IMG/VR virus record: IMGVR_UViG_3300043436_004382
Location: 1 to 64,000 of that record
Source of the DNA: a virus
Strand: one strand, 5' to 3'
Length of the DNA: 64,000 nucleotides
Shown here: in pieces, positions 1-64,000 of the stretch
Layout of the letters: every line of letters begins with the position of its first letter
How positions within the stretch are numbered: position 1 is the first letter of the stretch
Made by a program: the position numbers and the translations under genes
The notes under the pieces: model-generated
Databases searched by the model: none
What the model was told of the DNA's origin: nothing
What the model saw: only the letters and a program-made list of their open reading frames with translations

Positions 1-83
1 GTAGGCATTCCAAGTTCTCTGAGTCGGTTCTCTTCGTCTCTACTAAGATTTTCAAGTACGAATTGTTTAAATGTCTTTACCAT
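1..83 (-). CDS. Partial CDS (N-terminal 27 aa; remainder beyond the window start), a paralog of the 102..644 gene
   Basis: nt 1-77 are ~90% identical to nt 560-644. The minus-strand ATG at 83 gives MVKTFKQFVLENLSRDEENRLRELGMPT, matching the MIKSFKQFVLETLSNDEESRLRELGMPT start of the next gene. Confidence 0.5.
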   Translation of the reverse strand, partial: MVKTFKQFVLENLSRDEENRLRELGMP

Positions 84-101
84 AGTTTTGCGTTTTATGT
101 T

Positions 102-644
102 TTATTCAGATACGTCATCATCCTCTTCTTCATCATCCCGCCGATCGTACTTTGAGGCTAACGCATTGCTAACGATTTCTCTAGCTTTTTCAAAAAATCC
201 GACAGAATCTTCGTATCCGGTGATCTCATCCATTGCTAGCTCAATCTCTTCTGCAATCTCGTCAGTCTGCATTGAACTAGGATCTCCGTTTTGGAAAAAT
301 TCGCCCCAGTCAAGATCATCAAGATCAAATGATTCCTGAAGGCCTAGTTCCTTTTGACTTATGAATCCTTCCGCTTTGACCGTTGACATGTAGAAGTCTA
401 TTGAAACTGTAATCTCTGCCCAAAAATCTCTTTCAATGTCTGGGTATAGATCAGAATCTATCCCGAAATCTTCAATGTTCATGTTCCAACTTGATTCAAG
501 TTTGAGCACGTTATCGTCAACTGTGCCGCCAAAGCCTTTAGCCAATTGGTCAAGATCAATTGTAGGCATTCCAAGTTCTCTGAGTCGGCTCTCTTCGTCA
601 TTACTTAAGGTTTCAAGTACGAATTGTTTGAATGACTTTATCAT
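102..644 (-). CDS. Hypothetical acidic protein with an MIKSFKQFV N-terminus (the recurrent N-terminal motif family)
   Basis: 180-aa ORF with a poly-D/E C-terminus; the N-terminal motif is shared with many paralogs in this window. Confidence 0.6.
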   Translation of the reverse strand: MIKSFKQFVLETLSNDEESRLRELGMPTIDLDQLAKGFGGTVDDNVLKLESSWNMNIEDFGIDSDLYPDIERDFWAEITVSIDFYMSTVKAEGFISQKELGLQESFDLDDLDWGEFFQNGDPSSMQTDEIAEEIELAMDEITGYEDSVGFFEKAREIVSNALASKYDRRDDEEEDDDVSE

Positions 645-658
645 AGTTTACCTATTTT

Positions 659-1231
659 TTATCCAGGAAAGTGTGAGTACAACGTGTCAACCTTTTCTGT
701 ATATTCTGGTGCGATTGTCGTAAGCACGTCAGCCAGCAACGAGTACAGAGAAACAAGTTCAGAGTACTCTCGATATTCGCTAGTTGAATTATCGTTTCTA
801 AACAGTGCCATTACATCAATCAAGATTTCCTCAAGCAGCTCATAAATTTTTTCAGCGTCAACCTTTGCCGCGAATTCCTCATCGGATTCAACGTACTCAG
901 ATTCGGTCTTTAGATAATTATAGTAGTCTTGAGCAGAGTTCACTAGATTCTGCAGATCAGCTTGAGTATCTCTAACTTTGTGAGACTCGATCTCTTCCTT
1001 GTCGACCTTCTCTAACGAGAATAGAGGTACAGTTGCAATGTTCTCTTTTGAGTTGTGCAATTTTACCTTTGCGTATTCTCCCGTGATCGCAACCACTTCT
1101 CCCATCCCTCTGTATGATTTTACTGAATCGCCAACCTCAATGTTATTTGGATTAGAGTCCTCTTTTCTGTCAGGTTGATAAGATATTTCAAAGTCTTCTT
1201 CGAAGTTCTCGAAAAGTTTAATGTATTTCAT
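659..1231 (-). CDS. Hypothetical protein with a capsid-targeting-like N-terminus (MKYIKLFENFEED)
   Basis: 190-aa ORF; N-terminus belongs to the recurrent motif family. Confidence 0.6.
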   Translation of the reverse strand: MKYIKLFENFEEDFEISYQPDRKEDSNPNNIEVGDSVKSYRGMGEVVAITGEYAKVKLHNSKENIATVPLFSLEKVDKEEIESHKVRDTQADLQNLVNSAQDYYNYLKTESEYVESDEEFAAKVDAEKIYELLEEILIDVMALFRNDNSTSEYREYSELVSLYSLLADVLTTIAPEYTEKVDTLYSHFPG

Positions 1232-1628
1232 TATACTTGATGATTAATTCTCCCAATACTTCAATAATACCGACTATTCTCTGAAATTCCATCTGCTTTA
1301 GCTTGATGGCTTTAGTTGAACCGTCAATCGTCTTTAAGTGTTCGGCTAATTCTTTTTTTGCATCAGCTACATCAAATTTACCAGCAGCTGCCTTTTTATA
1401 GTAAGGAAATTTTACCTTAAAGTGTTGATAAGTAAGTAGAGCATCTCCGCCCTTTTCCTTTGCGTTCTGTGCGATCTTTGAAGCACCGGCAAGACGAGTC
1501 TTTGCAAATTCTTCCAAGGATTCATTTTTCTTTGCTTCATTGATGACGAACTCTCTGAAGCTGAATTCAGTCTTTATTTCTGAGTTTCCTCTAAGTTTTT
1601 GGTGTAAATCCCAATTAATTATTGACAT
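1218..1628 (-). CDS. Hypothetical protein
   Basis: 136-aa ORF in the same minus-strand gene array. Confidence 0.45.
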   Translation of the reverse strand: MSIINWDLHQKLRGNSEIKTEFSFREFVINEAKKNESLEEFAKTRLAGASKIAQNAKEKGGDALLTYQHFKVKFPYYKKAAAGKFDVADAKKELAEHLKTIDGSTKAIKLKQMEFQRIVGIIEVLGELIIKYNEIH

Positions 1629-1707
1629 TATATTAGATTTGCGTTTTTTACAGCAGTTTTTATCATATCCACAATAAACTCTAGTCTAGAGTCAATGCTT
1701 CATAGGG

Positions 1708-3444
1708 TTATTTATACTCTATTCGAATCCTTGACTTAAATTCTTGTGGAAATTGATCGCCTGCTGACTTCATGAGATCCGCAAAACAGCCGTCCAAGAA
1801 ATAGGTGACAGCCCAGTCCTCTGGAGTACGAATAGAACGCCCGACTCCCTGTAACACAGCGATTGAGGTCTTCCAGTTGTACCATTTTTGGCTGTATTCC
1901 AATTTTGCAGCAACGTACTTGTCGCCAAGGTGAGGATATGGAACCTTTAGGAATATTTGGAATCTGCTGTGATCATCGACCATGTTCAGACCCTCTAGAA
2001 TGGAAGGTCCCATTAGGACCATGCCCTTCTTTTTAATCATTTTCTTTAGAGCAAGTTCCTTTTCGCCGGAACCTTTATATAGCAGAATGCGTTTCTTAAC
2101 ATCCTTGGGAAGGCCATTAAAAATCTTAGTATTCAATTCATAAGAACCGGAATGGATGATCCCAGAGTCCTCAGAGTGCTCACGAATGATTCTGGTTACC
2201 GTATCTATTGCCCATTGTAAGTTATCGTTCAAGAATCTGGCTGACATTTTCTTACCTGGGTAAAAAATAATCGGCGACCTCTCCCAATTGAAGTTACTTT
2301 CAATCTTGAAGTACTTTGCCTTCTTGATTCCGTGATTTCTCATGAAGTCTCCAGCACCTCCCATCGTTGCAGTCATCAGTAACTTAAACCCGAACTTTGT
2401 AAAGAAGTGCTTTTGTAGCAAGTAGTACTCATCAATGCAGTTAAATGTGATTGACTTCTCTCCAGGATTCTTTACGAGCTTTTCAAGACCTACCTTGTCA
2501 ATAATATCACAGTAATCTTCCAACTTACAGTGAACGTCCTTCACCCAATCCGCAAGGTTGAAAACCGCAAGCCATTCTAGTGGAATGTTCTCCTCTACGA
2601 ATTCTTCACCTGCATTTTCTCTAAGAGGAGCGGTTGATTGCACAAGCGTAGCTAGCAACTTAGTGACCTCTCTTAAAAGTTTAAGTAGAGTCGAGTGATC
2701 CTCGTGCTCGTAAATCAAGTTAATTGCTTTCTCCAGTCTCTTAAAATTAACAGCTGGTGCCTTTTTACCAATATCCTCAAGCCCTTCTGCAAGCTTTTGA
2801 GCCTTGCTCACGATTTCGGTTGAAACGATTGGGCTAAAATGACTCTGTACAATGTCTAGAAGCTTGTGAGCCTCATCACATACGACAAAATCTCTTTGCG
2901 GAAAAGGAGAGCCTCTGCCCGTACCTTGCTGCTGTTGTTCAACATAATTTCTTTGAATTAGAGCATAGGGATAAGTAAGTAGAGCGATCGGAGATTTAAT
3001 AGCCTTTTTGCGTGAGGTTAAGTAGCCACAGTGCTTAAAACAAGGCAAAGATTCTGCAGCTTCATAGGTTGTGCCCTTGTTCTTACACTCACCGACTGAG
3101 AATTTCTCGCCATTCACCGCACACGTGTAATTATCGACGCCCTTGATGTTGCCCCAATTCCAGAGCTGCATTTTACGAAAGTCCTTTACGTACTGCTCGT
3201 GCAAAGAAAGATCAGACGCTAAGATGTAGCCTCGATTACCCTTGAATGCCAAAAAATCCGCGAACAACATTGCAATAACTGACTTACCAGAACCAGTTGG
3301 AGCATCAAGTAGATAGATTCCGTTTGGATCCTCCTCATAGGCTTCTATAATATCAATGATTGCCTCTTGCTGTTGCGGTCTGAACTCCAATCCTGGGTGC
3401 TTGCCCTTTACGAACTGTTCAAACTCTGCTTTTAGTTTACCCAT
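1708..3444 (-). CDS. DEAH-box superfamily-2 helicase, DinG/Rad3-like
   Basis: Walker A APTGSGKS, DEAH box VCDEAH, and C-terminal motif VI QGVGRSIRTPEDWAVTYFLD (DinG-like). Confidence 0.75.
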   Translation of the reverse strand: MGKLKAEFEQFVKGKHPGLEFRPQQQEAIIDIIEAYEEDPNGIYLLDAPTGSGKSVIAMLFADFLAFKGNRGYILASDLSLHEQYVKDFRKMQLWNWGNIKGVDNYTCAVNGEKFSVGECKNKGTTYEAAESLPCFKHCGYLTSRKKAIKSPIALLTYPYALIQRNYVEQQQQGTGRGSPFPQRDFVVCDEAHKLLDIVQSHFSPIVSTEIVSKAQKLAEGLEDIGKKAPAVNFKRLEKAINLIYEHEDHSTLLKLLREVTKLLATLVQSTAPLRENAGEEFVEENIPLEWLAVFNLADWVKDVHCKLEDYCDIIDKVGLEKLVKNPGEKSITFNCIDEYYLLQKHFFTKFGFKLLMTATMGGAGDFMRNHGIKKAKYFKIESNFNWERSPIIFYPGKKMSARFLNDNLQWAIDTVTRIIREHSEDSGIIHSGSYELNTKIFNGLPKDVKKRILLYKGSGEKELALKKMIKKKGMVLMGPSILEGLNMVDDHSRFQIFLKVPYPHLGDKYVAAKLEYSQKWYNWKTSIAVLQGVGRSIRTPEDWAVTYFLDGCFADLMKSAGDQFPQEFKSRIRIEYK

Positions 3445-3808
3445 TTTTCAATTCTACCGCTTTTATTAATAAACTTGCCGTTGCGTAGTTGGTTGCAATC
3501 GGAATATTGTGCACGTTACACAAGCGCAACAGCATTTGCACATCGACCTCATGTGGATGTGATGAGAGTGGATCAATGAAGAAGATCACTCCATCTACCT
3601 TGCCTTCCACTAGCTCGGCTGCAATTTGTGCATCTCCGCCCTGAGGACCTGAGAATTTTCTCTGTACGCTAAGGCCTGCATGCTCAATGTGAGCGCCTGT
3701 TGTACCAGTAGCGACCAACTGGTGCTGTTTAAAAAAGTCAAGGCGTTTCATGATGAATGCCACCATGTCCGCCTTTTTATTATCGTGTGATATTACTGCT
3801 ATTCTCAT
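3437..3808 (-). CDS. mgsA: Methylglyoxal synthase
   Basis: 123 aa. Aligns along its full length to E. coli MgsA: VISHDNKK, ATGTTG, SGPQGGDAQIAAELVEGKVDGVIFFIDPL, HEVDVQMLLRLCNVHNIPIATN. Confidence 0.8.
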   Translation of the reverse strand: MRIAVISHDNKKADMVAFIMKRLDFFKQHQLVATGTTGAHIEHAGLSVQRKFSGPQGGDAQIAAELVEGKVDGVIFFIDPLSSHPHEVDVQMLLRLCNVHNIPIATNYATASLLIKAVELKNG

Positions 3809-4035
3809 TTTGTTTCTACCTTTCCGTATGTTTCAATCCAGACCTTGGCTCCACATGATAGCGGAGCGTCTGGTGAATATTTTATTTTTGCTGCCGGCAA
3901 ACCATCCTGCCCGTAAATGATTGCCTCATTTGCGTACTCATTCGTCTTATAGGTTTTACAAGTCAAGACCGGTCGGTTTTCGCCCTTGTTATTGGCCTTG
4001 ATATTGTGTTGATTTACGTGAATTATTGTCTTCAT
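3805..4035 (-). CDS. Hypothetical protein (TGA stop)
   Basis: 76-aa ORF. Confidence 0.35.
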   Translation of the reverse strand: MKTIIHVNQHNIKANNKGENRPVLTCKTYKTNEYANEAIIYGQDGLPAAKIKYSPDAPLSCGAKVWIETYGKVETK

Positions 4036-4037
4036 AG

Positions 4038-4358
4038 TTAAAAAGTTTCTTTATCCCAGCCGTCCTCACTGTGCATGTACTCGCAGCACGGATATTCTCG
4101 GCCAAGATCATCAATATAACACCAAACCTTTCCAGCCTCAATCCATTTCCAGTCCTTGCCTTCTTCGCCGTCCGGTAATTCAGGAGTGTCTAATGGAGGA
4201 TGATATGCATTCACATCAACTGAATAATGATTGCAACTGCATCCTCTATGTACACAGTCATCGCACGAACTTGGATTTCCACCGTCTGCGTATCCTGGCC
4301 CATAGCACCAGGTCGCAATCTTTCCGCAATCGCAGAGTTCTTTACCAGCTATCGACAT
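4038..4358 (-). CDS. Cys-rich hypothetical protein (possible zinc-binding)
   Basis: 106 aa with 11 Cys, including CDC and CSC pairs. Confidence 0.45.
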   Translation of the reverse strand: MSIAGKELCDCGKIATWCYGPGYADGGNPSSCDDCVHRGCSCNHYSVDVNAYHPPLDTPELPDGEEGKDWKWIEAGKVWCYIDDLGREYPCCEYMHSEDGWDKETF

Positions 4359-4489
4359 CAGTTAAGTCTATTTTTACCCTTGCGGTATGTGAGTATACTT
4401 CAATACCTTCTCCGATTCCATTTGGTGTAATCGACCAGGTTAGGAGTCCAATCTCTCCGTACAGGGACTTGATATGTGAGCACCACTTA

Positions 4490-5227
4490 TCAAACCGTTT
4501 CTGCTGTTTTTCGTTTAGCTCTACTGTTATTACTTTTCGATTTGACATTGTATTTCTTAAATGTTTTACTGAACCTCTTTTCCCAAGTTTTGATACCTCG
4601 TATTCCCTTCATTTCGTCCGCTGCTCCTGTTGATAAGTAGGCTTGAATCTCGTCAGCTACAACCTTTTCAGGATACCCGATCTGCAGAATAACGCTGGCT
4701 AGAGAATCGTGCAGATTTATCGGTAATGCAGAGATATTCTCAAGCATTTCCTTTTTATAATCAGAGTTCGTGAAGAACAAAGCATGTGCCATTTCGTGAT
4801 CCATTACCCATGAGTCTAATGCGTCTACTCCGAGTAGATAGAAGTTACCTCTCTTTTGGTGTTGACGAATTCGCCACAAAATATTCATCATGTGTTCGTC
4901 ATACGGAGTTATCATATCAGTCTCATAGTCTAATTGATTATAACAACCCTCAACTTCGGAGCTTGGAACATTATAACCGCACCAATCAAAAGTATACGAG
5001 AAGTAATCCTTATTCATGCGTTTTCGGTAATGGTTCATGTAGGCAAAGATATTGAAGTTGCGGCCTCTAAACTCAGAAAAGGCAGACTCGTAGTACTCTT
5101 GTGCTCGCAAGAAGAGCATTGCTCTATCGTAATCATCGGCCACTTGCACCGCGTAAATTTTTGGTGCAACCTCGTACAGTGAGTACGTTACGATTGATAA
5201 ATCTTCTGTGTGAGATATTAATTTCAT
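4490..5227 (-). CDS. Hypothetical protein with an HExxH motif (possible zinc metallopeptidase)
   Basis: VMDHEMAHALFF motif in a 245-aa ORF. Confidence 0.45.
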   Translation of the reverse strand: MKLISHTEDLSIVTYSLYEVAPKIYAVQVADDYDRAMLFLRAQEYYESAFSEFRGRNFNIFAYMNHYRKRMNKDYFSYTFDWCGYNVPSSEVEGCYNQLDYETDMITPYDEHMMNILWRIRQHQKRGNFYLLGVDALDSWVMDHEMAHALFFTNSDYKKEMLENISALPINLHDSLASVILQIGYPEKVVADEIQAYLSTGAADEMKGIRGIKTWEKRFSKTFKKYNVKSKSNNSRAKRKTAETV

Positions 5228-5280
5228 AATTATATTATACTCATTTTACAAATTAGTAGCGTTTCATTTTACATATTATC

Positions 5281-5307
5281 AAAAAAGGCAACCATTTGGC
5301 TGCCTCT
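5281..5307 (-). terminator. Rho-independent terminator (minus strand)
   Basis: GGCAACC-ATTT-GGCTGCC hairpin followed by a T-run on the minus strand. Confidence 0.4.
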
Positions 5308-5596
5308 CTATAATTTTCCAGTCAATACGTAGTAGATCGAGATCAGTGCAATAACAACTGCCGCTACGACTATTGTCCATGAAATGATCTTAGTTGTATC
5401 CTCGACCTGTTTACGAGTTCGACCTTGCCATTTATTTTTATCCCATCTATTTTCCATGAACTAGAATTTTTAACCTCCTAAAACGTCTTCTATTATGATT
5501 TCCATTTGATAAATTTAAAAAAGAAGAGGGAGGAATCCAACCCACCGTCACGGCCATTATGGCTTGCTCTCATTAGTGTCACTGAGCTACTCTTCT

Positions 5597-5681
5597 TGGT
5601 GCGGATGAAGGGACTCGAACCCCCACGTCGTGAAACACTAGATCCTAAGTCTAGCGCGGCTACCAATTACGCCACATCCGC
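5597..5681 (-). tRNA. tRNA-Leu (anticodon TAG), class II with long variable arm, CCA encoded
   Basis: Reverse complement gives GCGGATG-TG-GCGTAATTGGTAGCCGC..CTAGA-CTTAGGA-TCTAG..long variable arm..GGGGGTTCGAGTCCCTT-CATCCGC-ACCA. Confidence 0.75.
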
Positions 5682-5800
5682 ATTTTAAAGAACTTGTTTT
5701 TTTAATTTAACCTATTAGAATAATATCAACTACAATTTCTACAACACCAAGTGCTTTCATTCTATTCATTTGTTATTCTATATACGGTTATTATACCCAA

Positions 5801-6280
5801 TTAAACGGTGTGCGGTATCTGAACTCTCACACAAGTTTGAGGTTGGTGCTCATTCATCAAGAAATTATTGATGTAGCCCATAATATTGGCTGCTCCAATC
5901 GGATTCGCTGAGTGCACATAAACTTGTGGAAATCTAATCTGTAGGCCAATCTTTCTAAGTCTTGAGGTATCCAACGCTTCTGGGTACAAATCATAGAAAT
6001 AGTTAACCAACCATTTAGCACAATCGTATCCAGTTTTCTCCGTGATATTATTATAGTCAAGAGTGTAGTTAGGACTCACGTTATTGAAGTATTCTGACAT
6101 TGCTGAGTCACCCAGGTCGTGATCCAATGAGATCATGTGAATGTTATCTAATCCAAGTTCTTTCACCTTGTCAACGAACTCCTGATAGTTTCTAACCACT
6201 ATCCAATCTCCGCCGGCTGGATCAATTTTCGGTGTACGTACATCATCTAAGTAAATGCGAACTAATTTATTCTCCTCCAT
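5801..6280 (-). CDS. Hypothetical protein (IYLDDVR ... ISLDHDLGD motifs)
   Basis: 159-aa ORF immediately upstream of an RNA ligase; function not recognised. Confidence 0.45.
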   Translation of the reverse strand: MEENKLVRIYLDDVRTPKIDPAGGDWIVVRNYQEFVDKVKELGLDNIHMISLDHDLGDSAMSEYFNNVSPNYTLDYNNITEKTGYDCAKWLVNYFYDLYPEALDTSRLRKIGLQIRFPQVYVHSANPIGAANIMGYINNFLMNEHQPQTCVRVQIPHTV

Positions 6281-7343
6281 TTAGTAAAAATTTATTTGAA
6301 ATTGCTTTAAACGAAATTTTTCGATCGTGACTTCTGATAACAACTCCCTCTCTATCAAAATTTGGATTAAGTGTTGATTTTGCATCAGCGTAGTCAAGCA
6401 ATTGATCTATTGTATCAGGCAAAGTGAATTCGGTTTCAACGATTGGAACAATTGGTAAACCCAATCCCAAGATTAATTTAGTAAACTCTTCAAATCCCAA
6501 GTATTCTTGAGTATCAATATTGAATGCATTAAAGAAGTAAACCGCTTGGCCTCTTAATTTATACGGGTTCTTTTGAATTCCCTCACCCACTAATTCTCCT
6601 TGAATGCAGATATTGTAGCCAACTGACTCTAATTTAGTCTTAAGCTCCATTTCTCTAGCGACTTTCCAAAAAGTATTTTCATCGGTCTCAAGCAGTTCCA
6701 AATTACGGGAACAGGCTCCAAACTCTCCGTCCTTTAGGTAGAAAGTTGCGGACGATCCGTCCAATTTCTCAGTTACGTAAAAGGCCCGATCTTTCCAACT
6801 TTCGTAATGATCGGTTAAGTTCTGTACGCGCTCCTCATCAGTCTTGTGAATGAATGATGGGAACATGCCTTTAACCTTACCGGCTAATTCTGCTGGAATT
6901 GGCGGCTCATACTTAAGCACGCACATGTACTCTGTAACATCAGATCCTTCTTCGATAACTATTGCATTATCATAGGGTCCAAGCTGAAGTTGATCTCCCC
7001 AAGGCTGTTTACTGATTCCGATCTTCATTTCATCGCCCTTTTCCAAGACACTTAATGGTAAACACAGGCCTTGTGAAACTTGCCCCCTAAGTCTAATGGT
7101 TTTTAATCTGAATCCCTCTAAGTCTCCCATCTTTTTATATGAAGACTTTCTTAGGAATTCAAATTCTTTCTCCATTGGTAGAAACGAATCTATTTCAAAA
7201 TAAACGCAAAGGTCGCCCTCTGTGAATTCGCCTTTTTTTGCAACGACGTTCCAGCTATTGATCTGAACGATTTCAATTGCATCAGCCCCATCAATCGGTT
7301 TGATTGCACGGACTCTTTGAATGCTTGCTAATTTTCTTTCCAT
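6267..7343 (-). CDS. ATP-dependent RNA ligase with an N-terminal OB-fold-like RNA-binding domain (DRB0094/Rnl-type)
   Basis: Nucleotidyltransferase motif I VTEKLDGSS (KxDG). The N-terminus SIQRVRAIKPIDGADAIEIVQINSWNVVAKKGEF resembles a tRNA-binding OB fold. Confidence 0.7.
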   Translation of the reverse strand: MERKLASIQRVRAIKPIDGADAIEIVQINSWNVVAKKGEFTEGDLCVYFEIDSFLPMEKEFEFLRKSSYKKMGDLEGFRLKTIRLRGQVSQGLCLPLSVLEKGDEMKIGISKQPWGDQLQLGPYDNAIVIEEGSDVTEYMCVLKYEPPIPAELAGKVKGMFPSFIHKTDEERVQNLTDHYESWKDRAFYVTEKLDGSSATFYLKDGEFGACSRNLELLETDENTFWKVAREMELKTKLESVGYNICIQGELVGEGIQKNPYKLRGQAVYFFNAFNIDTQEYLGFEEFTKLILGLGLPIVPIVETEFTLPDTIDQLLDYADAKSTLNPNFDREGVVIRSHDRKISFKAISNKFLLNGGE

Positions 7344-7346
7344 TTT

Positions 7347-7649
7347 TTAATCTTTTATTTTTAAAATTAAGGTACCCCAACCGAGGCCAATCCAAAATTT
7401 GAACCAAATGACTTCTACACCAATCATTAAGTTAGGTGAGTGCGTATCCTTCCATAACCATTTAGGCAAACCTTTGGTTGAACCTACCGTTCGGTACGTT
7501 TTCCACCAAATTCCCAATCTTCTCTCAAGCGTCCACTTTCGTTTGTCCCACCAATTATGGTCAGTTTCCTCCTCCCATTGGTGTCTGAGCACTAGGTCGA
7601 TCTTAAGTTGACCCAGACTAGCGTGAAGGCCGTGATTACTCTTTCTCAT
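7347..7649 (-). CDS. Trp-rich hypothetical protein
   Basis: 100-aa ORF. Confidence 0.35.
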   Translation of the reverse strand: MRKSNHGLHASLGQLKIDLVLRHQWEEETDHNWWDKRKWTLERRLGIWWKTYRTVGSTKGLPKWLWKDTHSPNLMIGVEVIWFKFWIGLGWGTLILKIKD

Positions 7650-7869
7650 GGCTTGAGTTTTTGATTATTGTGTAGGTTCCGCATACTGTTACTACTTGTG
7701 GATCTCCACCGCAATTGCACTCGTTCTTAAATACGATACAGCCGTTCGCGTCCTTTGTATAGGAATCTGTCGCGTATTGGCCGCCTTCGCCGCTAATCGT
7801 GTACTTTGCCTGTTTTCCGCAGCTTGTGATAACTAAACTGATGAATATAAGTAAAACTAAATTTTTCAT
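7636..7869 (-). CDS. Small putative lipoprotein
   Basis: Signal peptide MKNLVLLIFISLVITSC with a lipobox-like ITSC. Confidence 0.5.
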   Translation of the reverse strand: MKNLVLLIFISLVITSCGKQAKYTISGEGGQYATDSYTKDANGCIVFKNECNCGGDPQVVTVCGTYTIIKNSSHEKE

Positions 7870-7870
7870 A

Positions 7871-8488
7871 TTATTTTAATTGTTTACGATAAAAAATTAC
7901 ATCATAGTGAGGAGCAACAAAATTAGCCCACTCAGCTGAAGATACTTCGTATGAATATCCTAACTTACTCAATTTTTCTATGATTTCTTTAGTTTTAGGT
8001 ATCAAATCTTCATTTAAGAAATCATGGAATTCTACAGTAATTTGATTTATTTTTGAGTAGGTTTCGTCTTGGATGTTGTTCAATAACTCATATTCTGAAC
8101 CTTCAATATCAATTTTTAATAAATCAATTTCAGTAATGTCGTTTTCTTTAATTATTTCGTCTAACGTTATTGTCAACACTTCATGTTTGACTCCATCGAA
8201 ATAATTAAAAATAGTTGAGCCATTATATGGCGAATTACTATCTTCGTAAAATTCAACAAGTTGATTTTGATTGTTTGAAATGACTCTATTATAGAGAACG
8301 TAATTATCTTTTTTGGGAATTTCGGAAAAATTTTTGAAGGAAGCTTCAACGAGTATAGCTTTCTTTAATTTATATACGTCTTCCATTTTCGTTGTAAACT
8401 CTCCTTTGCATGCTCCAAGATCTATAATTACAAGGTTTTCATTAAAGTACTCATCGAAAAAGGTATGTTCTTGAATATTGTTTTTCAT
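7871..8488 (-). CDS. FkbM-family SAM-dependent methyltransferase
   Basis: VIIDLGACKGEFT resembles the FkbM DIGANIGEF signature. Confidence 0.6.
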   Translation of the reverse strand: MKNNIQEHTFFDEYFNENLVIIDLGACKGEFTTKMEDVYKLKKAILVEASFKNFSEIPKKDNYVLYNRVISNNQNQLVEFYEDSNSPYNGSTIFNYFDGVKHEVLTITLDEIIKENDITEIDLLKIDIEGSEYELLNNIQDETYSKINQITVEFHDFLNEDLIPKTKEIIEKLSKLGYSYEVSSAEWANFVAPHYDVIFYRKQLK

Positions 8489-8489
8489 A

Positions 8490-9062
8490 TTAATCGTTAA
8501 ATAAGTTTACTAAGTAGCTAAACATTTCAAAATAGGGATGAGTGTTCGTATCATCGTATCCTAATTTTACCATGAAGTTATCATTCTCTTTCCGGTACAT
8601 CTCAAACATTCGACTGCCCGTCATCTTTGAGTACTGCACATTAGCGATACGATCGCATAACTTAACGAACACCGCGCCGGGAGTATTTCTGATTCCTTCA
8701 TAGTACTTGTCATTCGCGCGCTCATTACGGTTTTTACCTTTCTCATTAGTAACCGCATAGACGATATCAGCAGCCTCTTGACCAAGTATGGACTTTACGT
8801 CATTGTACGAAACTCGACAATCCTCTATTAAATCATGACCCCATGCTGCTCGCAAGCAGGCGGTTCTTAGTGTGACTGTCCTATCATTTCCACGATCGAT
8901 CTCACGAACTCCTGTGAAGTAGTCAACCTTATCGTCTAACAGGTGCCTGTACTTATCCGCAACATGAGCTACCATTCGTAAATGAAACTCGTAAGGTAGG
9001 TACGTATCGTACATGTGATTTGTTTCTGTGTGCTGATTAATGCACCATTGTGATGTGTTCAT
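8490..9062 (-). CDS. HD-domain (p)ppGpp hydrolase (small alarmone hydrolase, RelA/SpoT hydrolase family)
   Basis: HLRMVAHVA ... AAWGHDLIED (equivalent to AALLHDxxED) and KLCDRIANV (equivalent to DRLHNMRT). Confidence 0.65.
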   Translation of the reverse strand: MNTSQWCINQHTETNHMYDTYLPYEFHLRMVAHVADKYRHLLDDKVDYFTGVREIDRGNDRTVTLRTACLRAAWGHDLIEDCRVSYNDVKSILGQEAADIVYAVTNEKGKNRNERANDKYYEGIRNTPGAVFVKLCDRIANVQYSKMTGSRMFEMYRKENDNFMVKLGYDDTNTHPYFEMFSYLVNLFND

Positions 9063-9063
9063 A

Positions 9064-9801
9064 TTATTCCTCCATTGTTGGTTTCAACCAAATCTTTGTC
9101 ATAAAAATGTATTCAAATAGCGCAGGATACCTCATTAATACTCTGAGAGTTTCGGCAGTATCGTGTTTGAAACATTTAAGTAGTTCTTCCCTGATTCTCT
9201 CAGCTGATACGACTGCCATGAATACTTCATAATCGAAGTGCTTGATGTGCTGATGCATTTCAGCTGTGATTACAAAGCCCTTAGTGATCATGAACCTGAT
9301 CGCTCTTAGGATTCTCAAAGGATCGTCCTTGAAAGTAACCTCGCAAGGTAACGGTGTTCTAAGAACTCCATTTTTCAAATCCTCAATTCCGTTGAATGGA
9401 TCAATCAACGCTCCGTTCTCGTCCTTGGCTATTGCATTGAGCGTGAAGTCACGTCTTTCCAAGTCATCGAATAGAGTTCCTGGCTTGACGATTGGTGTTC
9501 TTGTAAAAGGTACGTATCCAATCTCTTTTCTGGCCATTACGAAATCCGCAACTCCCTGGTACTTGTGACCTTCTGGAAATTTAGCCCTGATCGTATAACA
9601 CTCTGCTGTTACCAAAAAGATCTGAAACTTCTCACGAGTCAAGTAGTCAACCAGAACTTCAAATAGGTCAGCCGCTTCCGGAAATTCTTCAATTAAAGAA
9701 TCCTTGGGCACGGCAACGAAATCAACGTCCTTTGACTGGACTCCAAGAATCTCGTCCCTGACCTTTCCACCAACTTCATAAAATTTAAAAAACGGTTTCA
9801 T
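9064..9801 (-). CDS. tRNA nucleotidyltransferase / poly(A) polymerase head domain (CCA-adding enzyme-like)
   Basis: GGKVRDEILG..DVDF, RRDFTLNAIA and DPLRILRAIRF class II nucleotidyltransferase motifs. Confidence 0.75.
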   Translation of the reverse strand: MKPFFKFYEVGGKVRDEILGVQSKDVDFVAVPKDSLIEEFPEAADLFEVLVDYLTREKFQIFLVTAECYTIRAKFPEGHKYQGVADFVMARKEIGYVPFTRTPIVKPGTLFDDLERRDFTLNAIAKDENGALIDPFNGIEDLKNGVLRTPLPCEVTFKDDPLRILRAIRFMITKGFVITAEMHQHIKHFDYEVFMAVVSAERIREELLKCFKHDTAETLRVLMRYPALFEYIFMTKIWLKPTMEE

Positions 9802-9818
9802 ATTTTTTAATATACTAA

Positions 9819-10487
9819 TTATCGGCCTTCATTTGTTTCATGGTGATCGTTTGGCAAAACCAAGCACCTAACTGGGCGATCCCTCATGATCTTTGCGATC
9901 TCCTGTAGAGAGTAAGGGCTTAGGTCATTACCGTCCATTCCAACGTCCATTGCTTTGCCTGCATGTATTTTATTCTCTGGGCCCAAGTGAACGTGACCGT
10001 GTAGGTGAATGACTCCACGATTCATATCGTGCCAGCTTGCAATGGGATAATGACACATGACCAAGGTCTTTTTAATGACCTCGCCTGGGTTTATTGAATT
10101 GGGTTCGTTTGGAATCGTAAGCTCAAGTCTCAAGTACTCGTGTACCGAACTGAACAACTTTTGGATTCCTCCCTTGTCCCTCTCGATGTGTTGGTCGTGA
10201 TTTCCGAGCAGGAGATGAATGTTCTTACACAGGATTCTCTGCCTAAACTCGGCTATATTCTCGTATCCTCCGAATGACCAGTCTCCCAAGTGGAATAGAA
10301 TATCGTCCTCCCTAACCAGGTGATTGATGTTGTTGATTATCGCCTCATTCATCTGCTCTAAGGTATCGAAATCCCTAGTCTTGCTTGACTCTGGCCAATT
10401 AGAGGTTCCCCTACAGATATTTGAGTGTTTATAGTGAGTGTCTGATGTAAACCAGATACGCTGATGTGGCTGTAATGTAATTTTCAT
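9819..10487 (-). CDS. Calcineurin-like metallophosphoesterase
   Basis: SDTH, LGDWSFGG, GNHD and HGHVH motifs. Confidence 0.7.
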   Translation of the reverse strand: MKITLQPHQRIWFTSDTHYKHSNICRGTSNWPESSKTRDFDTLEQMNEAIINNINHLVREDDILFHLGDWSFGGYENIAEFRQRILCKNIHLLLGNHDQHIERDKGGIQKLFSSVHEYLRLELTIPNEPNSINPGEVIKKTLVMCHYPIASWHDMNRGVIHLHGHVHLGPENKIHAGKAMDVGMDGNDLSPYSLQEIAKIMRDRPVRCLVLPNDHHETNEGR

Positions 10488-10496
10488 AGATATAAT

Positions 10497-10700
10497 TTAC
10501 TCTTCCTCTTGCCAAATTAGACCGTCTCCTTCAATTAAAATGTCGTCAGCTATATCCGCTAACATGTCGGGTGCCTCAATTAGAGCATCATCATTTTGAC
10601 ATATACACTCCCCAGGCCCATGACTTTCAAAGTACTTGGTGAGTTTGGCAATAGCAGCCTCCCTCTTTTCCGGAGTCCAGATTACTTTCCAATTTCTCAT
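10497..10700 (-). CDS. Hypothetical small protein
   Basis: 67-aa ORF. Confidence 0.3.
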   Translation of the reverse strand: MRNWKVIWTPEKREAAIAKLTKYFESHGPGECICQNDDALIEAPDMLADIADDILIEGDGLIWQEEE

Positions 10701-10709
10701 TGATAAATT

Positions 10710-10964
10710 TTAAATTTCATTTTCTTTGCAATACCTCAAGTAGAGAGCCTGCTGCCTGATTCCGAACTCACGAGTCAATAGGTTTGCTGGTGCTCCCTCA
10801 TTCACGACGAATGTGACGTAGCCTGCCATTCGTTGAGCATCAAATTCCTTTACTCGACCTTGCACTTTTCCAGTTGCCGGATCAGCAATCAGTCGAATTG
10901 CATTCGTTAAGTCTTTAGCGGTTTCGCAAAGATTGACCGCTTTAAATTTTTCTAGTTCTGTCAT
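10710..10964 (-). CDS. Hypothetical small protein
   Basis: 84-aa ORF. Confidence 0.3.
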   Translation of the reverse strand: MTELEKFKAVNLCETAKDLTNAIRLIADPATGKVQGRVKEFDAQRMAGYVTFVVNEGAPANLLTREFGIRQQALYLRYCKENEI

Positions 10965-11206
10965 TTCATTTGAATTAAATACTTATTTCTAACTTCAAGA
11001 GCGAGCCGACGTTGAGTGAATGTCGAAGGAGTTTCCATTCCACCTAGCGCTGACACAAAGTGATCAATCTCCTCTTCGGTCGCATGCTCACAGATGTAAT
11101 CATACTCCTCGTCAGTTATGTTAAATGCGGCCTTTATTGCATTATCGAATAGGTCTAGTATTCCACCCTTTGCTGCAAAGTTTATTTCATCTCTTATATT
11201 CTTCAC
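10961..11206 (-). CDS. Hypothetical small protein
   Basis: 81-aa ORF. Confidence 0.3.
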   Translation of the reverse strand: MKNIRDEINFAAKGGILDLFDNAIKAAFNITDEEYDYICEHATEEEIDHFVSALGGMETPSTFTQRRLALEVRNKYLIQMK

Positions 11207-11210
11207 TGTT

Positions 11211-11405
11211 TTATATGTCTTGTTTCAATATTTTTAAAACTTCTTGATTTATTTTTTTCCAATCCTCAAGGGTCACGGGGAACTTTTCATTTTCGGTTCC
11301 GCCGATCGTTATGTCAACGTAATCAGTATGAGCGACAACGTCCATGTACTGACCTGCCGATTCAAAAGATATTTGCTCAACTCTAACCTTGATGCTCGAT
11401 TCCAT
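11211..11405 (-). CDS. Hypothetical small protein
   Basis: 64-aa ORF. Confidence 0.3.
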   Translation of the reverse strand: MESSIKVRVEQISFESAGQYMDVVAHTDYVDITIGGTENEKFPVTLEDWKKINQEVLKILKQDI

Positions 11406-11479
11406 TCTATGCTGGATTTGTTATATTGTGGTGTTTATATATAACCGTTATATTCAATTTTGATAAAATTTTGATTTAT

Positions 11480-11737
11480 TTATAATTTTATACTTCGTTG
11501 TTGTATAATGTCAATCCAAGTTTTTAGTATAGTCGCATTATTTCGATTTGGTTTTCCATTTTCAACTGAAGATAGGTATTTTTGAAAAAAATACTTTAAA
11601 CTATCAACATCAGATAATTTGCAACCTGGTAATGATACATCAACCTCTTTATTATCGAGAATATACTCGTTTTTGTAATCTAATTCGTTCATAATATTAT
11701 TTGTTTGGTTTTTAAAACTTGTACAAAAATTTGTCAT
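11480..11737 (-). CDS. Hypothetical small protein
   Basis: 85-aa ORF. Confidence 0.3.
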   Translation of the reverse strand: MTNFCTSFKNQTNNIMNELDYKNEYILDNKEVDVSLPGCKLSDVDSLKYFFQKYLSSVENGKPNRNNATILKTWIDIIQQRSIKL

Positions 11738-11767
11738 TAATAATATACTATAAAAACAAAAAACTGA

Positions 11768-12286
11768 CTACTCAGTGTAGTCAGTGTTCATGATCTCGAT
11801 TGCATAAGAATTTACGATTGGTCTTCCTGTATTGTAACAACCAAGCGCAACGTCCCAGCCACCGTACTTCTTTTTTAAGTGAGCGAGCAACTTCATTGAG
11901 GTCTCAACGTTAAGCTCTAGATCGGTCAGTAATTTCTTTGATGTAATCTTTTTCTTGCCTCCCCAAATGAAATTTGCAGTTGGCACCTGAATCTGCATGG
12001 CACCATAGGCGTTGGCTGATGAAGTCAATTTTGGATTGTACCTCCAATGAAATGGTCCGCCGTAACGAGTCTCCTTATGAGCGACTCCCATTGCGATTCT
12101 AAACGGTACTCCATATTCGGCAGAGTACTTCTTTAGGTAGTCGTACATTTGGATACACGGTGGAGCGTGTTGAATGTCCATCGCTCCGTCCGGTAGTCCA
12201 TCTGATTCTTGACTCATTTCATAAGCCCACACTGCTCCAAATAGCATGACGCAGAAGAGGATTACTATGGTTCTTAATGAAAACAT
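11768..12286 (-). CDS. Lytic transglycosylase (SLT domain) with N-terminal TM/signal
   Basis: SLT-family signatures GVAHKETRY and AYGAMQIQ. Confidence 0.65.
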   Translation of the reverse strand: MFSLRTIVILFCVMLFGAVWAYEMSQESDGLPDGAMDIQHAPPCIQMYDYLKKYSAEYGVPFRIAMGVAHKETRYGGPFHWRYNPKLTSSANAYGAMQIQVPTANFIWGGKKKITSKKLLTDLELNVETSMKLLAHLKKKYGGWDVALGCYNTGRPIVNSYAIEIMNTDYTE

Positions 12287-12292
12287 CTGAAA

Positions 12293-12661
12293 TTACTTTT
12301 GTGCAGGAACTGCTTGTTTGTAAATACGATTCGCATAGAGATTGAAGATGACCATGCCAACTGAATCTTGATAGATTGAATAGATACCGGTCTTACGGTC
12401 AATCACCAATAGCTCATTTCGTTCGTTAATCGCAACCGATGTAGTCGTTAGCGGTTTGATATTGTCCCATTGGGTCTTATCAACCTTGTTTGTCATTACC
12501 CAGTAATAATAACCAATGAAGAATCCTGCAACTAGTGCAATCACCAGCATTAGTAGGTTACCGAGTTTTTTTGCGAACGCACTTAATTTATCAAGCGCTG
12601 CAGTCAAAATTTGTTTTTTATCCATAACGTAAGTTTTTGGGTTTGATATTAATATACCCAA
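12293..12661 (-). CDS. Membrane protein
   Basis: TM helix LLMLVIALVAGFFIGYYYWVM. Confidence 0.4.
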   Translation of the reverse strand: MGILISNPKTYVMDKKQILTAALDKLSAFAKKLGNLLMLVIALVAGFFIGYYYWVMTNKVDKTQWDNIKPLTTTSVAINERNELLVIDRKTGIYSIYQDSVGMVIFNLYANRIYKQAVPAQK

Positions 12662-12678
12662 AATCTGACCGGATTATA

Positions 12679-13539
12679 TTAATGGCCGTTGGTTGAAGTA
12701 TTATAGAATACAAGACCAGTAACGTTGGTCGTTTTTGTGATAGTTGGAGTTGAGTAGTTGAAAGTTAGAACATCACCACCTCCATTTTCGCCGAATTGAA
12801 TTCTGATTGGATAGTATACTCCAGCAGTCAAAGCAATTGACCCTGAAAGTTCTAACGTTCCATGTAATCCACCGTTATTTACAGTTGCGTTAGAGGTTGT
12901 GAATCCGCTAACTGCATTACTTCCAACCCAAACGTATGAGGCATCATCACTTGATGTAAAAAAAGTATAGGTTTCGGTTGTGGTAGGTTTAAAATAGCCT
13001 AACCATTGACAACTGAACACGGATCCATCGTCCGTTGCTGCTTCCGTAATTGAGGTAGTTTGCACCGAAGTTGCAGGATTTGAGCCAAAGGCTTGAGGCG
13101 TAGCCGTAGCAAAGAAGTTAACGTTATCTAAACTAGGTGTTCCGCTTAATGATCCAAAATAACCAGTATAAGTTGTCTTAAAGAGCCCGGCAGCATAAGG
13201 TATAAAGGTTGTATAGAAGCCGTTTGCTAGCAGCCAGGTTCTGGCTGCGGCTGCCGATGCAAATGCAGTAGTTCCAAATCTTCTAGCTTGACTGTTAGCT
13301 AGGTTCAAGAAAGCCTGATCAGTCAGACCAGCTGACCTCCAAAACTGAGGGTCTGTTCCATTCTGTCTGACTATTAAATATCCGAGATCTTCGTCAGGAC
13401 TCATCCACCAAGTGACTGAACCTGGCCGATTGGACCATATTGTGGTCGGTGTGCCTGTTCCAATCGCAAAGTTTCCGCTTTGAGTCGTTCCGGTGATTGC
13501 TGAGCCTAGATTAATTGCATAAGGTCTATAAGTTGGCAT
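12679..13539 (-). CDS. Virion fibre/adhesin-like protein with a C-terminal PA14-like domain
   Basis: N-terminal domain (..GTGTPTTIWSNRPGSVTWWMSPDEDLGYLI..) is shared with the 18176..19312 protein. C-terminus YVWVGSNA...GVYYPIRIQFGENGGGDVLTFNYS is PA14-like. Confidence 0.5.
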   Translation of the reverse strand: MPTYRPYAINLGSAITGTTQSGNFAIGTGTPTTIWSNRPGSVTWWMSPDEDLGYLIVRQNGTDPQFWRSAGLTDQAFLNLANSQARRFGTTAFASAAAARTWLLANGFYTTFIPYAAGLFKTTYTGYFGSLSGTPSLDNVNFFATATPQAFGSNPATSVQTTSITEAATDDGSVFSCQWLGYFKPTTTETYTFFTSSDDASYVWVGSNAVSGFTTSNATVNNGGLHGTLELSGSIALTAGVYYPIRIQFGENGGGDVLTFNYSTPTITKTTNVTGLVFYNTSTNGH

Positions 13540-13584
13540 AGTTCTAAATACTTTCGGTTATTTATTCACCGCGCCACCGGCAGA

Positions 13585-14580
13585 CTAGGCTTTGATGGAA
13601 TACTGATCGAGCCAGTATTGAATCATTTCATCCAACATTGTTTCAAACGTGTAATCATGAGACCACCCAGTAGCCCTAACCAATTTGCTTGGATCTCCCT
13701 TTAGATCATGAAGTTCTTCAGGCCTAAGAAACTTCTCATCAGTTTTGACCCAGTCTTGCCAATTCAATTCCAGTTTAGAAAAGACGTATTCGCATAGATC
13801 CCTAACCGAATGGGATACTCCAGTTGCGCAAACAAAATCTCCAGGCTTATCCAATTGTAGAATTTCCCACATTGCTCTAACGTAATCCTTGGCATGACCC
13901 CAATCTCGAGTCGCACCCAGATTACCGAGTCTAAGTTCATTAGAAAGACCTAACTTGATCTTCACGGCCTCCTTACACACCTTATTGGTAACGAAATTCG
14001 TTCCGCGTCTTGGAGACTCGTGATTGAACAGGATTCCGTTAGACACGTACATGTTATATGAATTTCTGTAATTTCTTGAAATATTATAAGAAAACACTTT
14101 TGCACAACCGTAAGGGGAAACCGGATTCATTTGAGTCGTTTCTCTTTGGTAACCGTCCTTGTCTATTGAATTACCGAACATTTCTGAAGAAGAGGCTTGA
14201 TATACTCTAGAGTCAGGCTTAATCATTCTTACGGCTTCAAGCAGATTTAGCGTGCTTAATCCAGTTGCATGGGCCGTGTATACGGGTTGATCAAAGGAAA
14301 TCCTAACATGTGATTGAGCAGCTAAGTTATAGATCTCGTCTGGCATAATCTCTTGAACAACTCTGATCAGCGACGACAGATCAGTAACATCAGCATAGTG
14401 AAGTTTAACCCTTGCATAAATATCATCGGCCAATCGGGCCGTTTGATTCTCAGAAATTGAATTTCTTTTTAATGTTCCGTGTACTTCGTATCCCTTGTCC
14501 AATAGGAATTCTGCTAAGTACGAACCGTCCTGTCCGTTTATTCCGGTGATTAGCGCTTTTTTATTTTCTTGCTGTTTCAT
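13585..14580 (-). CDS. gmd: GDP-mannose 4,6-dehydratase
   Basis: ALITGINGQDGSYLAEFLLDKGYEVHG N-terminus and overall similarity to Gmd. Confidence 0.85.
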   Translation of the reverse strand: MKQQENKKALITGINGQDGSYLAEFLLDKGYEVHGTLKRNSISENQTARLADDIYARVKLHYADVTDLSSLIRVVQEIMPDEIYNLAAQSHVRISFDQPVYTAHATGLSTLNLLEAVRMIKPDSRVYQASSSEMFGNSIDKDGYQRETTQMNPVSPYGCAKVFSYNISRNYRNSYNMYVSNGILFNHESPRRGTNFVTNKVCKEAVKIKLGLSNELRLGNLGATRDWGHAKDYVRAMWEILQLDKPGDFVCATGVSHSVRDLCEYVFSKLELNWQDWVKTDEKFLRPEELHDLKGDPSKLVRATGWSHDYTFETMLDEMIQYWLDQYSIKA

Positions 14581-15463
14581 AATTGTCTATAAACCATTTT
14601 ACTGTTTCCTTAAGGCCTTCCTCAATTGGAGTGAATTTAAAATCCGGTAGATAACTCTTTAACTTTGAATTATCTGAAGGTTTTCGGTGTTGACCGTTGG
14701 GTTTCGTTTTATCGAATCTTACTGCACCTTTAAAATTGAATGCATCCACTAGGAGCTCAACAACTTCTGCTATTGAAATTTCTTCTGATGTGCTAAGTAT
14801 CAGAGGTTCAGCCTCATCGTAATTGTCTACCGCCCATTCCGCTAGTCGAGCCACGTCCTTTGAGTATATGAATTCTCTAAGAGGCGATCCATCTCCCCAA
14901 ATAAAGAGCTCGCTATTGTTCTGTTGTGCCTGATAAATCTTGTACATCAACATTGGAATGACATGTCCATGAGTCATCGAAAAATTATCGTTCGGCCCAT
15001 AGATGTTACATGGAATTACTGAAGTGTATTTCACGCCGTACTGTTCGCGATACGCTCTGATCTGAATGTCTGACATTCTCTTTGCATAGGCATAGGGATA
15101 GTTAGATGAGTGAGGTTCGCCTAGATGAATTTTCTTTTCCGTTAATGGATACTCAATTGAGTCCGGAAAAACACAAGTGGAGAGAAATGCTACTAGATTA
15201 GTAACTCCTGCTTTACGAGCCTCCTCAATGACATTGGTGTTAATCATCAAGTTATCATAGAAGTATTCTCCCTTGTAGTTCATGTTTCCGCCAAGACCCC
15301 CGACCTTACCTGCGCAGTGTATGACATGAGTGGGTTTATGAATTTCAAAAGCTTTTGCAGTTTGAGTTGAGTTGACTAGGTCAAACTCTCTACCGATCTT
15401 AACGTCGGCCTCTATCGCTGACCCAACGAGACCGTTGCCGCCAGTTACGAGTAATTTACGCAT
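14561..15463 (-). CDS. fcl: GDP-L-fucose synthase (GDP-4-keto-6-deoxymannose 3,5-epimerase/4-reductase)
   Basis: LLVTGGNGLVGSAI Rossmann motif, YAYAK catalytic motif, adjacent to gmd. Confidence 0.8.
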   Translation of the reverse strand: MRKLLVTGGNGLVGSAIEADVKIGREFDLVNSTQTAKAFEIHKPTHVIHCAGKVGGLGGNMNYKGEYFYDNLMINTNVIEEARKAGVTNLVAFLSTCVFPDSIEYPLTEKKIHLGEPHSSNYPYAYAKRMSDIQIRAYREQYGVKYTSVIPCNIYGPNDNFSMTHGHVIPMLMYKIYQAQQNNSELFIWGDGSPLREFIYSKDVARLAEWAVDNYDEAEPLILSTSEEISIAEVVELLVDAFNFKGAVRFDKTKPNGQHRKPSDNSKLKSYLPDFKFTPIEEGLKETVKWFIDNYETARK

Positions 15464-15490
15464 AGTGAATTAAGTTTTTATATTATACTC

Positions 15491-16627
15491 TCAATCAGCT
15501 AACTGGTTCCAAAAAGGTTTTTGATATTCAGGGCGAATCATTCTCCAAATTGCTTGATCATAATCTTTACCCTGTAACATTGAAAAGACAAGACCTTGAT
15601 ATTCGGTTGGGCAATTCGCTTGAATCCATAGTGCATCCTCCTTTTTGGTATTGAGTGGCTGGCTTAGTAATTCAGCCAAGATCTTTTTTGCATCAATTTC
15701 CTTCATTACAAAAGCAAACTTAAGAGCCCGAATCCAATCTCTAACCCATGAATCAAACTCGTCTGGCACGCTCTCAAGGTATTGACTTAAGTCATCTCCG
15801 TTTCGTAAGCAATCCCAAATGTCAAGGTTAGAAAAATTAGTCAGTAGTCTGTGTAACCTAACGTACTCGTCGAACTTGATCTTTATTCTATAATTGGATG
15901 GGTGGAATCTTAGGACAAAACCCTCCTTTCCAAATTCATTTAGGGCCTTTAGACTGCCAAATAATCCACGATCTATTGTGTTAATTGCGGTAGTAACAAT
16001 ATCCTCTTCAAGAATGCCAGATGAGTGAAATAGAGCTCTCGCTGTTCCCCAATTTACTTCACGACCGTCCATGACGGCTGACAGAAACATGAGCTTTTCT
16101 TCTGCATAGTCAACGACTATCCGGTTCTCAGGATAAATGATTTCACACACATAACTTACAGTCGGATGGAACTTGTCAAGATTGTACTTGGCCTTGAGTA
16201 TTTCAAGACCTGCCTTGGCCTGCTCAGATTCAAAGGATCCTCGAGTTGCCATGTGCCAATCATTGCTATAGTGAAATAGGATTCCCAAAGATCCGTCCAT
16301 TTTTTCTTGCACATAAACGTACTCGTCATGTAACGGAATCTCGCCCTTATGCTCAACTTCTTCGTAATTAAAGAACTTATTGAATCCTCGAGCAACTATC
16401 TTGTCCTCATGATCCAATATCAAGCCACGACACTGCAAAGTTACTGAGTCCCAACGCTGTTCGAATTGGCATTCTCTTGAGTAATTATAAATGGTAAGTG
16501 GAAGCGTCGGATGATCCTTTGCTTCCACTAATCCGTTATCAACATAAGGTTGTATTATTGCTCTAGTTAAGATCATAATCTTTGGTTTTTTCAATTTGCT
16601 GCCACAAGACTCCGTCAAATCCTTCAA
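15491..16627 (-). CDS. RNA ligase 1 (T4 RnlA-like)
   Basis: 378 aa (T4 Rnl1 is 374 aa). Motif I VQEKMDGSLGILF (KxDGSL). TGA stop. Confidence 0.65.
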   Translation of the reverse strand: MKDLTESCGSKLKKPKIMILTRAIIQPYVDNGLVEAKDHPTLPLTIYNYSRECQFEQRWDSVTLQCRGLILDHEDKIVARGFNKFFNYEEVEHKGEIPLHDEYVYVQEKMDGSLGILFHYSNDWHMATRGSFESEQAKAGLEILKAKYNLDKFHPTVSYVCEIIYPENRIVVDYAEEKLMFLSAVMDGREVNWGTARALFHSSGILEEDIVTTAINTIDRGLFGSLKALNEFGKEGFVLRFHPSNYRIKIKFDEYVRLHRLLTNFSNLDIWDCLRNGDDLSQYLESVPDEFDSWVRDWIRALKFAFVMKEIDAKKILAELLSQPLNTKKEDALWIQANCPTEYQGLVFSMLQGKDYDQAIWRMIRPEYQKPFWNQLAD

Positions 16628-16753
16628 TCATGTAGCGACTTACAATATTATAAAATGCCATGACCTCTTTAATCCGGTCTAGGCTCGGTGAAAATGCTAT
16701 TCCGTGCGAGTGGCCTCTAACCTCTCGATACTGTGCTCGGTACTCTATGAAAA

Positions 16754-17074
16754 TCATGAGGTTAGTAATTGAATAAGTAGATAAGACAATTTGTAACCGG
16801 TGAAAGCACCCAGGGCAGAAGGAATTGGAAATACAATTAGCTTTCCTAGGTGAGTTACATATTTAGGCCGATTCACGATTGTACCCATGTAAAAGTAGTA
16901 GGCGATGTATCCAAGCAGTACAGCAATATCCGTTCGAGTCGCAATGAACACGACTAGCATTGCACCAATGAAACCGAATGTGAAGTTGTCCCGGATTCCT
17001 TCCCAAACCTCTTCAGCAGTAGCGTCATTCCAATCTTTTACTATTTGCCTGAATGTTGCTCTCTGTTTTCTCAT
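16754..17074 (-). CDS. Membrane protein
   Basis: Three predicted TM segments. Confidence 0.4.
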   Translation of the reverse strand: MRKQRATFRQIVKDWNDATAEEVWEGIRDNFTFGFIGAMLVVFIATRTDIAVLLGYIAYYFYMGTIVNRPKYVTHLGKLIVFPIPSALGAFTGYKLSYLLIQLLTS

Positions 17075-17487
17075 AACTTAATTTCAAATCGGTCTCTCAT
17101 CTCCTGTACCTTCTCATCGGGTACTCCGTGCACGTTCTTGCCACCATGACGATTCTCAACGATTAAGGAAACTACATGGTACTCGAATTGCTTTGCTAAA
17201 TCTAGATATGCCTGCATCTCCCATTCTCTAGTGAATGTGTTTGACACTATAATTTCCGGATAGTATTGACCTGCACTTAGGTGGTTCTGTTCCATTGCCT
17301 CTTGTACAGATCGACGACACCATTCATGTGCGTCCTTTAATTTTGAACCGTCGAATTTATATTGACCGTCCTCATCATAGAAGAACTTATCGGCTTCAAA
17401 CACTACTCCGCTTGACCACATGTGATTTGCGAAAGTGCTCTTGCCTGAACCTGGAACTCCACGTAGGAGAATTAATACTCTACTCAT
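17071..17487 (-). CDS. P-loop kinase, polynucleotide kinase-like (T4 Pnk kinase-domain-like)
   Basis: LLRGVPGSGKST Walker A in a 138-aa protein adjacent to RNA ligase 1. Confidence 0.6.
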   Translation of the reverse strand: MSRVLILLRGVPGSGKSTFANHMWSSGVVFEADKFFYDEDGQYKFDGSKLKDAHEWCRRSVQEAMEQNHLSAGQYYPEIIVSNTFTREWEMQAYLDLAKQFEYHVVSLIVENRHGGKNVHGVPDEKVQEMRDRFEIKL

Positions 17488-18155
17488 TACTTAGTCTTTT
17501 TTAATACTACTTGATCAATTATACCATACTTAACGGCTTCGTCTGCGGTCAACCAAAAATCTCTAGTTGCGTCTTTCTTAACCTGGTCAGGTTTTTTACC
17601 ACAGTACTTGCCTAGGAGAATGAAGAGCTCATCATTGATTTTCTTCCATTCTTCCATGTCAACTTCAGCATCCTGGATATTTCCGCTGAAACCTCCACTG
17701 GATTGATGTAACATTGTTCTTGAGTGTTTTAGCGAGAATCTCTTGCCCTTTGTTCCTGCACCCAATAACACCGATCCCATCGAAGCGGCCATACCAGTAT
17801 TTACGGTAATAATGTCCGCATTGATGTAGTCCATTACATCGACCATTGAGAGTCCTGACTTGACTGATCCGCCTGGAGAGTCAATGTGCATTGTGATATC
17901 GGCTCCACCGACTGAATCCAGAAACATCAACTGGGCTTGAACAATTGTTGACATGTAGTCATTTACTGGTCCAGCAACCCAAAGAATACGGTCGCGCATT
18001 AATCTGGAAAAAATGTCCATTTGGGTAACGCGTAGTTCGCGCTCCTCTAGGATATACGGCGTCATTGACGCTTCAACTTGTTTTTGGTAATTATGCAAAT
18101 TCAGCGATGACACACCGTGCTCGCTCATTGCGTACTTTTGGAATTCATTCATCAT
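17487..18155 (-). CDS. clpP: ClpP-family serine protease
   Basis: DSPGGSV, MAASMGSVLLGAGTKGKR and TMLHQSSGG ClpP signatures. Confidence 0.8.
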   Translation of the reverse strand: MMNEFQKYAMSEHGVSSLNLHNYQKQVEASMTPYILEERELRVTQMDIFSRLMRDRILWVAGPVNDYMSTIVQAQLMFLDSVGGADITMHIDSPGGSVKSGLSMVDVMDYINADIITVNTGMAASMGSVLLGAGTKGKRFSLKHSRTMLHQSSGGFSGNIQDAEVDMEEWKKINDELFILLGKYCGKKPDQVKKDATRDFWLTADEAVKYGIIDQVVLKKTK

Positions 18156-18175
18156 GGTATTAATATACCAAAGAA

Positions 18176-26070: not shown

Positions 26071-26559
26071 TTATTCTTTTCCAACTTTTTTTACGTTTGC
26101 CCAAGATTTACTTGGAGAAGCTGAGTTTACTCTTGCCATTGCCCATTGATGAGCCGTCATTCCAGGTCTTGAACCTGAAGAATAGAAAGCACCTAGACCC
26201 TTAACGTATTCTCTTTTAAGATCCGCGAATGAGTAACCTTTTTTGGTTGCAACTGCCCTAATCTTAGCAAGAGTTTCTTTGCTTAAGTTTTTACCAGCCT
26301 TTTTAGCTTCATCGACTTGTGAATCCTTACGTGGAGTGTTCTTCCAGTCCGGTTTAGACCTTTCAGCCTTTTCCATTTCATCACGCAACTTATAAGCCTC
26401 CTCCTTTTTACCAGCTTTCAATAAGGCTTGAGCCTTATCTAACTTAGAGTCTCGGGAACTTCCCTCAGGCGCTTTGTATTTAGCCGGATGATTTGATTTG
26501 GCCTCGTTAAGTGTGTACTCATTGAAGCTCTGAATTAATGACTTAAGCATTGGGTTCAA
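26071..26559 (-). CDS. Lys-rich basic hypothetical protein
   Basis: 162 aa, very basic; C-terminal GSRPGMTAHQWAMARVNS. Confidence 0.45.
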   Translation of the reverse strand: MNPMLKSLIQSFNEYTLNEAKSNHPAKYKAPEGSSRDSKLDKAQALLKAGKKEEAYKLRDEMEKAERSKPDWKNTPRKDSQVDEAKKAGKNLSKETLAKIRAVATKKGYSFADLKREYVKGLGAFYSSGSRPGMTAHQWAMARVNSASPSKSWANVKKVGKE

Positions 26560-27123
26560 TTATTTTTTGATAGCTGCAAGCTTTGCGTTAGCCGCGTCGA
26601 TCTTAGCGATCTTAGAATCAAAGAAGCTCTTGAATTTAGTAACGATAGCTTTGATCTTGTCTGAAATCTTAGCGATTACAGCTTTAGCCTTATCGGTTAA
26701 TTTGCCCTCGTCTAATTTGTTAATTTCAAAAGAGTGTTTAACTTGAGTAATGCTAGTATTCTGTCTAACACATTCGTTGATGATTGCTTGAGCAGCTTCG
26801 TCAACCTGAGCAAGAGCCTGTTCAACAGCTTTTCCATAAGCTACAGCAGTTCCTTCTCCACCGTATCTTGTAATTTTCATTACGTACTTCTCAGTAGTTG
26901 CCAATTTATCGTTAAGAATCTTCATTGCATCAAAGATAGGTTTAACCGATGCGTCGAATTCCTTTAGCTCTCCTTCGATGGCTTTAGTTTCAGTAGTCAA
27001 AGCTTTCAATCTTTCTTTGATTTCGTGAATTCTTTCTAACTTAGCAATGATAGCTTTGTCTTTTAGTTGTGCTTCGTTAACTTGTGACTCGTTAACAAAT
27101 TCTGTGAACTTTAACAGTTTCAT
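26560..27123 (-). CDS. Hypothetical protein with a capsid-targeting-like N-terminus (MKLLKFTEFVNESQ)
   Basis: 187-aa Ala/Lys-rich helical protein; member of the N-terminal motif family. Confidence 0.55.
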   Translation of the reverse strand: MKLLKFTEFVNESQVNEAQLKDKAIIAKLERIHEIKERLKALTTETKAIEGELKEFDASVKPIFDAMKILNDKLATTEKYVMKITRYGGEGTAVAYGKAVEQALAQVDEAAQAIINECVRQNTSITQVKHSFEINKLDEGKLTDKAKAVIAKISDKIKAIVTKFKSFFDSKIAKIDAANAKLAAIKK

Positions 27124-27168
27124 GTAGATTCGTGTAATTTTAGGTTATTTATTTGGTGATGATTACCA

Positions 27169-27711
27169 CTAATCATCATAATCATCGTAATCATCAGGCT
27201 CATCAATTCTGTCAACCGCCGCCTGTAAGTCAGTCGAAAAGTCACCGAATATCTGTTTAAGCTGATTAGTATTATATAGACTTATAAATCTAGTTGAGAA
27301 TGCCTTTAGCTCACTACCCTCTAGCTCTTTCCAGTTGTTTCGCCAATCTCCTGAGTAAACTAGCTCAGAGATACGCTCTTCACTTGCCTCTTCCTTGAGT
27401 CCCAATCTAATGAGTTGAGCTGAAGTCTCAGGGTCTGATGGATTCAACAAATCAATAATTTCATCCCTGATTTCAGAATTAACAAATTTCGCAGCGTTAG
27501 TTACGTGATAGATTTCATAATCCTCAACGAAATCAAATGAGAATGGTATGCCAACTTCTGGATCAGCCGGTTGATGATCCCATGTTAAGTCTACATCAAA
27601 GCCGTGAACATCGTAAATTTCACCATCTATCATGAAAAGTTGCTCTTCTATCTCAATTCCATGAAGAGATTCGTTTAGTGATATAAATTCATTAAATTTC
27701 TTTAGTTTCAT
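27169..27711 (-). CDS. Hypothetical acidic protein with a capsid-targeting-like N-terminus (MKLKKFNEFISLNESL)
   Basis: 180 aa with a DDYDDYDD C-terminus; motif family member. Confidence 0.55.
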   Translation of the reverse strand: MKLKKFNEFISLNESLHGIEIEEQLFMIDGEIYDVHGFDVDLTWDHQPADPEVGIPFSFDFVEDYEIYHVTNAAKFVNSEIRDEIIDLLNPSDPETSAQLIRLGLKEEASEERISELVYSGDWRNNWKELEGSELKAFSTRFISLYNTNQLKQIFGDFSTDLQAAVDRIDEPDDYDDYDD

Positions 27712-27991
27712 CCGGTATTGCGGAATTTTTATTATTTATTCCACATCGGTTTAAAACTTGAACCTGAATTGACATTCCATCAGGATTCTTACTGACCTTG
27801 ATTGTTGCCTCTGAGAATCCTCTAACAAAGAAAAGATCCTCGATTACCTCCTGTAAATCGTCAGGATAAACTTCCGGATGTACTACGCCCGGCTGGTAAG
27901 GATCATGTTCTAATTTCTCAGCGAACTCTTGAACGAGTCTTGCCAGTTCAACGTCCTTCTGTTTTCGATTTTGTTCAGAGCCTTTAATCAT
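27692..27991 (-). CDS. Hypothetical protein
   Basis: 99-aa ORF. Confidence 0.35.
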   Translation of the reverse strand: MIKGSEQNRKQKDVELARLVQEFAEKLEHDPYQPGVVHPEVYPDDLQEVIEDLFFVRGFSEATIKVSKNPDGMSIQVQVLNRCGINNKNSAIPDETKEI

Positions 27992-28006
27992 TGACCTAAT
28001 AATTGA

Positions 28007-28696
28007 TTAACCTATGTATTTAGCAAAGTTAACGGCAGCTTTGTAGGCATCCTCATAAGAATGAATCGTTTTACTTCCACGCAACTTAAAAGGAATATGA
28101 CCTACTGCCCATTTGTTTAGAGTGAATTCCTCTTCCTTATGATCAGATCCACTTTGTACCCACTCAGAGTATTCAGTTTGAAATTCTCCCAAATACTTTG
28201 CGTAATGCTTTTCAAGAGCAAGCAATTCATCGTCGGTTGGAACCCAATTTGCATCGAATAACTTGTCGCCCTTACCGAAAGCACAGGCAGCTCTATGTGA
28301 GTAACCTATCCACTGCTTTGCCTCTTTGCTCCAGGCAGTATGAGGATGAGAACCCTTTGTTGCTCTCAAGCCGTTATTGTAGTACCACCAACCCTCTTCG
28401 ATTGAGCCAACGTACTTTCCATCGGGGTTCATGCACGAATTCGGCAATGTGTACTCGTCATTTGGTCCAAACTTGTGAGTCTCAACCTTAAGACCCGTGT
28501 TCTTTTTAATCACCTCAATGCAGTCAGGATTTACGACCCAACCGTTCTCATCTCTAAACGGAGTTATGCGACTGACTAACTTGGTGAATCCAAGGTTCAG
28601 GTGAATTTTATTTAGCTTATCTTTTCCTGAATAGTGAGGAAACTTTTCAAACTTAAGTCTGATCTTTCCCAAATAGGGTGTAGTGTTTTTAATCAT
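28007..28696 (-). CDS. Hypothetical protein
   Basis: 229-aa ORF; no recognisable motif. Confidence 0.45.
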   Translation of the reverse strand: MIKNTTPYLGKIRLKFEKFPHYSGKDKLNKIHLNLGFTKLVSRITPFRDENGWVVNPDCIEVIKKNTGLKVETHKFGPNDEYTLPNSCMNPDGKYVGSIEEGWWYYNNGLRATKGSHPHTAWSKEAKQWIGYSHRAACAFGKGDKLFDANWVPTDDELLALEKHYAKYLGEFQTEYSEWVQSGSDHKEEEFTLNKWAVGHIPFKLRGSKTIHSYEDAYKAAVNFAKYIG

Positions 28697-28701
28697 CTTT
28701 A

Positions 28702-28974
28702 TTATTTTATTTGAATTAGTGTTGAATGATTAGATTCTTTATAGAGTAATAAGCTAACCGTATCGTCTAGTGTCAGAGAATAGAGTCCAGACTTTTCAAT
28801 CGCTTCTGAAATTTTTTCTACCTTTAATCTTGAAACGTGTTTTGGCATTCTAATTTCGATCTTAGCGACTTCCCTAGGTCTTGAGCTTTCCCATTTTATA
28901 CCGAGTACGATTAAGTAAGCAGCGATCGATATGGCTACCATAAATAAAGCCGGTCCGAATATTTTTCTAATCAT
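28702..28974 (-). CDS. Small membrane protein
   Basis: N-terminal TM helix FMVAISIAAYLIVLGI. Confidence 0.4.
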   Translation of the reverse strand: MIRKIFGPALFMVAISIAAYLIVLGIKWESSRPREVAKIEIRMPKHVSRLKVEKISEAIEKSGLYSLTLDDTVSLLLYKESNHSTLIQIK

Positions 28975-28990
28975 GCGTATTGTTAATTTG

Positions 28991-29075
28991 CGGAGAGGGA
29001 GGGATTCGAACCCCCGTTAGTGTTACCTAAAACGGTTTTCAAGACCGCCGCGTTCAACCGCTCTGCCACCTCTCC
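28991..29075 (-). tRNA. tRNA-Ser (TGA), class II
   Basis: GGAGAGG-TG-GCAGAGCGGTTGAACGC..GCGGT-CTTGAAA-ACCGT, variable arm TTTAGGTAACACTAAC, GGGGGTTCGAATCCCTC-CCTCTCC-G. Confidence 0.75.
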
Positions 29076-29249
29076 GTTGATTAAATTCCTCTTTCGATTT
29101 CTTGTTGAAGAATGCTAATCGTTGTTTCAATGAGATCCTGATTATGGAACTCTTTGACTTCTTTTATCTGATCGTAACTAAGGACAGCCTTTGCTGTTTG
29201 ACCGTCCTTAGTTATTGATACAGTTATTTCAATTTTTTCTGTTGAATTA

Positions 29250-30086
29250 TTACTTGACATTGTACATCATGTTTGTACCTGCTCCCAATTGAGTTGTCGG
29301 TAGTGTACCGTTCCATTTCTCAATCCACATTTGCTGTAAGAGCATTGGTGTAATTGACGATTGCTTCAATCGATAAGATTCAGCTTCTGCTTTTGCTTGA
29401 GTCAACATGGCTTGAGCATTACCTTCAGCCTTTGCTACCTGGATCTTTGCGTTCGCCTCAGCCGTTTTTACCTGATTCTCAGCGGTCAATGCGGTCTGTA
29501 CTGCATTATTCTTAGCTTCAATCGCTTTCTTAAATGTTTCAGGATAACCTAAGTTCGAGGTCAATTGGCTTATTGTGAAACCTTCTTTAAGAAGATCCTC
29601 GTCCAATTTAGCTCGTACTTTATTTTCAAAGATTTGGCGGTTTGAGATAAGCTCTTCTGCTGTGTAGGCATTAGCTGTCATACGAAATGCATCGTATAGA
29701 GTAGTCTTCAAGAACCCTTCCTCAATAGATTCCAATGTTCTACGGTACTTGCTAAATATTGCTGGTACCTTTTCGCGTTGAACCGCGTAATTTATGATTG
29801 GGCTTACGTGAAACTCTGATCCATCCTTTGAATTGATCACAAATGATTGGTCTTCCGTGTACTCCTTGTGTTGGATAAAGGTTGGGAACTCGTAAATCTT
29901 GGTGGAAATTGGATTGTAAAAAACCATTCCGGTACATTCAGTAACGTCTCCGACGCCCTTACCAGTTCCATACAGGTTTACTCTGACTCCGACGTGTCCA
30001 GCGTCGATACGTTCGCATGAGTTCATCAATAGAGTCAATGCGGTAAAAAAGCCGATTACGGCTAGGATTAATTTTCCTCTGTTCAT
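29250..30086 (-). CDS. SPFH/band-7 (prohibitin/HflC-like) domain protein with signal peptide
   Basis: Lipoprotein-like signal LLMNSC; AGHVGVRVNLYGTGKGV..VTECTGMVFYNP..AEANAKIQVAKAEGNAQA typical of the SPFH family. Confidence 0.6.
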   Translation of the reverse strand: MNRGKLILAVIGFFTALTLLMNSCERIDAGHVGVRVNLYGTGKGVGDVTECTGMVFYNPISTKIYEFPTFIQHKEYTEDQSFVINSKDGSEFHVSPIINYAVQREKVPAIFSKYRRTLESIEEGFLKTTLYDAFRMTANAYTAEELISNRQIFENKVRAKLDEDLLKEGFTISQLTSNLGYPETFKKAIEAKNNAVQTALTAENQVKTAEANAKIQVAKAEGNAQAMLTQAKAEAESYRLKQSSITPMLLQQMWIEKWNGTLPTTQLGAGTNMMYNVK

Positions 30087-30115
30087 TTTTATTTGTTTTT
30101 AAGTTGTTTAAATAA

Positions 30116-30346
30116 TTAGTGATACTTAGAGTCTTCTGTTTCTTCGAACTTCTTTTCTATCCAGTCTCCCACCCTTTTCCAAATGTAGGTTCCTGATAAG
30201 AAAGCAATTCCAGTAAGTACCATGACTCCAAGCCAAAATAGCGGAGTGCTAGGTTGATTCATTAGCCAAAAAGCCAAGTGTATTGATTCGAAACCTATCG
30301 CTAAGCATAGGACGAATATTGCGATTTGTTTGATTTTATTCTTCAT
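30116..30346 (-). CDS. Small membrane protein (two TM helices)
   Basis: 76-aa ORF with two hydrophobic helices. Confidence 0.4.
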   Translation of the reverse strand: MKNKIKQIAIFVLCLAIGFESIHLAFWLMNQPSTPLFWLGVMVLTGIAFLSGTYIWKRVGDWIEKKFEETEDSKYH

Positions 30347-30353
30347 AATGTTA

Positions 30354-31037
30354 TTATACTAAATCTTGAGAATTTGGTTCAATGTCTATTGTGTATGGCA
30401 TTTCATATCTGAGCTCGTATCTTAGAGTAACCATTGATGCATTGATAAAAATGGTTCCATCAATCTCTTCCTTGCCTCGAGCCTCATGAATGTGGCCAAA
30501 GACATGAACTTTAGGTTTTATCTGCTTGACCTTTTCCAATAGAGTTGGACAACCTACATGGTCACGATCGTACTCAGTAAAATCAAGTATTCCTTCAGGC
30601 GGACCGTGAGTTATCAAGACATCAATTCCTTCAGGAATCAGGTCCCAATGTGGTTTAATTTCATGTGGATATCGATTGAATGCCCAGTTATGAAAGTACG
30701 GCGTGATTGGACTACCCCAAAACTTTATGCCCTCAATCGTTGCTCCACTTTCGTTTAGATAGGTAATTCCAGGATACTCTGCAATCAAGGCCTCAACCTC
30801 CTCAGGCTTGGCCACTTCAAAAAAGAAGTCATGATTGCCTGAGATTAGGATCTTATGCGTGTAAGGAAGTTTACTGAACCAGTCAAGAAACTGTCGAATC
30901 TCGGATTCGGTGCCTCGACCGCTCACATCTCCTGCGTGCACCAAAATCGGGCCACCAGGTAGGAGATCATTCATTTCCATACGGTCTTGTGCGTCTCTCA
31001 CAAGCCAATGAGTATCTGATATAAATGTTATTTGCAT
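30354..31037 (-). CDS. Calcineurin-like metallophosphoesterase
   Basis: ISDTH, HAGDVSGRG, SGNHD, THGPP and GHIHE motifs. Confidence 0.7.
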   Translation of the reverse strand: MQITFISDTHWLVRDAQDRMEMNDLLPGGPILVHAGDVSGRGTESEIRQFLDWFSKLPYTHKILISGNHDFFFEVAKPEEVEALIAEYPGITYLNESGATIEGIKFWGSPITPYFHNWAFNRYPHEIKPHWDLIPEGIDVLITHGPPEGILDFTEYDRDHVGCPTLLEKVKQIKPKVHVFGHIHEARGKEEIDGTIFINASMVTLRYELRYEMPYTIDIEPNSQDLV

Positions 31038-31312
31038 TAGGCTTTTAGATTTTCAATTAGTTCTTTAATTTTAGCATGAGGTAGGATTCCGCTTTTACGG
31101 TCAACCTCAACTCCATCCTTTTCAAATACGATGGTAGGAATCGAACGAATTCCGGACTTAGCGGCAGCTTCCGGATCTTCTTCAACGTTCACTTTTTTGA
31201 TCTGAACTTCGCTATCTGGAACATTATATTCCTCTGCGAGTTTTTCAATTGTTGGCATTAGCATGTTGCAAGGGCCGCACCATGGAGCCCAATAGTCAGT
31301 TACAGTTATCAT
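31037..31312 (-). CDS. Thioredoxin
   Basis: WAPWCGPC active-site motif in a 91-aa protein. Confidence 0.8.
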   Translation of the reverse strand: MITVTDYWAPWCGPCNMLMPTIEKLAEEYNVPDSEVQIKKVNVEEDPEAAAKSGIRSIPTIVFEKDGVEVDRKSGILPHAKIKELIENLKA

Positions 31313-31537
31313 TTAATTTAATTTTTTTTGATCCTTTAATTGGAATTGTTCGTTTACGTGATTGCAGCTCGAGCATGCAAACGCAGGAATTGGCACGATC
31401 ATGTCTTCCGGAGCACCGGTCAATAATCGAGAAATACGTCTAAGGTAAGTAACCTCTTTGAATGTTTGGCTGCCGCACTCGTCACAGACAATTGCTGTTG
31501 AGTTTTCCAAGCCAACCTTAATGTTAGATTGATCCAT
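31313..31537 (-). CDS. Zinc-ribbon small protein
   Basis: CDEC...CSSC pairs. Confidence 0.45.
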   Translation of the reverse strand: MDQSNIKVGLENSTAIVCDECGSQTFKEVTYLRRISRLLTGAPEDMIVPIPAFACSSCNHVNEQFQLKDQKKLN

Positions 31538-31561
31538 GAATAGAATTTTAGACTATTCTAC

Positions 31562-32059
31562 TCAATTTCCCTCAATTGGTTTAGTTGTGGGCATCTTTTT
31601 TACGGCATCAGCAATCGCTTTCTTTAGAGCAGTAGATAAAGTTGTCTTGTCGAATGGGATTTGATCGTCATTTAATTGAATGAACACCATTTGTGCAGAA
31701 GTTTCTTCAGCTCCACGGCCTTCGTATGAAAGACCGGCCATGTGGATCTTAATCATCACCTCAGTCGTTTGAACTGCTCCACCGACTCCTCCAACCGTGA
31801 AGCTCTTTTTTGGAGTTCCAACGTAGGCAACCTCGATCCCTATGGGCTCACCTGTCTGGCAGATTTGGTACTTATTGGAAAGCTCTTCTTCGGCGATCTG
31901 GCGAATCCCGAATGTGATCCTGCGATTCTTTAATTCCTTTATCTTAGCCGTCGTGTAGACTGTATCTACCTTGACACAGGTCTGGCTTTGTAAGGTTTGA
32001 CTAGAGACTTGAAGTTGTACTCCAAGGATAAGGGTTAAAAAGAAGATAAACTGTTTCAT
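31562..32059 (-). CDS. Secreted hypothetical protein
   Basis: Signal peptide MKQFIFFLTLILGVQLQVSSQ. Confidence 0.45.
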   Translation of the reverse strand: MKQFIFFLTLILGVQLQVSSQTLQSQTCVKVDTVYTTAKIKELKNRRITFGIRQIAEEELSNKYQICQTGEPIGIEVAYVGTPKKSFTVGGVGGAVQTTEVMIKIHMAGLSYEGRGAEETSAQMVFIQLNDDQIPFDKTTLSTALKKAIADAVKKMPTTKPIEGN

Positions 32060-32069
32060 GTGATTGTTT

Positions 32070-34436
32070 TTATTTTATTAAGCCGGTTTTGACGATATAG
32101 AAATTCGTAGTTCCGCCGGAGGTTAAGGTAGGTGTCGTTATGGACTGAACTCCAGGATGAGTTGAGACTAAATTACTTGAACTTGAGTTTATGGTTGACC
32201 ATTGTGATGCTGTGAATATTCTGTAATTTGGAGTAGAGTACGGCCACGTAGAAATTAATCCGCTTCTTTTAGCATGAACTACGAATACATCAGCAATTGA
32301 TAGAATTCCATTAGAGTTAGCGTCCATTCGATAATAGTCTTTCGATACAAATGATTGGTACAGGACCTTTTGATTAAAGGACAACGCATCTGCTGAGCTT
32401 GGAGAGTCGACTATCGCTGTGTTGATATTGATCGTAAAATCGTGTTGATTAACGCTTAATGAAGTAGAGAATGAGTAGCTTCCGTTTGCAGCAGTTGTCG
32501 AAGAGCTCAATAAGTTGTACACCAAGTCAGTCTTTAATTTATAGGTCAGGTTGACCACAACATTTTGAATTCCGGTATTCTCAGCATTGTACACAAAGCC
32601 GGCATGAGTGAATGGCGCAACTGTGATTGTTCCAGCAGCAGAGAACGCATTTCCGCAAGTACCGCTACTCAGCTGAACTCTGAACAGAGTACCGTCTGTT
32701 TGGTTTGAGTATGAATTAGTTGTTCCAGTATTTGCAATATCGGTCCATGTTACTCCAGAATTTGTTGATCTTTGCCATTTGACAATTGTTCCGGTGTGAC
32801 CGCTCAAGGTCAAAGTTCCTGAATTTGTCGCGGTTGGATGAACTGCTGATGACACCGATCCGCCAGTCGGTGGAGTTCCGGAAGTCACCGTAATTATTTT
32901 TGAATCTGAAAATACTGCGCTTCCGCAGCTAGGAGTCTGCACCTCAACTCGATAATAATAAGTTCCAGCAGTATTAACTGTTTGTGTTAAGCTTGTGCTG
33001 GTGTTTGCAATATCCGTCCAATTTACGTTATTGACCGAACGTTGCCATTTATTTACATTACCTTGTTGACCGGACAGGGTCAATTCAGCCAGACCGCCTG
33101 AACATATTGAGTTGTTTGCAGCGAATACTGTGCCGGCTCTGGTCGGTTTAACTGATAAAAATACGCTTGATGTTGCGAGTCCTGCGCACGAGACTGGGCT
33201 CGTTGAATTTACGATTGCCCTATAGTAAGTTGTCCTAGTTAGGTTAGTAATTGTTAGGGTTGATGAGGTGCTTGAAATTGTTGTCCCAGCTGTAAAGAAA
33301 TTATCAAGCGAAGATTCCCAACGTACTACTGACCCCGTTAAATTAGTTAGAGTTAGAGTTGTACTGTTTGAACCTGAGCATACATTAATATTTCCACCCG
33401 TGATATAACCGCTTGAAGAATTACTAATTTCAACAGCCCTAGTCAGAATTGTAACACTGCTTGTAATATCTCCAGGCATGTCCCCATACTCGCAAAGGTA
33501 TCCGCCTAGAATCGTGTTAGGTAAATCGTTCCATTGTCCTAGATTAGCAGAATAGAACTGACCATAATGCTCACCACCTGAATTGTTGGGTTCTCCTGGC
33601 GCCCACTTAGCGTATTGGCCAGATACGGTGGTTGGACCTGAGCCAGTATTACCGTTTGAAAAGTTGATTCCTTTTTCGGGACCTGATATCCAGTGCCATC
33701 TACCCTCAACTGCGGCTTGACTGGCAAATGCTGTGGTTCCCTTTGCTGAGTTTACCAAGCCAACTTCGTCCGATGCACCGAACCAGCAATCACTGGCCAT
33801 TAGTCGCCAAACAAAATTATTTTCAGCTTCCGATGACATTGTTGCTAAATAGCCTGCTCTACCAAAATAAGATCGAGCTTGAGCAGAGGTTACTGAGTTT
33901 GTAAAGGTTATTGAGCCAGCTACGTATTCATAAAAGTGCTCAGTGAGAGGATTATAGAAAACTGCTCCAGCTACGAATGTTACTCTTCTTTGTAGTGCAT
34001 AACACGTCGTAGTGGTCGATCTAAATTCGACTCCTCTCAATACCGTTTGCCAGTCGGAAGCGGATGCTGTTCCACTAAATGCAAGTATTCCAGTAGTAGT
34101 ATTAAAGGACGAGCTAACTCCAGAAGGCAGAGTCCCAGTAGAGCGTAATTGATCTCCGCTCGTATATGTTTGTGAAATTTGAACCCTGAAGCCAGTGATG
34201 GTTCCATTCGCCGTTATTGTAATATTAGGATCAACCTTTGTCCAAGTATTGTACGTAGCTGACAAGGTTGAGGTACTGGAAGTTCCAAGATTAACTGAGG
34301 TCGCTTGAGCCATCGCTAATTTAGGGAATAGTAAAGCGAACGCAAGTATTATTAAAATAATGTTTTTCATATTTAAAGTACAAGTCTTGTTCCAATTGTT
34401 ATCGTGTAGTTCAACACATTTTGATTTATGGCCCAC
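32070..34436 (-). CDS. Large secreted surface/adhesin-like protein with a C-type lectin-like domain, Ig-like repeats and a dockerin/EF-hand-like C-terminal segment
   Basis: WAPGEPNNSGGEHYGQF...GQWNDLPN is a classic CTLD EPN/WND signature. The N-terminus has a TM/signal. Repeated ..KWQRS..W(T)DIANT.. modules. Confidence 0.55.
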   Translation of the reverse strand: MGHKSKCVELHDNNWNKTCTLNMKNIILIILAFALLFPKLAMAQATSVNLGTSSTSTLSATYNTWTKVDPNITITANGTITGFRVQISQTYTSGDQLRSTGTLPSGVSSSFNTTTGILAFSGTASASDWQTVLRGVEFRSTTTTCYALQRRVTFVAGAVFYNPLTEHFYEYVAGSITFTNSVTSAQARSYFGRAGYLATMSSEAENNFVWRLMASDCWFGASDEVGLVNSAKGTTAFASQAAVEGRWHWISGPEKGINFSNGNTGSGPTTVSGQYAKWAPGEPNNSGGEHYGQFYSANLGQWNDLPNTILGGYLCEYGDMPGDITSSVTILTRAVEISNSSSGYITGGNINVCSGSNSTTLTLTNLTGSVVRWESSLDNFFTAGTTISSTSSTLTITNLTRTTYYRAIVNSTSPVSCAGLATSSVFLSVKPTRAGTVFAANNSICSGGLAELTLSGQQGNVNKWQRSVNNVNWTDIANTSTSLTQTVNTAGTYYYRVEVQTPSCGSAVFSDSKIITVTSGTPPTGGSVSSAVHPTATNSGTLTLSGHTGTIVKWQRSTNSGVTWTDIANTGTTNSYSNQTDGTLFRVQLSSGTCGNAFSAAGTITVAPFTHAGFVYNAENTGIQNVVVNLTYKLKTDLVYNLLSSSTTAANGSYSFSTSLSVNQHDFTININTAIVDSPSSADALSFNQKVLYQSFVSKDYYRMDANSNGILSIADVFVVHAKRSGLISTWPYSTPNYRIFTASQWSTINSSSSNLVSTHPGVQSITTPTLTSGGTTNFYIVKTGLIK

Positions 34437-36202
34437 GCTCCTCCCCAGTTTATGTTGAATCTAAAGTTCTTTGTCACCTTAACGTTAGTTCCAATATTCG
34501 GTAGAATAACATAAGGAGACTGTAATAAAATATCGTTGTAGTAACTCACGTATGGAGCGTAAACTCCAAGCGCCATAAGCTTAATGTCTAGCTTTTTACT
34601 GACTCTCCAGTCGTACATTCCTCCAGCAATTAGAGCGGTTCCTAAAAAAGCTTCATCGTATACTTCTCCAACTGAAGCAGACGCCATGTACACAAGTTTT
34701 AATCTTTTAGATTTTCCAATATCTCTCATCTGGCCGAATGCAACACTATTATAGATCGAACCCTTACCTTCAAATCCAACAGTTAGAGTATTTGAAAGTA
34801 ATGTGATTCGTTTAGGCTTCATCCATGCATAGAAACCAGTAATGTTAGGCCCTTTGATTGCGGTTGTGTAGTCAAATAGAAATCCATGAGATCTACGCTG
34901 ATCGTATCTAACTGACGTGTAGTTGCCATTAATCTTTCCACCGAATGCAACATCGCCGTCTTTAAAATTAAAGCCGGCTAAATCGCTACCTGCAACAACA
35001 GTAGGTTTTAATCCATTCTTTGAATTGCCTGTTCCATTAGTAGGTGTTGATCTAACTGCGTTAGTTGAACCACTTAGTGCATCTGTTTTCTTGTCTTCAG
35101 CTGCTGCTTCTGTCTTAGTTGAACCGGCGCTCGAAGATCCTGAACCATCGCTTGAGCTGCCTGAACTCGAGCTGCTGGTCGATCCACCAGTTGAACTCGA
35201 CGATCCTGAGCCTGATCCTGAACCAGCAGTTGAGCTAGAAGATCCTGAACTAGATCCGCCAGTTGAACTCGACGATCCTGAGCCTGATCCTGAACCAGTA
35301 GTTGAACTCGACGAGCTTGGGCTAGTAGTTGAGCTAGAAGATCCTGAACTAGATCCGCCAGTTGAACTCGACGAGCTTGGGCTAGTAGTTGAGCTAGAAG
35401 ATCCTGAACTAGATCCGCCAGTTGAACTCGACGATCCTGAGCCTGATCCTGAACCAGTAGTTGAGCTAGAAGATCCTGAACTAGAGGTTGATGATCCACT
35501 AGTCGATCCTCCGCCTACAGGCTGCTGAGGCGTCGAACTTCCTCCTTGAGTTGAACCGCTCTGAGATTGTGGCGTTCCTGTAGAAGATTGAGTTGAGCTT
35601 CCAGTAGATCCAGCAGTTGAGCTTGATCCGCCTGAGCCCTGTCCGCTTGCCGAAGTAGATCCAGCAGGCTGAGAACTTCCGCTGGAAGAATTTGAGGAAT
35701 TTGTTGATTGAGGCGTTCCTTGTCCGCCTGCGTCATTTGATTTAGTCTTTTTAGAATTACTACTTCTACTTCTACTTCTACTTGATCCATCCGACCCACC
35801 GCTTCCGCTGGTAACCGAAGAAGTCAAGCCTCCCAACGAATTAACACTTCCTAACGCATCACTGATTGTAGTTAATGATCCCATTATTGAGATCATTGTC
35901 ATTGCTGTATTTTGAGTAAGTGAAACGACGGTAGATGTTCCGATGCCTGCACATGGCGAAACTTGGCTGTATGAGTTAAACACCGAATTTGCCCATGAGT
36001 CAAACGTTCCATTTGAAAAGTCAGCTTCGTTAAAAACTCGTACTTGATTGTAGTAAGTTACAGCAACAGAATTTGAGCCGGCAGGAATTACAATTCTTTC
36101 GGTTTTTCCATTACATGGATTCACATAACTGTAGGTAAAGCTTTGAGCCATTGCTGACAAAGCTGTACATAATACAATTAATGTTATGAGTATCCTTTTC
36201 AT
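34373..36202 (-). CDS. Secreted protein with a long Ser/Gly/Thr-rich low-complexity region and a C-terminal predicted beta-barrel (outer-membrane protein-like)
   Basis: Signal peptide. Tandem ~60-bp DNA repeats encode SSGSSSSTGG units. C-terminal ~250 aa has alternating hydrophobic beta-strands ending in ..ITIGTRLVL. Confidence 0.5.
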   Translation of the reverse strand: MKRILITLIVLCTALSAMAQSFTYSYVNPCNGKTERIVIPAGSNSVAVTYYNQVRVFNEADFSNGTFDSWANSVFNSYSQVSPCAGIGTSTVVSLTQNTAMTMISIMGSLTTISDALGSVNSLGGLTSSVTSGSGGSDGSSRSRSRSSNSKKTKSNDAGGQGTPQSTNSSNSSSGSSQPAGSTSASGQGSGGSSSTAGSTGSSTQSSTGTPQSQSGSTQGGSSTPQQPVGGGSTSGSSTSSSGSSSSTTGSGSGSGSSSSTGGSSSGSSSSTTSPSSSSSTGGSSSGSSSSTTSPSSSSSTTGSGSGSGSSSSTGGSSSGSSSSTAGSGSGSGSSSSTGGSTSSSSSGSSSDGSGSSSAGSTKTEAAAEDKKTDALSGSTNAVRSTPTNGTGNSKNGLKPTVVAGSDLAGFNFKDGDVAFGGKINGNYTSVRYDQRRSHGFLFDYTTAIKGPNITGFYAWMKPKRITLLSNTLTVGFEGKGSIYNSVAFGQMRDIGKSKRLKLVYMASASVGEVYDEAFLGTALIAGGMYDWRVSKKLDIKLMALGVYAPYVSYYNDILLQSPYVILPNIGTNVKVTKNFRFNINWGGAWAINQNVLNYTITIGTRLVL

Positions 36203-36918
36203 TATTGTTTAAAAACACCTTTCTTTATTAACTTTTGAACCACATGATAAGATGCGTATTCAAGAGATTTCTTAGTTGTGATTCCTATTGTCGATTGATT
36301 GAATTTAATTTCGTCAACATCATCGAGAATGGTTGACGTCTTAACCGTAGATGCTTCTCCTAAGCCTGAGCCCATGATGATTGATCCTGATTCAGCATCC
36401 ACAAATTTAATCTGTAATCCAAGCCGAGTGGTTTGAGTTGCTTTTGCTTGACCCTTCGCTTTTACAACCTCGTCTTCTGATACTGAAAAATCATAAACTT
36501 CAATATAGACAAAGTACTTTGCCAATTTAACTTTTCCGCGGCCGTCAATTTTATTCTCAGTAAAACCTTTATCGCTTGCCTTGAATTGATTAACCATTCT
36601 TTCTTTAATCTCCTTTTTGTCTTCTGTAAATTCAAATCGGTTGGTCATTTCAAGATACTCAAGCACGATATTGGTAACACCAAGCCCGACGCGTTTGTCT
36701 TTTAATTCAGGATACATTTCATAAAGTTCCTCATTAATTCCAATTTTAAGTAGTTGAATTGGGATCTTAAGAGTGTCTGTGTATTCTGGCATTGAATCAA
36801 GAGATGCCTCTTTTTCAAAGCTTGCTTTATATTTGTCAGTTTTAATACTGCCGATCGTTTGGGATTTAGCTGAGAAAGCCAAAGCCAAGCCTAGCAGTAA
36901 GCATATAATGTTTTTCAT
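36202..36918 (-). CDS. Secreted hypothetical protein
   Basis: Signal peptide MKNIICLLLGLALAFSAKSQT. Confidence 0.45.
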   Translation of the reverse strand: MKNIICLLLGLALAFSAKSQTIGSIKTDKYKASFEKEASLDSMPEYTDTLKIPIQLLKIGINEELYEMYPELKDKRVGLGVTNIVLEYLEMTNRFEFTEDKKEIKERMVNQFKASDKGFTENKIDGRGKVKLAKYFVYIEVYDFSVSEDEVVKAKGQAKATQTTRLGLQIKFVDAESGSIIMGSGLGEASTVKTSTILDDVDEIKFNQSTIGITTKKSLEYASYHVVQKLIKKGVFKQ

Positions 36919-36932
36919 AATTTGTGAATAGT

Positions 36933-36970
36933 AAAAAGGGCGGTCAAAGACCGCCCTTATTTTTTTAAAA
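36933..36970. terminator. Rho-independent terminator
   Basis: AAAGGGCGGTC-AAA-GACCGCCCTT followed by TTTTTTT. Confidence 0.55.
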
Positions 36971-36971
36971 A

Positions 36972-37376
36972 TTAAGCTAGAGGTTCTTCGTCCGATAATT
37001 CAGACTCAGCCGTGATCGGGCTTACCGGTTTAGCGTTTGGTTCTGCAATATTTGATAATGAGAAACCGTCCTCTTCGTCAACCTTTTGAATCAGCATTTT
37101 ATCTCTGTCTTCAGAGTTGAACCAGTAGTCAACCACTTTATTTAGGTTACCAACGAAAGCTCCTAATAAGATTAGCAACATCTCTTTCCAATCTTCATTG
37201 ATTGTAGCTCCTATGAATACGCCAGCATTAATACCAACAATAATCAATGTGAATAAACCTAATACGATGGCAGTAATTCTCCAACGATTAGCTTGCATTT
37301 GTTGTAACATGTAGTAGAATCGGTTCTTGTCTTCAACCTTTACATATTCATTACTACCTGAAAACCATTTTTTCAT
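36972..37376 (-). CDS. Membrane protein
   Basis: Two TM helices (ITAIVLGLFTLIIVGINAGVFIG; LLILLGAFVGNL). Confidence 0.4.
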   Translation of the reverse strand: MKKWFSGSNEYVKVEDKNRFYYMLQQMQANRWRITAIVLGLFTLIIVGINAGVFIGATINEDWKEMLLILLGAFVGNLNKVVDYWFNSEDRDKMLIQKVDEEDGFSLSNIAEPNAKPVSPITAESELSDEEPLA

Positions 37377-37527
37377 TTTTTACGATTTGTTTTTTTAGCG
37401 GTCGAAAAAGTCAGGCGGCCAAAATCGCTCAGACTCTTCTTCCTTCATTTGTCTTTTGGCTTCAAAGAAAATCCATGTTAAAAACAGGATTGCCTCGATG
37501 CCAAGCGTTAAAAGAACGTATTTCATA

Positions 37528-37866
37528 TTACCAAGGTGAATCCTCAGTTTCGCTCTTCTTTTCCGCTTTCTTTTCTTCTTTAGCAGCCGCTGGTTTTTCA
37601 ACGATTGTTTTTTCTTTGATCACGGTGGTTGTGCCTCCGCCGTTTGCCATGTTCTTAGAAGAATTATCAACGTTTAAGTTGATGACTGGAGCCGCAGCTG
37701 GTGCAACTTGCTCAGTTTTAGTTTCTTCCTTATCGTGACCTCCGAATAGAGTGGTTGTGAAGTAGGTTCCACCTGCCATAACTGCTGTTGTTGCAACACC
37801 AATTATTGTTTTCTTTAATCCTGACCAAGTTCCGTCATTGGTCTCTACGTTTTGTTCGTCTGACAT
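37528..37866 (-). CDS. Hypothetical membrane-associated protein
   Basis: 112-aa ORF with a TM segment IIGVATTAVMAGGTYFTTTLFGG. Confidence 0.35.
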   Translation of the reverse strand: MSDEQNVETNDGTWSGLKKTIIGVATTAVMAGGTYFTTTLFGGHDKEETKTEQVAPAAAPVINLNVDNSSKNMANGGGTTTVIKEKTIVEKPAAAKEEKKAEKKSETEDSPW

Positions 37867-37884
37867 ACAGATTTCCGTTTTTTT

Positions 37885-39807
37885 TTAGTTTTTGATTATT
37901 CTTTTTGCAGTGATTCGGTTATCACTAGTTGTTTGTAAAACTGCTGTGTAAGTTCCAGGAGTCAAGAAGCCTAGATCTGCTGAGTATCTGTATTTTCCTT
38001 CAGGTATTTGTTCGTTAATTATCTCTATTACGTTCTTACCGTCTAGTGTATAAACTGATACAACTGCTCTAGTGTCTTCTTTAACGCTGAAAATTACCTG
38101 AATTTGTCCTTGTGTTGGATTAGGATAAACTTCAAAATCTTCAACACCAATATTAAATCCTCCACCCATGACTCTCAATACTGAGACCATTCCGTTTGTT
38201 GGAGTGATTACCATATCTCTGGCTGAAGCGTCTCCTGCGAATTTACGAGTAGTATACAAAGGACTTTTACCCCATTCGTCTTGAGGCTTAAGTGCTGCGA
38301 ATTGAATAGTAACTACTTCTTCGCCATTGTTCATTAAGTTATCTTTACCGGTTGGATCAAATCCTCCCCATTCAACTACTCCATTCGATGGATTAACGAA
38401 TGCCATCCATTTTTGAGATTTTTCAGTGCCGTTAACACCTCTGAACTCCAATAGAGATTCATCGTACTTTAGAGCTAATTGAAGAGCTCCTACTCGATCC
38501 GAACCGTTAGTTAAAACCTTTACTGGAATATTAACTAGGTTACCTTCTTCTACTGATAATTTAGGAACGTTAACCTCCATTACTGAAAGAGTTAAATTAT
38601 CGTATTCAACGGTTTCATCAATTACGTATTTGTGAGCATTTGCTGGGTTAACAATTGGAATTGGAGTTAAACGTGCCATGTTATAACCGGTACCGTTAGC
38701 ATCACCAGGAGAAGCAACATAGAACTTAACAGAGTCTACTACTCCGCCACTAATTGTGTAATAAAGTTCGGTTGTACCTGGAATGGTTGATCTATAATTA
38801 GTAGATGATCCGTTAATTGTTGAGTATTCTGAAGCAGAGAAGAATAACACATCTTTAACAGAATTCGGCCATGTGCTGAAACGGCCAGCGATTCTTCCGA
38901 ATACACCGTAAACGTCAGCAACGGTAATTCCGTTTGATCCGTTAACGTCTCCTGTGTAGTAGTCAAAACCAGTAGGAGTAGCTACTCCTAACATCCAGTC
39001 ATTGATTTTTTGAGCATCTGCGGTTGAGACGATGTTACCTACGCTAAGAGTATCACCTTTAACATAGAGGCGAGCATCATAGTAAGTAGTATCAACATCT
39101 TCTGAGAAAGAGAATTTACCTAGAGTGTTAGTTGTGTAGGTAGCAACCTGAGTCCAAGTAGAACCAGTTTTAGGCTTTTTCTCTAAAGCCAGAGTTAAGT
39201 TCTTTGCTGGAGATCCAGTCACGTTTGCGAATTCACCACGAAAATTAAGCTTAACGTTTTTCATGACTCCACCGTAACTATAAAGAGCTAATGTGTCATC
39301 TAAACCGTTAATGTTCGCAGAGCTCGCTGGGAAAGTGGTTGTTCCGGTAATCGCGAGATTTGAAATTGAAGTGTACGTGTGGAAGTTTATTGAGTGAGTA
39401 AATTCAACGTTGAATTGTCTTCCGTCTGGAATAGTGAATGTTGAACTAGAACCGGTGTACGCGATGGTAATTGTGATATTACCCTCAGTGGAGTCAACCA
39501 CGTAATTCAGGCTTTGTGACCAGCTAGTATTGGCTGAGGTAACAACTGGATTTGCGCCGGCAAATGCAGTCTTGTCATACCATACTCTGAACTGGAGACC
39601 TGTAATTTTTGTGGAAGTTGGATTGGCATAGCAGAAGCTAGCATAGGTTTTGCCCGAAGCAACAGTTCCGACCTGGTACGAAGAATCGATCAGGACGTAA
39701 GGTGTTGCTGAGGTTGGTGCCACTGGACAAGTTTGTGCAGCAACCTGATTGGAAATGCCTACTAATAAGAGGCACACCCCAAGAAATAAAGCTTGGATTT
39801 GTTTCAT
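37885..39807 (-). CDS. Secreted protein with a C-terminal type IX secretion system (T9SS) sorting domain
   Basis: Signal peptide MKQIQALFLGVCLLLVGISNQVAAQ. C-terminus VYPNPTQGQIQVIFSVKEDTRAVVSVYTLDGKNVIEIINE..YRYSADLGFLTPGTYTAVLQT matches the Por/T9SS C-terminal domain pattern. Confidence 0.6.
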   Translation of the reverse strand: MKQIQALFLGVCLLLVGISNQVAAQTCPVAPTSATPYVLIDSSYQVGTVASGKTYASFCYANPTSTKITGLQFRVWYDKTAFAGANPVVTSANTSWSQSLNYVVDSTEGNITITIAYTGSSSTFTIPDGRQFNVEFTHSINFHTYTSISNLAITGTTTFPASSANINGLDDTLALYSYGGVMKNVKLNFRGEFANVTGSPAKNLTLALEKKPKTGSTWTQVATYTTNTLGKFSFSEDVDTTYYDARLYVKGDTLSVGNIVSTADAQKINDWMLGVATPTGFDYYTGDVNGSNGITVADVYGVFGRIAGRFSTWPNSVKDVLFFSASEYSTINGSSTNYRSTIPGTTELYYTISGGVVDSVKFYVASPGDANGTGYNMARLTPIPIVNPANAHKYVIDETVEYDNLTLSVMEVNVPKLSVEEGNLVNIPVKVLTNGSDRVGALQLALKYDESLLEFRGVNGTEKSQKWMAFVNPSNGVVEWGGFDPTGKDNLMNNGEEVVTIQFAALKPQDEWGKSPLYTTRKFAGDASARDMVITPTNGMVSVLRVMGGGFNIGVEDFEVYPNPTQGQIQVIFSVKEDTRAVVSVYTLDGKNVIEIINEQIPEGKYRYSADLGFLTPGTYTAVLQTTSDNRITAKRIIKN

Positions 39808-39837
39808 TTTTTACGACTTTTTTATTATTTATCCAAA

Positions 39838-39872
39838 ACAAATCTGCCCGAACCTAGGCTCGGGCAGAAAAA
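39838..39872 (-). terminator. Rho-independent terminator
   Basis: CTGCCCGAACCTAGGCTCGGGCAG hairpin with a T-run on the minus strand. Confidence 0.5.
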
Positions 39873-39893
39873 GTCGTAAAAAAGATTAGCTAA

Positions 39894-40067
39894 TTACTCT
39901 GAGCAGCAAGCTGTATCAGCCTTGATACTAGTTGTGTCAACTGCAGTTGCAGTCGAGTCAACTTGAGTTGTATCTTGACTAGTAGAAGTTGCCTCAGTCG
40001 CGGTATTTTGACAGCTTGTCAAAGCTCCAGCGAAGATCATTGCGATCGCGAAAAATAGATTTTTCAT
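39894..40067 (-). CDS. Small putative lipoprotein (57 aa; not in the ORF track)
   Basis: MKNLFFAIAMIFAGALTSCQNTAT... has a signal peptide with a lipobox-like LTSC; Thr/Ser-rich. Confidence 0.35.
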   Translation of the reverse strand: MKNLFFAIAMIFAGALTSCQNTATEATSTSQDTTQVDSTATAVDTTSIKADTACCSE

Positions 40068-40109
40068 GTCTGTTTGTTTTTTTATTTTAAAGATTGAGTT
40101 ATTATTATA

Positions 40110-40514
40110 CTACTTTTTAGCTCGGAGTTTCCCAAGAATAAATCGCTTGGCCTCAAGTTTGTCGCGGTTGCTTCGATTATTTGAACTTATCTCATAGGGA
40201 TGATTTTCATAACTCGTCCGATATTCGTGGTACTTATTCATGTCCTGTTGAAAATGAGTGTACTCATGAATGACCGTCGAACACCAACCCAATAAGGACC
40301 GGTGATACCTTGGGTTCAGAGTAATTGTATTGTTGTATTGCATGTACTGGCCAATGTACTCTAAATTAGAATCAAGCTTGATCTTTAGAGTTTTTAAATT
40401 AGCGTATTCGCTGGGCCCGTATTTTTCAATACACCAACTAAGAATTAACTTTGCACTTTTCAGATTGACGTGAGGGCTCATACTAGGATTATTTATTAGA
40501 CCTTTTAGGCCCAT
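40110..40514 (-). CDS. Small HExxH protein (putative zinc metallopeptidase, SprT/WLM-like)
   Basis: WCSTVIHEYTHFQQ motif. Confidence 0.45.
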   Translation of the reverse strand: MGLKGLINNPSMSPHVNLKSAKLILSWCIEKYGPSEYANLKTLKIKLDSNLEYIGQYMQYNNTITLNPRYHRSLLGWCSTVIHEYTHFQQDMNKYHEYRTSYENHPYEISSNNRSNRDKLEAKRFILGKLRAKK

Positions 40515-40547
40515 ACGGTTCTAATAAATAACAAGAAAATCATACTT

Positions 40548-41375
40548 ATGTTACTAAAGAATGGATCTTCAGGACCTGAAGTTAAACAACTTCAGGAAAA
40601 ACTTGGTCTTACCGCAGACGGTCAATTTGGACCTGGCACTGAGACTAAGGTAAAAGAATGGCAAGCAGCTAACGGCCTATCGGCTGACGGTATTGTTGGC
40701 CCGGCCTCTTGGTCAAAATTAATGGGAGCAGCCCCAGCTCAAGCAGCTGCACCAGTTGCAATCCCAGTTAGCGAATTTAAACTAGCTAATCTAAAAGGAC
40801 ACGTTCCGGATACAGTAATCGCTCAGATTCCTGATACTGCTGCAAAATTCGGCATCACAACTCCATTGAGACTTGCTCACTTCTTGGCACAATGTGGCCA
40901 TGAGTCTGGCGGATTCAAAGCAGTTCAAGAAAACTTAAATTACGGAGCAAAGGGTCTAAGAGGTATTTTTGCGAAGTACTTCCCAACCGATGCAAAAGCT
41001 CTAGAATACGAGCGTAAGCCGGAAAAAATTGCTAACCTAGTTTACGGTAACCGTATGGGTAATGGTGCTGAAACTACTGGTGAAGGTTATAAATTTCGCG
41101 GTCGTGGTTATATTCAACTGACTGGAAAGGATAACTACTCTAGATTCGACAAAACGGTTGATGAGAATATTATCGCAAATCCAGACCTAGTTGCAACCAA
41201 GTATCCATTGGCATCTGCTGCATTCTTTTTTCAGTCAAATGGTCTTTGGGCAATTTGCGATAAGGGAGCTGACGATGCTACTGTAACTTCAGTTACTAAG
41301 AGAGTTAACGGTGGAACAATCGGTCTTGCTGATCGTTTGAAACACTTTAAAGAGTACTACGCTCTACTAAAATAA
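40548..41375 (+). CDS. Endolysin: N-terminal peptidoglycan-binding domain plus GH19-type lysozyme domain
   Basis: PG_binding_1-like repeats (GSSGPEVKQLQEKLGLTADGQFGPGTE..; DGIVGPASW). Catalytic-domain motifs AHFLAQCGHESGGF and GRGYIQLTGKDNY are GH19 signatures. Confidence 0.75.
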   Translation: MLLKNGSSGPEVKQLQEKLGLTADGQFGPGTETKVKEWQAANGLSADGIVGPASWSKLMGAAPAQAAAPVAIPVSEFKLANLKGHVPDTVIAQIPDTAAKFGITTPLRLAHFLAQCGHESGGFKAVQENLNYGAKGLRGIFAKYFPTDAKALEYERKPEKIANLVYGNRMGNGAETTGEGYKFRGRGYIQLTGKDNYSRFDKTVDENIIANPDLVATKYPLASAAFFFQSNGLWAICDKGADDATVTSVTKRVNGGTIGLADRLKHFKEYYALLK

Positions 41376-41385
41376 CGATTAGACA

Positions 41386-41691
41386 ATGCCAGCACCAATA
41401 CGCATAAGGCGAATAGTCCCAGCGAAAGCAGTCGGAGAAATATTTAGGGCGTTGAGCAGAAGACAATCTAATTGGCTACTGTGCGACGGTTCGAACTACA
41501 ATCCTCAAGAGTATCCAGAGTTAGCCGAAATTCTTTCCGGTTATGGAGCTGACTATGGGGTTTTGCCAGACTGTCGGCCTAGGAATTTTAGTGGTGAGGT
41601 TATCGACGCTTCTCCTGGCCAGATGATTGAAGGTTACGGTTCGTACATTCCTACGTATATCGTCGTAGCACAAGTCGGTAAACCTGTCTAG
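41386..41691 (+). CDS. Phage tail collar domain protein
   Basis: NWLLCDGSNYNPQEYPELAEILSG matches the tail-collar domain signature GWLLCDGS...YP.L. Confidence 0.55.
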   Translation: MPAPIRIRRIVPAKAVGEIFRALSRRQSNWLLCDGSNYNPQEYPELAEILSGYGADYGVLPDCRPRNFSGEVIDASPGQMIEGYGSYIPTYIVVAQVGKPV

Positions 41692-41875
41692 AAACTACTC
41701 GAATTCAATTGAGTTTTTCTCAACAAATTCAAGGAAAGCAGCTTCGGCTGCTTTTTTTGTTTTAAAAGGCCCAGCGACCAATACTTGATCAAATTCAGTT
41801 GGATCGGTAACTTCGAATTCTCCGTTAAGAGTTTCGTAAACGAAAGAGTCTAAGATTTCTTGGGTTATCATGTGA

Positions 41876-42829
41876 TTATATTTTTTCTAAGTGTTTGTCC
41901 ATTGAGATTGAATTAACTATTGCTTCGATTGCAGCTGCAATTGATGGAGCACAGCTTACCACCTGGATCTTGGGGTTATTGATTTGCTCAATAGAATCAG
42001 TAATGATTAGCTTATCAAGATCAGTTGAGCCTGCAATTCTTTCATGACCTAGGCCTGACAGTACTCCATGTGAGATCACCGCAGTTACCTTCTTTGCACC
42101 GCCTTCTTTTAAGAGTCGAGCTGCATTGACTAAGGTTCCGCCGGTGTCTATCATATCGTCCACTAGTATCACGTGACGATCCTTGACGTCTCCAATCAAA
42201 TCCATTCTCTCAATTGAATTTGGCTTGTCTCTTAGTTTTGATAGCATCGCAAAGTGAGTGTCCGGAAATTTATACAGAAACTTCTGATAGAAACGGCTCG
42301 CTCTTTTTACGCCACCTGCATCTGGGGAACAGATACAGTACTCGTCAGAGGTTAGAGTCCTAATGAATGGAGCGAATGCTACATGACCAGGAATCATGTT
42401 GACTGGAATGTCAAAGAATCCTTGAATCTGTTCTGCATGTAGATCGATTGAAATGATTCGGTTGGCACCTGCCGTTTGTAAAAGATCGGCCATTAATTTT
42501 GCACCGATTGCTCCGCGCATGCCTTCCTTTCGATCCTGTCTTGAATAGCCAAAGTACGGCAATACTACAATTACTTCAGACGCAGATGCACGTTTTGCGG
42601 CATCTATTGAGAGTAATAGTGTCAACATTTTCTCAGGAGAGGTTGTGCTTGAGACCAAGAAAACTTTCTTGTCCCTAACCGATTCCATGAACTGCGGGCT
42701 AATCTCGCCGTCAGAAAAGGTGTCCACCTTAAATTTGCCTAGAATTTGGTCGTAGTCGTCAGAGTCCAATTGGATCGCGATGTCTTTGGCTAGCTTTGAG
42801 CCGTCGATTGAGAAAATTTTGTAGTTCAT
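41876..42829 (-). CDS. prs: Ribose-phosphate pyrophosphokinase (PRPP synthetase)
   Basis: VVLPYFGYSRQDRK, DLHAEQIQGFFDIP and VDDMIDTGGT motifs. Confidence 0.85.
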   Translation of the reverse strand: MNYKIFSIDGSKLAKDIAIQLDSDDYDQILGKFKVDTFSDGEISPQFMESVRDKKVFLVSSTTSPEKMLTLLLSIDAAKRASASEVIVVLPYFGYSRQDRKEGMRGAIGAKLMADLLQTAGANRIISIDLHAEQIQGFFDIPVNMIPGHVAFAPFIRTLTSDEYCICSPDAGGVKRASRFYQKFLYKFPDTHFAMLSKLRDKPNSIERMDLIGDVKDRHVILVDDMIDTGGTLVNAARLLKEGGAKKVTAVISHGVLSGLGHERIAGSTDLDKLIITDSIEQINNPKIQVVSCAPSIAAAIEAIVNSISMDKHLEKI

Positions 42830-43290
42830 TATTGCTTTTTGGAATTTGTTTTCTTTTTAATCATTTCCTCTGGCGTAAGCAGTGCTCTGCCGTATTCCTT
42901 CATACGCTCAGCGTATCTCTCCTTGACTCTTTCGCTAATTGCAAGCGGAGTACCCTCATCGTCAATTCTTACGAACTTGATATTCGTATGTGTTACTACT
43001 GTCTGAAGGCCGGTGAAGACGTTGTGCTTACGAACCTCAATGTAGAGAGTAATTGATGTTGTTCCAAATTCCTTGACCTCACCGTAAACTTTTAGAATAT
43101 TACCTACCTTTACTGGCTTTGCAAAGATAAGCTCATCTATTTTTAAGGTCACGACTCTCTGAGTATCGCAGGTCTGAGATGCATAACTTGCGGAGGCATC
43201 GTCTATTATTGAAAGGATTGTTCCGCCGAACATGTTATCGTGAATTCCGATATCTCCTTTCTTACAGATGTATGTGCTAATTAATTCCAT
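42829..43290 (-). CDS. Hotdog-fold acyl-CoA thioesterase (YciA/4HBT-like)
   Basis: IGIHDNMFGGTILSIIDDASA ... pattern typical of the 4HBT family. Confidence 0.6.
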   Translation of the reverse strand: MELISTYICKKGDIGIHDNMFGGTILSIIDDASASYASQTCDTQRVVTLKIDELIFAKPVKVGNILKVYGEVKEFGTTSITLYIEVRKHNVFTGLQTVVTHTNIKFVRIDDEGTPLAISERVKERYAERMKEYGRALLTPEEMIKKKTNSKKQ

Positions 43291-43832
43291 GATTCTTCTA
43301 TACGATCGCCATCCGGTTTTGAGTAAACTATCTTGTTTGGATTTACCTCATACGCTTTGTTCTTGAATTTCTCAACGTATTTCTTGCCCATTCCAGGTTT
43401 TAAGTAACCGATCGTCGCATGTGGATGATAGTCCGGAAAATTGGTGGTGTGAGGTAGTTCGCTAAGCTTGGCATTAATTTCGTATAGAGCTGAGTTCTGA
43501 ACATCGAACTTCAGTACATCGTATTTCTCATTTTCAAATAGAGAAGCATTGACTAACATCAACGGACCTATTGGTCTAGACTTACAAATGTCCATTACAG
43601 TATCGTCATTGATCTCGTTTGAGTGAAGGCCGTAGAGTAGAGTGGTGTGAGGTTCATCCTCTAATCCAAAAGATCGATCGCCTTCTTCAGTATAAACGTC
43701 GTCTGAATCTATTTCAGCATGAAATTCCTGCATCTGTGGAAAATCGAAATACACCATGGCACAGCCATAGGAATGAGAATCGCCCTTCTTTTCAAAAAGA
43801 CCTGCGATGAATTGTGTGAATGATTTAATCAT
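43281..43832 (-). CDS. 2H-phosphoesterase superfamily protein (LigT / 2'-5' RNA ligase / cyclic phosphodiesterase-like)
   Basis: Two HxT motifs (HTTLLYGL and HATIGY) at the expected spacing. N-terminus MIKSFTQFIAGLF is motif-family-like. Confidence 0.6.
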   Translation of the reverse strand: MIKSFTQFIAGLFEKKGDSHSYGCAMVYFDFPQMQEFHAEIDSDDVYTEEGDRSFGLEDEPHTTLLYGLHSNEINDDTVMDICKSRPIGPLMLVNASLFENEKYDVLKFDVQNSALYEINAKLSELPHTTNFPDYHPHATIGYLKPGMGKKYVEKFKNKAYEVNPNKIVYSKPDGDRIEESWN

Positions 43833-43835
43833 GGA

Positions 43836-44213
43836 TTAACGATTTTTATGGGTTAAACTTTCTGAGTCTAAGTAATCTTCGTAGCGTTTGCCTACTTTAT
43901 AAGAGCCGTCTTGTCTAAATACGACTAGTGCATTTTCTAATTTAGGAGAGGCTTCGTTCTCGAATCTAGCATCCATTTCATAAAGAACATAAACGTCAGT
44001 CTCCAATGATCTTGCTAGTTCAGATAGTTCTTCGTGACTTAATGTCAAGTCAATGTCACCGAACCAGATCTTTCCTTCGTTTTTGGTACACACGTTTGCA
44101 TTAAATACTGCAATGTTTTTTGGATACCTATTGCAATATCCGCTCTTTGAGCCAGAGATCATTCGGCCGTTCATGCCTAGTATTTTACTGGCTGTTTCTT
44201 TAAATATTGTCAT
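43836..44213 (-). CDS. Hypothetical protein
   Basis: 125-aa ORF. Confidence 0.4.
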   Translation of the reverse strand: MTIFKETASKILGMNGRMISGSKSGYCNRYPKNIAVFNANVCTKNEGKIWFGDIDLTLSHEELSELARSLETDVYVLYEMDARFENEASPKLENALVVFRQDGSYKVGKRYEDYLDSESLTHKNR

Positions 44214-44358
44214 TTGTAATTATTTCTTTTAGTCTTTTAATTTCTTCAATAACATCGTCTCCTAACTCAATCTTTGACATCATAGTCAAATCAGCTATTT
44301 GAGATTCGTATAATTCGATCAATTGATCTTTTGCACTTTCAATATTCATAAGCCTATT

Positions 44359-45720
44359 TTACTTCAATGTGGTTTTAAGGTTTTTCTTTAGTTCAACTAA
44401 ATCTTCTCTGTACATATCAATTGGCTCCTTCTTTTTAATCTCAGCCAATTCAGCTTTCTTTTCAGCAACCTCTTTTAAAAGCTGTTCGTAAGTCTCTTTA
44501 GTTAATGAATGAATCGGCATGTTCAGTAGGTAATTATACGATCCATTAACCTCATCAAAACCTGCGGTCTGTAAGTAACTAACGATTTCTTTACGTGGAA
44601 CGTTATTGATCTTTAGTTTACCATCAATGATTAACTTTACGAACTTCGCTCTGTTTGATAAGTAAACCAATTCTTCGCCGTACTTCTTTATTAGGAATGC
44701 CTTACGTTTTGAATAGAAGCCTAATCTGAAATTAACGAAGTATTCCACCACTTGTGAAACTTCTTCGAATATGATTAGCTTGCCCTTTTCATTCAAACAA
44801 GTCAAGTTCTCAGTTTCAGTCTCAATCATCTTTAGAGTCTGATCCAATTTACCCTTTGCGATTAAGTCAGAGAGAGTTGCTCTTGCGAATTTAATGGTGT
44901 AATTGATTCCATCCGTTGAGTTATCTTCATACGAGTAAATGATACCCCTATCTTGTAATGAGTTAAGATGAGTCTCGTATTTCTGAAAGGTCATTGATGG
45001 CGGAAGCTCTGTGATGTTGACAGTTGTCGTATTCTGGATTTCATAGACTCCACGCATTATGTACTGATTGGTTCCAGTAACGTTCTCAACCGGGCCAGAA
45101 TATTCCTTCCACCAAGGTAAAAGCTTACCGACTTTCTTTCCATCAAGAACCTTTAGGCAAGAATCAACAAGATCCAGAGGGTTTCGGTTTAAAATATTCG
45201 TGGCGAATCCTACTGCAATTCCCGAACTACCGTTTAGTAAAACAGTCGGAATGATTGGTAAAAAGAATTTAGGCTCAATCACATTACCCTCTTCTACTTG
45301 ATTCTCCAATAGTTCAAAGTCTTTGTACAAGAGTCTGAAATTACCAGTAAGCTTGGTAGAGATGTAACGAGCTGCACCAGCTTCAGGCGATCTTAGGGAT
45401 CCGAACTGACCGATCTCATCAAGTAAAGGTAGGGAATTCTTGAATGACTGAGCCATACCAATGATTGCACCATTTAATGAGCCGTCACCGTGATGATAAT
45501 GAGCATCAGCTGCAATCTTACCACCTAATTGAAATATCTTTAGGGGCTTCTCATTACCTGATCTCCAAACTTTATCAGCAATAAAGATGATCTTACGAGC
45601 AGTAGGTTTAAATCCATCAATCACCGAGGGGATCGCTCGATTTTCTAATGTGTACATACCGTACATCGCATAATCTTGATCGAGATATTCAGTTACAGTT
45701 TTATTCTTTAATTGAATCAT
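44359..45720 (-). CDS. DNA topoisomerase II medium subunit (T4 gp52-like, GyrA N-terminal homolog)
   Basis: 453 aa; RAIPSVIDGFKPTARKIIF breakage-reunion region. Confidence 0.75.
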   Translation of the reverse strand: MIQLKNKTVTEYLDQDYAMYGMYTLENRAIPSVIDGFKPTARKIIFIADKVWRSGNEKPLKIFQLGGKIAADAHYHHGDGSLNGAIIGMAQSFKNSLPLLDEIGQFGSLRSPEAGAARYISTKLTGNFRLLYKDFELLENQVEEGNVIEPKFFLPIIPTVLLNGSSGIAVGFATNILNRNPLDLVDSCLKVLDGKKVGKLLPWWKEYSGPVENVTGTNQYIMRGVYEIQNTTTVNITELPPSMTFQKYETHLNSLQDRGIIYSYEDNSTDGINYTIKFARATLSDLIAKGKLDQTLKMIETETENLTCLNEKGKLIIFEEVSQVVEYFVNFRLGFYSKRKAFLIKKYGEELVYLSNRAKFVKLIIDGKLKINNVPRKEIVSYLQTAGFDEVNGSYNYLLNMPIHSLTKETYEQLLKEVAEKKAELAEIKKKEPIDMYREDLVELKKNLKTTLK

Positions 45721-45734
45721 GTGTTATTAATATA

Positions 45735-46115
45735 CTAATTTAGGTCTAAACAGACCGTTGTTAAAAATCGATGGTCTTCAGGTAGAGTCAAAAGCTCTCT
45801 GATATGGTCTTCACGAGCCGCTTGAAATTTCTCAGGCTCGCTGTTACTCCAAAGAGTTACCTGATCGTAATGATTTAGCTTGGCCAGTCTAATCAGTTCA
45901 GCATAATCCGTATCTCTTAAATGGCCCTTGAGCGGCATGAGTCCACCGACGCAAGTATTCCACTTAAGCTTACGGCCGTCATAAGTTATCCAATAGTAAT
46001 CCATCGCATCTTCGCCGACCGCAATAAGTCTTTCGATATCCCAGCAAGCATTGATTACGAACTGGCCTTTGAGTTTCTCAAACTCTGCAAGGATTAGGGT
46101 TTTATTGTCTGTCAT
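45735..46115 (-). CDS. Hypothetical protein
   Basis: 126-aa ORF between the two topoisomerase subunits. Confidence 0.4.
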   Translation of the reverse strand: MTDNKTLILAEFEKLKGQFVINACWDIERLIAVGEDAMDYYWITYDGRKLKWNTCVGGLMPLKGHLRDTDYAELIRLAKLNHYDQVTLWSNSEPEKFQAAREDHIRELLTLPEDHRFLTTVCLDLN

Positions 46116-46198
46116 TTAGAATTTTTGAAATGTTGAGCGTTCGCGAGTCCAATCAATTGACCTCTGTATTTTTGCTATGAACTGTATAAAGCGTTTCA

Positions 46199-48034
46199 TT
46201 ATATTGAAAGTTTAAGTAGTTTCTCCTTACGAGGTTCAGAATCTGAGCCGAACCAGTCGCTTAGACTATCTTTATATTGTTTATCGTTCTGTAATTTAAC
46301 CAAGACTGGATTATGAATAATGTCTCTGTACTCAACATCTTCCAATGCCGCAAGACCTTTTTTGTATTCGACTTCCCAACCCTTTGCTCCAGTTTTCTTT
46401 TCCCAGTCAGAGTATTCTTCGTTTGAATAGAAAGGTTTTACCTCCTTGCCCTTTTTAGCAACGACCAATGGAGTCATTACCTTAAAGATTCGGTTCTGTT
46501 CGAAGAGTTCCGGCCAATACTTATTAAAGAAGTTAATTAACAGACCGGCAATTGAGTCTCCGTCCGGATCTGCGTCAGTATATATGTACACCTTGCCATA
46601 TCTCAGATCACCCGGTTCCTCTCCTAATTTGATTCCTAATGAAGCCATTAGCTGAACAACCTCATCATTCTGAATGACCCCAGAGTTTGTCATCTCACTA
46701 ACGTTTAGGAACTTACCCTTTAGCGGAAAGGCTCCAAACGTTTGAGGATCTCTGAACTTACGTACAGCAGAAAGAGCTGACATTCCTTCAAATATTCCAA
46801 GCACGCATTTATTTCGGTCCTTGCCCTTTGCATCAATTAACTTAAGTACTTTAGTGCTAGCTAGCGATTTATTAAGCTTACGTAGTTCAGCACGCTCTTC
46901 GGCATTCTTCTTTTGTTCAATCCAATCCAGTAAAGATTGGATTACCTCTGATCCAAATACAGCCTTTGCAAATTTCTCAGTCACATCATGTTTTGTACCG
47001 AAATCCTTGGCCTCAGTGATTAACTTTTCTTTTGTTTGAGATGAGAATGCTGGATTGATTACTGTACAGTTTATGAAGAGAAATACATGGTTCTTTATTT
47101 CAGATGGTTTAACCTCGACCTTGTGCTTTTTCTTAATCATGGCCCTGAGATACTCAATTACCTGATTTAAGATATAACTCTCATGAGTTCCTCCGTCCTT
47201 TGTATGGATTGAATTAACGAATGACACTGATTGGAAACCATCCTTTGAAACTCCAAAAGAAATTTCCCAGTCCTTTGATCTTTCCCAAATTGAATCATTC
47301 ACGTAAAGATCAACGTATTCCTTAAATGTCTTGAACTTATATTTCTCACCGTTAAATTCAAGCTTAAGGCCTGGATTTGCGGCTGCAATATCGATTACTC
47401 TTTTGCGCATCATCTTACAATGAGCATCATCGATCTTCTTCATTTCAAATCTTGAAAGATCTGGAACATAGGTTATTTCAGTAAAGCCTTGAGATGTTCT
47501 ACTTGTCTTTGGAGTTGTTCTCTTTGACATGTTATCTGTGAATGTCTGTAAGAATCGATTCTTTCCGTCTGCTGTGTCAATCACGAATCGCTTTGAGAAA
47601 ATATTAACTAATGAAGCTCCCACTCCATTCGTTCCGGCAACGGTTCTACCCTCATCATCATTGAAGTTTGATCCAGCTCTCAAGTTAGAGAAGATTAATT
47701 CAGGAATCCAAACTTTGTGTTCAGGATGCTGAACAACTGGAATTCCTCCGTTATCCCACACGGTGATGGTGTCCGCGCTAACCGATACTTTAATTGTATT
47801 AATTTTACCAGACCTCTTGTGTTCGTCAACTGAATTTGAAATGATTTCGTCAAACAACTTTAAGAATCCTGGATTGTATGTCAATTCCTCTTTTGAATAG
47901 AGGCCGTCTCCAAGAATCCATTCATTTGCTGTGTGAGGTTTAGTGGAACCAATGTACATTCCAGGTCTTTTGAGAACGTGTTCAATCTCATCGAGTAGCT
48001 GGTATTTCTTTCCTATTTCTTTAGTAGATGCCAT
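46199..48034 (-). CDS. DNA topoisomerase II large subunit (T4 gp39-like, GyrB homolog: ATPase plus Toprim)
   Basis: 611 aa; N-terminus ..LLDEIEHVLKRPGMYIGS.., GHKL ATPase region, then Toprim region. Confidence 0.8.
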   Translation of the reverse strand: MASTKEIGKKYQLLDEIEHVLKRPGMYIGSTKPHTANEWILGDGLYSKEELTYNPGFLKLFDEIISNSVDEHKRSGKINTIKVSVSADTITVWDNGGIPVVQHPEHKVWIPELIFSNLRAGSNFNDDEGRTVAGTNGVGASLVNIFSKRFVIDTADGKNRFLQTFTDNMSKRTTPKTSRTSQGFTEITYVPDLSRFEMKKIDDAHCKMMRKRVIDIAAANPGLKLEFNGEKYKFKTFKEYVDLYVNDSIWERSKDWEISFGVSKDGFQSVSFVNSIHTKDGGTHESYILNQVIEYLRAMIKKKHKVEVKPSEIKNHVFLFINCTVINPAFSSQTKEKLITEAKDFGTKHDVTEKFAKAVFGSEVIQSLLDWIEQKKNAEERAELRKLNKSLASTKVLKLIDAKGKDRNKCVLGIFEGMSALSAVRKFRDPQTFGAFPLKGKFLNVSEMTNSGVIQNDEVVQLMASLGIKLGEEPGDLRYGKVYIYTDADPDGDSIAGLLINFFNKYWPELFEQNRIFKVMTPLVVAKKGKEVKPFYSNEEYSDWEKKTGAKGWEVEYKKGLAALEDVEYRDIIHNPVLVKLQNDKQYKDSLSDWFGSDSEPRKEKLLKLSI

Positions 48035-48070
48035 ATAGTTTCTATTGTATTCGATTTTTTATAAAAGGTT

Positions 48071-48529
48071 TTATCTAAATTGTAGCATACGAGCCTCAGC
48101 GTATTTAATTAAAGATGGGTCTGCTCCGGGTAAATTCTTTAGGAATTGCCATTCGTACAGGTAGGCTAGGTGCTCTTCCTTTCTTGGCGGAAGAGAGTGG
48201 CCTTTCATTACTATGTTTAAGTGTAGACTTTCATGAACAAGAACCGCTGCAATATTCTGAATGCCTAGTCTAACATCGTTTGCTGAAACAAAAATGGTTC
48301 CCTTTTGATTTAAGGAACCTTTGCAGCTTGAAAAGCTTGCATTAAAAAATGCGACCGAATCGCAAACTGCGATTAACCCACCATAATAAAAACTAGGGGC
48401 TGTCCTGATTAGTGTAATTGCTGAGTCAACTTTGGCTCTCCAATTATCTCCAGCTTGATCAATCACGATCTGTGCATGGGATACACCGGTTACTGCCAAT
48501 AAAATTAGCGTTAAAAATAGTTTTCGCAT
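48071..48529 (-). CDS. Secreted protein with an HExxH motif
   Basis: Signal peptide MRKLFLTLILLAVTGVSHAQ; motif VLVHESLHLN. Confidence 0.4.
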   Translation of the reverse strand: MRKLFLTLILLAVTGVSHAQIVIDQAGDNWRAKVDSAITLIRTAPSFYYGGLIAVCDSVAFFNASFSSCKGSLNQKGTIFVSANDVRLGIQNIAAVLVHESLHLNIVMKGHSLPPRKEEHLAYLYEWQFLKNLPGADPSLIKYAEARMLQFR

Positions 48530-48547
48530 AATGCTATTATACCAAAA

Positions 48548-49705
48548 TTAAGGTATCTTAACTCCGGGAATTCCCATTAACTGGTTTCTTAATGCTCTAA
48601 GCATTGGAATATGATTTGAAAACTTAACAGTCTCGAACCAGAATGGAGTTTTGGTTTTTGAATTTAGAACGACTTGGTAATCGCTAAGACCTGCGTACTT
48701 TTGTAGAGTTTGAGAATTGAATACGACTGGCTTTGCAACTAGATTTCCATTCTCCTGACGAATCATCATCGGCGAAGAGAGTCCAACCATGTTTACCCAA
48801 CGGCCAGCTCTTTCAACTTCTCTAGCCCAATCAACATAGAATACGAAGAGCCTACGACCTCCGTCTACATCAGGACCCATTACAACGACGGTGTTACCCT
48901 TACCGAAAGAAACAGATTCGTCAACTACATCAGTTTCAGTAGAGAATTTAGAATCTACTGCATCAGATGGTTCTGAATAAATGTGTGAATATGCTTGGGA
49001 TTTTAGGTCAATCAATTTACCGATCCAACCTTCATTACGTAATCTCTTGAATACTAGATTTTCAACCGAGAACTCTCCGCCCTTATGAGCGAGCTGTTCG
49101 TCCCTTGATCTTGAGATCTTTTTCTTTAGGACAGAAGCTCTTTCCATAATATCACGAGCCTCTTCAGGTCCAGCGCCTTTAATCTCTTCCATCATTTTCT
49201 TTATTGCATAAATGTAATGGTCGGATTTTAGCTGAACGTCTTTTGGATCGACGCTAGGCTGGCTGTATTCTGGTTTTCTAATCCATTCTCCCCTTAACAG
49301 AGAATATAGGCCTGATGCTAAGTGTAGTTGATTTATGTCCTGTGCGTACAGTTCAACATCGTATCCTCCAATATTTACAGGATGGCGTTGATTCCATACG
49401 GTTTTTAAACCTTCCATTGCTATCTTTACAAGTTCAACATCGTCGTTTATCTTGGAGAGATCCATGATAACGTGTACGTCAAAGTCAGAATACTTTGTCC
49501 AGTTATAGTTAGCTAGGGAACCAGTAAGTTGAATGTCCTCAATTGGAGCACTAACTTTTAGGTCCTCATAGAAGTCATGAGCGATTTGCAGAAGCTTGGT
49601 TCTGAGCTCAGGGTTAATTTCTTCTCCATCCCAGACCATTGGATTCAATTGATCTTGATAGAATTGACCCTCATTTATGAATTCGGTAAATTTAAAAAGT
49701 TTCAT
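48548..49705 (-). CDS. Capsid-targeting-like N-terminus fused to a Pol-beta-type nucleotidyltransferase domain
   Basis: MKLFKFTEFINEGQ N-terminus; LTGSLANYNWTKYSDFDVHVIMD minimal NTase motif (GS...D.D). Confidence 0.5.
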   Translation of the reverse strand: MKLFKFTEFINEGQFYQDQLNPMVWDGEEINPELRTKLLQIAHDFYEDLKVSAPIEDIQLTGSLANYNWTKYSDFDVHVIMDLSKINDDVELVKIAMEGLKTVWNQRHPVNIGGYDVELYAQDINQLHLASGLYSLLRGEWIRKPEYSQPSVDPKDVQLKSDHYIYAIKKMMEEIKGAGPEEARDIMERASVLKKKISRSRDEQLAHKGGEFSVENLVFKRLRNEGWIGKLIDLKSQAYSHIYSEPSDAVDSKFSTETDVVDESVSFGKGNTVVVMGPDVDGGRRLFVFYVDWAREVERAGRWVNMVGLSSPMMIRQENGNLVAKPVVFNSQTLQKYAGLSDYQVVLNSKTKTPFWFETVKFSNHIPMLRALRNQLMGIPGVKIP

Positions 49706-49718
49706 CAGAATTATTTAT

Positions 49719-50543
49719 CTAAGCATCCAACCTCTCCAGGACGTAAGGGCTTACGTATTTTGCCCATAGTTCCGGATCGTAATTGTTTTTAGTGTTAGAT
49801 AAAAATTCGTAGAACCTGTTATAAAAAGGCTCGATTACGGACTGGCCGCAGCGATTCAATGGTTTTGCTGAAACGTCAGTAGATGCGATCTTGTGATTGT
49901 CAAAGTTAGATGGATTATTAATATCGCCTGACTGCTTGTGACCTGCCATGTCCGAAGGATCCGACCAGTTAAAACAGTACGATGGAACGTAATGTGTAAA
50001 GTGTTCGTCCAGATTCTTTTCATCCCTAAGCTTGGTATACCAGCTCAAACCTTCGTAACCGGTCATATCATCCCTAAATCCAATTTCTCGGATTCGATTC
50101 ATCTTTACAATCACTGATGCTTCCAGAGTATTTCGAGTAAGTTCAACCTTATGTGGAGTTGCAAAGATGCTTCTTTCAGGTTTCCAAGCATCCTTACCGT
50201 TCGCAGAGATTCCATCCACTGCTTGGCGAATATGCCATGGTAAATAGGCATCGTCATCGTCAGCAAGCATGAAGTACTCGCCAGTTGCATGAGTTACTGC
50301 ATCTCTACATATCGCACCTCTATTCGTATAAGATTTGCCAGTTACGTAGTCAGTATCATTATTGATAAGAACTATGTTTAAATCAGCAAGGTCAGGATCA
50401 AGGCTCATTGGATTATTAACATCCGTGTTGAAGATAATTAATTCTTTGTGTGGATAATCTTGTTGAATAAATTGCTCTATAATTCTTTCAACACATCTGT
50501 ATCTGCGATAAGTGGTGCAAATAAAACTTACTTTATTAGTCAT
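49719..50543 (-). CDS. Family 2 glycosyltransferase
   Basis: SFICTTYRR ... ADDDD GT-A fold motifs. Confidence 0.6.
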   Translation of the reverse strand: MTNKVSFICTTYRRYRCVERIIEQFIQQDYPHKELIIFNTDVNNPMSLDPDLADLNIVLINNDTDYVTGKSYTNRGAICRDAVTHATGEYFMLADDDDAYLPWHIRQAVDGISANGKDAWKPERSIFATPHKVELTRNTLEASVIVKMNRIREIGFRDDMTGYEGLSWYTKLRDEKNLDEHFTHYVPSYCFNWSDPSDMAGHKQSGDINNPSNFDNHKIASTDVSAKPLNRCGQSVIEPFYNRFYEFLSNTKNNYDPELWAKYVSPYVLERLDA

Positions 50544-51918
50544 GGAGTTTTCTTTTTAAAGTGAATGTTAGAATATTAGTATCGCTATCGATCGGGACGC
50601 GTATTGAATCTTCGAGATTACAAAAATTAATCACTTCATAACCAATCGAGTTTGCGAATTTAAAAATGCTTGCTTCATCAAAAAACCAAAGATGCTCGTT
50701 AGGTCGACGGTGTTTCCATTTATCGAACCATTCACTCGAATGATAGTGGCACCAAGGTAGAGAGACTACAATGTATTCTGCTTGACAATTTTTTAAAATA
50801 TATGGATCTTCCATGTGTTCAAGGACGTCAAACAGGGTCAAGACTTCAACCTTATGCGAAACCCAATCTTCAATAAAGATTGCATTTTCTGGAATAGGAT
50901 AGCCGGTTACATCATATCCATAGCACGAATTAACAATGCTTGAACAAGTCGATAAAAAGGATCCGTTTCCGTAACCTATGTCCATTATAGAGTCGGGAAT
51001 CTTTCCGATTGAACCGATCACATATCCTAATCTCAAGTTGCTCATCAAATCATTTAAAATTCCATACGTGTTGTATCGAGTATTCACGTACTCTTCATCG
51101 TACGTAATGATGTTTTTTTCAATTTGATAAATTAGGCCATCTGAATTTTTATTGTAATTAGGTAACATAAGTTCTTTGTCAAAATTATAGAATCTCATCT
51201 CACTATTATCTGAGTTAATGTAAAATGGCGCGGTGAATACGCTTGGCCAAGATCCATGCATTCCATCATTATAGTAATACACAAGCTTTCGAGTTGGATT
51301 GTCGAGTACACTTGCAAGTAAAGATAGCCCGGTTGCGCCACCGATGTAGTATTCGCAAGTTAAAATGTGTTCCAAGTTCTCAGTAAAATCAGTACTTATC
51401 GTAAACTCCTTTGGGTCTATGTTATCTGGCAGTTTCTTAATACACAGTATTCTAGAGTAGTCGGAGTATTCGCTCGTAGAGTATTCATCGATTATTCCTT
51501 GAAGAACAGACTGTGGCCAATTTCGTTGAGGATCATACTCTGCATCAACTAATGGAAATAGACACAACTTTCTTTCAGTATTTTCTGGGTTCGAAATCTT
51601 TATCCATTCGCCCTCTCGTTTTCGATAGTCCCACAAATTCCCATAAGGTACAAGACTTATCTCACCAGGCGATTCATCAAAATAATCAGTTCTAGACATT
51701 ACGAACTCTAAAAAAAGTCTAACATAATCTCTCTTTTGAATTGAAGATTCAGCTAAATGAAATTTGATTATGCAGTTAGAGTTCTTTCTTCTAATATCAC
51801 AAACAACATTCAAAACGGAAATTAAGTCTCCCATTTTAAATCCTCCTTGAAAGGTGGTCTCGTCAATATTTACGGTTAAATCAGGTCCAGAATAGGACCA
51901 TAAATCGAATACATGCAT
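50536..51918 (-). CDS. Two-domain protein with a C-terminal class I SAM-dependent methyltransferase domain
   Basis: DIGYGNGSF motif I and LTLFDVLEHMEDP. Confidence 0.55.
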   Translation of the reverse strand: MHVFDLWSYSGPDLTVNIDETTFQGGFKMGDLISVLNVVCDIRRKNSNCIIKFHLAESSIQKRDYVRLFLEFVMSRTDYFDESPGEISLVPYGNLWDYRKREGEWIKISNPENTERKLCLFPLVDAEYDPQRNWPQSVLQGIIDEYSTSEYSDYSRILCIKKLPDNIDPKEFTISTDFTENLEHILTCEYYIGGATGLSLLASVLDNPTRKLVYYYNDGMHGSWPSVFTAPFYINSDNSEMRFYNFDKELMLPNYNKNSDGLIYQIEKNIITYDEEYVNTRYNTYGILNDLMSNLRLGYVIGSIGKIPDSIMDIGYGNGSFLSTCSSIVNSCYGYDVTGYPIPENAIFIEDWVSHKVEVLTLFDVLEHMEDPYILKNCQAEYIVVSLPWCHYHSSEWFDKWKHRRPNEHLWFFDEASIFKFANSIGYEVINFCNLEDSIRVPIDSDTNILTFTLKRKLHD

Positions 51919-51927
51919 TTGAATTAT

Positions 51928-52137
51928 TTATCTTGTCCAGTAAACTTCACCATCCACTAGAGTCTTAACGATTGTCTCGTCCTTTGCAATAGAATTAATG
52001 TAGGTCTTTGGATTCTTTACGTTATTGTAAACTCTTTGAGTTCCATTTGAATAAACGACGGTCACCGAGTAACCACCAGGACGAAGACTTAGTTCATTGG
52101 TTCTAAATCTTTCGTGTACGATTATTGTTTTTGACAT
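51928..52137 (-). CDS. Hypothetical small protein
   Basis: 69-aa ORF. Confidence 0.3.
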   Translation of the reverse strand: MSKTIIVHERFRTNELSLRPGGYSVTVVYSNGTQRVYNNVKNPKTYINSIAKDETIVKTLVDGEVYWTR

Positions 52138-52142
52138 ATTTC

Positions 52143-52349
52143 TTATTTTCCAGTTAATAAATTTCGGATCATTCCCAATAGCATTACGAACACGGTTATC
52201 GGCCAGGTTAGGATGACAACTACTCGAGCTATTAGAGTTTTAGGGATCTGTCGATTTGTCTGCTTAGATTCAATGTATTCAATGATGGCTCCCCAAATGA
52301 GGCCCACTATCAAGTATGTTGCTAGGTCGTGTAATAAATTAGTTTGCAT
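52143..52349 (-). CDS. Small membrane protein
   Basis: Two TM helices. Confidence 0.35.
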   Translation of the reverse strand: MQTNLLHDLATYLIVGLIWGAIIEYIESKQTNRQIPKTLIARVVVILTWPITVFVMLLGMIRNLLTGK

Positions 52350-52941
52350 ATAGAATTGTTGGATTATCTTTGTGAACGTCTATTTTTGGGTACGAGATTT
52401 TAAATTTTTGAAGATTGAAAGGTCGACAGATCAGGTGAATTCCGTTCTTGCTGTTGATCGTCCAAACTGTATCGTCTCTATCAGTTTCAGAGATTAGATT
52501 TTGAACTGAGCTGATTATTGCATTGATCGCTTGATCATGGTCCCCTTCAAGATCCTTGTAATCAATATCGATTATCCAGGTCTTGTCAGGATCGGCGTGA
52601 TACTGTCCCGCTGCGCAGTCAAATGCTTTTCGAACTGATCTATATTGGCCAGCCTCAATGTATTCAGCAGTTAATCTCATGGCTTTTAAAGCGGCCTTTT
52701 TATAACTTCTACGATTGAGTCTAATATAAGCTCTGGCATTATTGTCTTGACACTGTTTAATTATATCAGGCACAAGCTTGTCAAAATGGCCTAATGATTT
52801 GACACAGTAGTTCGCAAGAACAATCATGTCCTTGGCCATATCAGGATTATCCTTACGTCTCTTAAAGACCTGTAAAAAGTAGAAAGTATCTTCAGAATCG
52901 AATCGTAACATCGATCTGATCTGCTCAGTATTGTTGACCAT
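52339..52941 (-). CDS. Hypothetical protein
   Basis: 200-aa ORF. Confidence 0.4.
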   Translation of the reverse strand: MVNNTEQIRSMLRFDSEDTFYFLQVFKRRKDNPDMAKDMIVLANYCVKSLGHFDKLVPDIIKQCQDNNARAYIRLNRRSYKKAALKAMRLTAEYIEAGQYRSVRKAFDCAAGQYHADPDKTWIIDIDYKDLEGDHDQAINAIISSVQNLISETDRDDTVWTINSKNGIHLICRPFNLQKFKISYPKIDVHKDNPTILYAN

Positions 52942-52980
52942 ACTGGCTTATTATACTAAATTGAGAGTAAAAGGTTAGGA

Positions 52981-54147
52981 TTAAGTAACTCTTGTGTCAG
53001 CATTTAAGTAATCGATTCCATGTCGATTGGAAATTCTCTTAATTCTCTCGTTTTCGTCAGCAAAAATTGCCCTGCCTCCACCGTAGACTGAAACGTAACT
53101 AGCCAACATTATTCCTACACTAGATAATTTATCAAGCACCACTTCCAAGCTCTCAAAACCAATCTCACGAGACTGATTTTTATCTGGTGAGATTGAAATA
53201 GATCTCACTTTTGGATCGCTCACAGGTAGAAAGTTAAAGTTATCAAGGTTTGTAATTTGACCTCCAAATTGATATTGACCTGATCTATCGTGCGAAATTG
53301 ATATTCCAGGCTTAGATAGAACAGTTATCATGTCTTGCGTGTAAGTTTGGTTACCGGTAAACACTATCTTACATGAACCATTTTCGAAATAATTTGTTAG
53401 ATTCTTAATTGAATTTTTACGAAGAGCTGCATCATTCAGGCCTCCCATCGTATGGTAAAGAGATTCAATTGTTTTTTGAGACTCGCTTGCACTAATTTTA
53501 GTCATGTCCTCTTGAACAAGTTTAGTAATCAAGTTCATCAAAATAGTTTGATCATCGATTGCCCTTTTAGCTGAAGCTGAAGCTCTCTTAGTCGGAAACG
53601 ATCGGTCTGAAAAATCTACATTATCTGATGCCCATCGCATAGCGGTCTTAAAAAATTGAGTTTCGCTAAGTCTTTCAAATCTCTTCATGACCATGTCCAA
53701 ATCTCTGTATCCAGTTTTAGGAACGATTCGCCTTACTACATTGGTTGATGCGAAGAAGCCTAATGCAAAGTCAGCTTTTGGATTTCGATCAAAACTCTTT
53801 GAAAAGACTAGAGTACGATTGAGCAGTTGAGTGAATGATGATGATAGAACAACACCTTTCTCAACTAGGGCTGCATATTCCGGAGAATCAAACACATCGA
53901 TCAGCCATCTGAATTCAGGTTTCGTTCTAAGATCTTCAAACCATTCGTTTGAATAAACTTTATGTTGTGATTTGGTATTTAATATGCTTTTGGCCTGTAT
54001 GTTAAGCTGACGGCGAATACTCGACGTCTGCTCAGCATATTCTTGATCATCGACTAGCCCTATTTCCCTTAATCTCTCAAGATCTTCTAACTCGGCCATT
54101 AATATGTCAGTCGTTTTTTCTTCAAATAATTTTATGTACTTTGGCAT
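52981..54147 (-). CDS. Hypothetical protein with a capsid-targeting-like N-terminus (MPKYIKLFEEK)
   Basis: 388 aa; motif family member. Confidence 0.5.
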   Translation of the reverse strand: MPKYIKLFEEKTTDILMAELEDLERLREIGLVDDQEYAEQTSSIRRQLNIQAKSILNTKSQHKVYSNEWFEDLRTKPEFRWLIDVFDSPEYAALVEKGVVLSSSFTQLLNRTLVFSKSFDRNPKADFALGFFASTNVVRRIVPKTGYRDLDMVMKRFERLSETQFFKTAMRWASDNVDFSDRSFPTKRASASAKRAIDDQTILMNLITKLVQEDMTKISASESQKTIESLYHTMGGLNDAALRKNSIKNLTNYFENGSCKIVFTGNQTYTQDMITVLSKPGISISHDRSGQYQFGGQITNLDNFNFLPVSDPKVRSISISPDKNQSREIGFESLEVVLDKLSSVGIMLASYVSVYGGGRAIFADENERIKRISNRHGIDYLNADTRVT

Positions 54148-54199
54148 CTATTACGTAATTTATTTCAGGTTTATTTATTCTAGTAGAATTCTTCAAGAA

Positions 54200-54745
54200 T
54201 TATCGAAGTCCAGTCCTGGATAACTGTTTTCTTAATTTGGTCTTGGCATCATGCACGTTTGATTTAACTGCACCTGCCGTTGTACCCATGTGAACTGCTG
54301 CCTGCTCGTACGATAGGTCCTCATAGACAACAAGTTTAAATGCCAATTGCTGTCGAGTTGGAAGTTGATTTACGATTTCCCTAATCAGGTTCAAAGCCGG
54401 TCGATCCGCATGAACGTCTTGGGTTTCAATGTCAATGCCTTCAATATCCGAGAATGCTTTAGTTTTCGTTTTGAACTGTCTGATCCAATTAACCGTTTCA
54501 TTACGCACGATCCTTGCCAACCATGCAGCAAAAGGGCCGGTGCCGCTCCACTTATCAAGATTCATGAAAGCTTTAGTCAGCCCTTGAGCTACTGCTTGAT
54601 CAAGGTCGTCTTGATCCTTTAAGTATCGAGCAGCGTTTTGGTAAGCAAGAGGTTTCCACTGATCCCACAGATCTGTGAGAGCTCGACGATTTCCAGTTCG
54701 GGCCGCATCGACCAATGAGTCGGTGTGGCGTAAGTTTAAGTCCAT
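54200..54745 (-). CDS. Sigma-70/ECF-family RNA polymerase sigma factor
   Basis: Region 2 (..FAAWLARIVRNETVNWIR..) and region 4 HTH (QQLAFKLVVYEDLSYEQAAVHMGTTAGAVKSNVHDAKTKLRKQL). Confidence 0.65.
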   Translation of the reverse strand: MDLNLRHTDSLVDAARTGNRRALTDLWDQWKPLAYQNAARYLKDQDDLDQAVAQGLTKAFMNLDKWSGTGPFAAWLARIVRNETVNWIRQFKTKTKAFSDIEGIDIETQDVHADRPALNLIREIVNQLPTRQQLAFKLVVYEDLSYEQAAVHMGTTAGAVKSNVHDAKTKLRKQLSRTGLR

Positions 54746-54771
54746 AGGTAGACTTATTATACTAAAAAAGG

Positions 54772-55596
54772 TTAGGACGTTTTAATGATATCGGCTAGAG
54801 TCTTGGCACGATCTCCTACCTGCTTTGCCCAAGTTGACCTCAGCATTTCTTCAGAGGCAGCATCAAAGTTTTTCTGTTTGATATGGGTTAGGAAATTAGT
54901 AAACTCCGAGAGACCTCTTTTACCTAAATTGAAAACCATTTCAGTTAAGACTCCCTGGACTTGAGTTGGTAGGTTTGGCATGTTCGGGACTAATTCCTGT
55001 GCATTAACTTTAGCCTGCTTAAGATCAGTAAAGAGCAGAGCAGTTATCTGTTCTTGAGTCAATGGGGATTTACCAGCCTTAACCTTTTCCGGATTAGCTC
55101 CTACCTTTTTTAACTGAGCAGTCGCATCTTCACGATTAAGATTAAAACCTACTCCTACCGTTGGGATCTTTCTGGAATCCAGATACTTAAAAGGTTTTGA
55201 GCCTTCATGTTTTATAACTCGATTCTTGATCGAAGCAATAACCGGATCGGTTGGGGGAGGTGGTGCTTTAAATGAGTTGAGGTATTGTTCTGCTCTAATG
55301 TTCTTGATGTGGGTCATTATTTGATTCTTGTAGTCAGAATCCATAATTCCAAGCTCGCCGTTGATTGCATCTCCAACGCTTGGATACTCCCATGATTTCT
55401 GTGGATCCTCGTGACCTGCCTTCAAGGCCTTATTGATCTTGACTAATGAATATGCATCTGGAATTGATTTGATGGCGGCAGCCAAAGCCTCCTCGTCTGT
55501 ACCCATTCCAGCGGTTGATGTCTGAATTTGTGCAGCGATTTGGTCTGCAGTTAAGGCCTCGTTTATCCAGCTCTCAAATAGTTTTACATGCTTCAT
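54772..55596 (-). CDS. Capsid-targeting-like N-terminus fused to a T4-lysozyme-like (GH24) muramidase
   Basis: N-terminus MKHVKLFESWINEAL. C-terminal half aligns to T4 e lysozyme (IKHEG..; MVFNLGKRGLSEFTNFLTHIKQKNFDAASEEM..WAKQVGDRAKTLADII). Confidence 0.7.
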   Translation of the reverse strand: MKHVKLFESWINEALTADQIAAQIQTSTAGMGTDEEALAAAIKSIPDAYSLVKINKALKAGHEDPQKSWEYPSVGDAINGELGIMDSDYKNQIMTHIKNIRAEQYLNSFKAPPPPTDPVIASIKNRVIKHEGSKPFKYLDSRKIPTVGVGFNLNREDATAQLKKVGANPEKVKAGKSPLTQEQITALLFTDLKQAKVNAQELVPNMPNLPTQVQGVLTEMVFNLGKRGLSEFTNFLTHIKQKNFDAASEEMLRSTWAKQVGDRAKTLADIIKTS

Positions 55597-55642
55597 TTAG
55601 AGTTACTAATTATTTACCTAGTTATTTATTTGCCGGATCCCA

Positions 55643-55676
55643 TAAAATAAAAAACGGGCCCAAGAGGAGCCCGTTT
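55643..55676 (-). terminator. Rho-independent terminator
   Basis: AAACGGGCTCCTCTTGGGCCCGTTTTTT on the minus strand. Confidence 0.55.
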
Positions 55677-55698
55677 AGAATAAGTAAGCCCAAACTAC

Positions 55699-56304
55699 TT
55701 AGAAATTTTGAAGTTGGTTTTGGCCTATTTTGTAATCTCTATTTGCAAAACTTTTGAATCGACGATGAAGTAGTCTTCTAATCGTTGATAATCTGGTCGT
55801 AATTGTCGAAACTGATAATCCAATCTCTTTAGAGATTTCCTTGAGAGCTAGTTCATTAACATGATGCAATTCAAAGATTCGAGCATAGGTCGGTCCTAAT
55901 TTGTGGAGGACTAATCTCTTTGCGACCTCGTGCAGCCGGTGCGGGTTCAACACAATTTCTTTAGGCTCAACACTTTCTTCGAGTCTACCGGACGGCACAT
56001 AGTCGTCATCTGCCCAATCCGGAATTAATTGACTTTCCAAAACGACCGGTGTTTCCAACCTCTTTTTTACGGCCTCACACCATCCCCAATAGCAAGTCTT
56101 CATCAAGTAATTTACCATGTGAACCTCATTCTCAAATTCAAGTTCTCGATTCTTGGCTGAAACTGCGCTACGAATTGCGCAGAACTGGGCATGCTCAAGA
56201 TCGTCTTCATGGCTAACGAATCCACCCCATCTCTTTATCGAGACCATTACAAATCCTCGACCCTGCCCAAAGAATTTGACTATTATCTCATCGGTTATTT
56301 TCAT
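55699..56304 (-). CDS. Second sigma-factor-like protein (sigma-70 region-4 HTH at the C-terminus)
   Basis: ..LALKEISKEIGLSVSTITTRLSTIRRLL.. region-4-like HTH; 201 aa. Confidence 0.5.
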   Translation of the reverse strand: MKITDEIIVKFFGQGRGFVMVSIKRWGGFVSHEDDLEHAQFCAIRSAVSAKNRELEFENEVHMVNYLMKTCYWGWCEAVKKRLETPVVLESQLIPDWADDDYVPSGRLEESVEPKEIVLNPHRLHEVAKRLVLHKLGPTYARIFELHHVNELALKEISKEIGLSVSTITTRLSTIRRLLHRRFKSFANRDYKIGQNQLQNF

Positions 56305-56428
56305 TGTGTTAGTTTAGCGGAGTATTGACTAGGATGCAGGTCATGCCAACTATCCATGCAGTAAAGATGAATACGATAGCCCAATCCCAGAGAGTCCATT
56401 TATTAAGATTCTTCATGAGATTAATGTA

Positions 56429-56458
56429 CAAAAAAACCGGCCACATGGGCCGGTCGGT
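56429..56458 (-). terminator. Rho-independent terminator
   Basis: GGCCCATGTGGCC hairpin plus TTTTTTT on the minus strand. Confidence 0.5.
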
Positions 56459-56478
56459 TATAAAAGATCTATTGATTA

Positions 56479-56868
56479 TTAGTAAAGGTCATTGAGCAAA
56501 ATGTACTCGAACCAACCAATATCGTCAATTCCGCTAGAATCATACATCCAGGTTTTAACCTGTTCAAGTTCTTGAGAATCGTCATCAGACTCAGAGTCTA
56601 TGTGCTTTTCGAACAGTTCTTGGAACTTAGATTTTAGAGTATCGATTGCAGCATTTACTTCCGGATCAGAACTCCATTCGTCAACTAAAGTTGTGTAACG
56701 TTCTTTAAACGGGGCAGAGTAATTAGTTAAACCCAGATCTCTAAGACGGTCCTTTTCGCCTTTATCGAGGTCTTGATCTTCGTTTATGAATTGATCAAAT
56801 GCTTTTAAATTTTTCATGAATGATCTTTTATTTTTTGCCTGTTTTTTGGGTGCCGAATTGGGCTGCAA
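56479..56868 (-). CDS. Acidic hypothetical protein
   Basis: 129-aa ORF. Confidence 0.4.
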   Translation of the reverse strand: MQPNSAPKKQAKNKRSFMKNLKAFDQFINEDQDLDKGEKDRLRDLGLTNYSAPFKERYTTLVDEWSSDPEVNAAIDTLKSKFQELFEKHIDSESDDDSQELEQVKTWMYDSSGIDDIGWFEYILLNDLY

Positions 56869-57454
56869 CTATCTTTGAGAGTTCAATGTCTTGATCTGTT
56901 GCTCGATTGATTGCATCCTTCTCCATTCTTCTCATGAAGTCCGGAAACTGGGCTCCAACCTTGAGCACGCATTCGGTCCAAGGTTTTGGATCGTACTCTC
57001 GCTTTTTGGTGTAGTACTCACGAGCAATCTCGCCAGAGGTATCATCGTCCAGGTAGACGGTGTCTGCTCCAAGCTTGAAACTTGCTTCAACTGTTGGGTA
57101 ATCCTCCATTGAAATGGACCATTGGCATGAGGTTTCATTCTCAAGCTCGGCCCAACACTTCACGCTCTCATTGGTCTCTTCGAACTCAACCAGCTTTTTT
57201 ACTTTACCTGTGAGCCAGTCCTTAAATGTTTTGGGTTCCTCAGGCGCTGGTGCTTCAGGTGTCGTTTCAGTAGTGTCCTCTTCGGGCTCGGTTTCAGCGG
57301 GTTCTTGCACCTTAACTGGCTCCTCTTCAGGCTCGGCTGCAGGTTCAGGCTTGGGCTTCTTCTCCTGCTTTTTGAAAGGCACGGGCTTGTGAGCTTGGTC
57401 CGCTGCGCGTTCCATGTCCTCAAAGAAGTTTTCGTATAGTTTAATGTATTTCAA
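56828..57454 (-). CDS. Hypothetical protein with a capsid-targeting-like N-terminus (MKYIKLYENFFED) and a Pro/Glu-rich linker
   Basis: PEPAAEPEEEPVKVQEPAETEPEED low-complexity linker; motif family member. Confidence 0.5.
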   Translation of the reverse strand: MKYIKLYENFFEDMERAADQAHKPVPFKKQEKKPKPEPAAEPEEEPVKVQEPAETEPEEDTTETTPEAPAPEEPKTFKDWLTGKVKKLVEFEETNESVKCWAELENETSCQWSISMEDYPTVEASFKLGADTVYLDDDTSGEIAREYYTKKREYDPKPWTECVLKVGAQFPDFMRRMEKDAINRATDQDIELSKIVAAQFGTQKTGKK

Positions 57455-57493
57455 AGTAGAATTATTTATTTAACCGGTTATTACGCTTGGCAT

Positions 57494-57997
57494 TTACTTG
57501 GACCTCATGGTTTTTTGGATTTGAGCCTTGAGCTGCTTAAGCTTGGGTAGGGTCTCATCGATCACCTGTACAGGTTCGGGCTCTGGGGCTCTGGAATAGG
57601 CCAGTTCACCTTCACCGGCACCAGATCCCTGATCGGGTCTAGACTTCATCATTTGTTCTTGACGACGAACTGCAGGCTTGACACTGCACTGGGCCTCCTC
57701 GATCATGCCATTGACAATGTTCATGATCTCTTGCTGTTTTTGAATTAGGTTTGCCGTGCACTCGCTCTGGCCGCTAATGAGATCACGATTGAGTTTCTCG
57801 ACCTGGGCCGAGAGCTCCATGATCTGAGTCTGTTGGCTCTTGACCCTGATCTCAAGCTCGGAACAGTCGGTCGTGTGGCGATCGATTAGGCTTGGACCCA
57901 GACTAATAAGCACTATCGTGAATACAAGTATGAGCAGGGCCGTGATTCGCTGGGCTGGCGTGAAGCTCTTAAGAATGTCTGAAATGTTGTTGAACAT
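57494..57997 (-). CDS. Membrane-anchored coiled-coil protein
   Basis: N-terminal TM helix ITALLILVFTIVLISL followed by coiled coil. Confidence 0.4.
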   Translation of the reverse strand: MFNNISDILKSFTPAQRITALLILVFTIVLISLGPSLIDRHTTDCSELEIRVKSQQTQIMELSAQVEKLNRDLISGQSECTANLIQKQQEIMNIVNGMIEEAQCSVKPAVRRQEQMMKSRPDQGSGAGEGELAYSRAPEPEPVQVIDETLPKLKQLKAQIQKTMRSK

Positions 57998-58090
57998 AGG
58001 GATTCCAGTTTATTGTTATTTATCGCCCGATCTACTGGCACAAAAAAAGCCCCAAATATTGGAGCTTTGATTGCTTGCGTTTTTTATTAT

Positions 58091-58666
58091 TTAACCGACT
58101 CTTTCAAGTTCCTCAATACCACTAAATACTCTACCGTTGCCAACAATATTGGTTTCTATCCAATTGTGAACCTCATCCTGGTTATCAGTTGTGGTTACGA
58201 TCGTGAACCTAATAAAGTTTCTCTGATCATAATTCATTGAGTCAAAACCTTGATCCTCTATCGCCTGCTTCACAAGGTCTATAAGCTCACCGAGCCTTTC
58301 CTTAGTATCAACATCAAGCCCAAGTTCATCAATTAAGTCTAGTAACTCAGGTTTTCTCATTTGGTCAATCTCATCTTCGGTTGGAATCTCATCATCTCGT
58401 GATACGTAATCCTCCTCGGTCCATTCATCGATATCAACTGAGTCCTCCTTTACCTGAAAATCGGAGCTAACTGAATTAATTTCAGGTAACCACTCAATCA
58501 ATTTGCTCTTGATGTATTCCGGTTCACTCTGACAAGCTTGATCGAACTCAATCTCGAGCTCAACATCCCAATCAATAAGTAATCCAAGTTCCCTTAGTCG
58601 GCCTTCTTCGTCTCCAGTAAGACTCTCGTTCACGAATTGATTAAAGTTTTTAACTAATTTTTGCAT
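58091..58666 (-). CDS. Acidic hypothetical protein with a capsid-targeting-like N-terminus (MQKLVKNFNQFVNESL)
   Basis: 191 aa; motif family member. Confidence 0.55.
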   Translation of the reverse strand: MQKLVKNFNQFVNESLTGDEEGRLRELGLLIDWDVELEIEFDQACQSEPEYIKSKLIEWLPEINSVSSDFQVKEDSVDIDEWTEEDYVSRDDEIPTEDEIDQMRKPELLDLIDELGLDVDTKERLGELIDLVKQAIEDQGFDSMNYDQRNFIRFTIVTTTDNQDEVHNWIETNIVGNGRVFSGIEELERVG

Positions 58667-58690
58667 TGTTTTATTGTTGTTTTTGTAAGA

Positions 58691-59215
58691 TTATTTATTA
58701 GACTCAAGGTCCCGTCTAAGCATGAAGTAGCCTAGATAGTCTTGGTCCTCCCATTCAACCGCTCTAGTCCCGTTCCCGTCCTCAAAGAGCACCACCCTAA
58801 CCTCGTCCCCGTATTCCGGCGACTCAAGAAAGATCTCTTTAAGCTGTCGTGAACTCTCAGGTCGACGATACTCGTCGGTGTCCGGATCATAGGTTATTAT
58901 ACCAGGAAAGCGACGGCAGAATTCACGAACGCTCGGCTCGGTCAGGTGGGTGAGAGCCAGCAGGTTAAAGACCTCAACCACAGAGTCCAGCGGTAAGCTG
59001 TCAAGCAGTTGTTGCTGATTAGCAAGGCCAAGTTCATGGAGTCTGGCAACATCCGGCGGTGGCTCAATGCCAAGCATTTTACAGGTCTCAATCGCGGCCT
59101 CTGAGTACATCTCAAGGCGGTCTTCCGCCTCGGCAAAATGGTCCGGATTGAGCACGTCCTGTAGAGTTGCAAGTTCTGAATTATTGAATTCTTCGAATAT
59201 CTTAAGGTATTTCAT
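58691..59215 (-). CDS. Hypothetical protein with a capsid-targeting-like N-terminus (start moved to the internal MKYLKIFEEF)
   Basis: The ORF-track start at 59254 would overlap the upstream gene. The internal Met restores the family motif. Paralog of 59227..59703 (shared ..LHELGL..). Confidence 0.5.
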   Translation of the reverse strand: MKYLKIFEEFNNSELATLQDVLNPDHFAEAEDRLEMYSEAAIETCKMLGIEPPPDVARLHELGLANQQQLLDSLPLDSVVEVFNLLALTHLTEPSVREFCRRFPGIITYDPDTDEYRRPESSRQLKEIFLESPEYGDEVRVVLFEDGNGTRAVEWEDQDYLGYFMLRRDLESNK

Positions 59216-59226
59216 TTGAGTTTTTT

Positions 59227-59703
59227 TTATAATGCTGAGCCCAACATGAACCACATCTTAACATAGAAGCTCTCCCATTGGACCGCAGTATTACCAGCTG
59301 AGTCCTTCCACACGATCACATCTACTGGATCTCCAGGATCGATGTCAGCTTCCGGATCAATCTCCTTGTCGGGAATCGCTTTGCGGCTGGCGATAAGCTC
59401 ATCGTAATCAAGCGTGAAGAGTCCCGGAAACTTCTGAACCAGGGCTCTGAGCCTTGGGCCATCAGCGTGTGTGAGCTCATTAATATTGAACACCAGCGTG
59501 ACTCTATCGAACAGTTCGTACTCGTCAATGAGGCCAATCTCCCGAAGTCGTTGTTCATCTGGATCAAGTTTAAGATCAAGAGCATTGACCGTTTCAAGTG
59601 CGGCCCTTTCAAAATCTTCGAACTCGTCAGGGTTATTCTCGACCACGTCCCTTAGGGTCGGTAGATCAGAGGCAAGTTCCTCGAATAGTTTAATATACTT
59701 CAT
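59227..59703 (-). CDS. Hypothetical protein with a capsid-targeting-like N-terminus (MKYIKLFEEL)
   Basis: 158 aa; motif family member. Confidence 0.55.
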   Translation of the reverse strand: MKYIKLFEELASDLPTLRDVVENNPDEFEDFERAALETVNALDLKLDPDEQRLREIGLIDEYELFDRVTLVFNINELTHADGPRLRALVQKFPGLFTLDYDELIASRKAIPDKEIDPEADIDPGDPVDVIVWKDSAGNTAVQWESFYVKMWFMLGSAL

Positions 59704-59716
59704 GGGATTATTTATA

Positions 59717-60544
59717 TTACAGGTAGTTACTTGAGCCGGCTAGTCGATCTTCCCAATAGCGCAGGATCTCCTCGTTCGATGTGCCTTCAGGAAAATCAGA
59801 GCGCATTGGAAGATTCATGGGTTCCTTACTATCCTGACCGAATCTTGGGTTTTTCACGGTCACATTGGTTACAACAATAGGGTCTGGACCCAGTCTGTCT
59901 TTTGCACCGAATTCGGGACTAGGGCCAATGCGGGTGATAATAATCTTGGTGCCGTCCTTGGTATGAAGAGTCTCCATGGACTGGGAGCGGTGAATGTTGG
60001 TGCTCTTGGTCTCAGCAGGCAGAGGCAACTTAACCAGATACTCCTTTTGGCTCCAGGCCATGTATCTAAAGCTTACGTCTGGATCATCGCTCCACTCGCC
60101 TTCTTCTTCAGCCTTTGCCTGCTCCGGAGAGACCTTGGCAAGACCCAACCAGCTGGCTGCCCATTCAATGGAGAGTAGAATATTCGGACGAACCTTTTCT
60201 ATTGGTATCGACAATAGGGTGTGTTCACCGAACCTGGCTGCAACATCCCGATCAGAAGAAAAGGAGGTTATTCGATCATGTATGGTGTAGTTATCTGAAT
60301 CCGGTTCCCAGTCCTGGTGCAGCCCACGCCAAAGAGTCTTCACTCTCTTGGAGTCTAGTTGCCTAAGGCTCTCTTCGCGGATGAAAGGATTGTTCTCGAT
60401 CAGTCTAATCAGTTCATCGGCATCCGATTCGGTAAACCTAAGACTCTCTTCATTGCCCATGACCCAACTCTCAATAAGCCTCATTAGCTTGGGCTTTAGT
60501 AGGTCCCTACTTTCAAAAAGTTGCTTAGATATGATGTACTTCAT
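59717..60544 (-). CDS. Hypothetical protein, motif-family-like N-terminus (MKYIISKQLFES)
   Basis: 275-aa ORF. Confidence 0.5.
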   Translation of the reverse strand: MKYIISKQLFESRDLLKPKLMRLIESWVMGNEESLRFTESDADELIRLIENNPFIREESLRQLDSKRVKTLWRGLHQDWEPDSDNYTIHDRITSFSSDRDVAARFGEHTLLSIPIEKVRPNILLSIEWAASWLGLAKVSPEQAKAEEEGEWSDDPDVSFRYMAWSQKEYLVKLPLPAETKSTNIHRSQSMETLHTKDGTKIIITRIGPSPEFGAKDRLGPDPIVVTNVTVKNPRFGQDSKEPMNLPMRSDFPEGTSNEEILRYWEDRLAGSSNYL

Positions 60545-60556
60545 AAAGTTATTTAT

Positions 60557-60590
60557 TAAAAAAGGACCGATATTGCTATGGGTCCTTTTA
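60557..60590 (-). terminator. Rho-independent terminator followed directly by the AATAAATAAC motif and a start codon
   Basis: AAAAGGACCCATAGCAATATCGGTCCTTTTTT on the minus strand. Confidence 0.5.
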
Positions 60591-60607
60591 GAATCATGTG
60601 TACTTGT

Positions 60608-61087
60608 TTATTCTTGAATTGGGTTATCGCCAACATAGTCTTTGATTAGCTTGGCAGTCTCGGTCTCGCAATAGCTTTTCCATTGGGCATTCAGCCGAAT
60701 CGGCAGTCTAAAACTCGATCCACGTGGGCCAATCAATTCCAGACCGTTGGCCTTTACGAAATCCATTGCCCGGTCCATCGCATCAAGGCTAAAGTTCTCA
60801 AATTCAGCCGGGCTCAATTTCAATAGAGGTTCAAACTTAAGCAGACCGTCGGTGTCTCGGTCTATTATCATCTTGTGTAGAGTCTTGGTTCCGGATTGAG
60901 TGTATGAGTCGGGCTCATTTTCGTATCGTGTCCTGATCCTGTCCAGATTGGCCAGCCCAATTCGAAGGGCTCGTTGGGTTAGGCTGGTTCCAACCGATCG
61001 AACGGTTGGCAGTATCGTGCAGCGGACTGGTCTGGTCTCATCATCAGAGTCATGCATGAGATTCTCAAATAGTTTAAGGTATTTCAT
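60608..61087 (-). CDS. Hypothetical protein with a capsid-targeting-like N-terminus (MKYLKLFENL)
   Basis: 159 aa; motif family member. Confidence 0.55.
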   Translation of the reverse strand: MKYLKLFENLMHDSDDETRPVRCTILPTVRSVGTSLTQRALRIGLANLDRIRTRYENEPDSYTQSGTKTLHKMIIDRDTDGLLKFEPLLKLSPAEFENFSLDAMDRAMDFVKANGLELIGPRGSSFRLPIRLNAQWKSYCETETAKLIKDYVGDNPIQE

Positions 61088-61114
61088 GAGTTAGTCTTTT
61101 TTAGTTAGAGTTAT

Positions 61115-61300
61115 TTATTCTCCAACCGCCCGTTCAAAGACGATGAAGTAACCGCCCCTAAAGAACTGGCTTGAACCTGTGGAAACGTGCTGTGCGGTAA
61201 CTGACACAATCTGCCAACCCTCGGTAAGTAGGGCATCCACCTTGGCCTGCACCTCATGCGAGCCCTGATCACCGGTCACGAGTACTTTTTGTTCTTTCAT
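61115..61300 (-). CDS. Hypothetical small protein
   Basis: 61-aa ORF. Confidence 0.3.
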   Translation of the reverse strand: MKEQKVLVTGDQGSHEVQAKVDALLTEGWQIVSVTAQHVSTGSSQFFRGGYFIVFERAVGE

Positions 61301-61319
61301 GTTGTTCTATTTGTATTAG

Positions 61320-61396
61320 AGGTCAGGACAGGATTCGAACCTGTAATATAGTGCATCCAGTAGATGCTTGCGTCTGACCAATTCCGCCACCTGACT
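61320..61396 (-). ncRNA. tRNA-like element 1 (class II Leu-like D-arm, canonical T-arm, aberrant anticodon/variable region)
   Basis: AGTCAGG-TG-GCGGAATTGGTCAGACGC..AGCAT-CTACTGG-ATGCA..ACAGGTTCGAATCCTGT-CCTGACC. The 1-72 pair is mismatched and position 34 would be A. Confidence 0.4.
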
Positions 61397-61477
61397 ATGT
61401 AGTGGAGCGTCATCCATTTCTGGATTATCCACTTCTGTTACGTTATCTCACGATAAGAGGCTTTACAGAGCACCATG

Positions 61478-61558
61478 TAGTCAGGACAGGATTCGAACCT
61501 GTATAATTTCATCTCTACTCTATGAGTCGGAATTACTGTAACCGCCCAGCGCCTGACT
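61478..61558 (-). ncRNA. tRNA-like element 2 (same acceptor and T-arm as element 1, different non-canonical body)
   Basis: AGTCAGG-CG-CTGGGCGGTTACAG...CTCATAGAG...ACAGGTTCGAATCCTGT-CCTGACT-A; no canonical D or anticodon arm. Confidence 0.35.
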
Positions 61559-61573
61559 ATAGAGTCTATTATA

Positions 61574-61603
61574 CAAAAAAAAGGGGCTCAATGGCCCCTT
61601 ATT
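61574..61603 (-). terminator. Rho-independent terminator
   Basis: AAGGGGCCATTGAGCCCCTT plus TTTTTTTT on the minus strand. Confidence 0.55.
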
Positions 61604-61621
61604 AAACTTGAATAGTAATGT

Positions 61622-62071
61622 TTAGTTTTCGTCGCTGATCCAGGTCGCAAGCTTTAGTGCAACTCGTCTGGCAAGCTTCTCCATTGAGTAGTCGCCAGGA
61701 TTAGCGGTCACGGTTATTGAGTCTTGGTTCGTTGACCCATCGCCCTTGGTAATGAATACGTCAGCAACATCGCCAGCCGGTGAAAAGTCATCCTCTTCTT
61801 CCTGGCCCTTGTAGTAGTTATCAGTTGCGGGCTCAATGAAGTAGTAGTTCTCAGGATCTTCTGGACTCTCAACATAGATGATGTAGCCGCCTTCGACGTC
61901 GCTAGATTTTTGAAGAGATGTATTCCATTCAGGTAGTAGCTTATCAACTTCCATTTTAATGGCGGTCATTAGGTTGGACTCAGTCGTTGTTCTAAACGAA
62001 GCCATGCGATCGCCCTCTTGAATTTCGTTCTCATTAACGAATTGAGTAAATCCTTTAATTAATTTTTTCAT
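61622..62071 (-). CDS. Hypothetical protein with a capsid-targeting-like N-terminus (MKKLIKGFTQFVNENE)
   Basis: 149 aa; motif family member. Confidence 0.55.
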   Translation of the reverse strand: MKKLIKGFTQFVNENEIQEGDRMASFRTTTESNLMTAIKMEVDKLLPEWNTSLQKSSDVEGGYIIYVESPEDPENYYFIEPATDNYYKGQEEEDDFSPAGDVADVFITKGDGSTNQDSITVTANPGDYSMEKLARRVALKLATWISDEN

Positions 62072-62104
62072 TATCTGTATTTTTTTTTTTGTAAGATTAT
62101 TTAT

Positions 62105-62470
62105 CTAGGTCAAGTCAATCTCTTCTCCCGATTCATTGTCTATTAATACAGAACAACCTGCACGCCTTGCAATCTCTTGTGCTCTATCCCATAGTGCTTG
62201 ATTGACCGCCTCATGATCTTCATCCGAATCAGAGTCGAGTACCGATGGATCCAGTACATTGGCTAATGAGTCAAGGCTAATTAGCACGTTTTTACCCGGC
62301 AGGTTGCTGAACTCAAGCCTAAGCATGTCGTCGTTACTGTTACCCGAATAGGCAGTTGCAACCGTCTGAAATCCCATTGTTCCAAGTTCTCTAGCAATGG
62401 AATTAGAGTCTTCATGGTCCATGTGGTTTTCATTTACGAACTGTTGAAATCCTTTAATTAATTTTTGCAT
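62105..62470 (-). CDS. Hypothetical protein with a capsid-targeting-like N-terminus (MQKLIKGFQQFVNENH)
   Basis: 121 aa. The upstream region (TTTTTTGTAAGATTATTTATCTAG) is identical to that of 61622..62071, so the two are tandem paralogs. Confidence 0.55.
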   Translation of the reverse strand: MQKLIKGFQQFVNENHMDHEDSNSIARELGTMGFQTVATAYSGNSNDDMLRLEFSNLPGKNVLISLDSLANVLDPSVLDSDSDEDHEAVNQALWDRAQEIARRAGCSVLIDNESGEEIDLT

Positions 62471-63019
62471 TATCTGTATTTCTTTTTTGTAAGATTATTT
62501 ATCTAGGGGACCGTGGACCTCTTCTCATCCCAAAACACCGAGGCGCGCCCTACACAGTAAAGTAAAGAGATTACTCTAGCTACTAAACCTACCCAGTCTA
62601 GTAAACCGACCAAGTCTACCTATACTATAAAAAAGATTATTATAGAAGCCAACACTACAGCCAGCCCTATAGGCCAAACCCAATCAAAGCTTATCTCTCT
62701 TCTTTTCATATAGGCTAGTATACCCAATCTCGCTCAAGCCAGGACCCGGACCGGGACCCCAGGAGACCACCTGACCGGGGCCGACCCTGGCCAACCGCGG
62801 CCCTACCCGGGACTAGGGAGTAGACCCCTCAGCCACGCCCAAGAGGTACCTACTGTGCGGACCTGGGGACTACGGAGTACGGCGAGCCCCCGCCCCGGCC
62901 CCGGAACGGGCCACCCTGGGTCGCGAGGGGCCCACGACTCGGGACATATACGGACACCGCGGGACACCGAGGCCGGGGTTGTCCCAAGAGTCCACGGACC
63001 CGGCCGGATAAATAACCTC

Positions 63020-63667
63020 ATGGAGAATACAGACAATACCGCAGACCCTCGCGAGACCCGGACCTTTCCGACCGGCGAGCTCGTGTACAAGAAGGAGGCC
63101 GCGAAGTTCTTGGGAGTTTCCCTAAAGACTGTGGACCGCTATGTAGCCGACGGCAGGCTGCAGAACTGGAAGAATCAGGTCAATGGCCGGACCTACTATG
63201 ACAAGCAGGACCTACTTAAGTTACTAGGGAGTAGGCTGCCCCAGTCCCGAGAGGTATGGGTTTATACCCGATCCGCTCCAATCGAGGGAAACCACACGTT
63301 GGGTAAAGGGGCCAAGGCTAGACTCGCAGCCCAGACCGAGCGGGTCCTGAAGTACTGTGCGGCGGCCGGGGTCCGGGTGGACCGAGTAATTGAAGACGTG
63401 GGCAAGGCTGGCTCTCTCGCCGGCAGGTCTGGCCTGGACAAGATCATGGACGGGGTACTGCGCAAGCAGGTCTCAATGATTGTCGTCGAGACCCCTGACC
63501 GGATCGCGCGCTTTGCTGGCCAAGAGATCATAGAGAGATTCCTGACCTGGCACGGTGTCGAACTGCATGTAGTTAGTAAGCACTTAACAACTGAAGAGAT
63601 GCGGGAAGAGTTAAAGTCGGATCTAGCTGATCTCATCCTGGAGTCCCGTCGCTTGATTGGGGATTAG
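63020..63667 (+). CDS. Serine recombinase with an N-terminal MerR-type HTH (IS607-family TnpA-like resolvase/invertase)
   Basis: HTH LVYKKEAAKFLGVSLKTVDRYVADGRL. Catalytic domain VWVYTRSAPIEG..LAGRSGLDKIMDGVLRKQVSMIVVETPDRIARF matches the GxSGxxRPGLxxxLxxxxxGDxLVVxxLDRLxR pattern. The ATG at 63020 is preferred over the ORF-track 62855 because GGATAAATAACCTC precedes it. Confidence 0.65.
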   Translation: MENTDNTADPRETRTFPTGELVYKKEAAKFLGVSLKTVDRYVADGRLQNWKNQVNGRTYYDKQDLLKLLGSRLPQSREVWVYTRSAPIEGNHTLGKGAKARLAAQTERVLKYCAAAGVRVDRVIEDVGKAGSLAGRSGLDKIMDGVLRKQVSMIVVETPDRIARFAGQEIIERFLTWHGVELHVVSKHLTTEEMREELKSDLADLILESRRLIGD

Positions 63668-63987
63668 AGAGAATATGGAACCATTGGCTCGCCGGTCAGG
63701 CTACCACCGCCATCGAACGGCAGGTCTGTTCCCATTGGAATCTCGGGCGCGTCCTCGTCCAGCACGTAAATATGGTCATAGCGGCGGCCCCATTCGCGTA
63801 GGAGTACCGCTGCTTTGGAGTTAGCTTCATTCTCGATCTCGCTACCGTCGCCGCCGTCCAAGGCTTTACCCTCTTCGCGTTGGCGCCAATGCACAAGCTC
63901 GTGAGCAAGGGTCCGGTACCAGTCAGCTGGAATCCGCTGACCTCTTAGTACCCAGATTAGATCTTCCTTTGGACTATAGTAACCCAT
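63664..63987 (-). CDS. Small HExxH protein in the GC-rich island (ImmA/IrrE-like or other minimal zincin)
   Basis: LAHELVHWRQ motif; 107 aa; ~60% GC. Confidence 0.4.
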   Translation of the reverse strand: MGYYSPKEDLIWVLRGQRIPADWYRTLAHELVHWRQREEGKALDGGDGSEIENEANSKAAVLLREWGRRYDHIYVLDEDAPEIPMGTDLPFDGGGSLTGEPMVPYSL

Positions 63988-64000
63988 TGCCCTGTGGTCT

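Follow-up and report, generated by a model that had tools for sequence, protein, structure and literature searches.

A small alarmone hydrolase gene inside a phage tRNA-repair operon

The locus described here raises the question of what kind of HD phosphohydrolase a phage keeps directly beside a tRNA nucleotidyltransferase, and what the enzyme might do there. The window, as we call the whole 64,000-nucleotide stretch of viral DNA that was analyzed, encodes on its minus strand an HD protein of 190 aa (8490-9062, ATG start), which the original prediction had taken for a RelA/SpoT-type hydrolase or, alternatively, for the HD partner of bacterial CCA enzymes split off into a gene of its own. The ORF was confirmed with this length, position, and strand, as were the two motifs behind that prediction, namely the HDxxED motif AAWGHDLIED (residues 72-81, nt 8820-8849, minus strand), with the putative metal-binding residues H76 and D77 and the putative catalytic pair E80-D81, and the DxxxN motif inside KLCDRIAN (DRIANV, residues 137-142, nt 8637-8654, minus strand). 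The predicted adjacency to a CCA enzyme also held, a CCA-type nucleotidyltransferase gene lying one nucleotide away.

The conservation of the sequence indicates that the ORF is a real gene and not a chance ORF. A search of a 5.8-billion-protein database returned 3070 homologs, the relatives form 3107 clusters at 50% identity with E ≤ 1e-3 (149 with E ≤ 1e-30), and eleven residues are invariant in an alignment of 90 diverse relatives. The protein consists of a single hydrolase domain with no synthetase or regulatory domain, as Pfam and NCBIfam give matches in the HD region only; one other match, to DUF927 (E 0.18), is at chance level. A lineage-specific insertion of ∼19 residues (residues about 43-66), recognized as lower-case columns in the hhalign output, separates the first metal histidine from the HD motif and is modeled by AlphaFold with lower confidence.

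Its sequence, its family profile, its catalytic motifs, and its predicted fold all assign the HD protein to the RelA/SpoT-homolog (RSH) hydrolase family, that is, it is a small alarmone hydrolase (SAH), which upholds the main call of the original prediction. A phmmer search of the Protein Data Bank (PDB) with the HD protein matched RSH hydrolases only, including Drosophila Mesh1 (E 1e-6) and Pseudomonas aeruginosa SAH (E 2e-6). With a profile of the HD family, P. aeruginosa SAH (E 3e-15) and Drosophila Mesh1 (E 3e-14) came ahead of Rel, SpoT, MESH1, and RelH (Rel, SpoT, and MESH1 at E 1e-12 to 1e-8). The protein also matches phrog_990 (E 2.8e-24). The profile search that had been proposed as a check matched NCBIfam TIGR00691 spoT_relA (E 5e-6) and gave a Pfam HD_4 (PF13328) score of 18.3 bits for the protein alone, below the gathering cut-off of 27.2 bits, which is an operational threshold and not a biological criterion. 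HD_4 is matched by 45 of the 90 clade members at E ≤ 0.01 (best E 6.7e-10), and the HD clade is divergent from the HD_4 seed. The AlphaFold model (pLDDT 95.5, pTM 0.92) predicts an all-alpha HD fold that superposes on the solved SAH and Rel hydrolase domains. When the model was searched against the PDB with Foldseek, matches 1-47 of the 50 listed were RSH hydrolase domains throughout, the best being P. aeruginosa SAH (TM 0.69-0.76, ∼22% identity).

The enzyme appears to be catalytically intact and is apparently active. H27, H76, D77, E80, D137, and N141 are invariant among the 90 diverse relatives and D81 is conserved in at least 90% of them; Y18, Y24, G109, R112, and K134 are invariants specific to the clade, setting it apart from P. 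aeruginosa SAH. H27, H76, D77, and D137 align with the metal-binding H...HD...D residues of P. aeruginosa SAH and Mesh1, HDLIED aligns with HDTLED and HDVVED of the same two proteins, and KLCDRIAN with KLCDRITN and KLADKLDN, respectively. By extension from the family, these four residues would hold the metal, which is Mn2+ in characterized relatives, the E80-D81 pair would activate water, and the enzyme would cleave a pyrophosphate esterified to the ribose 3' oxygen. PDB entry 6z3o, titled as the E74Q mutant of P. aeruginosa SAH, differs from the wild type only at the residue that a HMMER alignment places opposite E80.

Among known systems, P. aeruginosa SAH (PDB 6yvc, 6z3n, 6z3o) is the best profile match to the HD family, spanning most of the protein, and it resembles the HD protein in its similar size, single domain, HDxxED motif, and near-identical KLCDRI(A/T)N. 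It is, however, the product of a proteobacterial chromosomal gene, shares ∼22% identity with the HD protein, and lacks the ∼19-residue insertion. Mesh1/MESH1 (PDB 3nqw, 3nr1, 5vxa) is the best single-sequence match and shares the fold and the metal and catalytic motifs, but is metazoan and only ∼19% identical to the HD protein. In the profile alignment, the basic RRK stretch that Mesh1 carries ahead of the PY...H motif is replaced by TNHxY in the HD clade, and P. aeruginosa SAH likewise lacks RRK; base recognition by the HD clade may therefore differ from that of Mesh1 and Rel.

The SAHs of Salmonella phage SSU5 (PaSpo) and phage PVP-SE1 (PbcSpo) are, like the HD protein, phage-encoded single-domain RSH hydrolases, and neutralize all five toxSAS tested, among them toxins that attach a pyrophosphate to the CCA end of tRNA (Jimmy et al. 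2020, PMC7229694). As phage SAHs are thus already known, and two of them neutralize toxSAS in heterologous expression, the mere presence of such a gene here is ordinary. From its annotation and its match to HD_4 (E 7.6e-19), we infer that SSU5_099 is PaSpo. The HD family profile aligns with SSU5_099 at an hhalign probability of 97.3% (E 1.6e-11, 21% identity), the low identity placing the HD protein in a different subfamily. The listed neighbors of SSU5_099 are mostly hypothetical proteins, alongside one Eaa and one LprI-family protein; an RNA-repair gene is not annotated within 10 kb. Published work further reports that MESH1 and ATfaRel restore aminoacylation of FaRel2-pyrophosphorylated tRNA. 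The "HD-alarmone PDease" genes of jumbo phages have been predicted to target alarmone and so to counter alarmone-based host responses (PMC7824862), and a Pakpunavirus SAH has likewise been interpreted as alarmone-targeting (PMC12846349). The jumbo-phage genes embody the same concept as the HD protein, but were treated as counter-nucleotide and were not linked to a CCA enzyme. The new point is the location of an SAH gene inside a tRNA-repair operon.

The gene immediately upstream encodes a class II CCA-adding-type tRNA nucleotidyltransferase of 245 aa (9064-9801, minus strand) comprising head and neck only, with matches to PolyA_pol (E 2e-18), PolyA_pol_RNAbd (E 3e-5), the NCBIfam CCA tRNA nucleotidyltransferase model (E 1.6e-30), and phrog_24229 (E 1.6e-57). 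Its identity to E. coli Cca (33%) extends over Cca residues 1-180 only, so that the phage enzyme lacks the C-terminal half of Cca and with it an HD region of its own. A single nucleotide separates the stop codon of the CCA gene from the start codon of the HD gene. This arrangement, and the adjacency of CCA and HD genes in 7 of 50 phage HD clusters, could suggest that the HD gene stems from a multifunctional bacterial CCA enzyme whose phosphohydrolase domain was split off into a gene of its own, which was the alternative offered in the original prediction. We rejected this as a claim of homology and regard it as scarcely credible: the HD family profile aligns with full-length E. coli Cca at an hhalign probability of 1.2%, versus 97.3% for the validated phage SSU5 hydrolase, and HDxxED is the signature of RSH hydrolases. 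At E ≤ 1 the HD protein has no match to NF008137, the NCBIfam model of multifunctional CCA enzymes, and CCA enzymes are absent from its PDB sequence matches and from the 50 Foldseek matches listed. A best match to the HD clade of CCA enzymes, which the original prediction had set against its own call, was not found, there being no significant match to that clade in any search. A likeness at the level of function is a different matter. As the phage CCA enzyme corresponds to Cca residues 1-180 only, without an HD region, it is possible that the HD protein stands in for the Cca HD domain, as a functional analogy only. Both are HD-superfamily phosphoesterases physically tied to a CCA-adding nucleotidyltransferase, although the E. 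coli domain is fused and has an HDLGK motif whereas the phage protein is separately encoded and has HDxxED. By analogy with Cca, the HD protein could free tRNA 3' ends of blocking phosphates ahead of CCA repair.

The gene order in the window is Metallophos-CCA-HD-FkbM-x-x-Rnl-cREC-tRNA-Leu (all coordinates in this paragraph refer to the minus strand). The Metallophos-CCA-HD run is opened by a calcineurin-like metallophosphoesterase (9819-10487; Metallophos E 7.9e-7, phrog_547 E 1.5e-45), a candidate RNA 3'-phosphatase or cyclic phosphodiesterase that accompanies the HD gene elsewhere among phage loci as well. The CCA/HD and HD/FkbM junctions both read TAA-T-ATG with one nucleotide between the genes, so that the FkbM-family methyltransferase (7871-8488; Methyltransf_21 E 7.7e-19) starts one nucleotide past the HD stop; a 98% identical contig (L002) has a 107-aa ORF in the place of this methyltransferase. 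Farther downstream are an RNA ligase that carries an OB domain at its N terminus (PHA02142 OB plus RNA_ligase, 6267-7343; PF21189 E 1.2e-40, PF09414 E 3.2e-27, phrog_968 E 2.9e-88) and, overlapping the end of the ligase gene, a gene for a cREC protein (5801-6280; cREC_REC E 3.1e-20), whose receiver-like domain is predicted to process cyclic phosphates (PMC7824862). A tRNA-Leu(UAG) gene (5597-5681; ARAGORN; Rfam tRNA 56.3 bits) forms the downstream end of the repair cluster. The window also encodes another RNA ligase, which belongs to the T4 Rnl1 type (15491-16627; RNA_lig_T4_1 E 8.6e-18), an AAA_33 P-loop kinase that is a candidate polynucleotide 5'-kinase (17071-17487; AAA_33 E 4.9e-12), and the main phage tRNA gene array (22232-25811). 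An Rfam scan of the window found tRNAs only. About 15 of the 23 tRNA genes in the window have no encoded 3' CCA, and the CCA enzyme therefore has a mundane reason to be present.

The HD gene is recurrently co-located with CCA, cREC, RNA ligase, kinase, and phosphoesterase genes in divergent large phages. We counted neighbors in 50 phage HD clusters, dereplicated at 90% HD identity; the counts are descriptive, being taken from loci centered on the HD gene and inflated by synteny shared by descent. A CCA enzyme is encoded within 300 bp, 3 kb, and 10 kb of the HD gene in 7, 9, and 13 of the 50 clusters, respectively, cREC in 3, 11, and 14, an OB-type RNA ligase in 1, 5, and 11, and any RNA-repair or translation gene in 13, 22, and 32, leaving 18 of 50 clusters with no RNA-repair gene within 10 kb. 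Gene orders differ between lineages (CCA-HD, HD-CCA, cREC-HD, kinase-HD-ligase, SmpB-HD) and the CCA-adjacent copies are dispersed over a neighbor-joining tree of HD proteins. In three loci (L031, L064, L070), the HD gene has an AAA_33 kinase gene at a distance of 257-740 bp; two of these loci (L031 and L064) have cassettes of the type Metallophos-x-kinase-cREC-x-HD-ligase. One jumbo phage has its HD gene within a tRNA array. There is one natural HD-cREC fusion protein (P0265). Among ten longer relatives, the only informative fusions were this HD-cREC fusion and one DnaA_C-HTH fusion, and ten relatives with N-terminal extensions have one further DnaA_C-HTH fusion and nothing else recognizable; no HD-nucleotidyltransferase fusion is present among the 150 best representatives. 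An apparent SmpB-HD fusion (L071) was rejected, as it consists of two distinct ORFs whose ends overlap. The context is not confined to RNA repair: genes for Prs-like proteins, NAMPT, and Band_7 proteins are found near the HD gene as often as RNA-repair genes, with Prs-like genes within 3 kb in 12 of 50 clusters (directly adjacent in 3) and NAMPT within 10 kb in 13 of 50.

A phage origin of the window is supported by its 23 tRNA genes, T4-type topoisomerase II subunits, and PHROG matches, by a gp23-type capsid protein encoded on a related contig, and by an IMG/VR viral contig (L008) with a 97% identical HD copy in the same gene order. When the 4.7-kb cluster was compared at the nucleotide level with 50,697 phage records, no match was found, and the phage has no close relative in that collection; relatives of the HD protein in isolated phages are at most 35% identical at the protein level. 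The closest annotated phage homologs are those of the Tenacibaculum jumbo phages PTm1 and PTm5 (34-35% identity), which have no RNA-repair neighbors beside the HD gene. The PTm1 homolog is BBI90623.1; BBI90576.1, an example given in PMC7824862, falls in the PTm1 number range, and in view of the homolog's own accession we do not claim that the two are the same.

Bacteroidota chromosomes also carry members of the HD clade, as orphan genes (40-50% identity), suggesting that the phage copy is probably host-derived. These bacterial homologs sit in ordinary housekeeping contexts, and neither a toxSAS partner nor RNA-repair genes were found beside them among 71 loci. The ancestral role was therefore probably nucleotide (alarmone) hydrolysis, and we dropped the idea that the gene is the antitoxin of a toxin-antitoxin module, given that no toxSAS lies next to the bacterial homologs in these 71 loci.

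For the phage enzyme, the placement of the gene inside a tRNA-repair operon suggests tRNA 3'-end unblocking besides, or instead of, alarmone degradation. We infer its substrate and counter-defense role from gene context and published SAH biochemistry, and see an even chance that the HD protein, a single-domain, metal-dependent RSH-type SAH, serves tRNA-end repair and counter-defense as a 3'-pyrophosphohydrolase. The gene would be co-transcribed, and probably translationally coupled, with those of the metallophosphoesterase and the truncated CCA-adding enzyme, and with the two RNA ligases, the kinase, and cREC nearby would form part of a toolkit for tRNA-end repair and counter-defense. Its most likely job would be to undo what host RSH-type toxins (toxSAS) have made, stripping the 3'-pyrophosphate from tRNA CCA ends to give rechargeable tRNA, and it would also hydrolyze (pp)pApp and (p)ppGpp, probably with the same active site. 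It is tempting to go further and to propose that large phages have recruited a Bacteroidota-derived SAH clade as a dedicated tRNA 3'-end de-blocker, which works with the truncated CCA enzyme, cREC, kinase, and ligase, replaces the Cca HD domain, and acts against pyrophosphate (or phosphate) blocks set on tRNA ends by host defense toxins such as CapRel-type toxSAS; we offer this narrower version tentatively and consider it rather doubtful.

It is also conceivable, if on the whole not what we expect, that the protein is purely an alarmone hydrolase with no role at RNA ends, which would degrade host (p)ppGpp, and perhaps (p)ppApp, so as to prevent or reverse the stringent response and keep transcription, tRNA and rRNA synthesis, and translation high during infection. 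Every line of homology evidence leads to (p)ppGpp/(p)ppApp hydrolases, the housekeeping contexts of the Bacteroidota orphans fit a function in the nucleotide pool, many phage copies have no RNA-repair neighbor, and the published predictions for jumbo phages and Pakpunavirus are of this kind. Such a role would, however, leave unexplained both the HD-cREC fusion and the tight linkage to CCA, cREC, RNA ligase, and kinase genes in varied orders, and the SAHs tested so far are not alarmone-specific: published SAHs, one of them from a phage, also remove the 3'-pyrophosphate placed by toxSAS on the tRNA CCA end. Blocking of the stringent response is not the reading best supported by the gene neighborhood.

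The neighborhood would also accommodate a monophosphatase in RNA-end healing, which would clear the 2'- or 3'-monophosphate left once cREC or the metallophosphoesterase has opened a 2',3'-cyclic phosphate made by a host tRNA nuclease, after which the CCA enzyme or an RNA ligase would act. An unrelated HD clade would then be doing the job attributed to the E. coli Cca HD domain, which the phage CCA enzyme lacks along with the rest of the C-terminal half, and the copies of cREC adjacent to or fused with HD, as well as the cassettes combining metallophosphoesterase, kinase, cREC, HD, and ligase genes, are in keeping with such a pathway. We think it distinctly unlikely, given that the protein has the ED dyad and DxxxN motif of RSH-family pyrophosphohydrolases and that a metallophosphoesterase fit for the task is already encoded two genes upstream. 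We know of no RSH hydrolase that acts on RNA monophosphate ends. A monophosphate substrate would nevertheless have some precedent in MESH1, which is reported to be an NADPH phosphatase as well, removing the ribose 2'-phosphate. The HD protein could likewise be a MESH1-like phosphatase that supports the phage NAD+ salvage genes by acting on a phosphorylated derivative of NAD or ADP-ribose, in line with the Prs-like and NAMPT genes near HD in other phages and with a ribose-phosphate pyrophosphokinase (Prs) encoded in the window (41876-42829). This we judge to be very improbable: the Prs gene of the window is 33 kb from the HD gene, neither fusions nor operons with NAD enzymes were observed, and the nearest relative in structure and sequence is the bacterial P. 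aeruginosa SAH and not MESH1.

With tRNA 3'-end repair and counter-defense as the preferred role, the locus bears on the family as well as on phage biology. The HD clade is large, forming over 3000 clusters at 50% identity in metagenomes, and mostly unannotated, with Pfam missing most of its members. It is common to Bacteroidota chromosomes and the large phages of these bacteria, and in the phages it has been repeatedly wired into tRNA-end repair operons. If the HD enzyme acts on tRNA ends, it would provide a natural infection context for tRNA depyrophosphorylation, which has so far been seen only in co-expression and in vitro, and the phage tRNA-repair repertoire of kinase/phosphatase, ligase, CCA enzyme, and Thg1 would gain one step. 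Should the reading as a dedicated de-blocker be true, the enzyme would be the first natural phage-borne enzymatic counter-defense against tRNA-pyrophosphorylating immunity, encoded in a complete tRNA-end repair operon.

Judged from its sequence and relatives, the HD gene is clearly a real gene: 190 codons with an ATG start (8490–9062, minus strand), a TAA-T-ATG junction on either side, and a GGAGGA stretch just 5' of the start codon within the end of the CCA gene. A large protein database holds 3070 homologues, the best 120 of which share 69–98% identity with it, and relatives form 3107 clusters at 50% identity (E ≤ 1e-3). The two motifs cited in the original prediction are present, AAWGHDLIED at residues 72–81 (nt 8820–8849) and DRIANV at residues 137–142 (nt 8637–8654), as is the CCA enzyme it described next to the gene, a 245-aa class II CCA-type nucleotidyltransferase directly upstream (9064–9801, minus strand). 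Several lines of sequence evidence support a phage origin of the window: it encodes T4-type topoisomerase II subunits and has PHROG matches, a related contig carries a gp23-type capsid gene, and the IMG/VR contig L008 has a 97% identical HD copy in the same gene order.

The assignment to the RelA/SpoT-type hydrolases proved correct on sequence, profile, catalytic-residue and predicted-fold matches. Searched as a single sequence against the PDB, the HD protein matches only hydrolase domains of RelA/SpoT homologues (RSH), including Drosophila Mesh1 (1e-6), Pseudomonas aeruginosa small alarmone hydrolase (SAH; 2e-6), human MESH1, Rel and SpoT, and NCBIfam spoT_relA matches it at 5e-6. Pfam HD_4 gives only 18.3 bits against the protein alone, under the cut-off, and this accounts for the lack of a precomputed Pfam domain in most relatives. 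A profile from alignment A1 (the HD protein plus 89 representatives) gives much stronger PDB matches, to P. aeruginosa SAH (3e-15), Mesh1 (3e-14), Staphylococcus aureus Rel (7.5e-12), SpoT (3.8e-11) and MESH1 (1e-10). Eleven residues are invariant across these 90 diverse sequences, and the RSH active-site residues are invariant or nearly so: H27 within PYxFHL, H76-D77 and E80-D81 forming HDxxED, and D137 and N141 within KLCDRIAN. Invariant residues specific to the clade are Y18, Y24, G109, R112 and K134, and where Mesh1 has an RRK stretch before the PY...H motif the HD clade instead has TNHxY. AlphaFold, run on A1, yields a model of very high confidence (pLDDT 95.5, pTM 0.92), with lower confidence in a ~19-residue insertion of the window lineage at positions 43–66. 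Among the 50 Foldseek matches listed for this predicted model against the PDB, matches 1–47 are all RSH hydrolase domains, the best being P. aeruginosa SAH (TM 0.69–0.76). The HD protein is predicted to be an active RSH-type 3'-pyrophosphohydrolase.

The original prediction had also offered that the protein is the HD domain of a CCA enzyme split into a separate gene. This fails as homology: hhalign gives the A1 profile a probability of 1.2% against full-length Escherichia coli Cca, versus 97.3% against the phage SSU5 hydrolase. The HD protein matches none of the NCBIfam CCA models at E ≤ 1, and no CCA enzyme occurs among its PDB sequence matches (single sequence or A1 profile) or the 50 Foldseek matches listed. 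What stands of the idea is the arrangement. The match of the phage CCA protein to Cca is limited to residues 1–180 (33% identity, E 3e-27), so the phage protein lacks an HD region of its own, and an HD enzyme of another clade lies directly downstream. The link between the two genes is tempered by the need for a CCA enzyme in tRNA maturation anyway, since about 15 of the 23 tRNA genes in the window have no encoded CCA and only about 8 end in CCA in the DNA. These genes are spread over 5597–61396, with the main array at 22232–25811, and one of them, a tRNA-Ser (61319–61396), has the unusual anticodon ACU and scores low in Rfam (37.3 bits).

In the window, the HD gene is third in a tight minus-strand run that opens with a metallophosphoesterase (9819–10487) and the CCA enzyme. 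On the same strand follow an FkbM methyltransferase (7871–8488), two small ORFs, an OB-type RNA ligase (6267–7343), a protein with the cyclic-phosphate-processing receiver-like domain cREC (5801–6280) and tRNA-Leu(UAG) (5597–5681). Further upstream, a second RNA-repair set (15491–18155, minus strand) comprises a T4 Rnl1-type ligase (15491–16627) and an AAA_33 kinase (17071–17487), then a phage ClpP protease; the phage therefore has two different RNA ligases. The FkbM gene is inserted in the repair cluster directly after the HD gene, and in contig L002, which is 98% identical, a 107-aa ORF takes its place. By analogy with Hen1 of bacterial Pnkp/Hen1 repair, the FkbM protein could conceivably act as an RNA 2'-O-methyltransferase.

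Gene context was surveyed in 80 IMG/VR loci with HD relatives at 59–97% identity plus six loci from an exact-protein look-up, with ORFs called in the fetched loci, HD proteins dereplicated at 90% identity into 50 clusters, and neighbours sought by one-round profiles each seeded from a single window or locus protein. Within 300 bp, 3 kb and 10 kb of the HD gene, respectively, CCA enzymes occur in 7, 9 and 13 clusters, cREC in 3, 11 and 14, OB-type RNA ligases in 1, 5 and 11, metallophosphoesterases in 0, 4 and 6, Thg1 in 0, 1 and 6, and SmpB in 1, 2 and 6; at least one of the nine RNA-repair or translation genes sought is present in 13, 22 and 32. Gene order is shuffled between lineages: Metallophos-CCA-HD-...-Rnl-cREC in the window and L008, HD-CCA in L044 and L063, cREC-HD in L060 and L021, Metallophos-x-kinase-cREC-x-HD-Rnl in L031, Metallophos-x-cREC-x-kinase-x-HD-x-Rnl in L064, and SmpB-HD in L071. 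A neighbour-joining tree of HD proteins scatters the CCA-adjacent copies over no fewer than five separate positions, a 311-kb phage contig has the HD gene inside a tRNA array, and the metagenomic relative P0265 is a natural fusion of HD with a C-terminal cREC domain (cREC_REC E 1.7e-12). Two further fusions, the metagenomic relatives P0262 and P0165, carry a DnaA_C-type helix-turn-helix N-terminal to HD, and N-terminal extensions of 100–150 aa without a recognizable domain occur in several other relatives.

We regard this linkage as moderately strong contextual evidence rather than proof, because it is not exclusive, shared synteny inflates counts taken at HD-centred loci, and 18 of the 50 clusters have no repair gene within 10 kb in the profile search. 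When every neighbour within 3 kb was clustered without bias and named by Pfam, comparable frequencies emerged for other genes: Prs-like phosphoribosyl-pyrophosphate-synthetase-type genes (12 of 50 clusters), Band_7 (11, or 13 with a profile search), DUF6717, YqeY and NAMPT. Prs-like and NAMPT genes often adjoin the HD gene (L014, L020, L026, L044, L063 and L065), which hints that this accessory region also contains a module for NAD+ salvage; the window itself has a ribose-phosphate pyrophosphokinase (41876–42829, minus strand; phrog_619 E 4.6e-45). The loci with SmpB, the tmRNA-binding ribosome-rescue factor, near HD are L071, L003, L027, L044, L045, L059, L061 and L063, and in L071 the SmpB ORF (9496–9939) and called HD ORF (9872–10507) overlap by 68 nt. 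Thg1-like 3'-5' polymerases, which repair tRNA 5' ends, and HAD_SAK_2 phosphatases (within 10 kb in 13 of 50 clusters) are seen, for example, at L005 10756–11604 and in other related loci. A phage Ro60/TROVE homologue with a vWA domain is encoded at 20126–21751 of the window, minus strand (TROVE E 1.5e-6, vWA_Ro60 E 2e-6), and L075 and L076 have a Ro60 homologue at a distance of 2 kb from HD. About 320 nt downstream of the window copy is a tRNA-like gene (19730–19802, minus strand), called tRNA-SeC(UCA) by ARAGORN and only a partial tRNA match by Rfam (48.7 bits), which may represent either a suppressor tRNA reading UGA or the tRNA-like module of a Ro60 partner of the Y-RNA type. Neither of two large ORFs at 32070–36202, minus strand (788 and 609 aa), has any Pfam or PHROG match.

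The nearest relatives in isolated phages are 'phosphohydrolases' of the Tenacibaculum jumbo phages PTm1, PTm5 and pT24 (28–35% identity), followed more distantly by Pakpunavirus-like Pseudomonas phages and Caulobacter and Erwinia phages; with the sequence of P. aeruginosa SAH as the probe, SAH-like genes turn up in 139 phage records. Cellular members of the clade (40–50% identity) are overwhelmingly Bacteroidota, among them Kordia algicida OT-1 (on a complete chromosome), Maribacter, Polaribacter, Chitinophagaceae, Salinivirgaceae and Bacteroidales, with a further occurrence in Nannocystis. The Bacteroidota homologues have ordinary chromosomal neighbours (RumA/TrmA-like and RlmL-like RNA methyltransferases, a SIS-domain protein, a fatty-acid hydroxylase and an ABC-type protein), and in the chromosomal loci examined neither toxSAS (RSH-type toxins) nor RNA-repair genes lie nearby. 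From this distribution we infer that the family represents a Bacteroidota orphan SAH and that the phage copies probably derive from hosts. A 640-aa window protein with a cohesin domain and a C-terminal Por_Secre_tail (type IX secretion) sorting domain (37885–39807, minus strand) hints at a Bacteroidota host, in agreement with that distribution.

The SAHs that the Salmonella phages PVP-SE1 and SSU5 encode as stand-alone proteins neutralize all five toxSAS tested (Jimmy et al. 2020, PMC7229694). FaRel2, PhRel, PhRel2 and CapRel pyrophosphorylate the tRNA 3' CCA end, and treatment with the SAHs MESH1 or ATfaRel allows tRNA modified in this way to be aminoacylated again (Kurata et al. 2021); according to a later paper, SSU5 PaSpo takes off the modification that FaRel2 installs. 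CapRel is an anti-phage defence (PMC9712102). Because the SAHs tested are promiscuous, alarmone nucleotides and tRNA ends bearing a 3'-pyrophosphate are both probable substrates of the HD protein. Its order-independent linkage to CCA enzymes, cREC, ligases and kinase, together with the cREC fusion, argues that the role selected in these phages concerns RNA or tRNA 3' ends. We therefore rank first, at roughly even odds, counter-defence against toxSAS combined with de-blocking of tRNA ends.

The role originally proposed, plain blocking of the stringent response, shares the predicted alarmone hydrolysis, and a Pakpunavirus paper that annotates a phage SAH discusses (p)ppGpp versus (p)ppApp; set against the repair-gene linkage, it comes second, as a possible but weaker candidate. 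Iyer et al. (2021, PMC7824862) predict that cREC processes cyclic phosphates, link it to RNA ligases, and suggest that HD-like domains may serve as linear phosphatases in phage RNA repair. A 2'/3'-monophosphatase acting on RNA ends after cREC would suit the cREC neighbours and fusion, and with the active-site residues being those of RSH enzymes we think it improbable. An NAD(P)-linked phosphatase, to which the Prs-like and NAMPT neighbours would be relevant, is very improbable, and the split Cca domain, favoured by gene arrangement and rejected by homology, comes last as almost certainly wrong.

Phage-encoded SAHs are an already known kind, 'HD-alarmone PDease' genes of jumbo phages having been listed previously (Iyer et al. 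2021), and the HD protein is a divergent further case that would not surprise a specialist. In the literature covered, which is incomplete, we found no paper tying a phage SAH to a phage CCA enzyme or RNA-repair operon. The HD protein belongs to a large, mostly unannotated, Bacteroidota-associated clade embedded in tRNA-repair operons, in which de-blocking of tRNA ends attacked by host toxSAS may be the selected function.

What the first reader, a model, noticed from the sequence alone, without database searches (positions are those of the whole stretch)
13560..63022. Conserved AATAAATAAC element 3-10 nt upstream of many start codons, including the GC-rich recombinase gene
Read on the coding strand, (G/A)ATAAATAA(C/T) precedes the ATG at 13561, 19326, 27150, 40489, 49706, 54168, 55603, 57463, 58007, 58682, 59707 (TATAAATAAT), 60548, 61108, 62092 and 62482, and on the plus strand at 63008 before the recombinase. 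It resembles the T4 late-promoter -10 box TATAAATA, and the phage encodes two sigma factors. However it sits almost on the start codon, often directly after a terminator hairpin. That implies leaderless or very short-leader late transcripts, or an SD-independent translation-initiation enhancer of the Bacteroidetes type. Its presence before the recombinase gene suggests the GC-rich island is integrated into the phage expression programme.
Basis: seen in the sequence. Interest (0 to 1): 0.6.

Follow-up and report, generated by a model that had tools for sequence, protein, structure and literature searches.

The report
Phage late-type promoter abutting start codons
The repeated ATAAATAA box is real and is most likely the promoter an uncultured jumbo phage of Bacteroidota uses for late genes; it resembles the phage T4 late promoter, but often sits so close to the start codon that the mRNA would have almost no leader.

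Summary
RATAAATAAY occurs 18 times against 1.4 expected. The exact 8-mer ATAAATAA occurs 25 times, 24 on the strand of the neighbouring gene, and 20 have a gene start 4-30 nt downstream (P~2e-30).

It behaves like a promoter, not a ribosome signal:
- All eight bases are fixed, and nothing is conserved at -35.
- The distance to the ATG varies, but the fifth base after the box is a purine in 25/25 sites.
- With that purine as +1 the box spans -12 to -5, overlapping the T4 late TATAAATA box (-13 to -6).

Across about 110 distinct sites in related IMG/VR contigs, spacing is bimodal. That implies 5' UTRs of 0-3 nt or 13-21 nt.

An unbiased scan found a second motif, TTTRGTATAATA, before a different set of genes.

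ATAAATAA precedes lysis genes, fibre-like proteins and many proteins whose N-termini resemble the T4 capsid-targeting peptide. This fits late expression.

The window encodes two ECF-type sigma factors. No T4 gp55-type late sigma factor was found, so the recogniser is unknown.

The host is probably a Bacteroidota member.

T4-like late motifs are already reported in cyanophages and Rak2-like jumbo phages. This is a new variant of a known kind, of moderate interest. No transcript data exist.

The parts
62495..62502 (-). class B box ATAAATAA; 24 nt to ATG of 62105-62470
62097..62104 (-). class B box; 25 nt to ATG of 61622-62071; abuts TAG stop of the upstream gene
61111..61118 (-). class B box; 23 nt to ATG of 60608-61087
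60549..60556 (-). class B box; 4 nt to ATG of 59717-60544 (leaderless geometry); directly after a hairpin plus T-run
59708..59715 (-). class B box (TATAAATAAT); 4 nt to ATG of 59227-59703 (leaderless geometry)
58691..58698 (-). class B box; 24 nt to ATG of 58091-58666
58016..58023 (-). class B box; 18 nt to ATG of 57494-57997 (weak spanin-like hit); terminator 58068-58046 upstream
57462..57469 (-). class B box; 6 nt to the TTG start of 56828-57454 (TTG also present in relatives)
55622..55629 (-). class B box; 25 nt to ATG of lysozyme-domain gene 54772-55596; terminator 55676-55652 upstream
54171..54178 (-). class B box (AATAAATAAA); 23 nt to ATG of 52981-54147
51924..51931 (-). class B box; 5 nt to ATG of 50536-51918; contains the TAA stop of the upstream gene
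49711..49718 (-). class B box; 5 nt to ATG of 48548-49705; abuts the TAG stop of 49719-50543
40489..40496 (-). class B box; 7 nt to ATG of 40110-40481; back-to-back with the + strand box at 40524
40524..40531 (+). class B box; 16 nt to ATG of endolysin 40548-41375 (+)
39825..39832 (-). class B box; 17 nt to ATG of 37885-39807 (cohesin plus T9SS sorting domain); hairpin upstream
27732..27739 (-). class B box inside the 3' end of 27692-27991; 20 nt to ATG of 27169-27711
27145..27152 (-). class B box; 21 nt to ATG of 26560-27123
26030..26037 (-). class B box 5 nt after class A box 26043-26050; followed by about 200 nt without a convincing ORF, a terminator, then the tRNA array
19537..19544 (-). 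class B box inside a tRNA-like spacer; no ORF downstream
19330..19337 (-). class B box; 17 nt to ATG of 18176-19312 (weak virion-protein hit); terminator upstream
13558..13565 (-). class B box; 18 nt to ATG of 12679-13539 (PA14/GLEYA, fibre-like N-terminus)
11476..11483 (-). class B box overlapping the stop of 11480-11737; only a small ORF about 70 nt downstream
1708..1715 (-). class B box plus ATGAAGCATTGA: remnant of a gene that is intact in relatives L061 and L063
63008..63015 (+). class B box in 60% GC DNA; 4 nt to ATG 63020 of the serine recombinase (leaderless geometry)
28940..28947 (+). the only ATAAATAA not associated with a gene start (antisense inside 28702-28974); probably a chance occurrence
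63020..63667 (+). MerR-HTH plus serine recombinase (transposase/invertase-like) gene; true start is probably ATG 63020, not GTG 62855
54200..54745 (-). ECF-type sigma factor (regions 2 and 4), preceded by class A box 54755-54762
55699..56304 (-). divergent sigma-like protein (only region 4 detected); no class A or B box upstream
54755..54762 (-). class A box GTATAATA; 9 nt to ATG of the sigma gene
52949..52956 (-). class A box; 7 nt to ATG of 52339-52941
48535..48542 (-). class A box; 5 nt to ATG of 48071-48529
40103..40110 (-). class A box; 35 nt to ATG of 39894-40067
30352..30359 (-). class A box; 5 nt to ATG of 30116-30346
26043..26050 (-). class A box in tandem with class B box 26030-26037
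22220..22227 (-). class A box; 16 nt to ATG of 21808-22203
21791..21798 (-). class A box; 39 nt to ATG of 20126-21751
15481..15488 (-). class A box; 17 nt to ATG of 14561-15463
5789..5796 (-). class A box upstream of tRNA-Leu 5597-5681 (no ORF downstream)
5233..5240 (-). class A box; 5 nt to ATG of 4490-5227
61567..61574 (-). class A box after terminator 61600-61581, upstream of a tRNA-like stretch and tRNA 61319-61396
58895..58902 (-). GTATAATA inside ORF 58691-59254; function doubtful

Best explanation
DATAAATAA is the -10-type (only) element of a phage-specific promoter class of the T4 late-promoter kind. It belongs to an uncultured jumbo phage of about 270 kb whose host is probably a member of the Bacteroidota.

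Proposed mechanism:
1. Host RNA polymerase core carries a phage-encoded specificity factor. Its identity is unknown: a gp55-like protein encoded outside the window, or one of the phage's ECF-type sigmas.
2. The enzyme melts the box without needing a -35 contact.
3. It starts at the conserved purine, the fifth base after the 8-mer. The box therefore spans -12 to -5.

Genes driven this way are late-type: lysis enzymes, fibre-like proteins and a large set of proteins with T4-like capsid-targeting N-termini. Resident mobile genes such as the recombinase are also included.

Because the box is packed against the coding sequence, about 40% of these transcripts would start 0-3 nt before the AUG and so be leaderless. 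The rest would carry a short A-rich leader of 13-21 nt.

A second box, TTTRGTATAATA, plays the same role for a different, earlier-looking gene set.

Shown: enrichment, strand and position specificity, the fixed purine, the absent -35, conservation in relatives, and the gene-class association. Inferred: that it is a promoter, the position of +1, late timing, and leaderless translation.
For: Enrichment and position:
- 18 matches against 1.43 expected.
- 24 of 25 boxes lie on the strand of the adjacent gene; 20 of 25 have a gene start 4-30 nt downstream (P = 2e-30).

Sequence constraints:
- All 8 positions are constrained. One-mismatch variants are rarely at gene starts.
- There is no information upstream of -1 in 22 window sites or 112 family sites. 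Pyrimidines follow the box, then a purine at +5 in 25/25 window sites (22/22 when sites whose purine is the A of the ATG are excluded) and 108/112 family sites.

Spacing:
- Distance to the ATG varies. In 103 family sites it is bimodal: 4-7 nt in 44, 17-25 nt in 55, and 8-16 nt in only 3.
- The same gene families switch between the two modes.

Context:
- The box follows intrinsic terminators at 55652, 58046, 19360, 39850 and 60570. A new start is needed at those places.
- It occurs before non-coding DNA at 26037 and 19544.
- It is conserved at orthologous sites while the flanks diverge, and it is strand-specific in 27 related loci.

Geometry against known promoters:
- Register and architecture match T4 late promoters: an 8-bp box one helical turn upstream of +1, no -35, and an A(-13) variant in common use (PMC2988020).
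- The 4-nt gap to +1 equals that of the host phylum's -7 element (PMC6847099).

Gene classes:
- Endolysin, lysozyme, fibre-like proteins.
- Capsid-targeting-like N-termini occur in 43/103 class B genes and 0/56 class A genes; odds ratio 9.4, p = 1.4e-4 within the window.

Precedent: T4-like late motifs are reported in cyanophages (NATAAATA, PMC2984593) and in jumbo phages CBB and GAP32 (ATAAATA, PMC5259590).
Against: - There are no transcript 5' ends for this uncultured phage, so +1 and timing are inferred.
- No gp55 homologue is in the window. The rest of the genome could not be read.
- The two sigma genes are ECF-type, which normally need a -35 element. They are not conserved at the syntenic position in relatives that keep the motif.
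- The stretch between box and +1 is pyrimidine/C-rich, not AT-rich as in T4.
- No canonical head or tail genes lie in the window or in the 10 kb walked to its left. The 'late' label therefore rests on lysis genes and on the capsid-targeting resemblance.
- One presumed leaderless case would start with UUG (57454).
- Several sites are paralogous duplicates.
Confidence: 0.75

Rival explanations
1. An RNA-level processing signal. AUAAAUAA would be recognised in polycistronic transcripts by a phage or host endoribonuclease, which cuts a few bases downstream. This would create the short or absent leaders without new initiation.
For: Like a promoter, such a site would be strand-specific, lie just upstream of genes, need no -35 and have a fixed cut position. 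The window is rich in RNA-repair and RNA-processing genes: two RNA ligases, a CCA-adding enzyme, a cyclic-phosphate receiver domain and a Ro-like protein.
Against: Several boxes sit directly after strong intrinsic terminators, where little read-through RNA would exist. The sister motif contains a perfect TATAAT. The box matches the T4 late promoter in sequence and register (PMC2988020). A purine preceded by pyrimidines is typical of initiation sites.
Confidence: 0.08
2. The box is the binding site of a phage transcription regulator (late activator or early repressor) that overlaps a weak, unrecognised promoter. It would not be the -10 element itself.
For: The box is an exact 8-9 bp sequence with little tolerance for mismatches. 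That is stricter than most -10 elements. No cognate sigma was identified.
Against: There is no dyad symmetry and no second conserved block that could serve as the real promoter. The fixed 4-nt distance to a conserved purine matches -10/-7 geometry (PMC6847099, PMC2988020).
Confidence: 0.07
3. A Shine-Dalgarno-independent translation-initiation enhancer of the Bacteroidetes type: an A-rich element that recruits ribosomal protein bS1 or the ribosome.
For: The host phylum lacks Shine-Dalgarno sequences and uses upstream adenines (PMC6847099). No Shine-Dalgarno sequences are visible upstream of the genes here. The motif is A-rich.
Against: Known enhancer positions are fixed relative to the AUG (-3, -6, -11 to -14). 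This box lies anywhere from 4 to 25 nt away, in a bimodal pattern. Invariant T's and an 8/8 exact match are not expected of an A-tract. It occurs before non-coding DNA. In the 4-nt cases it could not be part of a ribosome-bound leader if transcription starts downstream of it.
Confidence: 0.05
4. A cassette-boundary or recombination sequence, spread by duplication and exchange of gene modules, with no expression role of its own.
For: Alignment breakpoints between relatives fall exactly at the box. Many downstream genes are paralogues sharing N-termini. A promoter plus three codons survives as a deletion scar at 1715.
Against: The box also precedes many unrelated genes: endolysin, recombinase, methyltransferase, fibre-like proteins. 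The conserved purine and strict orientation relative to genes need an expression-related explanation. Short conserved promoters are known substrates for, rather than products of, modular exchange in T4-type phages (from memory; not checked here).
Confidence: 0.03

Closest known systems
Bacteriophage T4 late promoters (TATAAATA; gp55 with gp33 and the gp45 clamp)
   Same: An 8-bp A/T box one helical turn upstream of +1. No -35 element. The ATAAATA core sits in the same register (-12 to -6). The A(-13) variant AATAAATA is used in T4 too (PMC2988020). Here the box precedes lysis and virion-type genes and mobile-element genes.
   Different: Position -13 is degenerate (A/G/T). An extra invariant A follows at -5. 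The segment down to +1 is pyrimidine-rich rather than AT-rich. The box is often fused to the start codon. No gp55, gp33 or gp45 was found in the 64 kb available. The host is probably a Bacteroidota member.
Predicted late promoters of T4-like cyanophages (NATAAATA) and Rak2-like jumbo phages CBB and GAP32 (ATAAATA)
   Same: The same core found by motif search upstream of structural or late genes in large myoviruses. CBB also carries both a sigma-70-like factor and a gp55-like factor (PMC2984593, PMC5259590).
   Different: Those reports do not describe placement on the start codon or a bimodal leader length. Their hosts use Shine-Dalgarno sequences.
Bacteroidota housekeeping promoters (-33 TTTG / -7 TAnnTTTG)
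   Same: A 4-5 nt gap between the 8-bp proximal element and +1 (PMC6847099). The proximal element dominates.
   Different: The sequence is different. No TTTG...TAnnTTTG promoter occurs on the coding strand of the window. Host transcripts are 87% leadered by more than 10 nt, 33 nt on average (PMC6847099).
Extended -10 promoters without -35 (for the companion GTATAATA class)
   Same: A perfect TATAAT with conserved bases just upstream (TTTRG) and no -35.
   Different: G is at -13 rather than TG at -15/-14 in most copies. A Bacteroidota primary sigma is not expected to use TATAAT, so a phage factor is probably needed.
Leaderless mRNAs of bacteria and phages (for example lambda cI)
   Same: The predicted +1 coincides with, or lies 1-3 nt before, the A of AUG at about 40% of class B and about 60% of class A sites.
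   Different: The arrangement is used on a genome-wide scale by a phage in a phylum where leaderless mRNAs are a minority. It is unverified experimentally.

Membership tests
T4-type late promoter system | 8-bp TATAAATA-like box centred near -10 (-13 to -6) | tested here: met
   DATAAATA+A with an invariant purine 5 nt after the 8-mer. The ATAAATA core falls at -12 to -6 (PMC2988020).
T4-type late promoter system | No conserved -35 element | tested here: met
   Information content is about 0 from -40 to -2 in 22 window sites and 112 family sites.
T4-type late promoter system | Precedes late (virion, lysis) genes | tested here: inconclusive
   The box precedes an endolysin, a lysozyme, fibre-like proteins and proteins with capsid-targeting-like N-termini. 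No capsid, portal or tail genes lie in the sequence that could be read.
T4-type late promoter system | gp55-type minimal sigma encoded by the phage | tested here: inconclusive
   None was found among the window ORFs of at least 120 aa scanned with Pfam or PHROGs.
T4-type late promoter system | gp33 co-activator and gp45 sliding clamp | not tested
   No replication module lies in the window, and the full contigs cannot be fetched with these tools.
T4-type late promoter system | AT-rich segment between box and +1 | tested here: not met
   The four positions after the box are C/T-rich, with C the commonest base at three of them.
Bacteroidetes SD-independent translation enhancer (upstream adenines) | Fixed position relative to the start codon (-3, -6, -11 to -14) | tested here: not met
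   Spacing is 4-25 nt and bimodal, while the distance to the purine is fixed (PMC6847099).
ECF sigma-dependent promoter | Bipartite -35 (GGAAC-like) and -10 (CGT-like) elements | tested here: not met
   There is no -35 block and the box is A/T only. The defining consensus is from general knowledge.
Bacteroidota primary-sigma promoter | TAnnTTTG at -7, with or without TTTG at -33 | tested here: not met
   No TTTG-N17-21-TAnnTTTG occurs on the coding strand.
Leaderless mRNA | Transcription start at or within a few nt of the AUG | not testable with these tools
   The geometry fits: spacer 4-7 nt in 44 of 103 family sites. Confirmation needs mapping of 5' ends.

The most novel reading that the evidence does not exclude
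The box and the N-terminal peptide that follows it (MK..K.FE.FI.E, close to the T4 capsid-targeting sequence MKTYQEFIAE with its I-x-E protease site) form one portable cassette for late expression and capsid delivery. The cassette would let this jumbo-phage family express dozens of unrelated proteins late and package them for injection; candidates include a lysozyme and an Acb1-like phosphodiesterase. It would also serve as the junction at which such genes are swapped between relatives. In this reading, leaderless initiation is the phage's main way of translating in a host that lacks Shine-Dalgarno sequences.
Probability: 0.3. Interest if true: 0.7.

Novelty: new variant of a known kind. Interest (0 to 1): 0.45.

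Why it matters
If correct, this gives a ready-made transcription map for an uncultured family of about 270-kb freshwater phages of Bacteroidota. There would be two promoter classes that sort genes into temporal groups, readable from sequence alone.

It extends the T4 late-promoter logic (a -10-only box with no -35) to a phylum whose own promoters and ribosome-binding rules differ from the textbook.

It predicts unusually frequent leaderless mRNAs there. This can be tested in Flavobacterium reporter systems and in lake metatranscriptomes.

The link to capsid-targeting-like N-termini points to a large, exchangeable set of packaged proteins.

It is not a new principle. Similar motifs have been predicted in cyanophages and Rak2-like jumbo phages.

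Tried and rejected
- Megablast of 20 kb of the window against GenBank phages found nothing.
- The nearest records by topoisomerase are unannotated 634-642 kb megaphages at 56% amino-acid identity. They and the IMG/VR relatives at 50-58% identity (27-32% GC) do not share the motifs. Their enriched upstream 7-mer is ATATATA.
- Annotated Bacteroidota phages that share genes were checked: Cellulophaga phi17:2 and Tenacibaculum pT24. They show no strand-specific ATAAATAA enrichment in the parts read, so they could not serve as annotated proxies.
- I walked 10 kb beyond the left end of the window in related contigs to look for head or tail genes or gp55. Only small unknown genes turned up, several with the same two boxes.
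- A phiKZ-type phage RNA polymerase was considered for the three large unannotated ORFs at 32-40 kb. It was rejected: there is no DFDGD-type motif, and the proteins have signal peptides, lectin or cohesin domains and T9SS sorting domains.
- A full sigma-70-type promoter scan found 46 sites against 39.9 expected, so there is no enrichment.
- The host-type TTTG/TAnnTTTG pattern is absent on the coding strand.
- AACCTTTT looked like a possible upstream element of class A, but its spacing is not fixed.
- Rfam found only tRNAs.
- Short inverted repeats around the recombinase's upstream region might be recombination sites, but they are too short to interpret.
- An exact-match look-up of the sigma factor found only short metagenome contigs.

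Full report
WHAT THE WINDOW IS

Nearly all genes lie on the - strand. The window carries these features:
- Split topoisomerase II subunits, two RNA ligases (one of the T4 gp63 type) and a helicase.
- A CCA-adding enzyme, a ClpP-like protease and lysis enzymes.
- 23 tRNA genes.

The topoisomerase large subunit is 56% identical to unannotated 634-642 kb megaphages. It is 78-99% identical to 27 IMG/VR contigs, several of 270-271 kb. The window therefore comes from an uncultured jumbo-phage family of about 270 kb.

The host is probably a member of the Bacteroidota:
- One gene carries a type IX secretion sorting domain.
- Other genes have their closest isolate homologues in Maribacter, Cellulophaga, Tenacibaculum and Prevotella phages.
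- One sigma factor resembles those of crAss-like phages.
- No Shine-Dalgarno sequences are visible upstream of the start codons.

THE OBSERVATION

RATAAATAAY occurs 18 times against 1.43 expected. The exact 8-mer ATAAATAA occurs 22 times on the coding strand and 3 times on the other strand. Two of those three precede the + strand endolysin and recombinase genes.

Twenty of 25 boxes have a gene start 4-30 nt downstream, against a background probability of 0.019 (P = 2e-30). All eight positions matter. Single-mismatch variants are mostly not at gene starts (11 of 75). ATAAATA is never followed by anything but A on the coding strand.

The description '3-10 nt upstream' fits only about a third of the sites. 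A terminator hairpin precedes about five of them.

ANATOMY

Aligning the sites shows no information upstream of position -1, which is A, G or T and almost never C. So there is no -35 or UP-like block.

Downstream come three to four mostly pyrimidine positions and then a purine. That purine is present in 25/25 window sites (A in 21). It holds in 22/22 when sites where it is the A of the ATG are left out, and in 108/112 non-identical sites of the family.

The distance from box to ATG, by contrast, varies. In 103 family sites it is sharply bimodal:
- 4-7 nt in 44 sites.
- 17-25 nt in 55 sites.
- 8-16 nt in only 3 sites.

Members of one gene family can sit in either mode. For example, MK.L.KGF.QF.NE proteins occur with spacers of 4, 23 and 25 nt.

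A conserved purine after pyrimidines at a fixed distance from an A/T box is what a transcription start looks like. With that purine as +1 the box spans -12 to -5.

T4 late promoters are an 8-bp TATA box (-13 to -6) without a -35 element, and AATAAATA is their commonest variant (PMC2988020). The 4-nt gap also equals the gap between the -7 element and the start site in Flavobacterium johnsoniae (PMC6847099).

The predicted 5' UTRs are therefore 0-3 nt or 13-21 nt. Intermediate lengths, which would suit neither leaderless initiation nor a filled mRNA channel, are depleted. That last explanation is my inference.

A SECOND CLASS

An unbiased 8-mer scan ranked GTATAATA alongside ATAAATAA: 13 copies on the coding strand and none on the other. 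Its logo is TTT(A/G)GTATAATA(A/G), again without a -35. It is mostly 4-9 nt from the ATG.

It precedes a different gene set:
- One sigma factor.
- A Ro-like RNA-binding protein and an epimerase.
- Small membrane proteins.
- tRNA genes.

At 26030-26050 the two boxes stand in tandem before a non-coding stretch.

Neither host-type promoters (TTTG...TAnnTTTG) nor full sigma-70 promoters are enriched.

WHAT THE ATAAATAA GENES ARE

They fall into these groups:
- The endolysin (40548), a lysozyme-domain protein (54772) and a weak spanin-like protein (57494).
- Two proteins with fibre-like N-termini (12679, 18176).
- A secreted cohesin/T9SS protein.
- A methyltransferase-containing protein.
- The recombinase.
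- In relatives, GIY-YIG-like endonucleases.

Strikingly, about half of the class B genes encode proteins that begin MK(Y/H/L)(I/L)K.F(E).F(I/V).E. Relatives even have MKYIKLFESFIAE.

The T4 capsid-targeting sequence is MKTYQEFIAE (PMC8442874), and the T4 prohead protease cuts after L/I-x-E (PMC9026906). Such N-termini occur in 43/103 class B genes and 0/56 class A genes in the family. Within the window the association has an odds ratio of 9.4 (p = 1.4e-4).

If these are packaged proteins, they must be made with the head, that is, late. This is inference from resemblance. No virion data exist.

CONSERVATION

In the 27 related loci both boxes are strand-specific. Orthologous sites keep the box while the flanks change. 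Alignment breakpoints between relatives often fall exactly at the box.

At 1715 the window keeps the box and three codons of a gene that is intact in relatives.

The recombinase gene lies in a 60% GC island. It has the box 4 nt from ATG 63020. A relative with 86% identical protein has the same GGATAAATAACCTAATG in the same GC-rich setting.

More distant relatives (27-32% GC) lack both boxes. They show ATATATA upstream of genes instead.

WHO READS THE BOX

The window encodes a clear ECF-type sigma (54200-54745, regions 2 and 4, SigW-like) and a divergent second one (55699-56304, only region 4 detected).

ECF sigmas normally need a -35 element. These two genes also sit in a hypervariable stretch. 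The 90%-identity relatives that keep both boxes have a different ECF sigma nearby and none at the syntenic position.

No gp55-like gene is in the window. About 200 kb of the genome could not be read, and a 10-kb walk to the left found nothing relevant. Jumbo phage CBB combines an ATAAATA late motif with a gp55-like factor and a separate sigma-70-like factor (PMC5259590), so a gp55-type reader elsewhere in this genome is plausible. This step remains open.

RIVALS

- Translation enhancer. This fails the fixed-distance test and cannot explain boxes before non-coding DNA.
- RNA-processing site. This would mimic many features. It is disfavoured by boxes placed right after strong terminators, by the TATAAT content of the sister motif, and by the T4 register.
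- Regulator-binding site, or a pure recombination junction. Neither explains the conserved purine and the orientation.

COMPARISON AND VERDICT

The box works like a T4 late promoter. It probably belongs to that broad kind, which has already been predicted in cyanophages (NATAAATA, PMC2984593) and Rak2-like jumbo phages (PMC5259590). Membership in the gp55/gp33/gp45 system is not shown.

Four things are new here:
- The probable Bacteroidota host.
- The stricter 9-bp consensus with a pyrimidine-rich spacer.
- The systematic fusion to start codons, which predicts many leaderless mRNAs in a phylum where 87% of host leaders exceed 10 nt (PMC6847099).
- The coupling to capsid-targeting-like N-termini.

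Interest is moderate. The finding is a solid and useful regulatory map, with one testable surprise: the leaderless and bimodal leader lengths.

Noticed in passing
window 5233-61574, - strand (13 sites, e.g. 54755-54762, 48535-48542, 30352-30359): A second strand-specific promoter-like motif, TTT(A/G)GTATAATA(A/G). It has 13 copies on the coding strand and none on the other, no -35, and lies mostly 4-9 nt from the ATG. It precedes a different gene set (sigma factor, tRNAs, metabolic genes).
   Followed up: yes
window, about 15 genes, e.g. 48548-49705, 54772-55596, 26560-27123, 27169-27711, 58091-58666, 61622-62071, 62105-62470, 659-1231, 102-644; also L015 540-6848: N-termini of the form MK..K.F(E).F(I/V).E. 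They closely resemble the T4 capsid-targeting sequence MKTYQEFIAE and its I-x-E protease site. They are linked to ATAAATAA promoters (43/103 against 0/56). This suggests a large, variable set of packaged proteins.
   Followed up: partly
window 49718, 51931, 54178, 55629, 57469 compared with L003-L029: Alignment breakpoints between related phages fall exactly at the promoter box. The boxes therefore mark junctions of gene-module exchange.
   Followed up: partly
window 1695-1715 (-): Promoter box followed by ATGAAGCATTGA. This is the scar of a gene that is intact (MKHLMNFSQFLTEG...) in relatives L061 and L063.
   Followed up: yes
window 19730-19802 (-) and 61319-61396 (-): A tRNA with anticodon UCA (would read UGA) and a tRNA-Ser with the unusual anticodon ACU. 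ORFs nevertheless look intact under the standard code.
   Followed up: no
window 19313-20125, 22559-25165, 61397-61621 (-): Long spacers in and near the tRNA array contain T-loop-like GGTTCGAATCC segments that neither ARAGORN nor Rfam calls. They may be interrupted or degenerate tRNAs, or other small RNAs.
   Followed up: no
window 62469-63037: Divergent class B promoters flank a non-coding segment of about 470 bp and 60% GC upstream of the recombinase. Short inverted repeats lie at 62507-62518/62990-63001 and 62469-62480/63026-63037. They may be recombinase sites or chance.
   Followed up: partly
window 31562-39807 (-): A run of genes for secreted or surface-type proteins with signal peptides. 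One carries a T9SS C-terminal sorting domain and one has a long Ser/Gly-rich low-complexity region. This is unusual cargo for a phage and a pointer to a Bacteroidota host.
   Followed up: partly
window 28007-28696 and 43281-43832 (-): Candidate anti-defence genes: a Tad6-like Thoeris inhibitor, and a weak 2H-phosphoesterase/Acb1-like protein that also has a capsid-targeting-like N-terminus (MIKSFTQFIAG).
   Followed up: no
L015 12-416 and 2980-3402: In the 271-kb relatives the region holds a different ECF sigma and an SmpB-like gene in place of the window's sigma at 54200. Sigma genes here are hypervariable.
   Followed up: partly
L001, L002, L030-L035: More distant relatives, including the 634-642 kb megaphages, lack both motifs. 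They show ATATATA enriched within 35 nt upstream of ORFs, so promoter specificity seems to have changed between clades.
   Followed up: partly

What the first reader, a model, noticed from the sequence alone, without database searches (positions are those of the whole stretch)
31562..39807. Host-surface cassette: C-type-lectin protein, beta-barrel protein, several signal-peptide proteins and a T9SS C-terminal-domain protein
Seven consecutive ORFs carry N-terminal signal peptides or TM helices. One (32070-34436) has a clean C-type lectin EPN/WND signature plus Ig-like repeats. One (34373-36202) has a Ser/Gly tandem-repeat stalk and a predicted C-terminal beta-barrel. One (37885-39807) ends in a type IX secretion sorting domain, which is exclusive to Bacteroidetes. 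A phage handing substrates to the host T9SS or outer membrane could remodel the cell surface (superinfection exclusion, adhesin masking), or these could be virion adhesins that borrowed host domains. This also pins the host phylum.
Basis: partly seen in the sequence, partly recalled or inferred. Interest (0 to 1): 0.65.

Follow-up and report, generated by a model that had tools for sequence, protein, structure and literature searches.

The report
Phage-encoded exported cell-envelope protein module
A large Flavobacterium-type phage carries a conserved seven-gene block of exported proteins: a host-secretion-tagged scaffold, a sugar-binding lectin, an outer-membrane barrel and two periplasmic proteins, which most likely rebuild the surface of the infected cell rather than the virus particle.

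Summary
On the minus strand, 31562-39807, seven consecutive genes (here G-F-E-D-C-B-A) encode five proteins with Sec-type signal peptides and two membrane-anchored ones.

- **G:** a cohesin domain and a type A T9SS sorting domain, both above curated cut-offs.
- **B:** a C-type lectin domain with EPN/WND, three Ig-like repeats, and a C-terminal transthyretin-like plus dockerin-like module that G also carries.
- **D and A:** paralogues with the CsgG/PelC/LptE/LpoB fold.

The block keeps the same gene order in 80 viral metagenome contigs. With the lectin gene moved, it also occurs in cultured Flavobacterium phage immuto. Its flanks differ between phages. It lies among replication and nucleotide-metabolism genes, far from immuto's structural genes.

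The cohesin and dockerin-like modules occur nowhere else in immuto or in the window.

Best reading (about 0.45): the infected cell exports these proteins. G leaves through the host T9SS, and the variable lectins dock on its cohesin. The biological role (adhesion or receptor shielding) is inferred only.

I found no published description. I rate it a new variant of a known kind, interest about 0.6.

The parts
37885..39807 (-). G: signal peptide, N-terminal domain (weakly cohesin-like), transthyretin-like plus dockerin-like module, cohesin, type A T9SS C-terminal sorting domain (640 aa)
   Evidence: Pfam Cohesin E 2.4e-12 and Por_Secre_tail E 1.6e-7. TIGR04183 E 5.6e-9. Of 41 homologues, 41 have the CTD and 34 have cohesin. 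N-terminal residues 63-149 give a weak cohesin match, E 0.012.
37888..38130 (-). G residues 560-640: T9SS type A sorting domain
   Evidence: PDB 8glj_D (Por CTD) E 0.008. It is the least conserved part of G, median identity 34.5%.
38185..38580 (-). G residues 410-541: cohesin domain
   Evidence: PF00963 scores 47.7 bits against a cut-off of 24.1.
38692..39282 (-). G residues 176-372: transthyretin-like sandwich, dockerin-like F-hand segments (residues 256-312, i.e. 38872-39042) and a conserved tail
   Evidence: Homologous to B residues 576-763, blastp E 3e-15. A profile of the module hits transthyretin folds in the PDB. Pfam Dockerin_1 is hit by 14/25 module homologues and 12/41 G homologues, never above the cut-off. 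Loop positions 1, 3 and 12 are the most conserved residues. This is the most conserved segment of G, 65%.
37528..37866 (-). F: 112-aa protein with an N-terminal TM anchor and a charged Lys/Glu/Pro-rich tail
   Evidence: Present in 80 of 81 loci, always next to G. The TM segment is kept in homologues. No family match.
36972..37376 (-). E: 134-aa two-TM membrane protein; optional member with a variable position in the block
   Evidence: Present in 56 of 81 loci, median identity 79%. Only weak SLATT and DUF456 matches.
36936..36958 (-). Terminator-like hairpin between E and D
   Evidence: 10-bp stem with 7 GC pairs, followed by a T run. A similar hairpin is seen in L003 upstream of D.
36202..36918 (-). 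D: signal peptide plus CsgG/PelC/LptE/LpoB-fold domain (238 aa); most conserved large component
34373..36202 (-). C: signal peptide, Cys-containing N-terminal domain (YSYxxPC motif), Ser/Gly/Thr linker (35018-35812), 12-stranded beta-barrel (34376-35002)
   Evidence: The architecture is kept while the linker length varies between homologues.
32070..34370 (-). B: signal peptide, unknown N-terminal domain, C-type lectin domain (33471-33890), three Ig-like repeats (32640-33440), transthyretin-like plus dockerin-like module (32073-32645)
   Evidence: The heads vary between phages (CTLD, CTLD plus Laminin_G_3, GEVED, unknown) while the tail module is kept.
31562..32059 (-). A: signal peptide plus a short paralogue of D (165 aa)
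   Evidence: hhalign of the A family against the D family: probability 95.9%, E 5.5e-9 over 115 columns. Present in 70 of 81 loci at the end of the block.
39843..39868 (-). Strong terminator-like hairpin 35 nt upstream of G's start; marks the upstream boundary of the block
   Evidence: 11-bp stem with 7 GC pairs, followed by a T run.

Best explanation
This is a conserved phage 'envelope module'. It is expressed in the infected Flavobacterium-type cell and assembled in that cell's envelope, not in the virion.

**Proposed assembly**
1. All five signal-peptide proteins cross the inner membrane through Sec.
2. G is then recognised by its type A C-terminal domain and moved across the outer membrane by the host T9SS. 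It ends up attached to the surface or released.
3. G carries a cohesin domain. B (the lectin) and G itself carry a related Ca2+-loop dockerin-like module. The variable lectin heads are therefore predicted to dock on G, and G on G, giving a glycan-binding coat.
4. C inserts its 12-stranded barrel in the outer membrane. Its small N-terminal domain sits on a long Ser/Gly tether.
5. D and A, periplasmic CsgG/PelC/LptE-fold paralogues, are predicted to associate with the periplasmic face of the outer membrane or with C, as their structural relatives do.
6. F and E are inner-membrane partners of unknown role.

**Proposed effect**
The infected cell's surface is remodelled with Man/GlcNAc/Fuc-type (EPN) lectins. 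This would make the cell adhere to glycans on neighbouring cells or particles, or would shield receptors.

**Shown versus inferred**
- Shown: domain content, export signals, synteny, non-structural location, and restriction of cohesin and dockerin-like modules to this block.
- Inferred: localisation, all protein-protein contacts, and the biological role.
For: - **Export signals:** kept across the families. Full T9SS-substrate architecture in 41/41 G homologues. This matches the published definition of a substrate as Sec signal plus CTD, with type A CTDs handled by PorV (PMC12618676).
- **Cohesin:** above the Pfam cut-off.
- **Dockerin-like module:** shared by G and B. Pfam Dockerin_1 hits recur across homologues. 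Ca-loop positions 1, 3 and 12 are the most conserved. The segment is the most conserved part of G.
- **Partner domains:** found only in G and B orthologues when the immuto genome (record positions 2079-160410) and the window are searched in six frames.
- **B heads:** always binding modules (C-type lectin, ConA-like, GEVED, Ig-like), never enzymes.
- **Synteny:** order G-F-(E)-D-C-B-A in 80 viral contigs with varying flanks. D-C-B-A are spaced by -1, 2 and 10 nt.
- **Context:** non-structural in the window and in immuto.
- **Folds:** C barrel. D fold and D/A paralogy.
Against: - No experiment exists, and no multimer model could be run.
- The window's own G and B modules do not hit Pfam Dockerin_1 at E<=1. 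No homologue passes its cut-off (best 20 bits against 22.9). The first F-hand is degenerate.
- B, C, D and A lack a T9SS domain, so how B would reach the surface is unexplained. It may stay periplasmic.
- D is not a lipoprotein in most members and shows no obvious transmembrane hairpins, unlike CsgG.
- The D model has only moderate confidence (pLDDT 64).
- A terminator-like hairpin splits the block into G-F-E and D-C-B-A, so the two halves might be functionally independent.
- In immuto the G orthologue is annotated as two ORFs. The cohesin-CTD part lacks its own signal peptide.
Confidence: 0.45

Rival explanations
1. Same exported module, but it acts mainly inside the periplasm and outer membrane. 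B binds periplasmic or outer-membrane glycans: O-glycosylated proteins, LPS or capsule intermediates, or peptidoglycan. D and A modulate envelope machinery. C tethers the outer membrane. The aim would be to stabilise or re-programme the envelope during a long infection. Only G leaves the cell.
For: B, C, D and A have only Sec signals and no T9SS domain. D's structural relatives (LpoB, LptE, PelC, CsgG) all work at the periplasmic face of the outer membrane. D-like domains act as extracytoplasmic modules of bacterial Ser/Thr kinases. The N- and C-termini of a 12-stranded barrel are periplasmic unless the linker is threaded through it (established topology of even-stranded barrels).
Against: It does not explain why a cohesin protein destined for T9SS export is invariably co-encoded with dockerin-like lectins. 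The polymorphic binding heads of B look like surface-exposed recognition modules.
Confidence: 0.2
2. The block is a superinfection-exclusion or progeny-protection device. The exported proteins mask or block T9SS- or gliding-associated phage receptors, or block DNA entry. In this reading the lectin and cohesin parts only target the proteins to the receptor.
Against: Known exclusion proteins are single, small and fast-evolving. Here seven genes are co-conserved, with D at 66-81% and E at 60-94% identity across divergent phages. Nothing in the data points to a particular receptor.
Confidence: 0.15
3. B and G are virion adhesins (fibres or decorations). They are either assembled normally or captured by particles after lysis.
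For: Ig-like and lectin domains are common on phage particles (PMC7824862). B has a variable head on a conserved anchoring module, like a receptor-binding protein.
Against: Signal peptides and a T9SS sorting domain are incompatible with cytoplasmic virion assembly. The block is 65 kb or more from immuto's structural genes. No other immuto ORF carries a cohesin or dockerin-like partner. PHROGs gives no structural match.
Confidence: 0.05
4. A lysis or egress device: holin- and spanin-like E and F plus outer-membrane components that help disrupt the envelope.
For: E (two TM segments) and F (type II membrane protein with a charged periplasmic tail) resemble a holin and an i-spanin in outline. In the window an endolysin gene lies 740 nt away.
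Against: The endolysin is on the other strand. Its immuto orthologue (gp191, next to an annotated holin) lies 30 kb from the block. E is missing from 25 of 81 loci. E and D are far more conserved than lysis genes usually are. A lectin, a cohesin and a T9SS signal have no place in lysis.
Confidence: 0.05

Closest known systems
T9SS type A cargo proteins of Bacteroidota (e.g. F. johnsoniae ChiA, P. gingivalis gingipains)
   Same: G has an N-terminal Sec signal and a C-terminal TIGR04183/PF18962 domain at the very end of the protein, above the curated cut-offs.
   Different: G is encoded by a virulent-type large phage rather than the host. It carries cohesin and dockerin-like modules instead of an enzyme. 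Its secretion has not been tested.
Cellulosomal and non-cellulosomal cohesin-dockerin systems (scaffoldin plus dockerin-bearing subunits)
   Same: A cohesin-bearing protein with a surface-targeting signal is co-encoded with proteins carrying a Ca2+-loop dockerin-like module. The scaffold also carries its own dockerin-like module, as scaffoldins do.
   Different: There is one clear cohesin. The dockerin-like part has only one canonical F-hand, is embedded between a transthyretin-like sandwich and a conserved tail, and never passes the Pfam cut-off. The docked subunits are lectins, not enzymes. The setting is a Gram-negative host with a T9SS, and the system is phage-encoded.
Animal-type C-type lectins with an EPN motif (langerin, mannose-binding protein, SP-D, CEL-I)
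   Same: B residues about 161-300 align to them, with EPN and WND at the Ca2+/sugar site.
   Different: The inner cysteine pair is replaced (EHYG and LPNT in the langerin alignment, as in CEL-I at the first position). The domain is fused to Ig_7 repeats and a dockerin-like tail. Sugar specificity is only predicted.
Type Va autotransporters and KdgM/NanC 12-stranded barrels
   Different: No Pfam Autotransporter or KdgM match. No helical plug is predicted before the barrel. The 'passenger' is only about 110 aa, on a 265-aa Ser/Gly tether. The topology of the N-terminal domain is unknown.
CsgG / PelC / LptE / LpoB periplasmic-face outer-membrane lipoproteins
   Different: D has no conserved lipobox and no evident transmembrane hairpins. 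Nothing is known of its oligomeric state. It is phage-restricted, with only 256 clusters at 50% identity.
Phage-encoded outer-membrane or surface proteins (lambda Lom and Bor, T5 Llp; outer-membrane barrels in viral metagenomes)
   Same: Phage genes whose products go to the host envelope. BFVD holds phage barrels, including 'autotransporter beta-domain' proteins, that resemble C.
   Different: Those are single genes. This is a seven-gene syntenic block that uses the T9SS.

Membership tests
T9SS type A substrate | N-terminal Sec signal peptide | tested here: met
   Basic-hydrophobic N-terminus ending AAQ/T, kept in 55/55 G homologues. This was judged by a hydrophobicity heuristic, not SignalP.
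T9SS type A substrate | C-terminal sorting domain (TIGR04183 / PF18962) at the extreme C-terminus, above the curated cut-off | tested here: met
   35.9 bits against 23, and 31.9 bits against 27, at residues 560-640 of 640. Present in 41/41 homologues.
T9SS type A substrate | T9SS- and PorV-dependent secretion with removal of the CTD | not testable with these tools
   Needs expression in wild-type and T9SS-mutant Flavobacterium.
Cohesin-dockerin system | Cohesin domain (PF00963) above the cut-off | tested here: met
   47.7 bits against 24.1. Found in 34/41 homologues at E<=0.01.
Cohesin-dockerin system | Dockerin (PF00404), two F-hand segments | tested here: inconclusive
   The window's own G and B modules give no hit at E<=1. 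Of the module homologues 14/25 hit, and of the G homologues 12/41 hit (best E 7.8e-5). None passes the 22.9-bit cut-off. The second segment is a canonical 12-residue loop. The first is degenerate.
Cohesin-dockerin system | Conserved Ca2+-coordinating loop residues (positions 1, 3, 12) | tested here: met
   In the 25-sequence B+G module alignment, N114 and D123 are invariant and D112 is nearly invariant.
Cohesin-dockerin system | Physical Ca2+-dependent cohesin-dockerin binding | not testable with these tools
   No multimer prediction or binding assay was available.
C-type lectin domain (PF00059) | Profile match above the cut-off | tested here: inconclusive
   Window B scores 19.7 bits against 22.6. 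Orthologues pass at 57.3, 35.6 and 32.0 bits. PDB langerin E 5e-5.
C-type lectin domain (PF00059) | EPN and WND motifs at the Ca2+ site 2 positions | tested here: met
   They align to the langerin and CEL-I motifs. The pair is present in 36/50 B homologues at constant spacing.
C-type lectin domain (PF00059) | Ca2+-dependent sugar binding | not testable with these tools
   Needs a glycan array or binding assay.
Type Va autotransporter | C-terminal 12-stranded beta-barrel | tested here: met
Type Va autotransporter | Autotransporter beta-domain profile (Pfam), a helical linker in the pore, and a large passenger | tested here: not met
   No Pfam hit even at E<=10. The sequence before the barrel is Ser/Gly/Thr low complexity. 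The N-terminal domain is only about 110 aa.
CsgG family (PF03783) | CsgG-like fold | tested here: met
CsgG family (PF03783) | Direct profile match above the cut-off | tested here: not met
   D gives no Pfam hit at E<=0.1. The link is transitive only: the D profile finds proteins that pass CsgG at 39-46 bits.
CsgG family (PF03783) | Lipoprotein signal (lipobox Cys) | tested here: not met
   The D family consensus has no conserved Cys after the signal peptide. Only a few members have one.

The most novel reading that the evidence does not exclude
A large, environmentally abundant clade of virulent Flavobacteriia phages carries its own cohesin-dockerin surface-display system and hijacks the host T9SS to install it. 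A phage scaffold (G) is exported and then decorated with interchangeable phage lectins (B). A phage-built outer-membrane barrel (C) with two CsgG-fold partners (D, A) provides the anchor or a second export route. The infected cell thereby becomes a sticky 'virocell' that binds neighbouring hosts or particles.
Probability: 0.25. Interest if true: 0.8.

Novelty: new variant of a known kind. Interest (0 to 1): 0.6.

Why it matters
Phages are known to send single proteins to the host envelope. I could not find a described case of a conserved multi-gene envelope module that includes a bona fide T9SS substrate and a cohesin/dockerin-type pair (full-text searches).

The central gene D has 5839 homologue clusters at 90% identity in public metagenomes. 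It occurs in viral contigs from about 6 kb fragments up to 434 kb. Whatever the module does, it is therefore common in nature.

If the proposed assembly is right, four things follow.
- Virulent phages would be shown to exploit the T9SS as an export route.
- Phage-driven changes in flavobacterial adhesion and aggregation, which matter for particle colonisation and carbon turnover, would become testable.
- The system would supply a compact, orthogonal cohesin-dockerin pair for surface display in Bacteroidota.
- It would give a host-phylum marker for uncultured phages.

Tried and rejected
- **Megablast** of 30-42 kb against GenBank phages found nothing. Only protein-level searches found the immuto phages.
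- **PHROGs** gave no usable match for any of the seven proteins.
- **Sequence search of D and of the A family against the PDB** gave only chance-level hits, ribosomal proteins uL3 and S1. Structure prediction was needed instead.
- **The sigma-70 promoter scan** matched the random expectation (19 found against 19.4 expected). The Bacteroidota -7 motif TAnnTTTG was absent upstream of G and D in nearly all loci.
- **The ATATTTAT motif** is seen upstream of G in many loci. In the window it occurs once (14416-14423), not near the block and no more often than chance, so I dropped it.
- **A small lipoprotein ORF upstream of G** (39894-40067) recurs only in the closest relative, L003, so I do not count it as part of the module.
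- **Link to lysis** was rejected. The endolysin's immuto orthologue and its annotated holin are 30 kb from the block, and the window has no holin homologue.
- **Virion decoration through cohesin-dockerin** was rejected for lack of any partner domain outside the block.
- **Host-derived operon:** I considered this. The one scan of 185,579 species genomes found only two MAG contigs that look like phage. That scan used only two peptide patterns.
- **Pfam on C's barrel and on C's N-terminal domain** gave nothing even at E<=10.
Full report
**Anatomy**

The finding covers seven tightly packed minus-strand genes. I label them in transcription order.

| Label | Coordinates | Length |
|---|---|---|
| G | 37885-39807 | 640 aa |
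| F | 37528-37866 | 112 aa |
| E | 36972-37376 | 134 aa |
| D | 36202-36918 | 238 aa |
| C | 34373-36202 | 609 aa |
| B | 32070-34370 | 766 aa |
| A | 31562-32059 | 165 aa |

- B's true start is the ATG at 34370, not the GTG at 34436.
- Gaps between genes are 18, 151, 53, -1, 2 and 10 nt.
- A strong terminator-like hairpin (39843-39868) lies just upstream of G. A second one (36936-36958) lies between E and D.
- The overlapping 68-aa ORF at 37395-37601 and the plus-strand ORFs inside C's repeat region have no homologues, so I disregard them.

**Export signals**

- A, B, C, D and G begin with a basic-hydrophobic segment ending in AQ or SQ. Almost all non-redundant homologues keep it: 55/55 for G, 48/50 for B, 49/53 for D and 44/45 for A.
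- F has a conserved N-terminal TM anchor. E has internal TM segments.
- Nine of the 12 signal- or TM-like N-termini among 92 presumptive minus-strand genes fall in 28.7-40.1 kb.
- These calls rest on a hydrophobicity heuristic, not on SignalP.

**G**

- Pfam finds Cohesin (residues 410-541, 47.7 bits, cut-off 24.1) and Por_Secre_tail (560-638, 31.9 bits, cut-off 27).
- NCBIfam TIGR04183, the T9SS type A sorting domain, scores 35.9 bits against 23.
- All 41 tested homologues have the sorting domain and 34 have the cohesin.
- This is the canonical substrate architecture: a Sec signal plus a CTD, with type A CTDs handled by PorV (PMC12618676).
- The N-terminal domain gives a weak second cohesin match, E 0.012.

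**B**

- Residues about 161-300 are a C-type lectin domain.
  - PDB phmmer hits langerin (5e-5), CEL-I (1e-4), SP-D and MBP, with EPN (260-262) and WND (280-282) aligned.
  - Pfam Lectin_C is just below its cut-off for this protein, 19.7 against 22.6.
  - It is well above the cut-off in orthologues, 57.3 bits for immuto gp013.
- Residues 311-577 hold three Ig-like repeats (Ig_7, 28.7 bits, cut-off 27.3).
- Across phages the head of B varies: lectin alone, lectin with an inserted ConA-like Laminin_G_3 domain, a GEVED domain, or unknown domains. Of 50 homologues, 36 keep EPN...WND.
- The last 190 or so residues are always kept.

**A shared dockerin-like module**

- B residues 576-763 are homologous to G residues 176-368, blastp E 3e-15.
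- A profile of 25 such modules matches transthyretin-type sandwiches in its first part.
- Fourteen of the 25 members, and 12 of 41 G homologues, hit Pfam Dockerin_1. The best E-value is 7.8e-5. None passes the cut-off, and the window's own two modules do not hit.
- The segment reads as a degenerate F-hand followed by a canonical one. In G this is GDTLSVGNIVSTAD...GDVNGSNGITVAD.
- The positions that would coordinate Ca2+ (loop positions 1, 3 and 12) are the most conserved residues of the whole module.
- This segment is the most conserved part of G (65% median identity). The sorting domain is the least conserved (34.5%).
- Family-specific HMMs were searched against six-frame translations of the immuto genome (record positions 2079-160410) and of the window. 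They find cohesin and dockerin-like modules only in the G and B orthologues.
- I conclude that a cohesin-dockerin-type pairing between G and B, and possibly G and G, is the best-supported interaction. It remains an inference.

**C**

- After the signal peptide comes a domain of about 110 aa with a conserved YSYxxPC motif.
- Next is a linker, residues 131-395, that is 45% Ser, 20% Gly and 13% Thr. It is built from DNA tandem repeats, for example a 60-nt unit in 2.2 copies at 100% match.
- The last 215 residues were modelled with 42 homologues. They give 12 antiparallel strands at pLDDT 84 and pTM 0.75.
- The three-part architecture is kept in homologues while the linker length varies widely.
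- Pfam sees nothing in the barrel, and no plug helix is evident. C therefore resembles an autotransporter or a KdgM porin without being a demonstrable member of either family.
- BFVD shows that outer-membrane barrels, some annotated as autotransporter beta-domains, do occur in uncultured phages.

**D and A**

- D is the most conserved large protein, 66-81% identity over 81 loci.
- D has 5839 homologue clusters at 90% identity but only 256 clusters at 50% identity.
- Its AlphaFold model is of moderate quality, pLDDT 64.
- The D profile reaches bacterial proteins that pass Pfam CsgG and LpoB cut-offs. Some of these are fused to Ser/Thr kinases or caspases.
- D itself gives no Pfam hit and has no conserved lipobox.
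- A is a shorter paralogue of D: hhalign probability 95.9%, E 5.5e-9.

**Conservation and context**

- A scan of viral contigs with D returned 164 relatives, of which 80 loci were kept.
- In every locus long enough, the order is G-F-(E)-D-C-B-A. In some, A precedes B or E follows D. The flanking genes differ between loci.
- The only cultured relatives are the 160-kb Flavobacterium phages vB_FspM_immuto. There gp013-gp019 form the same block, with the lectin gene moved to the front.
- In immuto the block sits at 10.5-16.4 kb, between nucleases/RNR and thioredoxin/queuosine genes. Baseplate and fibre genes are at 82-101 kb, and packaging, head and tail genes lie beyond 119 kb.
- In the window the neighbours are helicase, topoisomerase II, RNA ligases, PRPP synthetase, thioredoxin, metallophosphoesterase, SPFH, a Tad6-like protein and an endolysin.
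- The genome-collection scan found only two MAG contigs, one Bacteroidetes and one Flavobacterium sp..
- The host phylum is thus supported by the T9SS signal, by the cultured relative and by the MAG bins.

**Interpretation**

The data show a coherent, co-inherited set of exported envelope proteins in a non-structural region. I commit to the following reading.

- The infected cell exports the proteins.
- G leaves through the T9SS.
- The lectins dock on G's cohesin through their dockerin-like tails.
- C is an outer-membrane anchor with a tethered domain.
- D and A work at the periplasmic face of the outer membrane, like their structural relatives.

The result would be a glycan-binding surface coat. 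Confidence is about 0.45.

The main uncertainty is how the proteins without a CTD would cross the outer membrane. The periplasmic rival therefore keeps 0.2. Superinfection exclusion (0.15) is a possible purpose rather than a different mechanism. Virion adhesins and lysis are poorly supported (0.05 each), for the reasons given under the rival explanations.

**Novelty**

Every domain is known. The combination is what appears new: a conserved phage module that includes a T9SS substrate and a cohesin/dockerin-type pair.

It was not found in the searchable literature. That includes the immuto-host paper and a jumbo-phage comparative survey. The library is incomplete, so this absence is not proof. 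I classify the finding as a new variant of a known kind, namely phage-encoded host-envelope proteins.

Noticed in passing
window 5597-29075 and 61319-61396 (mostly 22232-25811): 23 tRNA genes on the minus strand. One at 19730-19802 has anticodon TCA, which reads UGA. It is 73 nt long, so it looks like an opal-suppressor type rather than a true selenocysteine tRNA. Large conserved ORFs in the window are intact under the standard code, and only gene A of the block ends in TGA.
   Followed up: partly
window 28007-28696 (-): The protein matches Pfam Tad6, a type I Thoeris inhibitor, at E 7.8e-22 and 78 bits. This is a likely anti-defence gene.
   Followed up: no
window 43281-43832 (-): Weak matches to the 2'-5' RNA ligase / 2H phosphoesterase family and to anti-CBASS Acb1 (E about 3e-4, below the cut-offs). 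A possible cyclic-nucleotide-degrading anti-defence enzyme.
   Followed up: no
window 39894-40067 (-): A 57-aa ORF with a lipoprotein-type signal (MKNLFFAIAMIFAGALTSC...) and a Thr/Ser/Asp-rich tail. It lies just before the terminator upstream of G. A similar ORF exists only in the closest relative, L003.
   Followed up: partly
window 40110-40514 (-) and 41386-41691 (+): An HExxH protein with a weak DUF6782 metallopeptidase match lies upstream of the block. It is linked to the block only in L003 and L023-L027. A 101-aa ORF with a phage tail collar domain (30 bits, cut-off 24) follows the endolysin directly.
   Followed up: no
L001 9520-11344 (immuto gp014/gp015): In all immuto isolates the G orthologue is annotated as two ORFs, 1 nt apart and in different frames. 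The split falls at the linker between the dockerin-like and cohesin parts. The cohesin-CTD half has no signal peptide of its own. This could be a frameshift (programmed or a sequencing error) or a genuine split.
   Followed up: partly
L084 27173-37989 (immuto 49-60 kb): Immuto carries a cluster of glycosyltransferases, WecE aminotransferases, a GDP-mannose-dependent mannosyltransferase and a sugar epimerase. This would be a second way to alter surface glycans, and it could relate to a mannose-type lectin. Of seven genes from this cluster used as queries, only the epimerase gave a weak hit in the window (23% identity).
   Followed up: partly
L004-L081, 30-45 nt upstream of G: A recurrent ATATTTAT-like motif lies upstream of G in many related phages. 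It is absent upstream of G in the window and in L003. In the window it occurs once (14416-14423), no more often than chance. It may be a clade-specific promoter element.
   Followed up: partly
P0249, P0252, P0266, P0284, P0313 (bacterial proteins): D-like CsgG/LpoB-type domains occur fused to caspase (Peptidase_C14) domains and to Ser/Thr protein kinases in bacteria. In those proteins the fold probably serves as an extracytoplasmic sensor or anchoring module.
   Followed up: partly
window 29250-30346 (-): An SPFH/Band 7 protein with an N-terminal TM segment, followed by a 76-aa two-TM protein. These lie shortly downstream of the block, after the zinc-ribbon, thioredoxin and metallophosphoesterase genes, and extend the run of membrane proteins. 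Among the fetched loci they are found only in L003.
   Followed up: no
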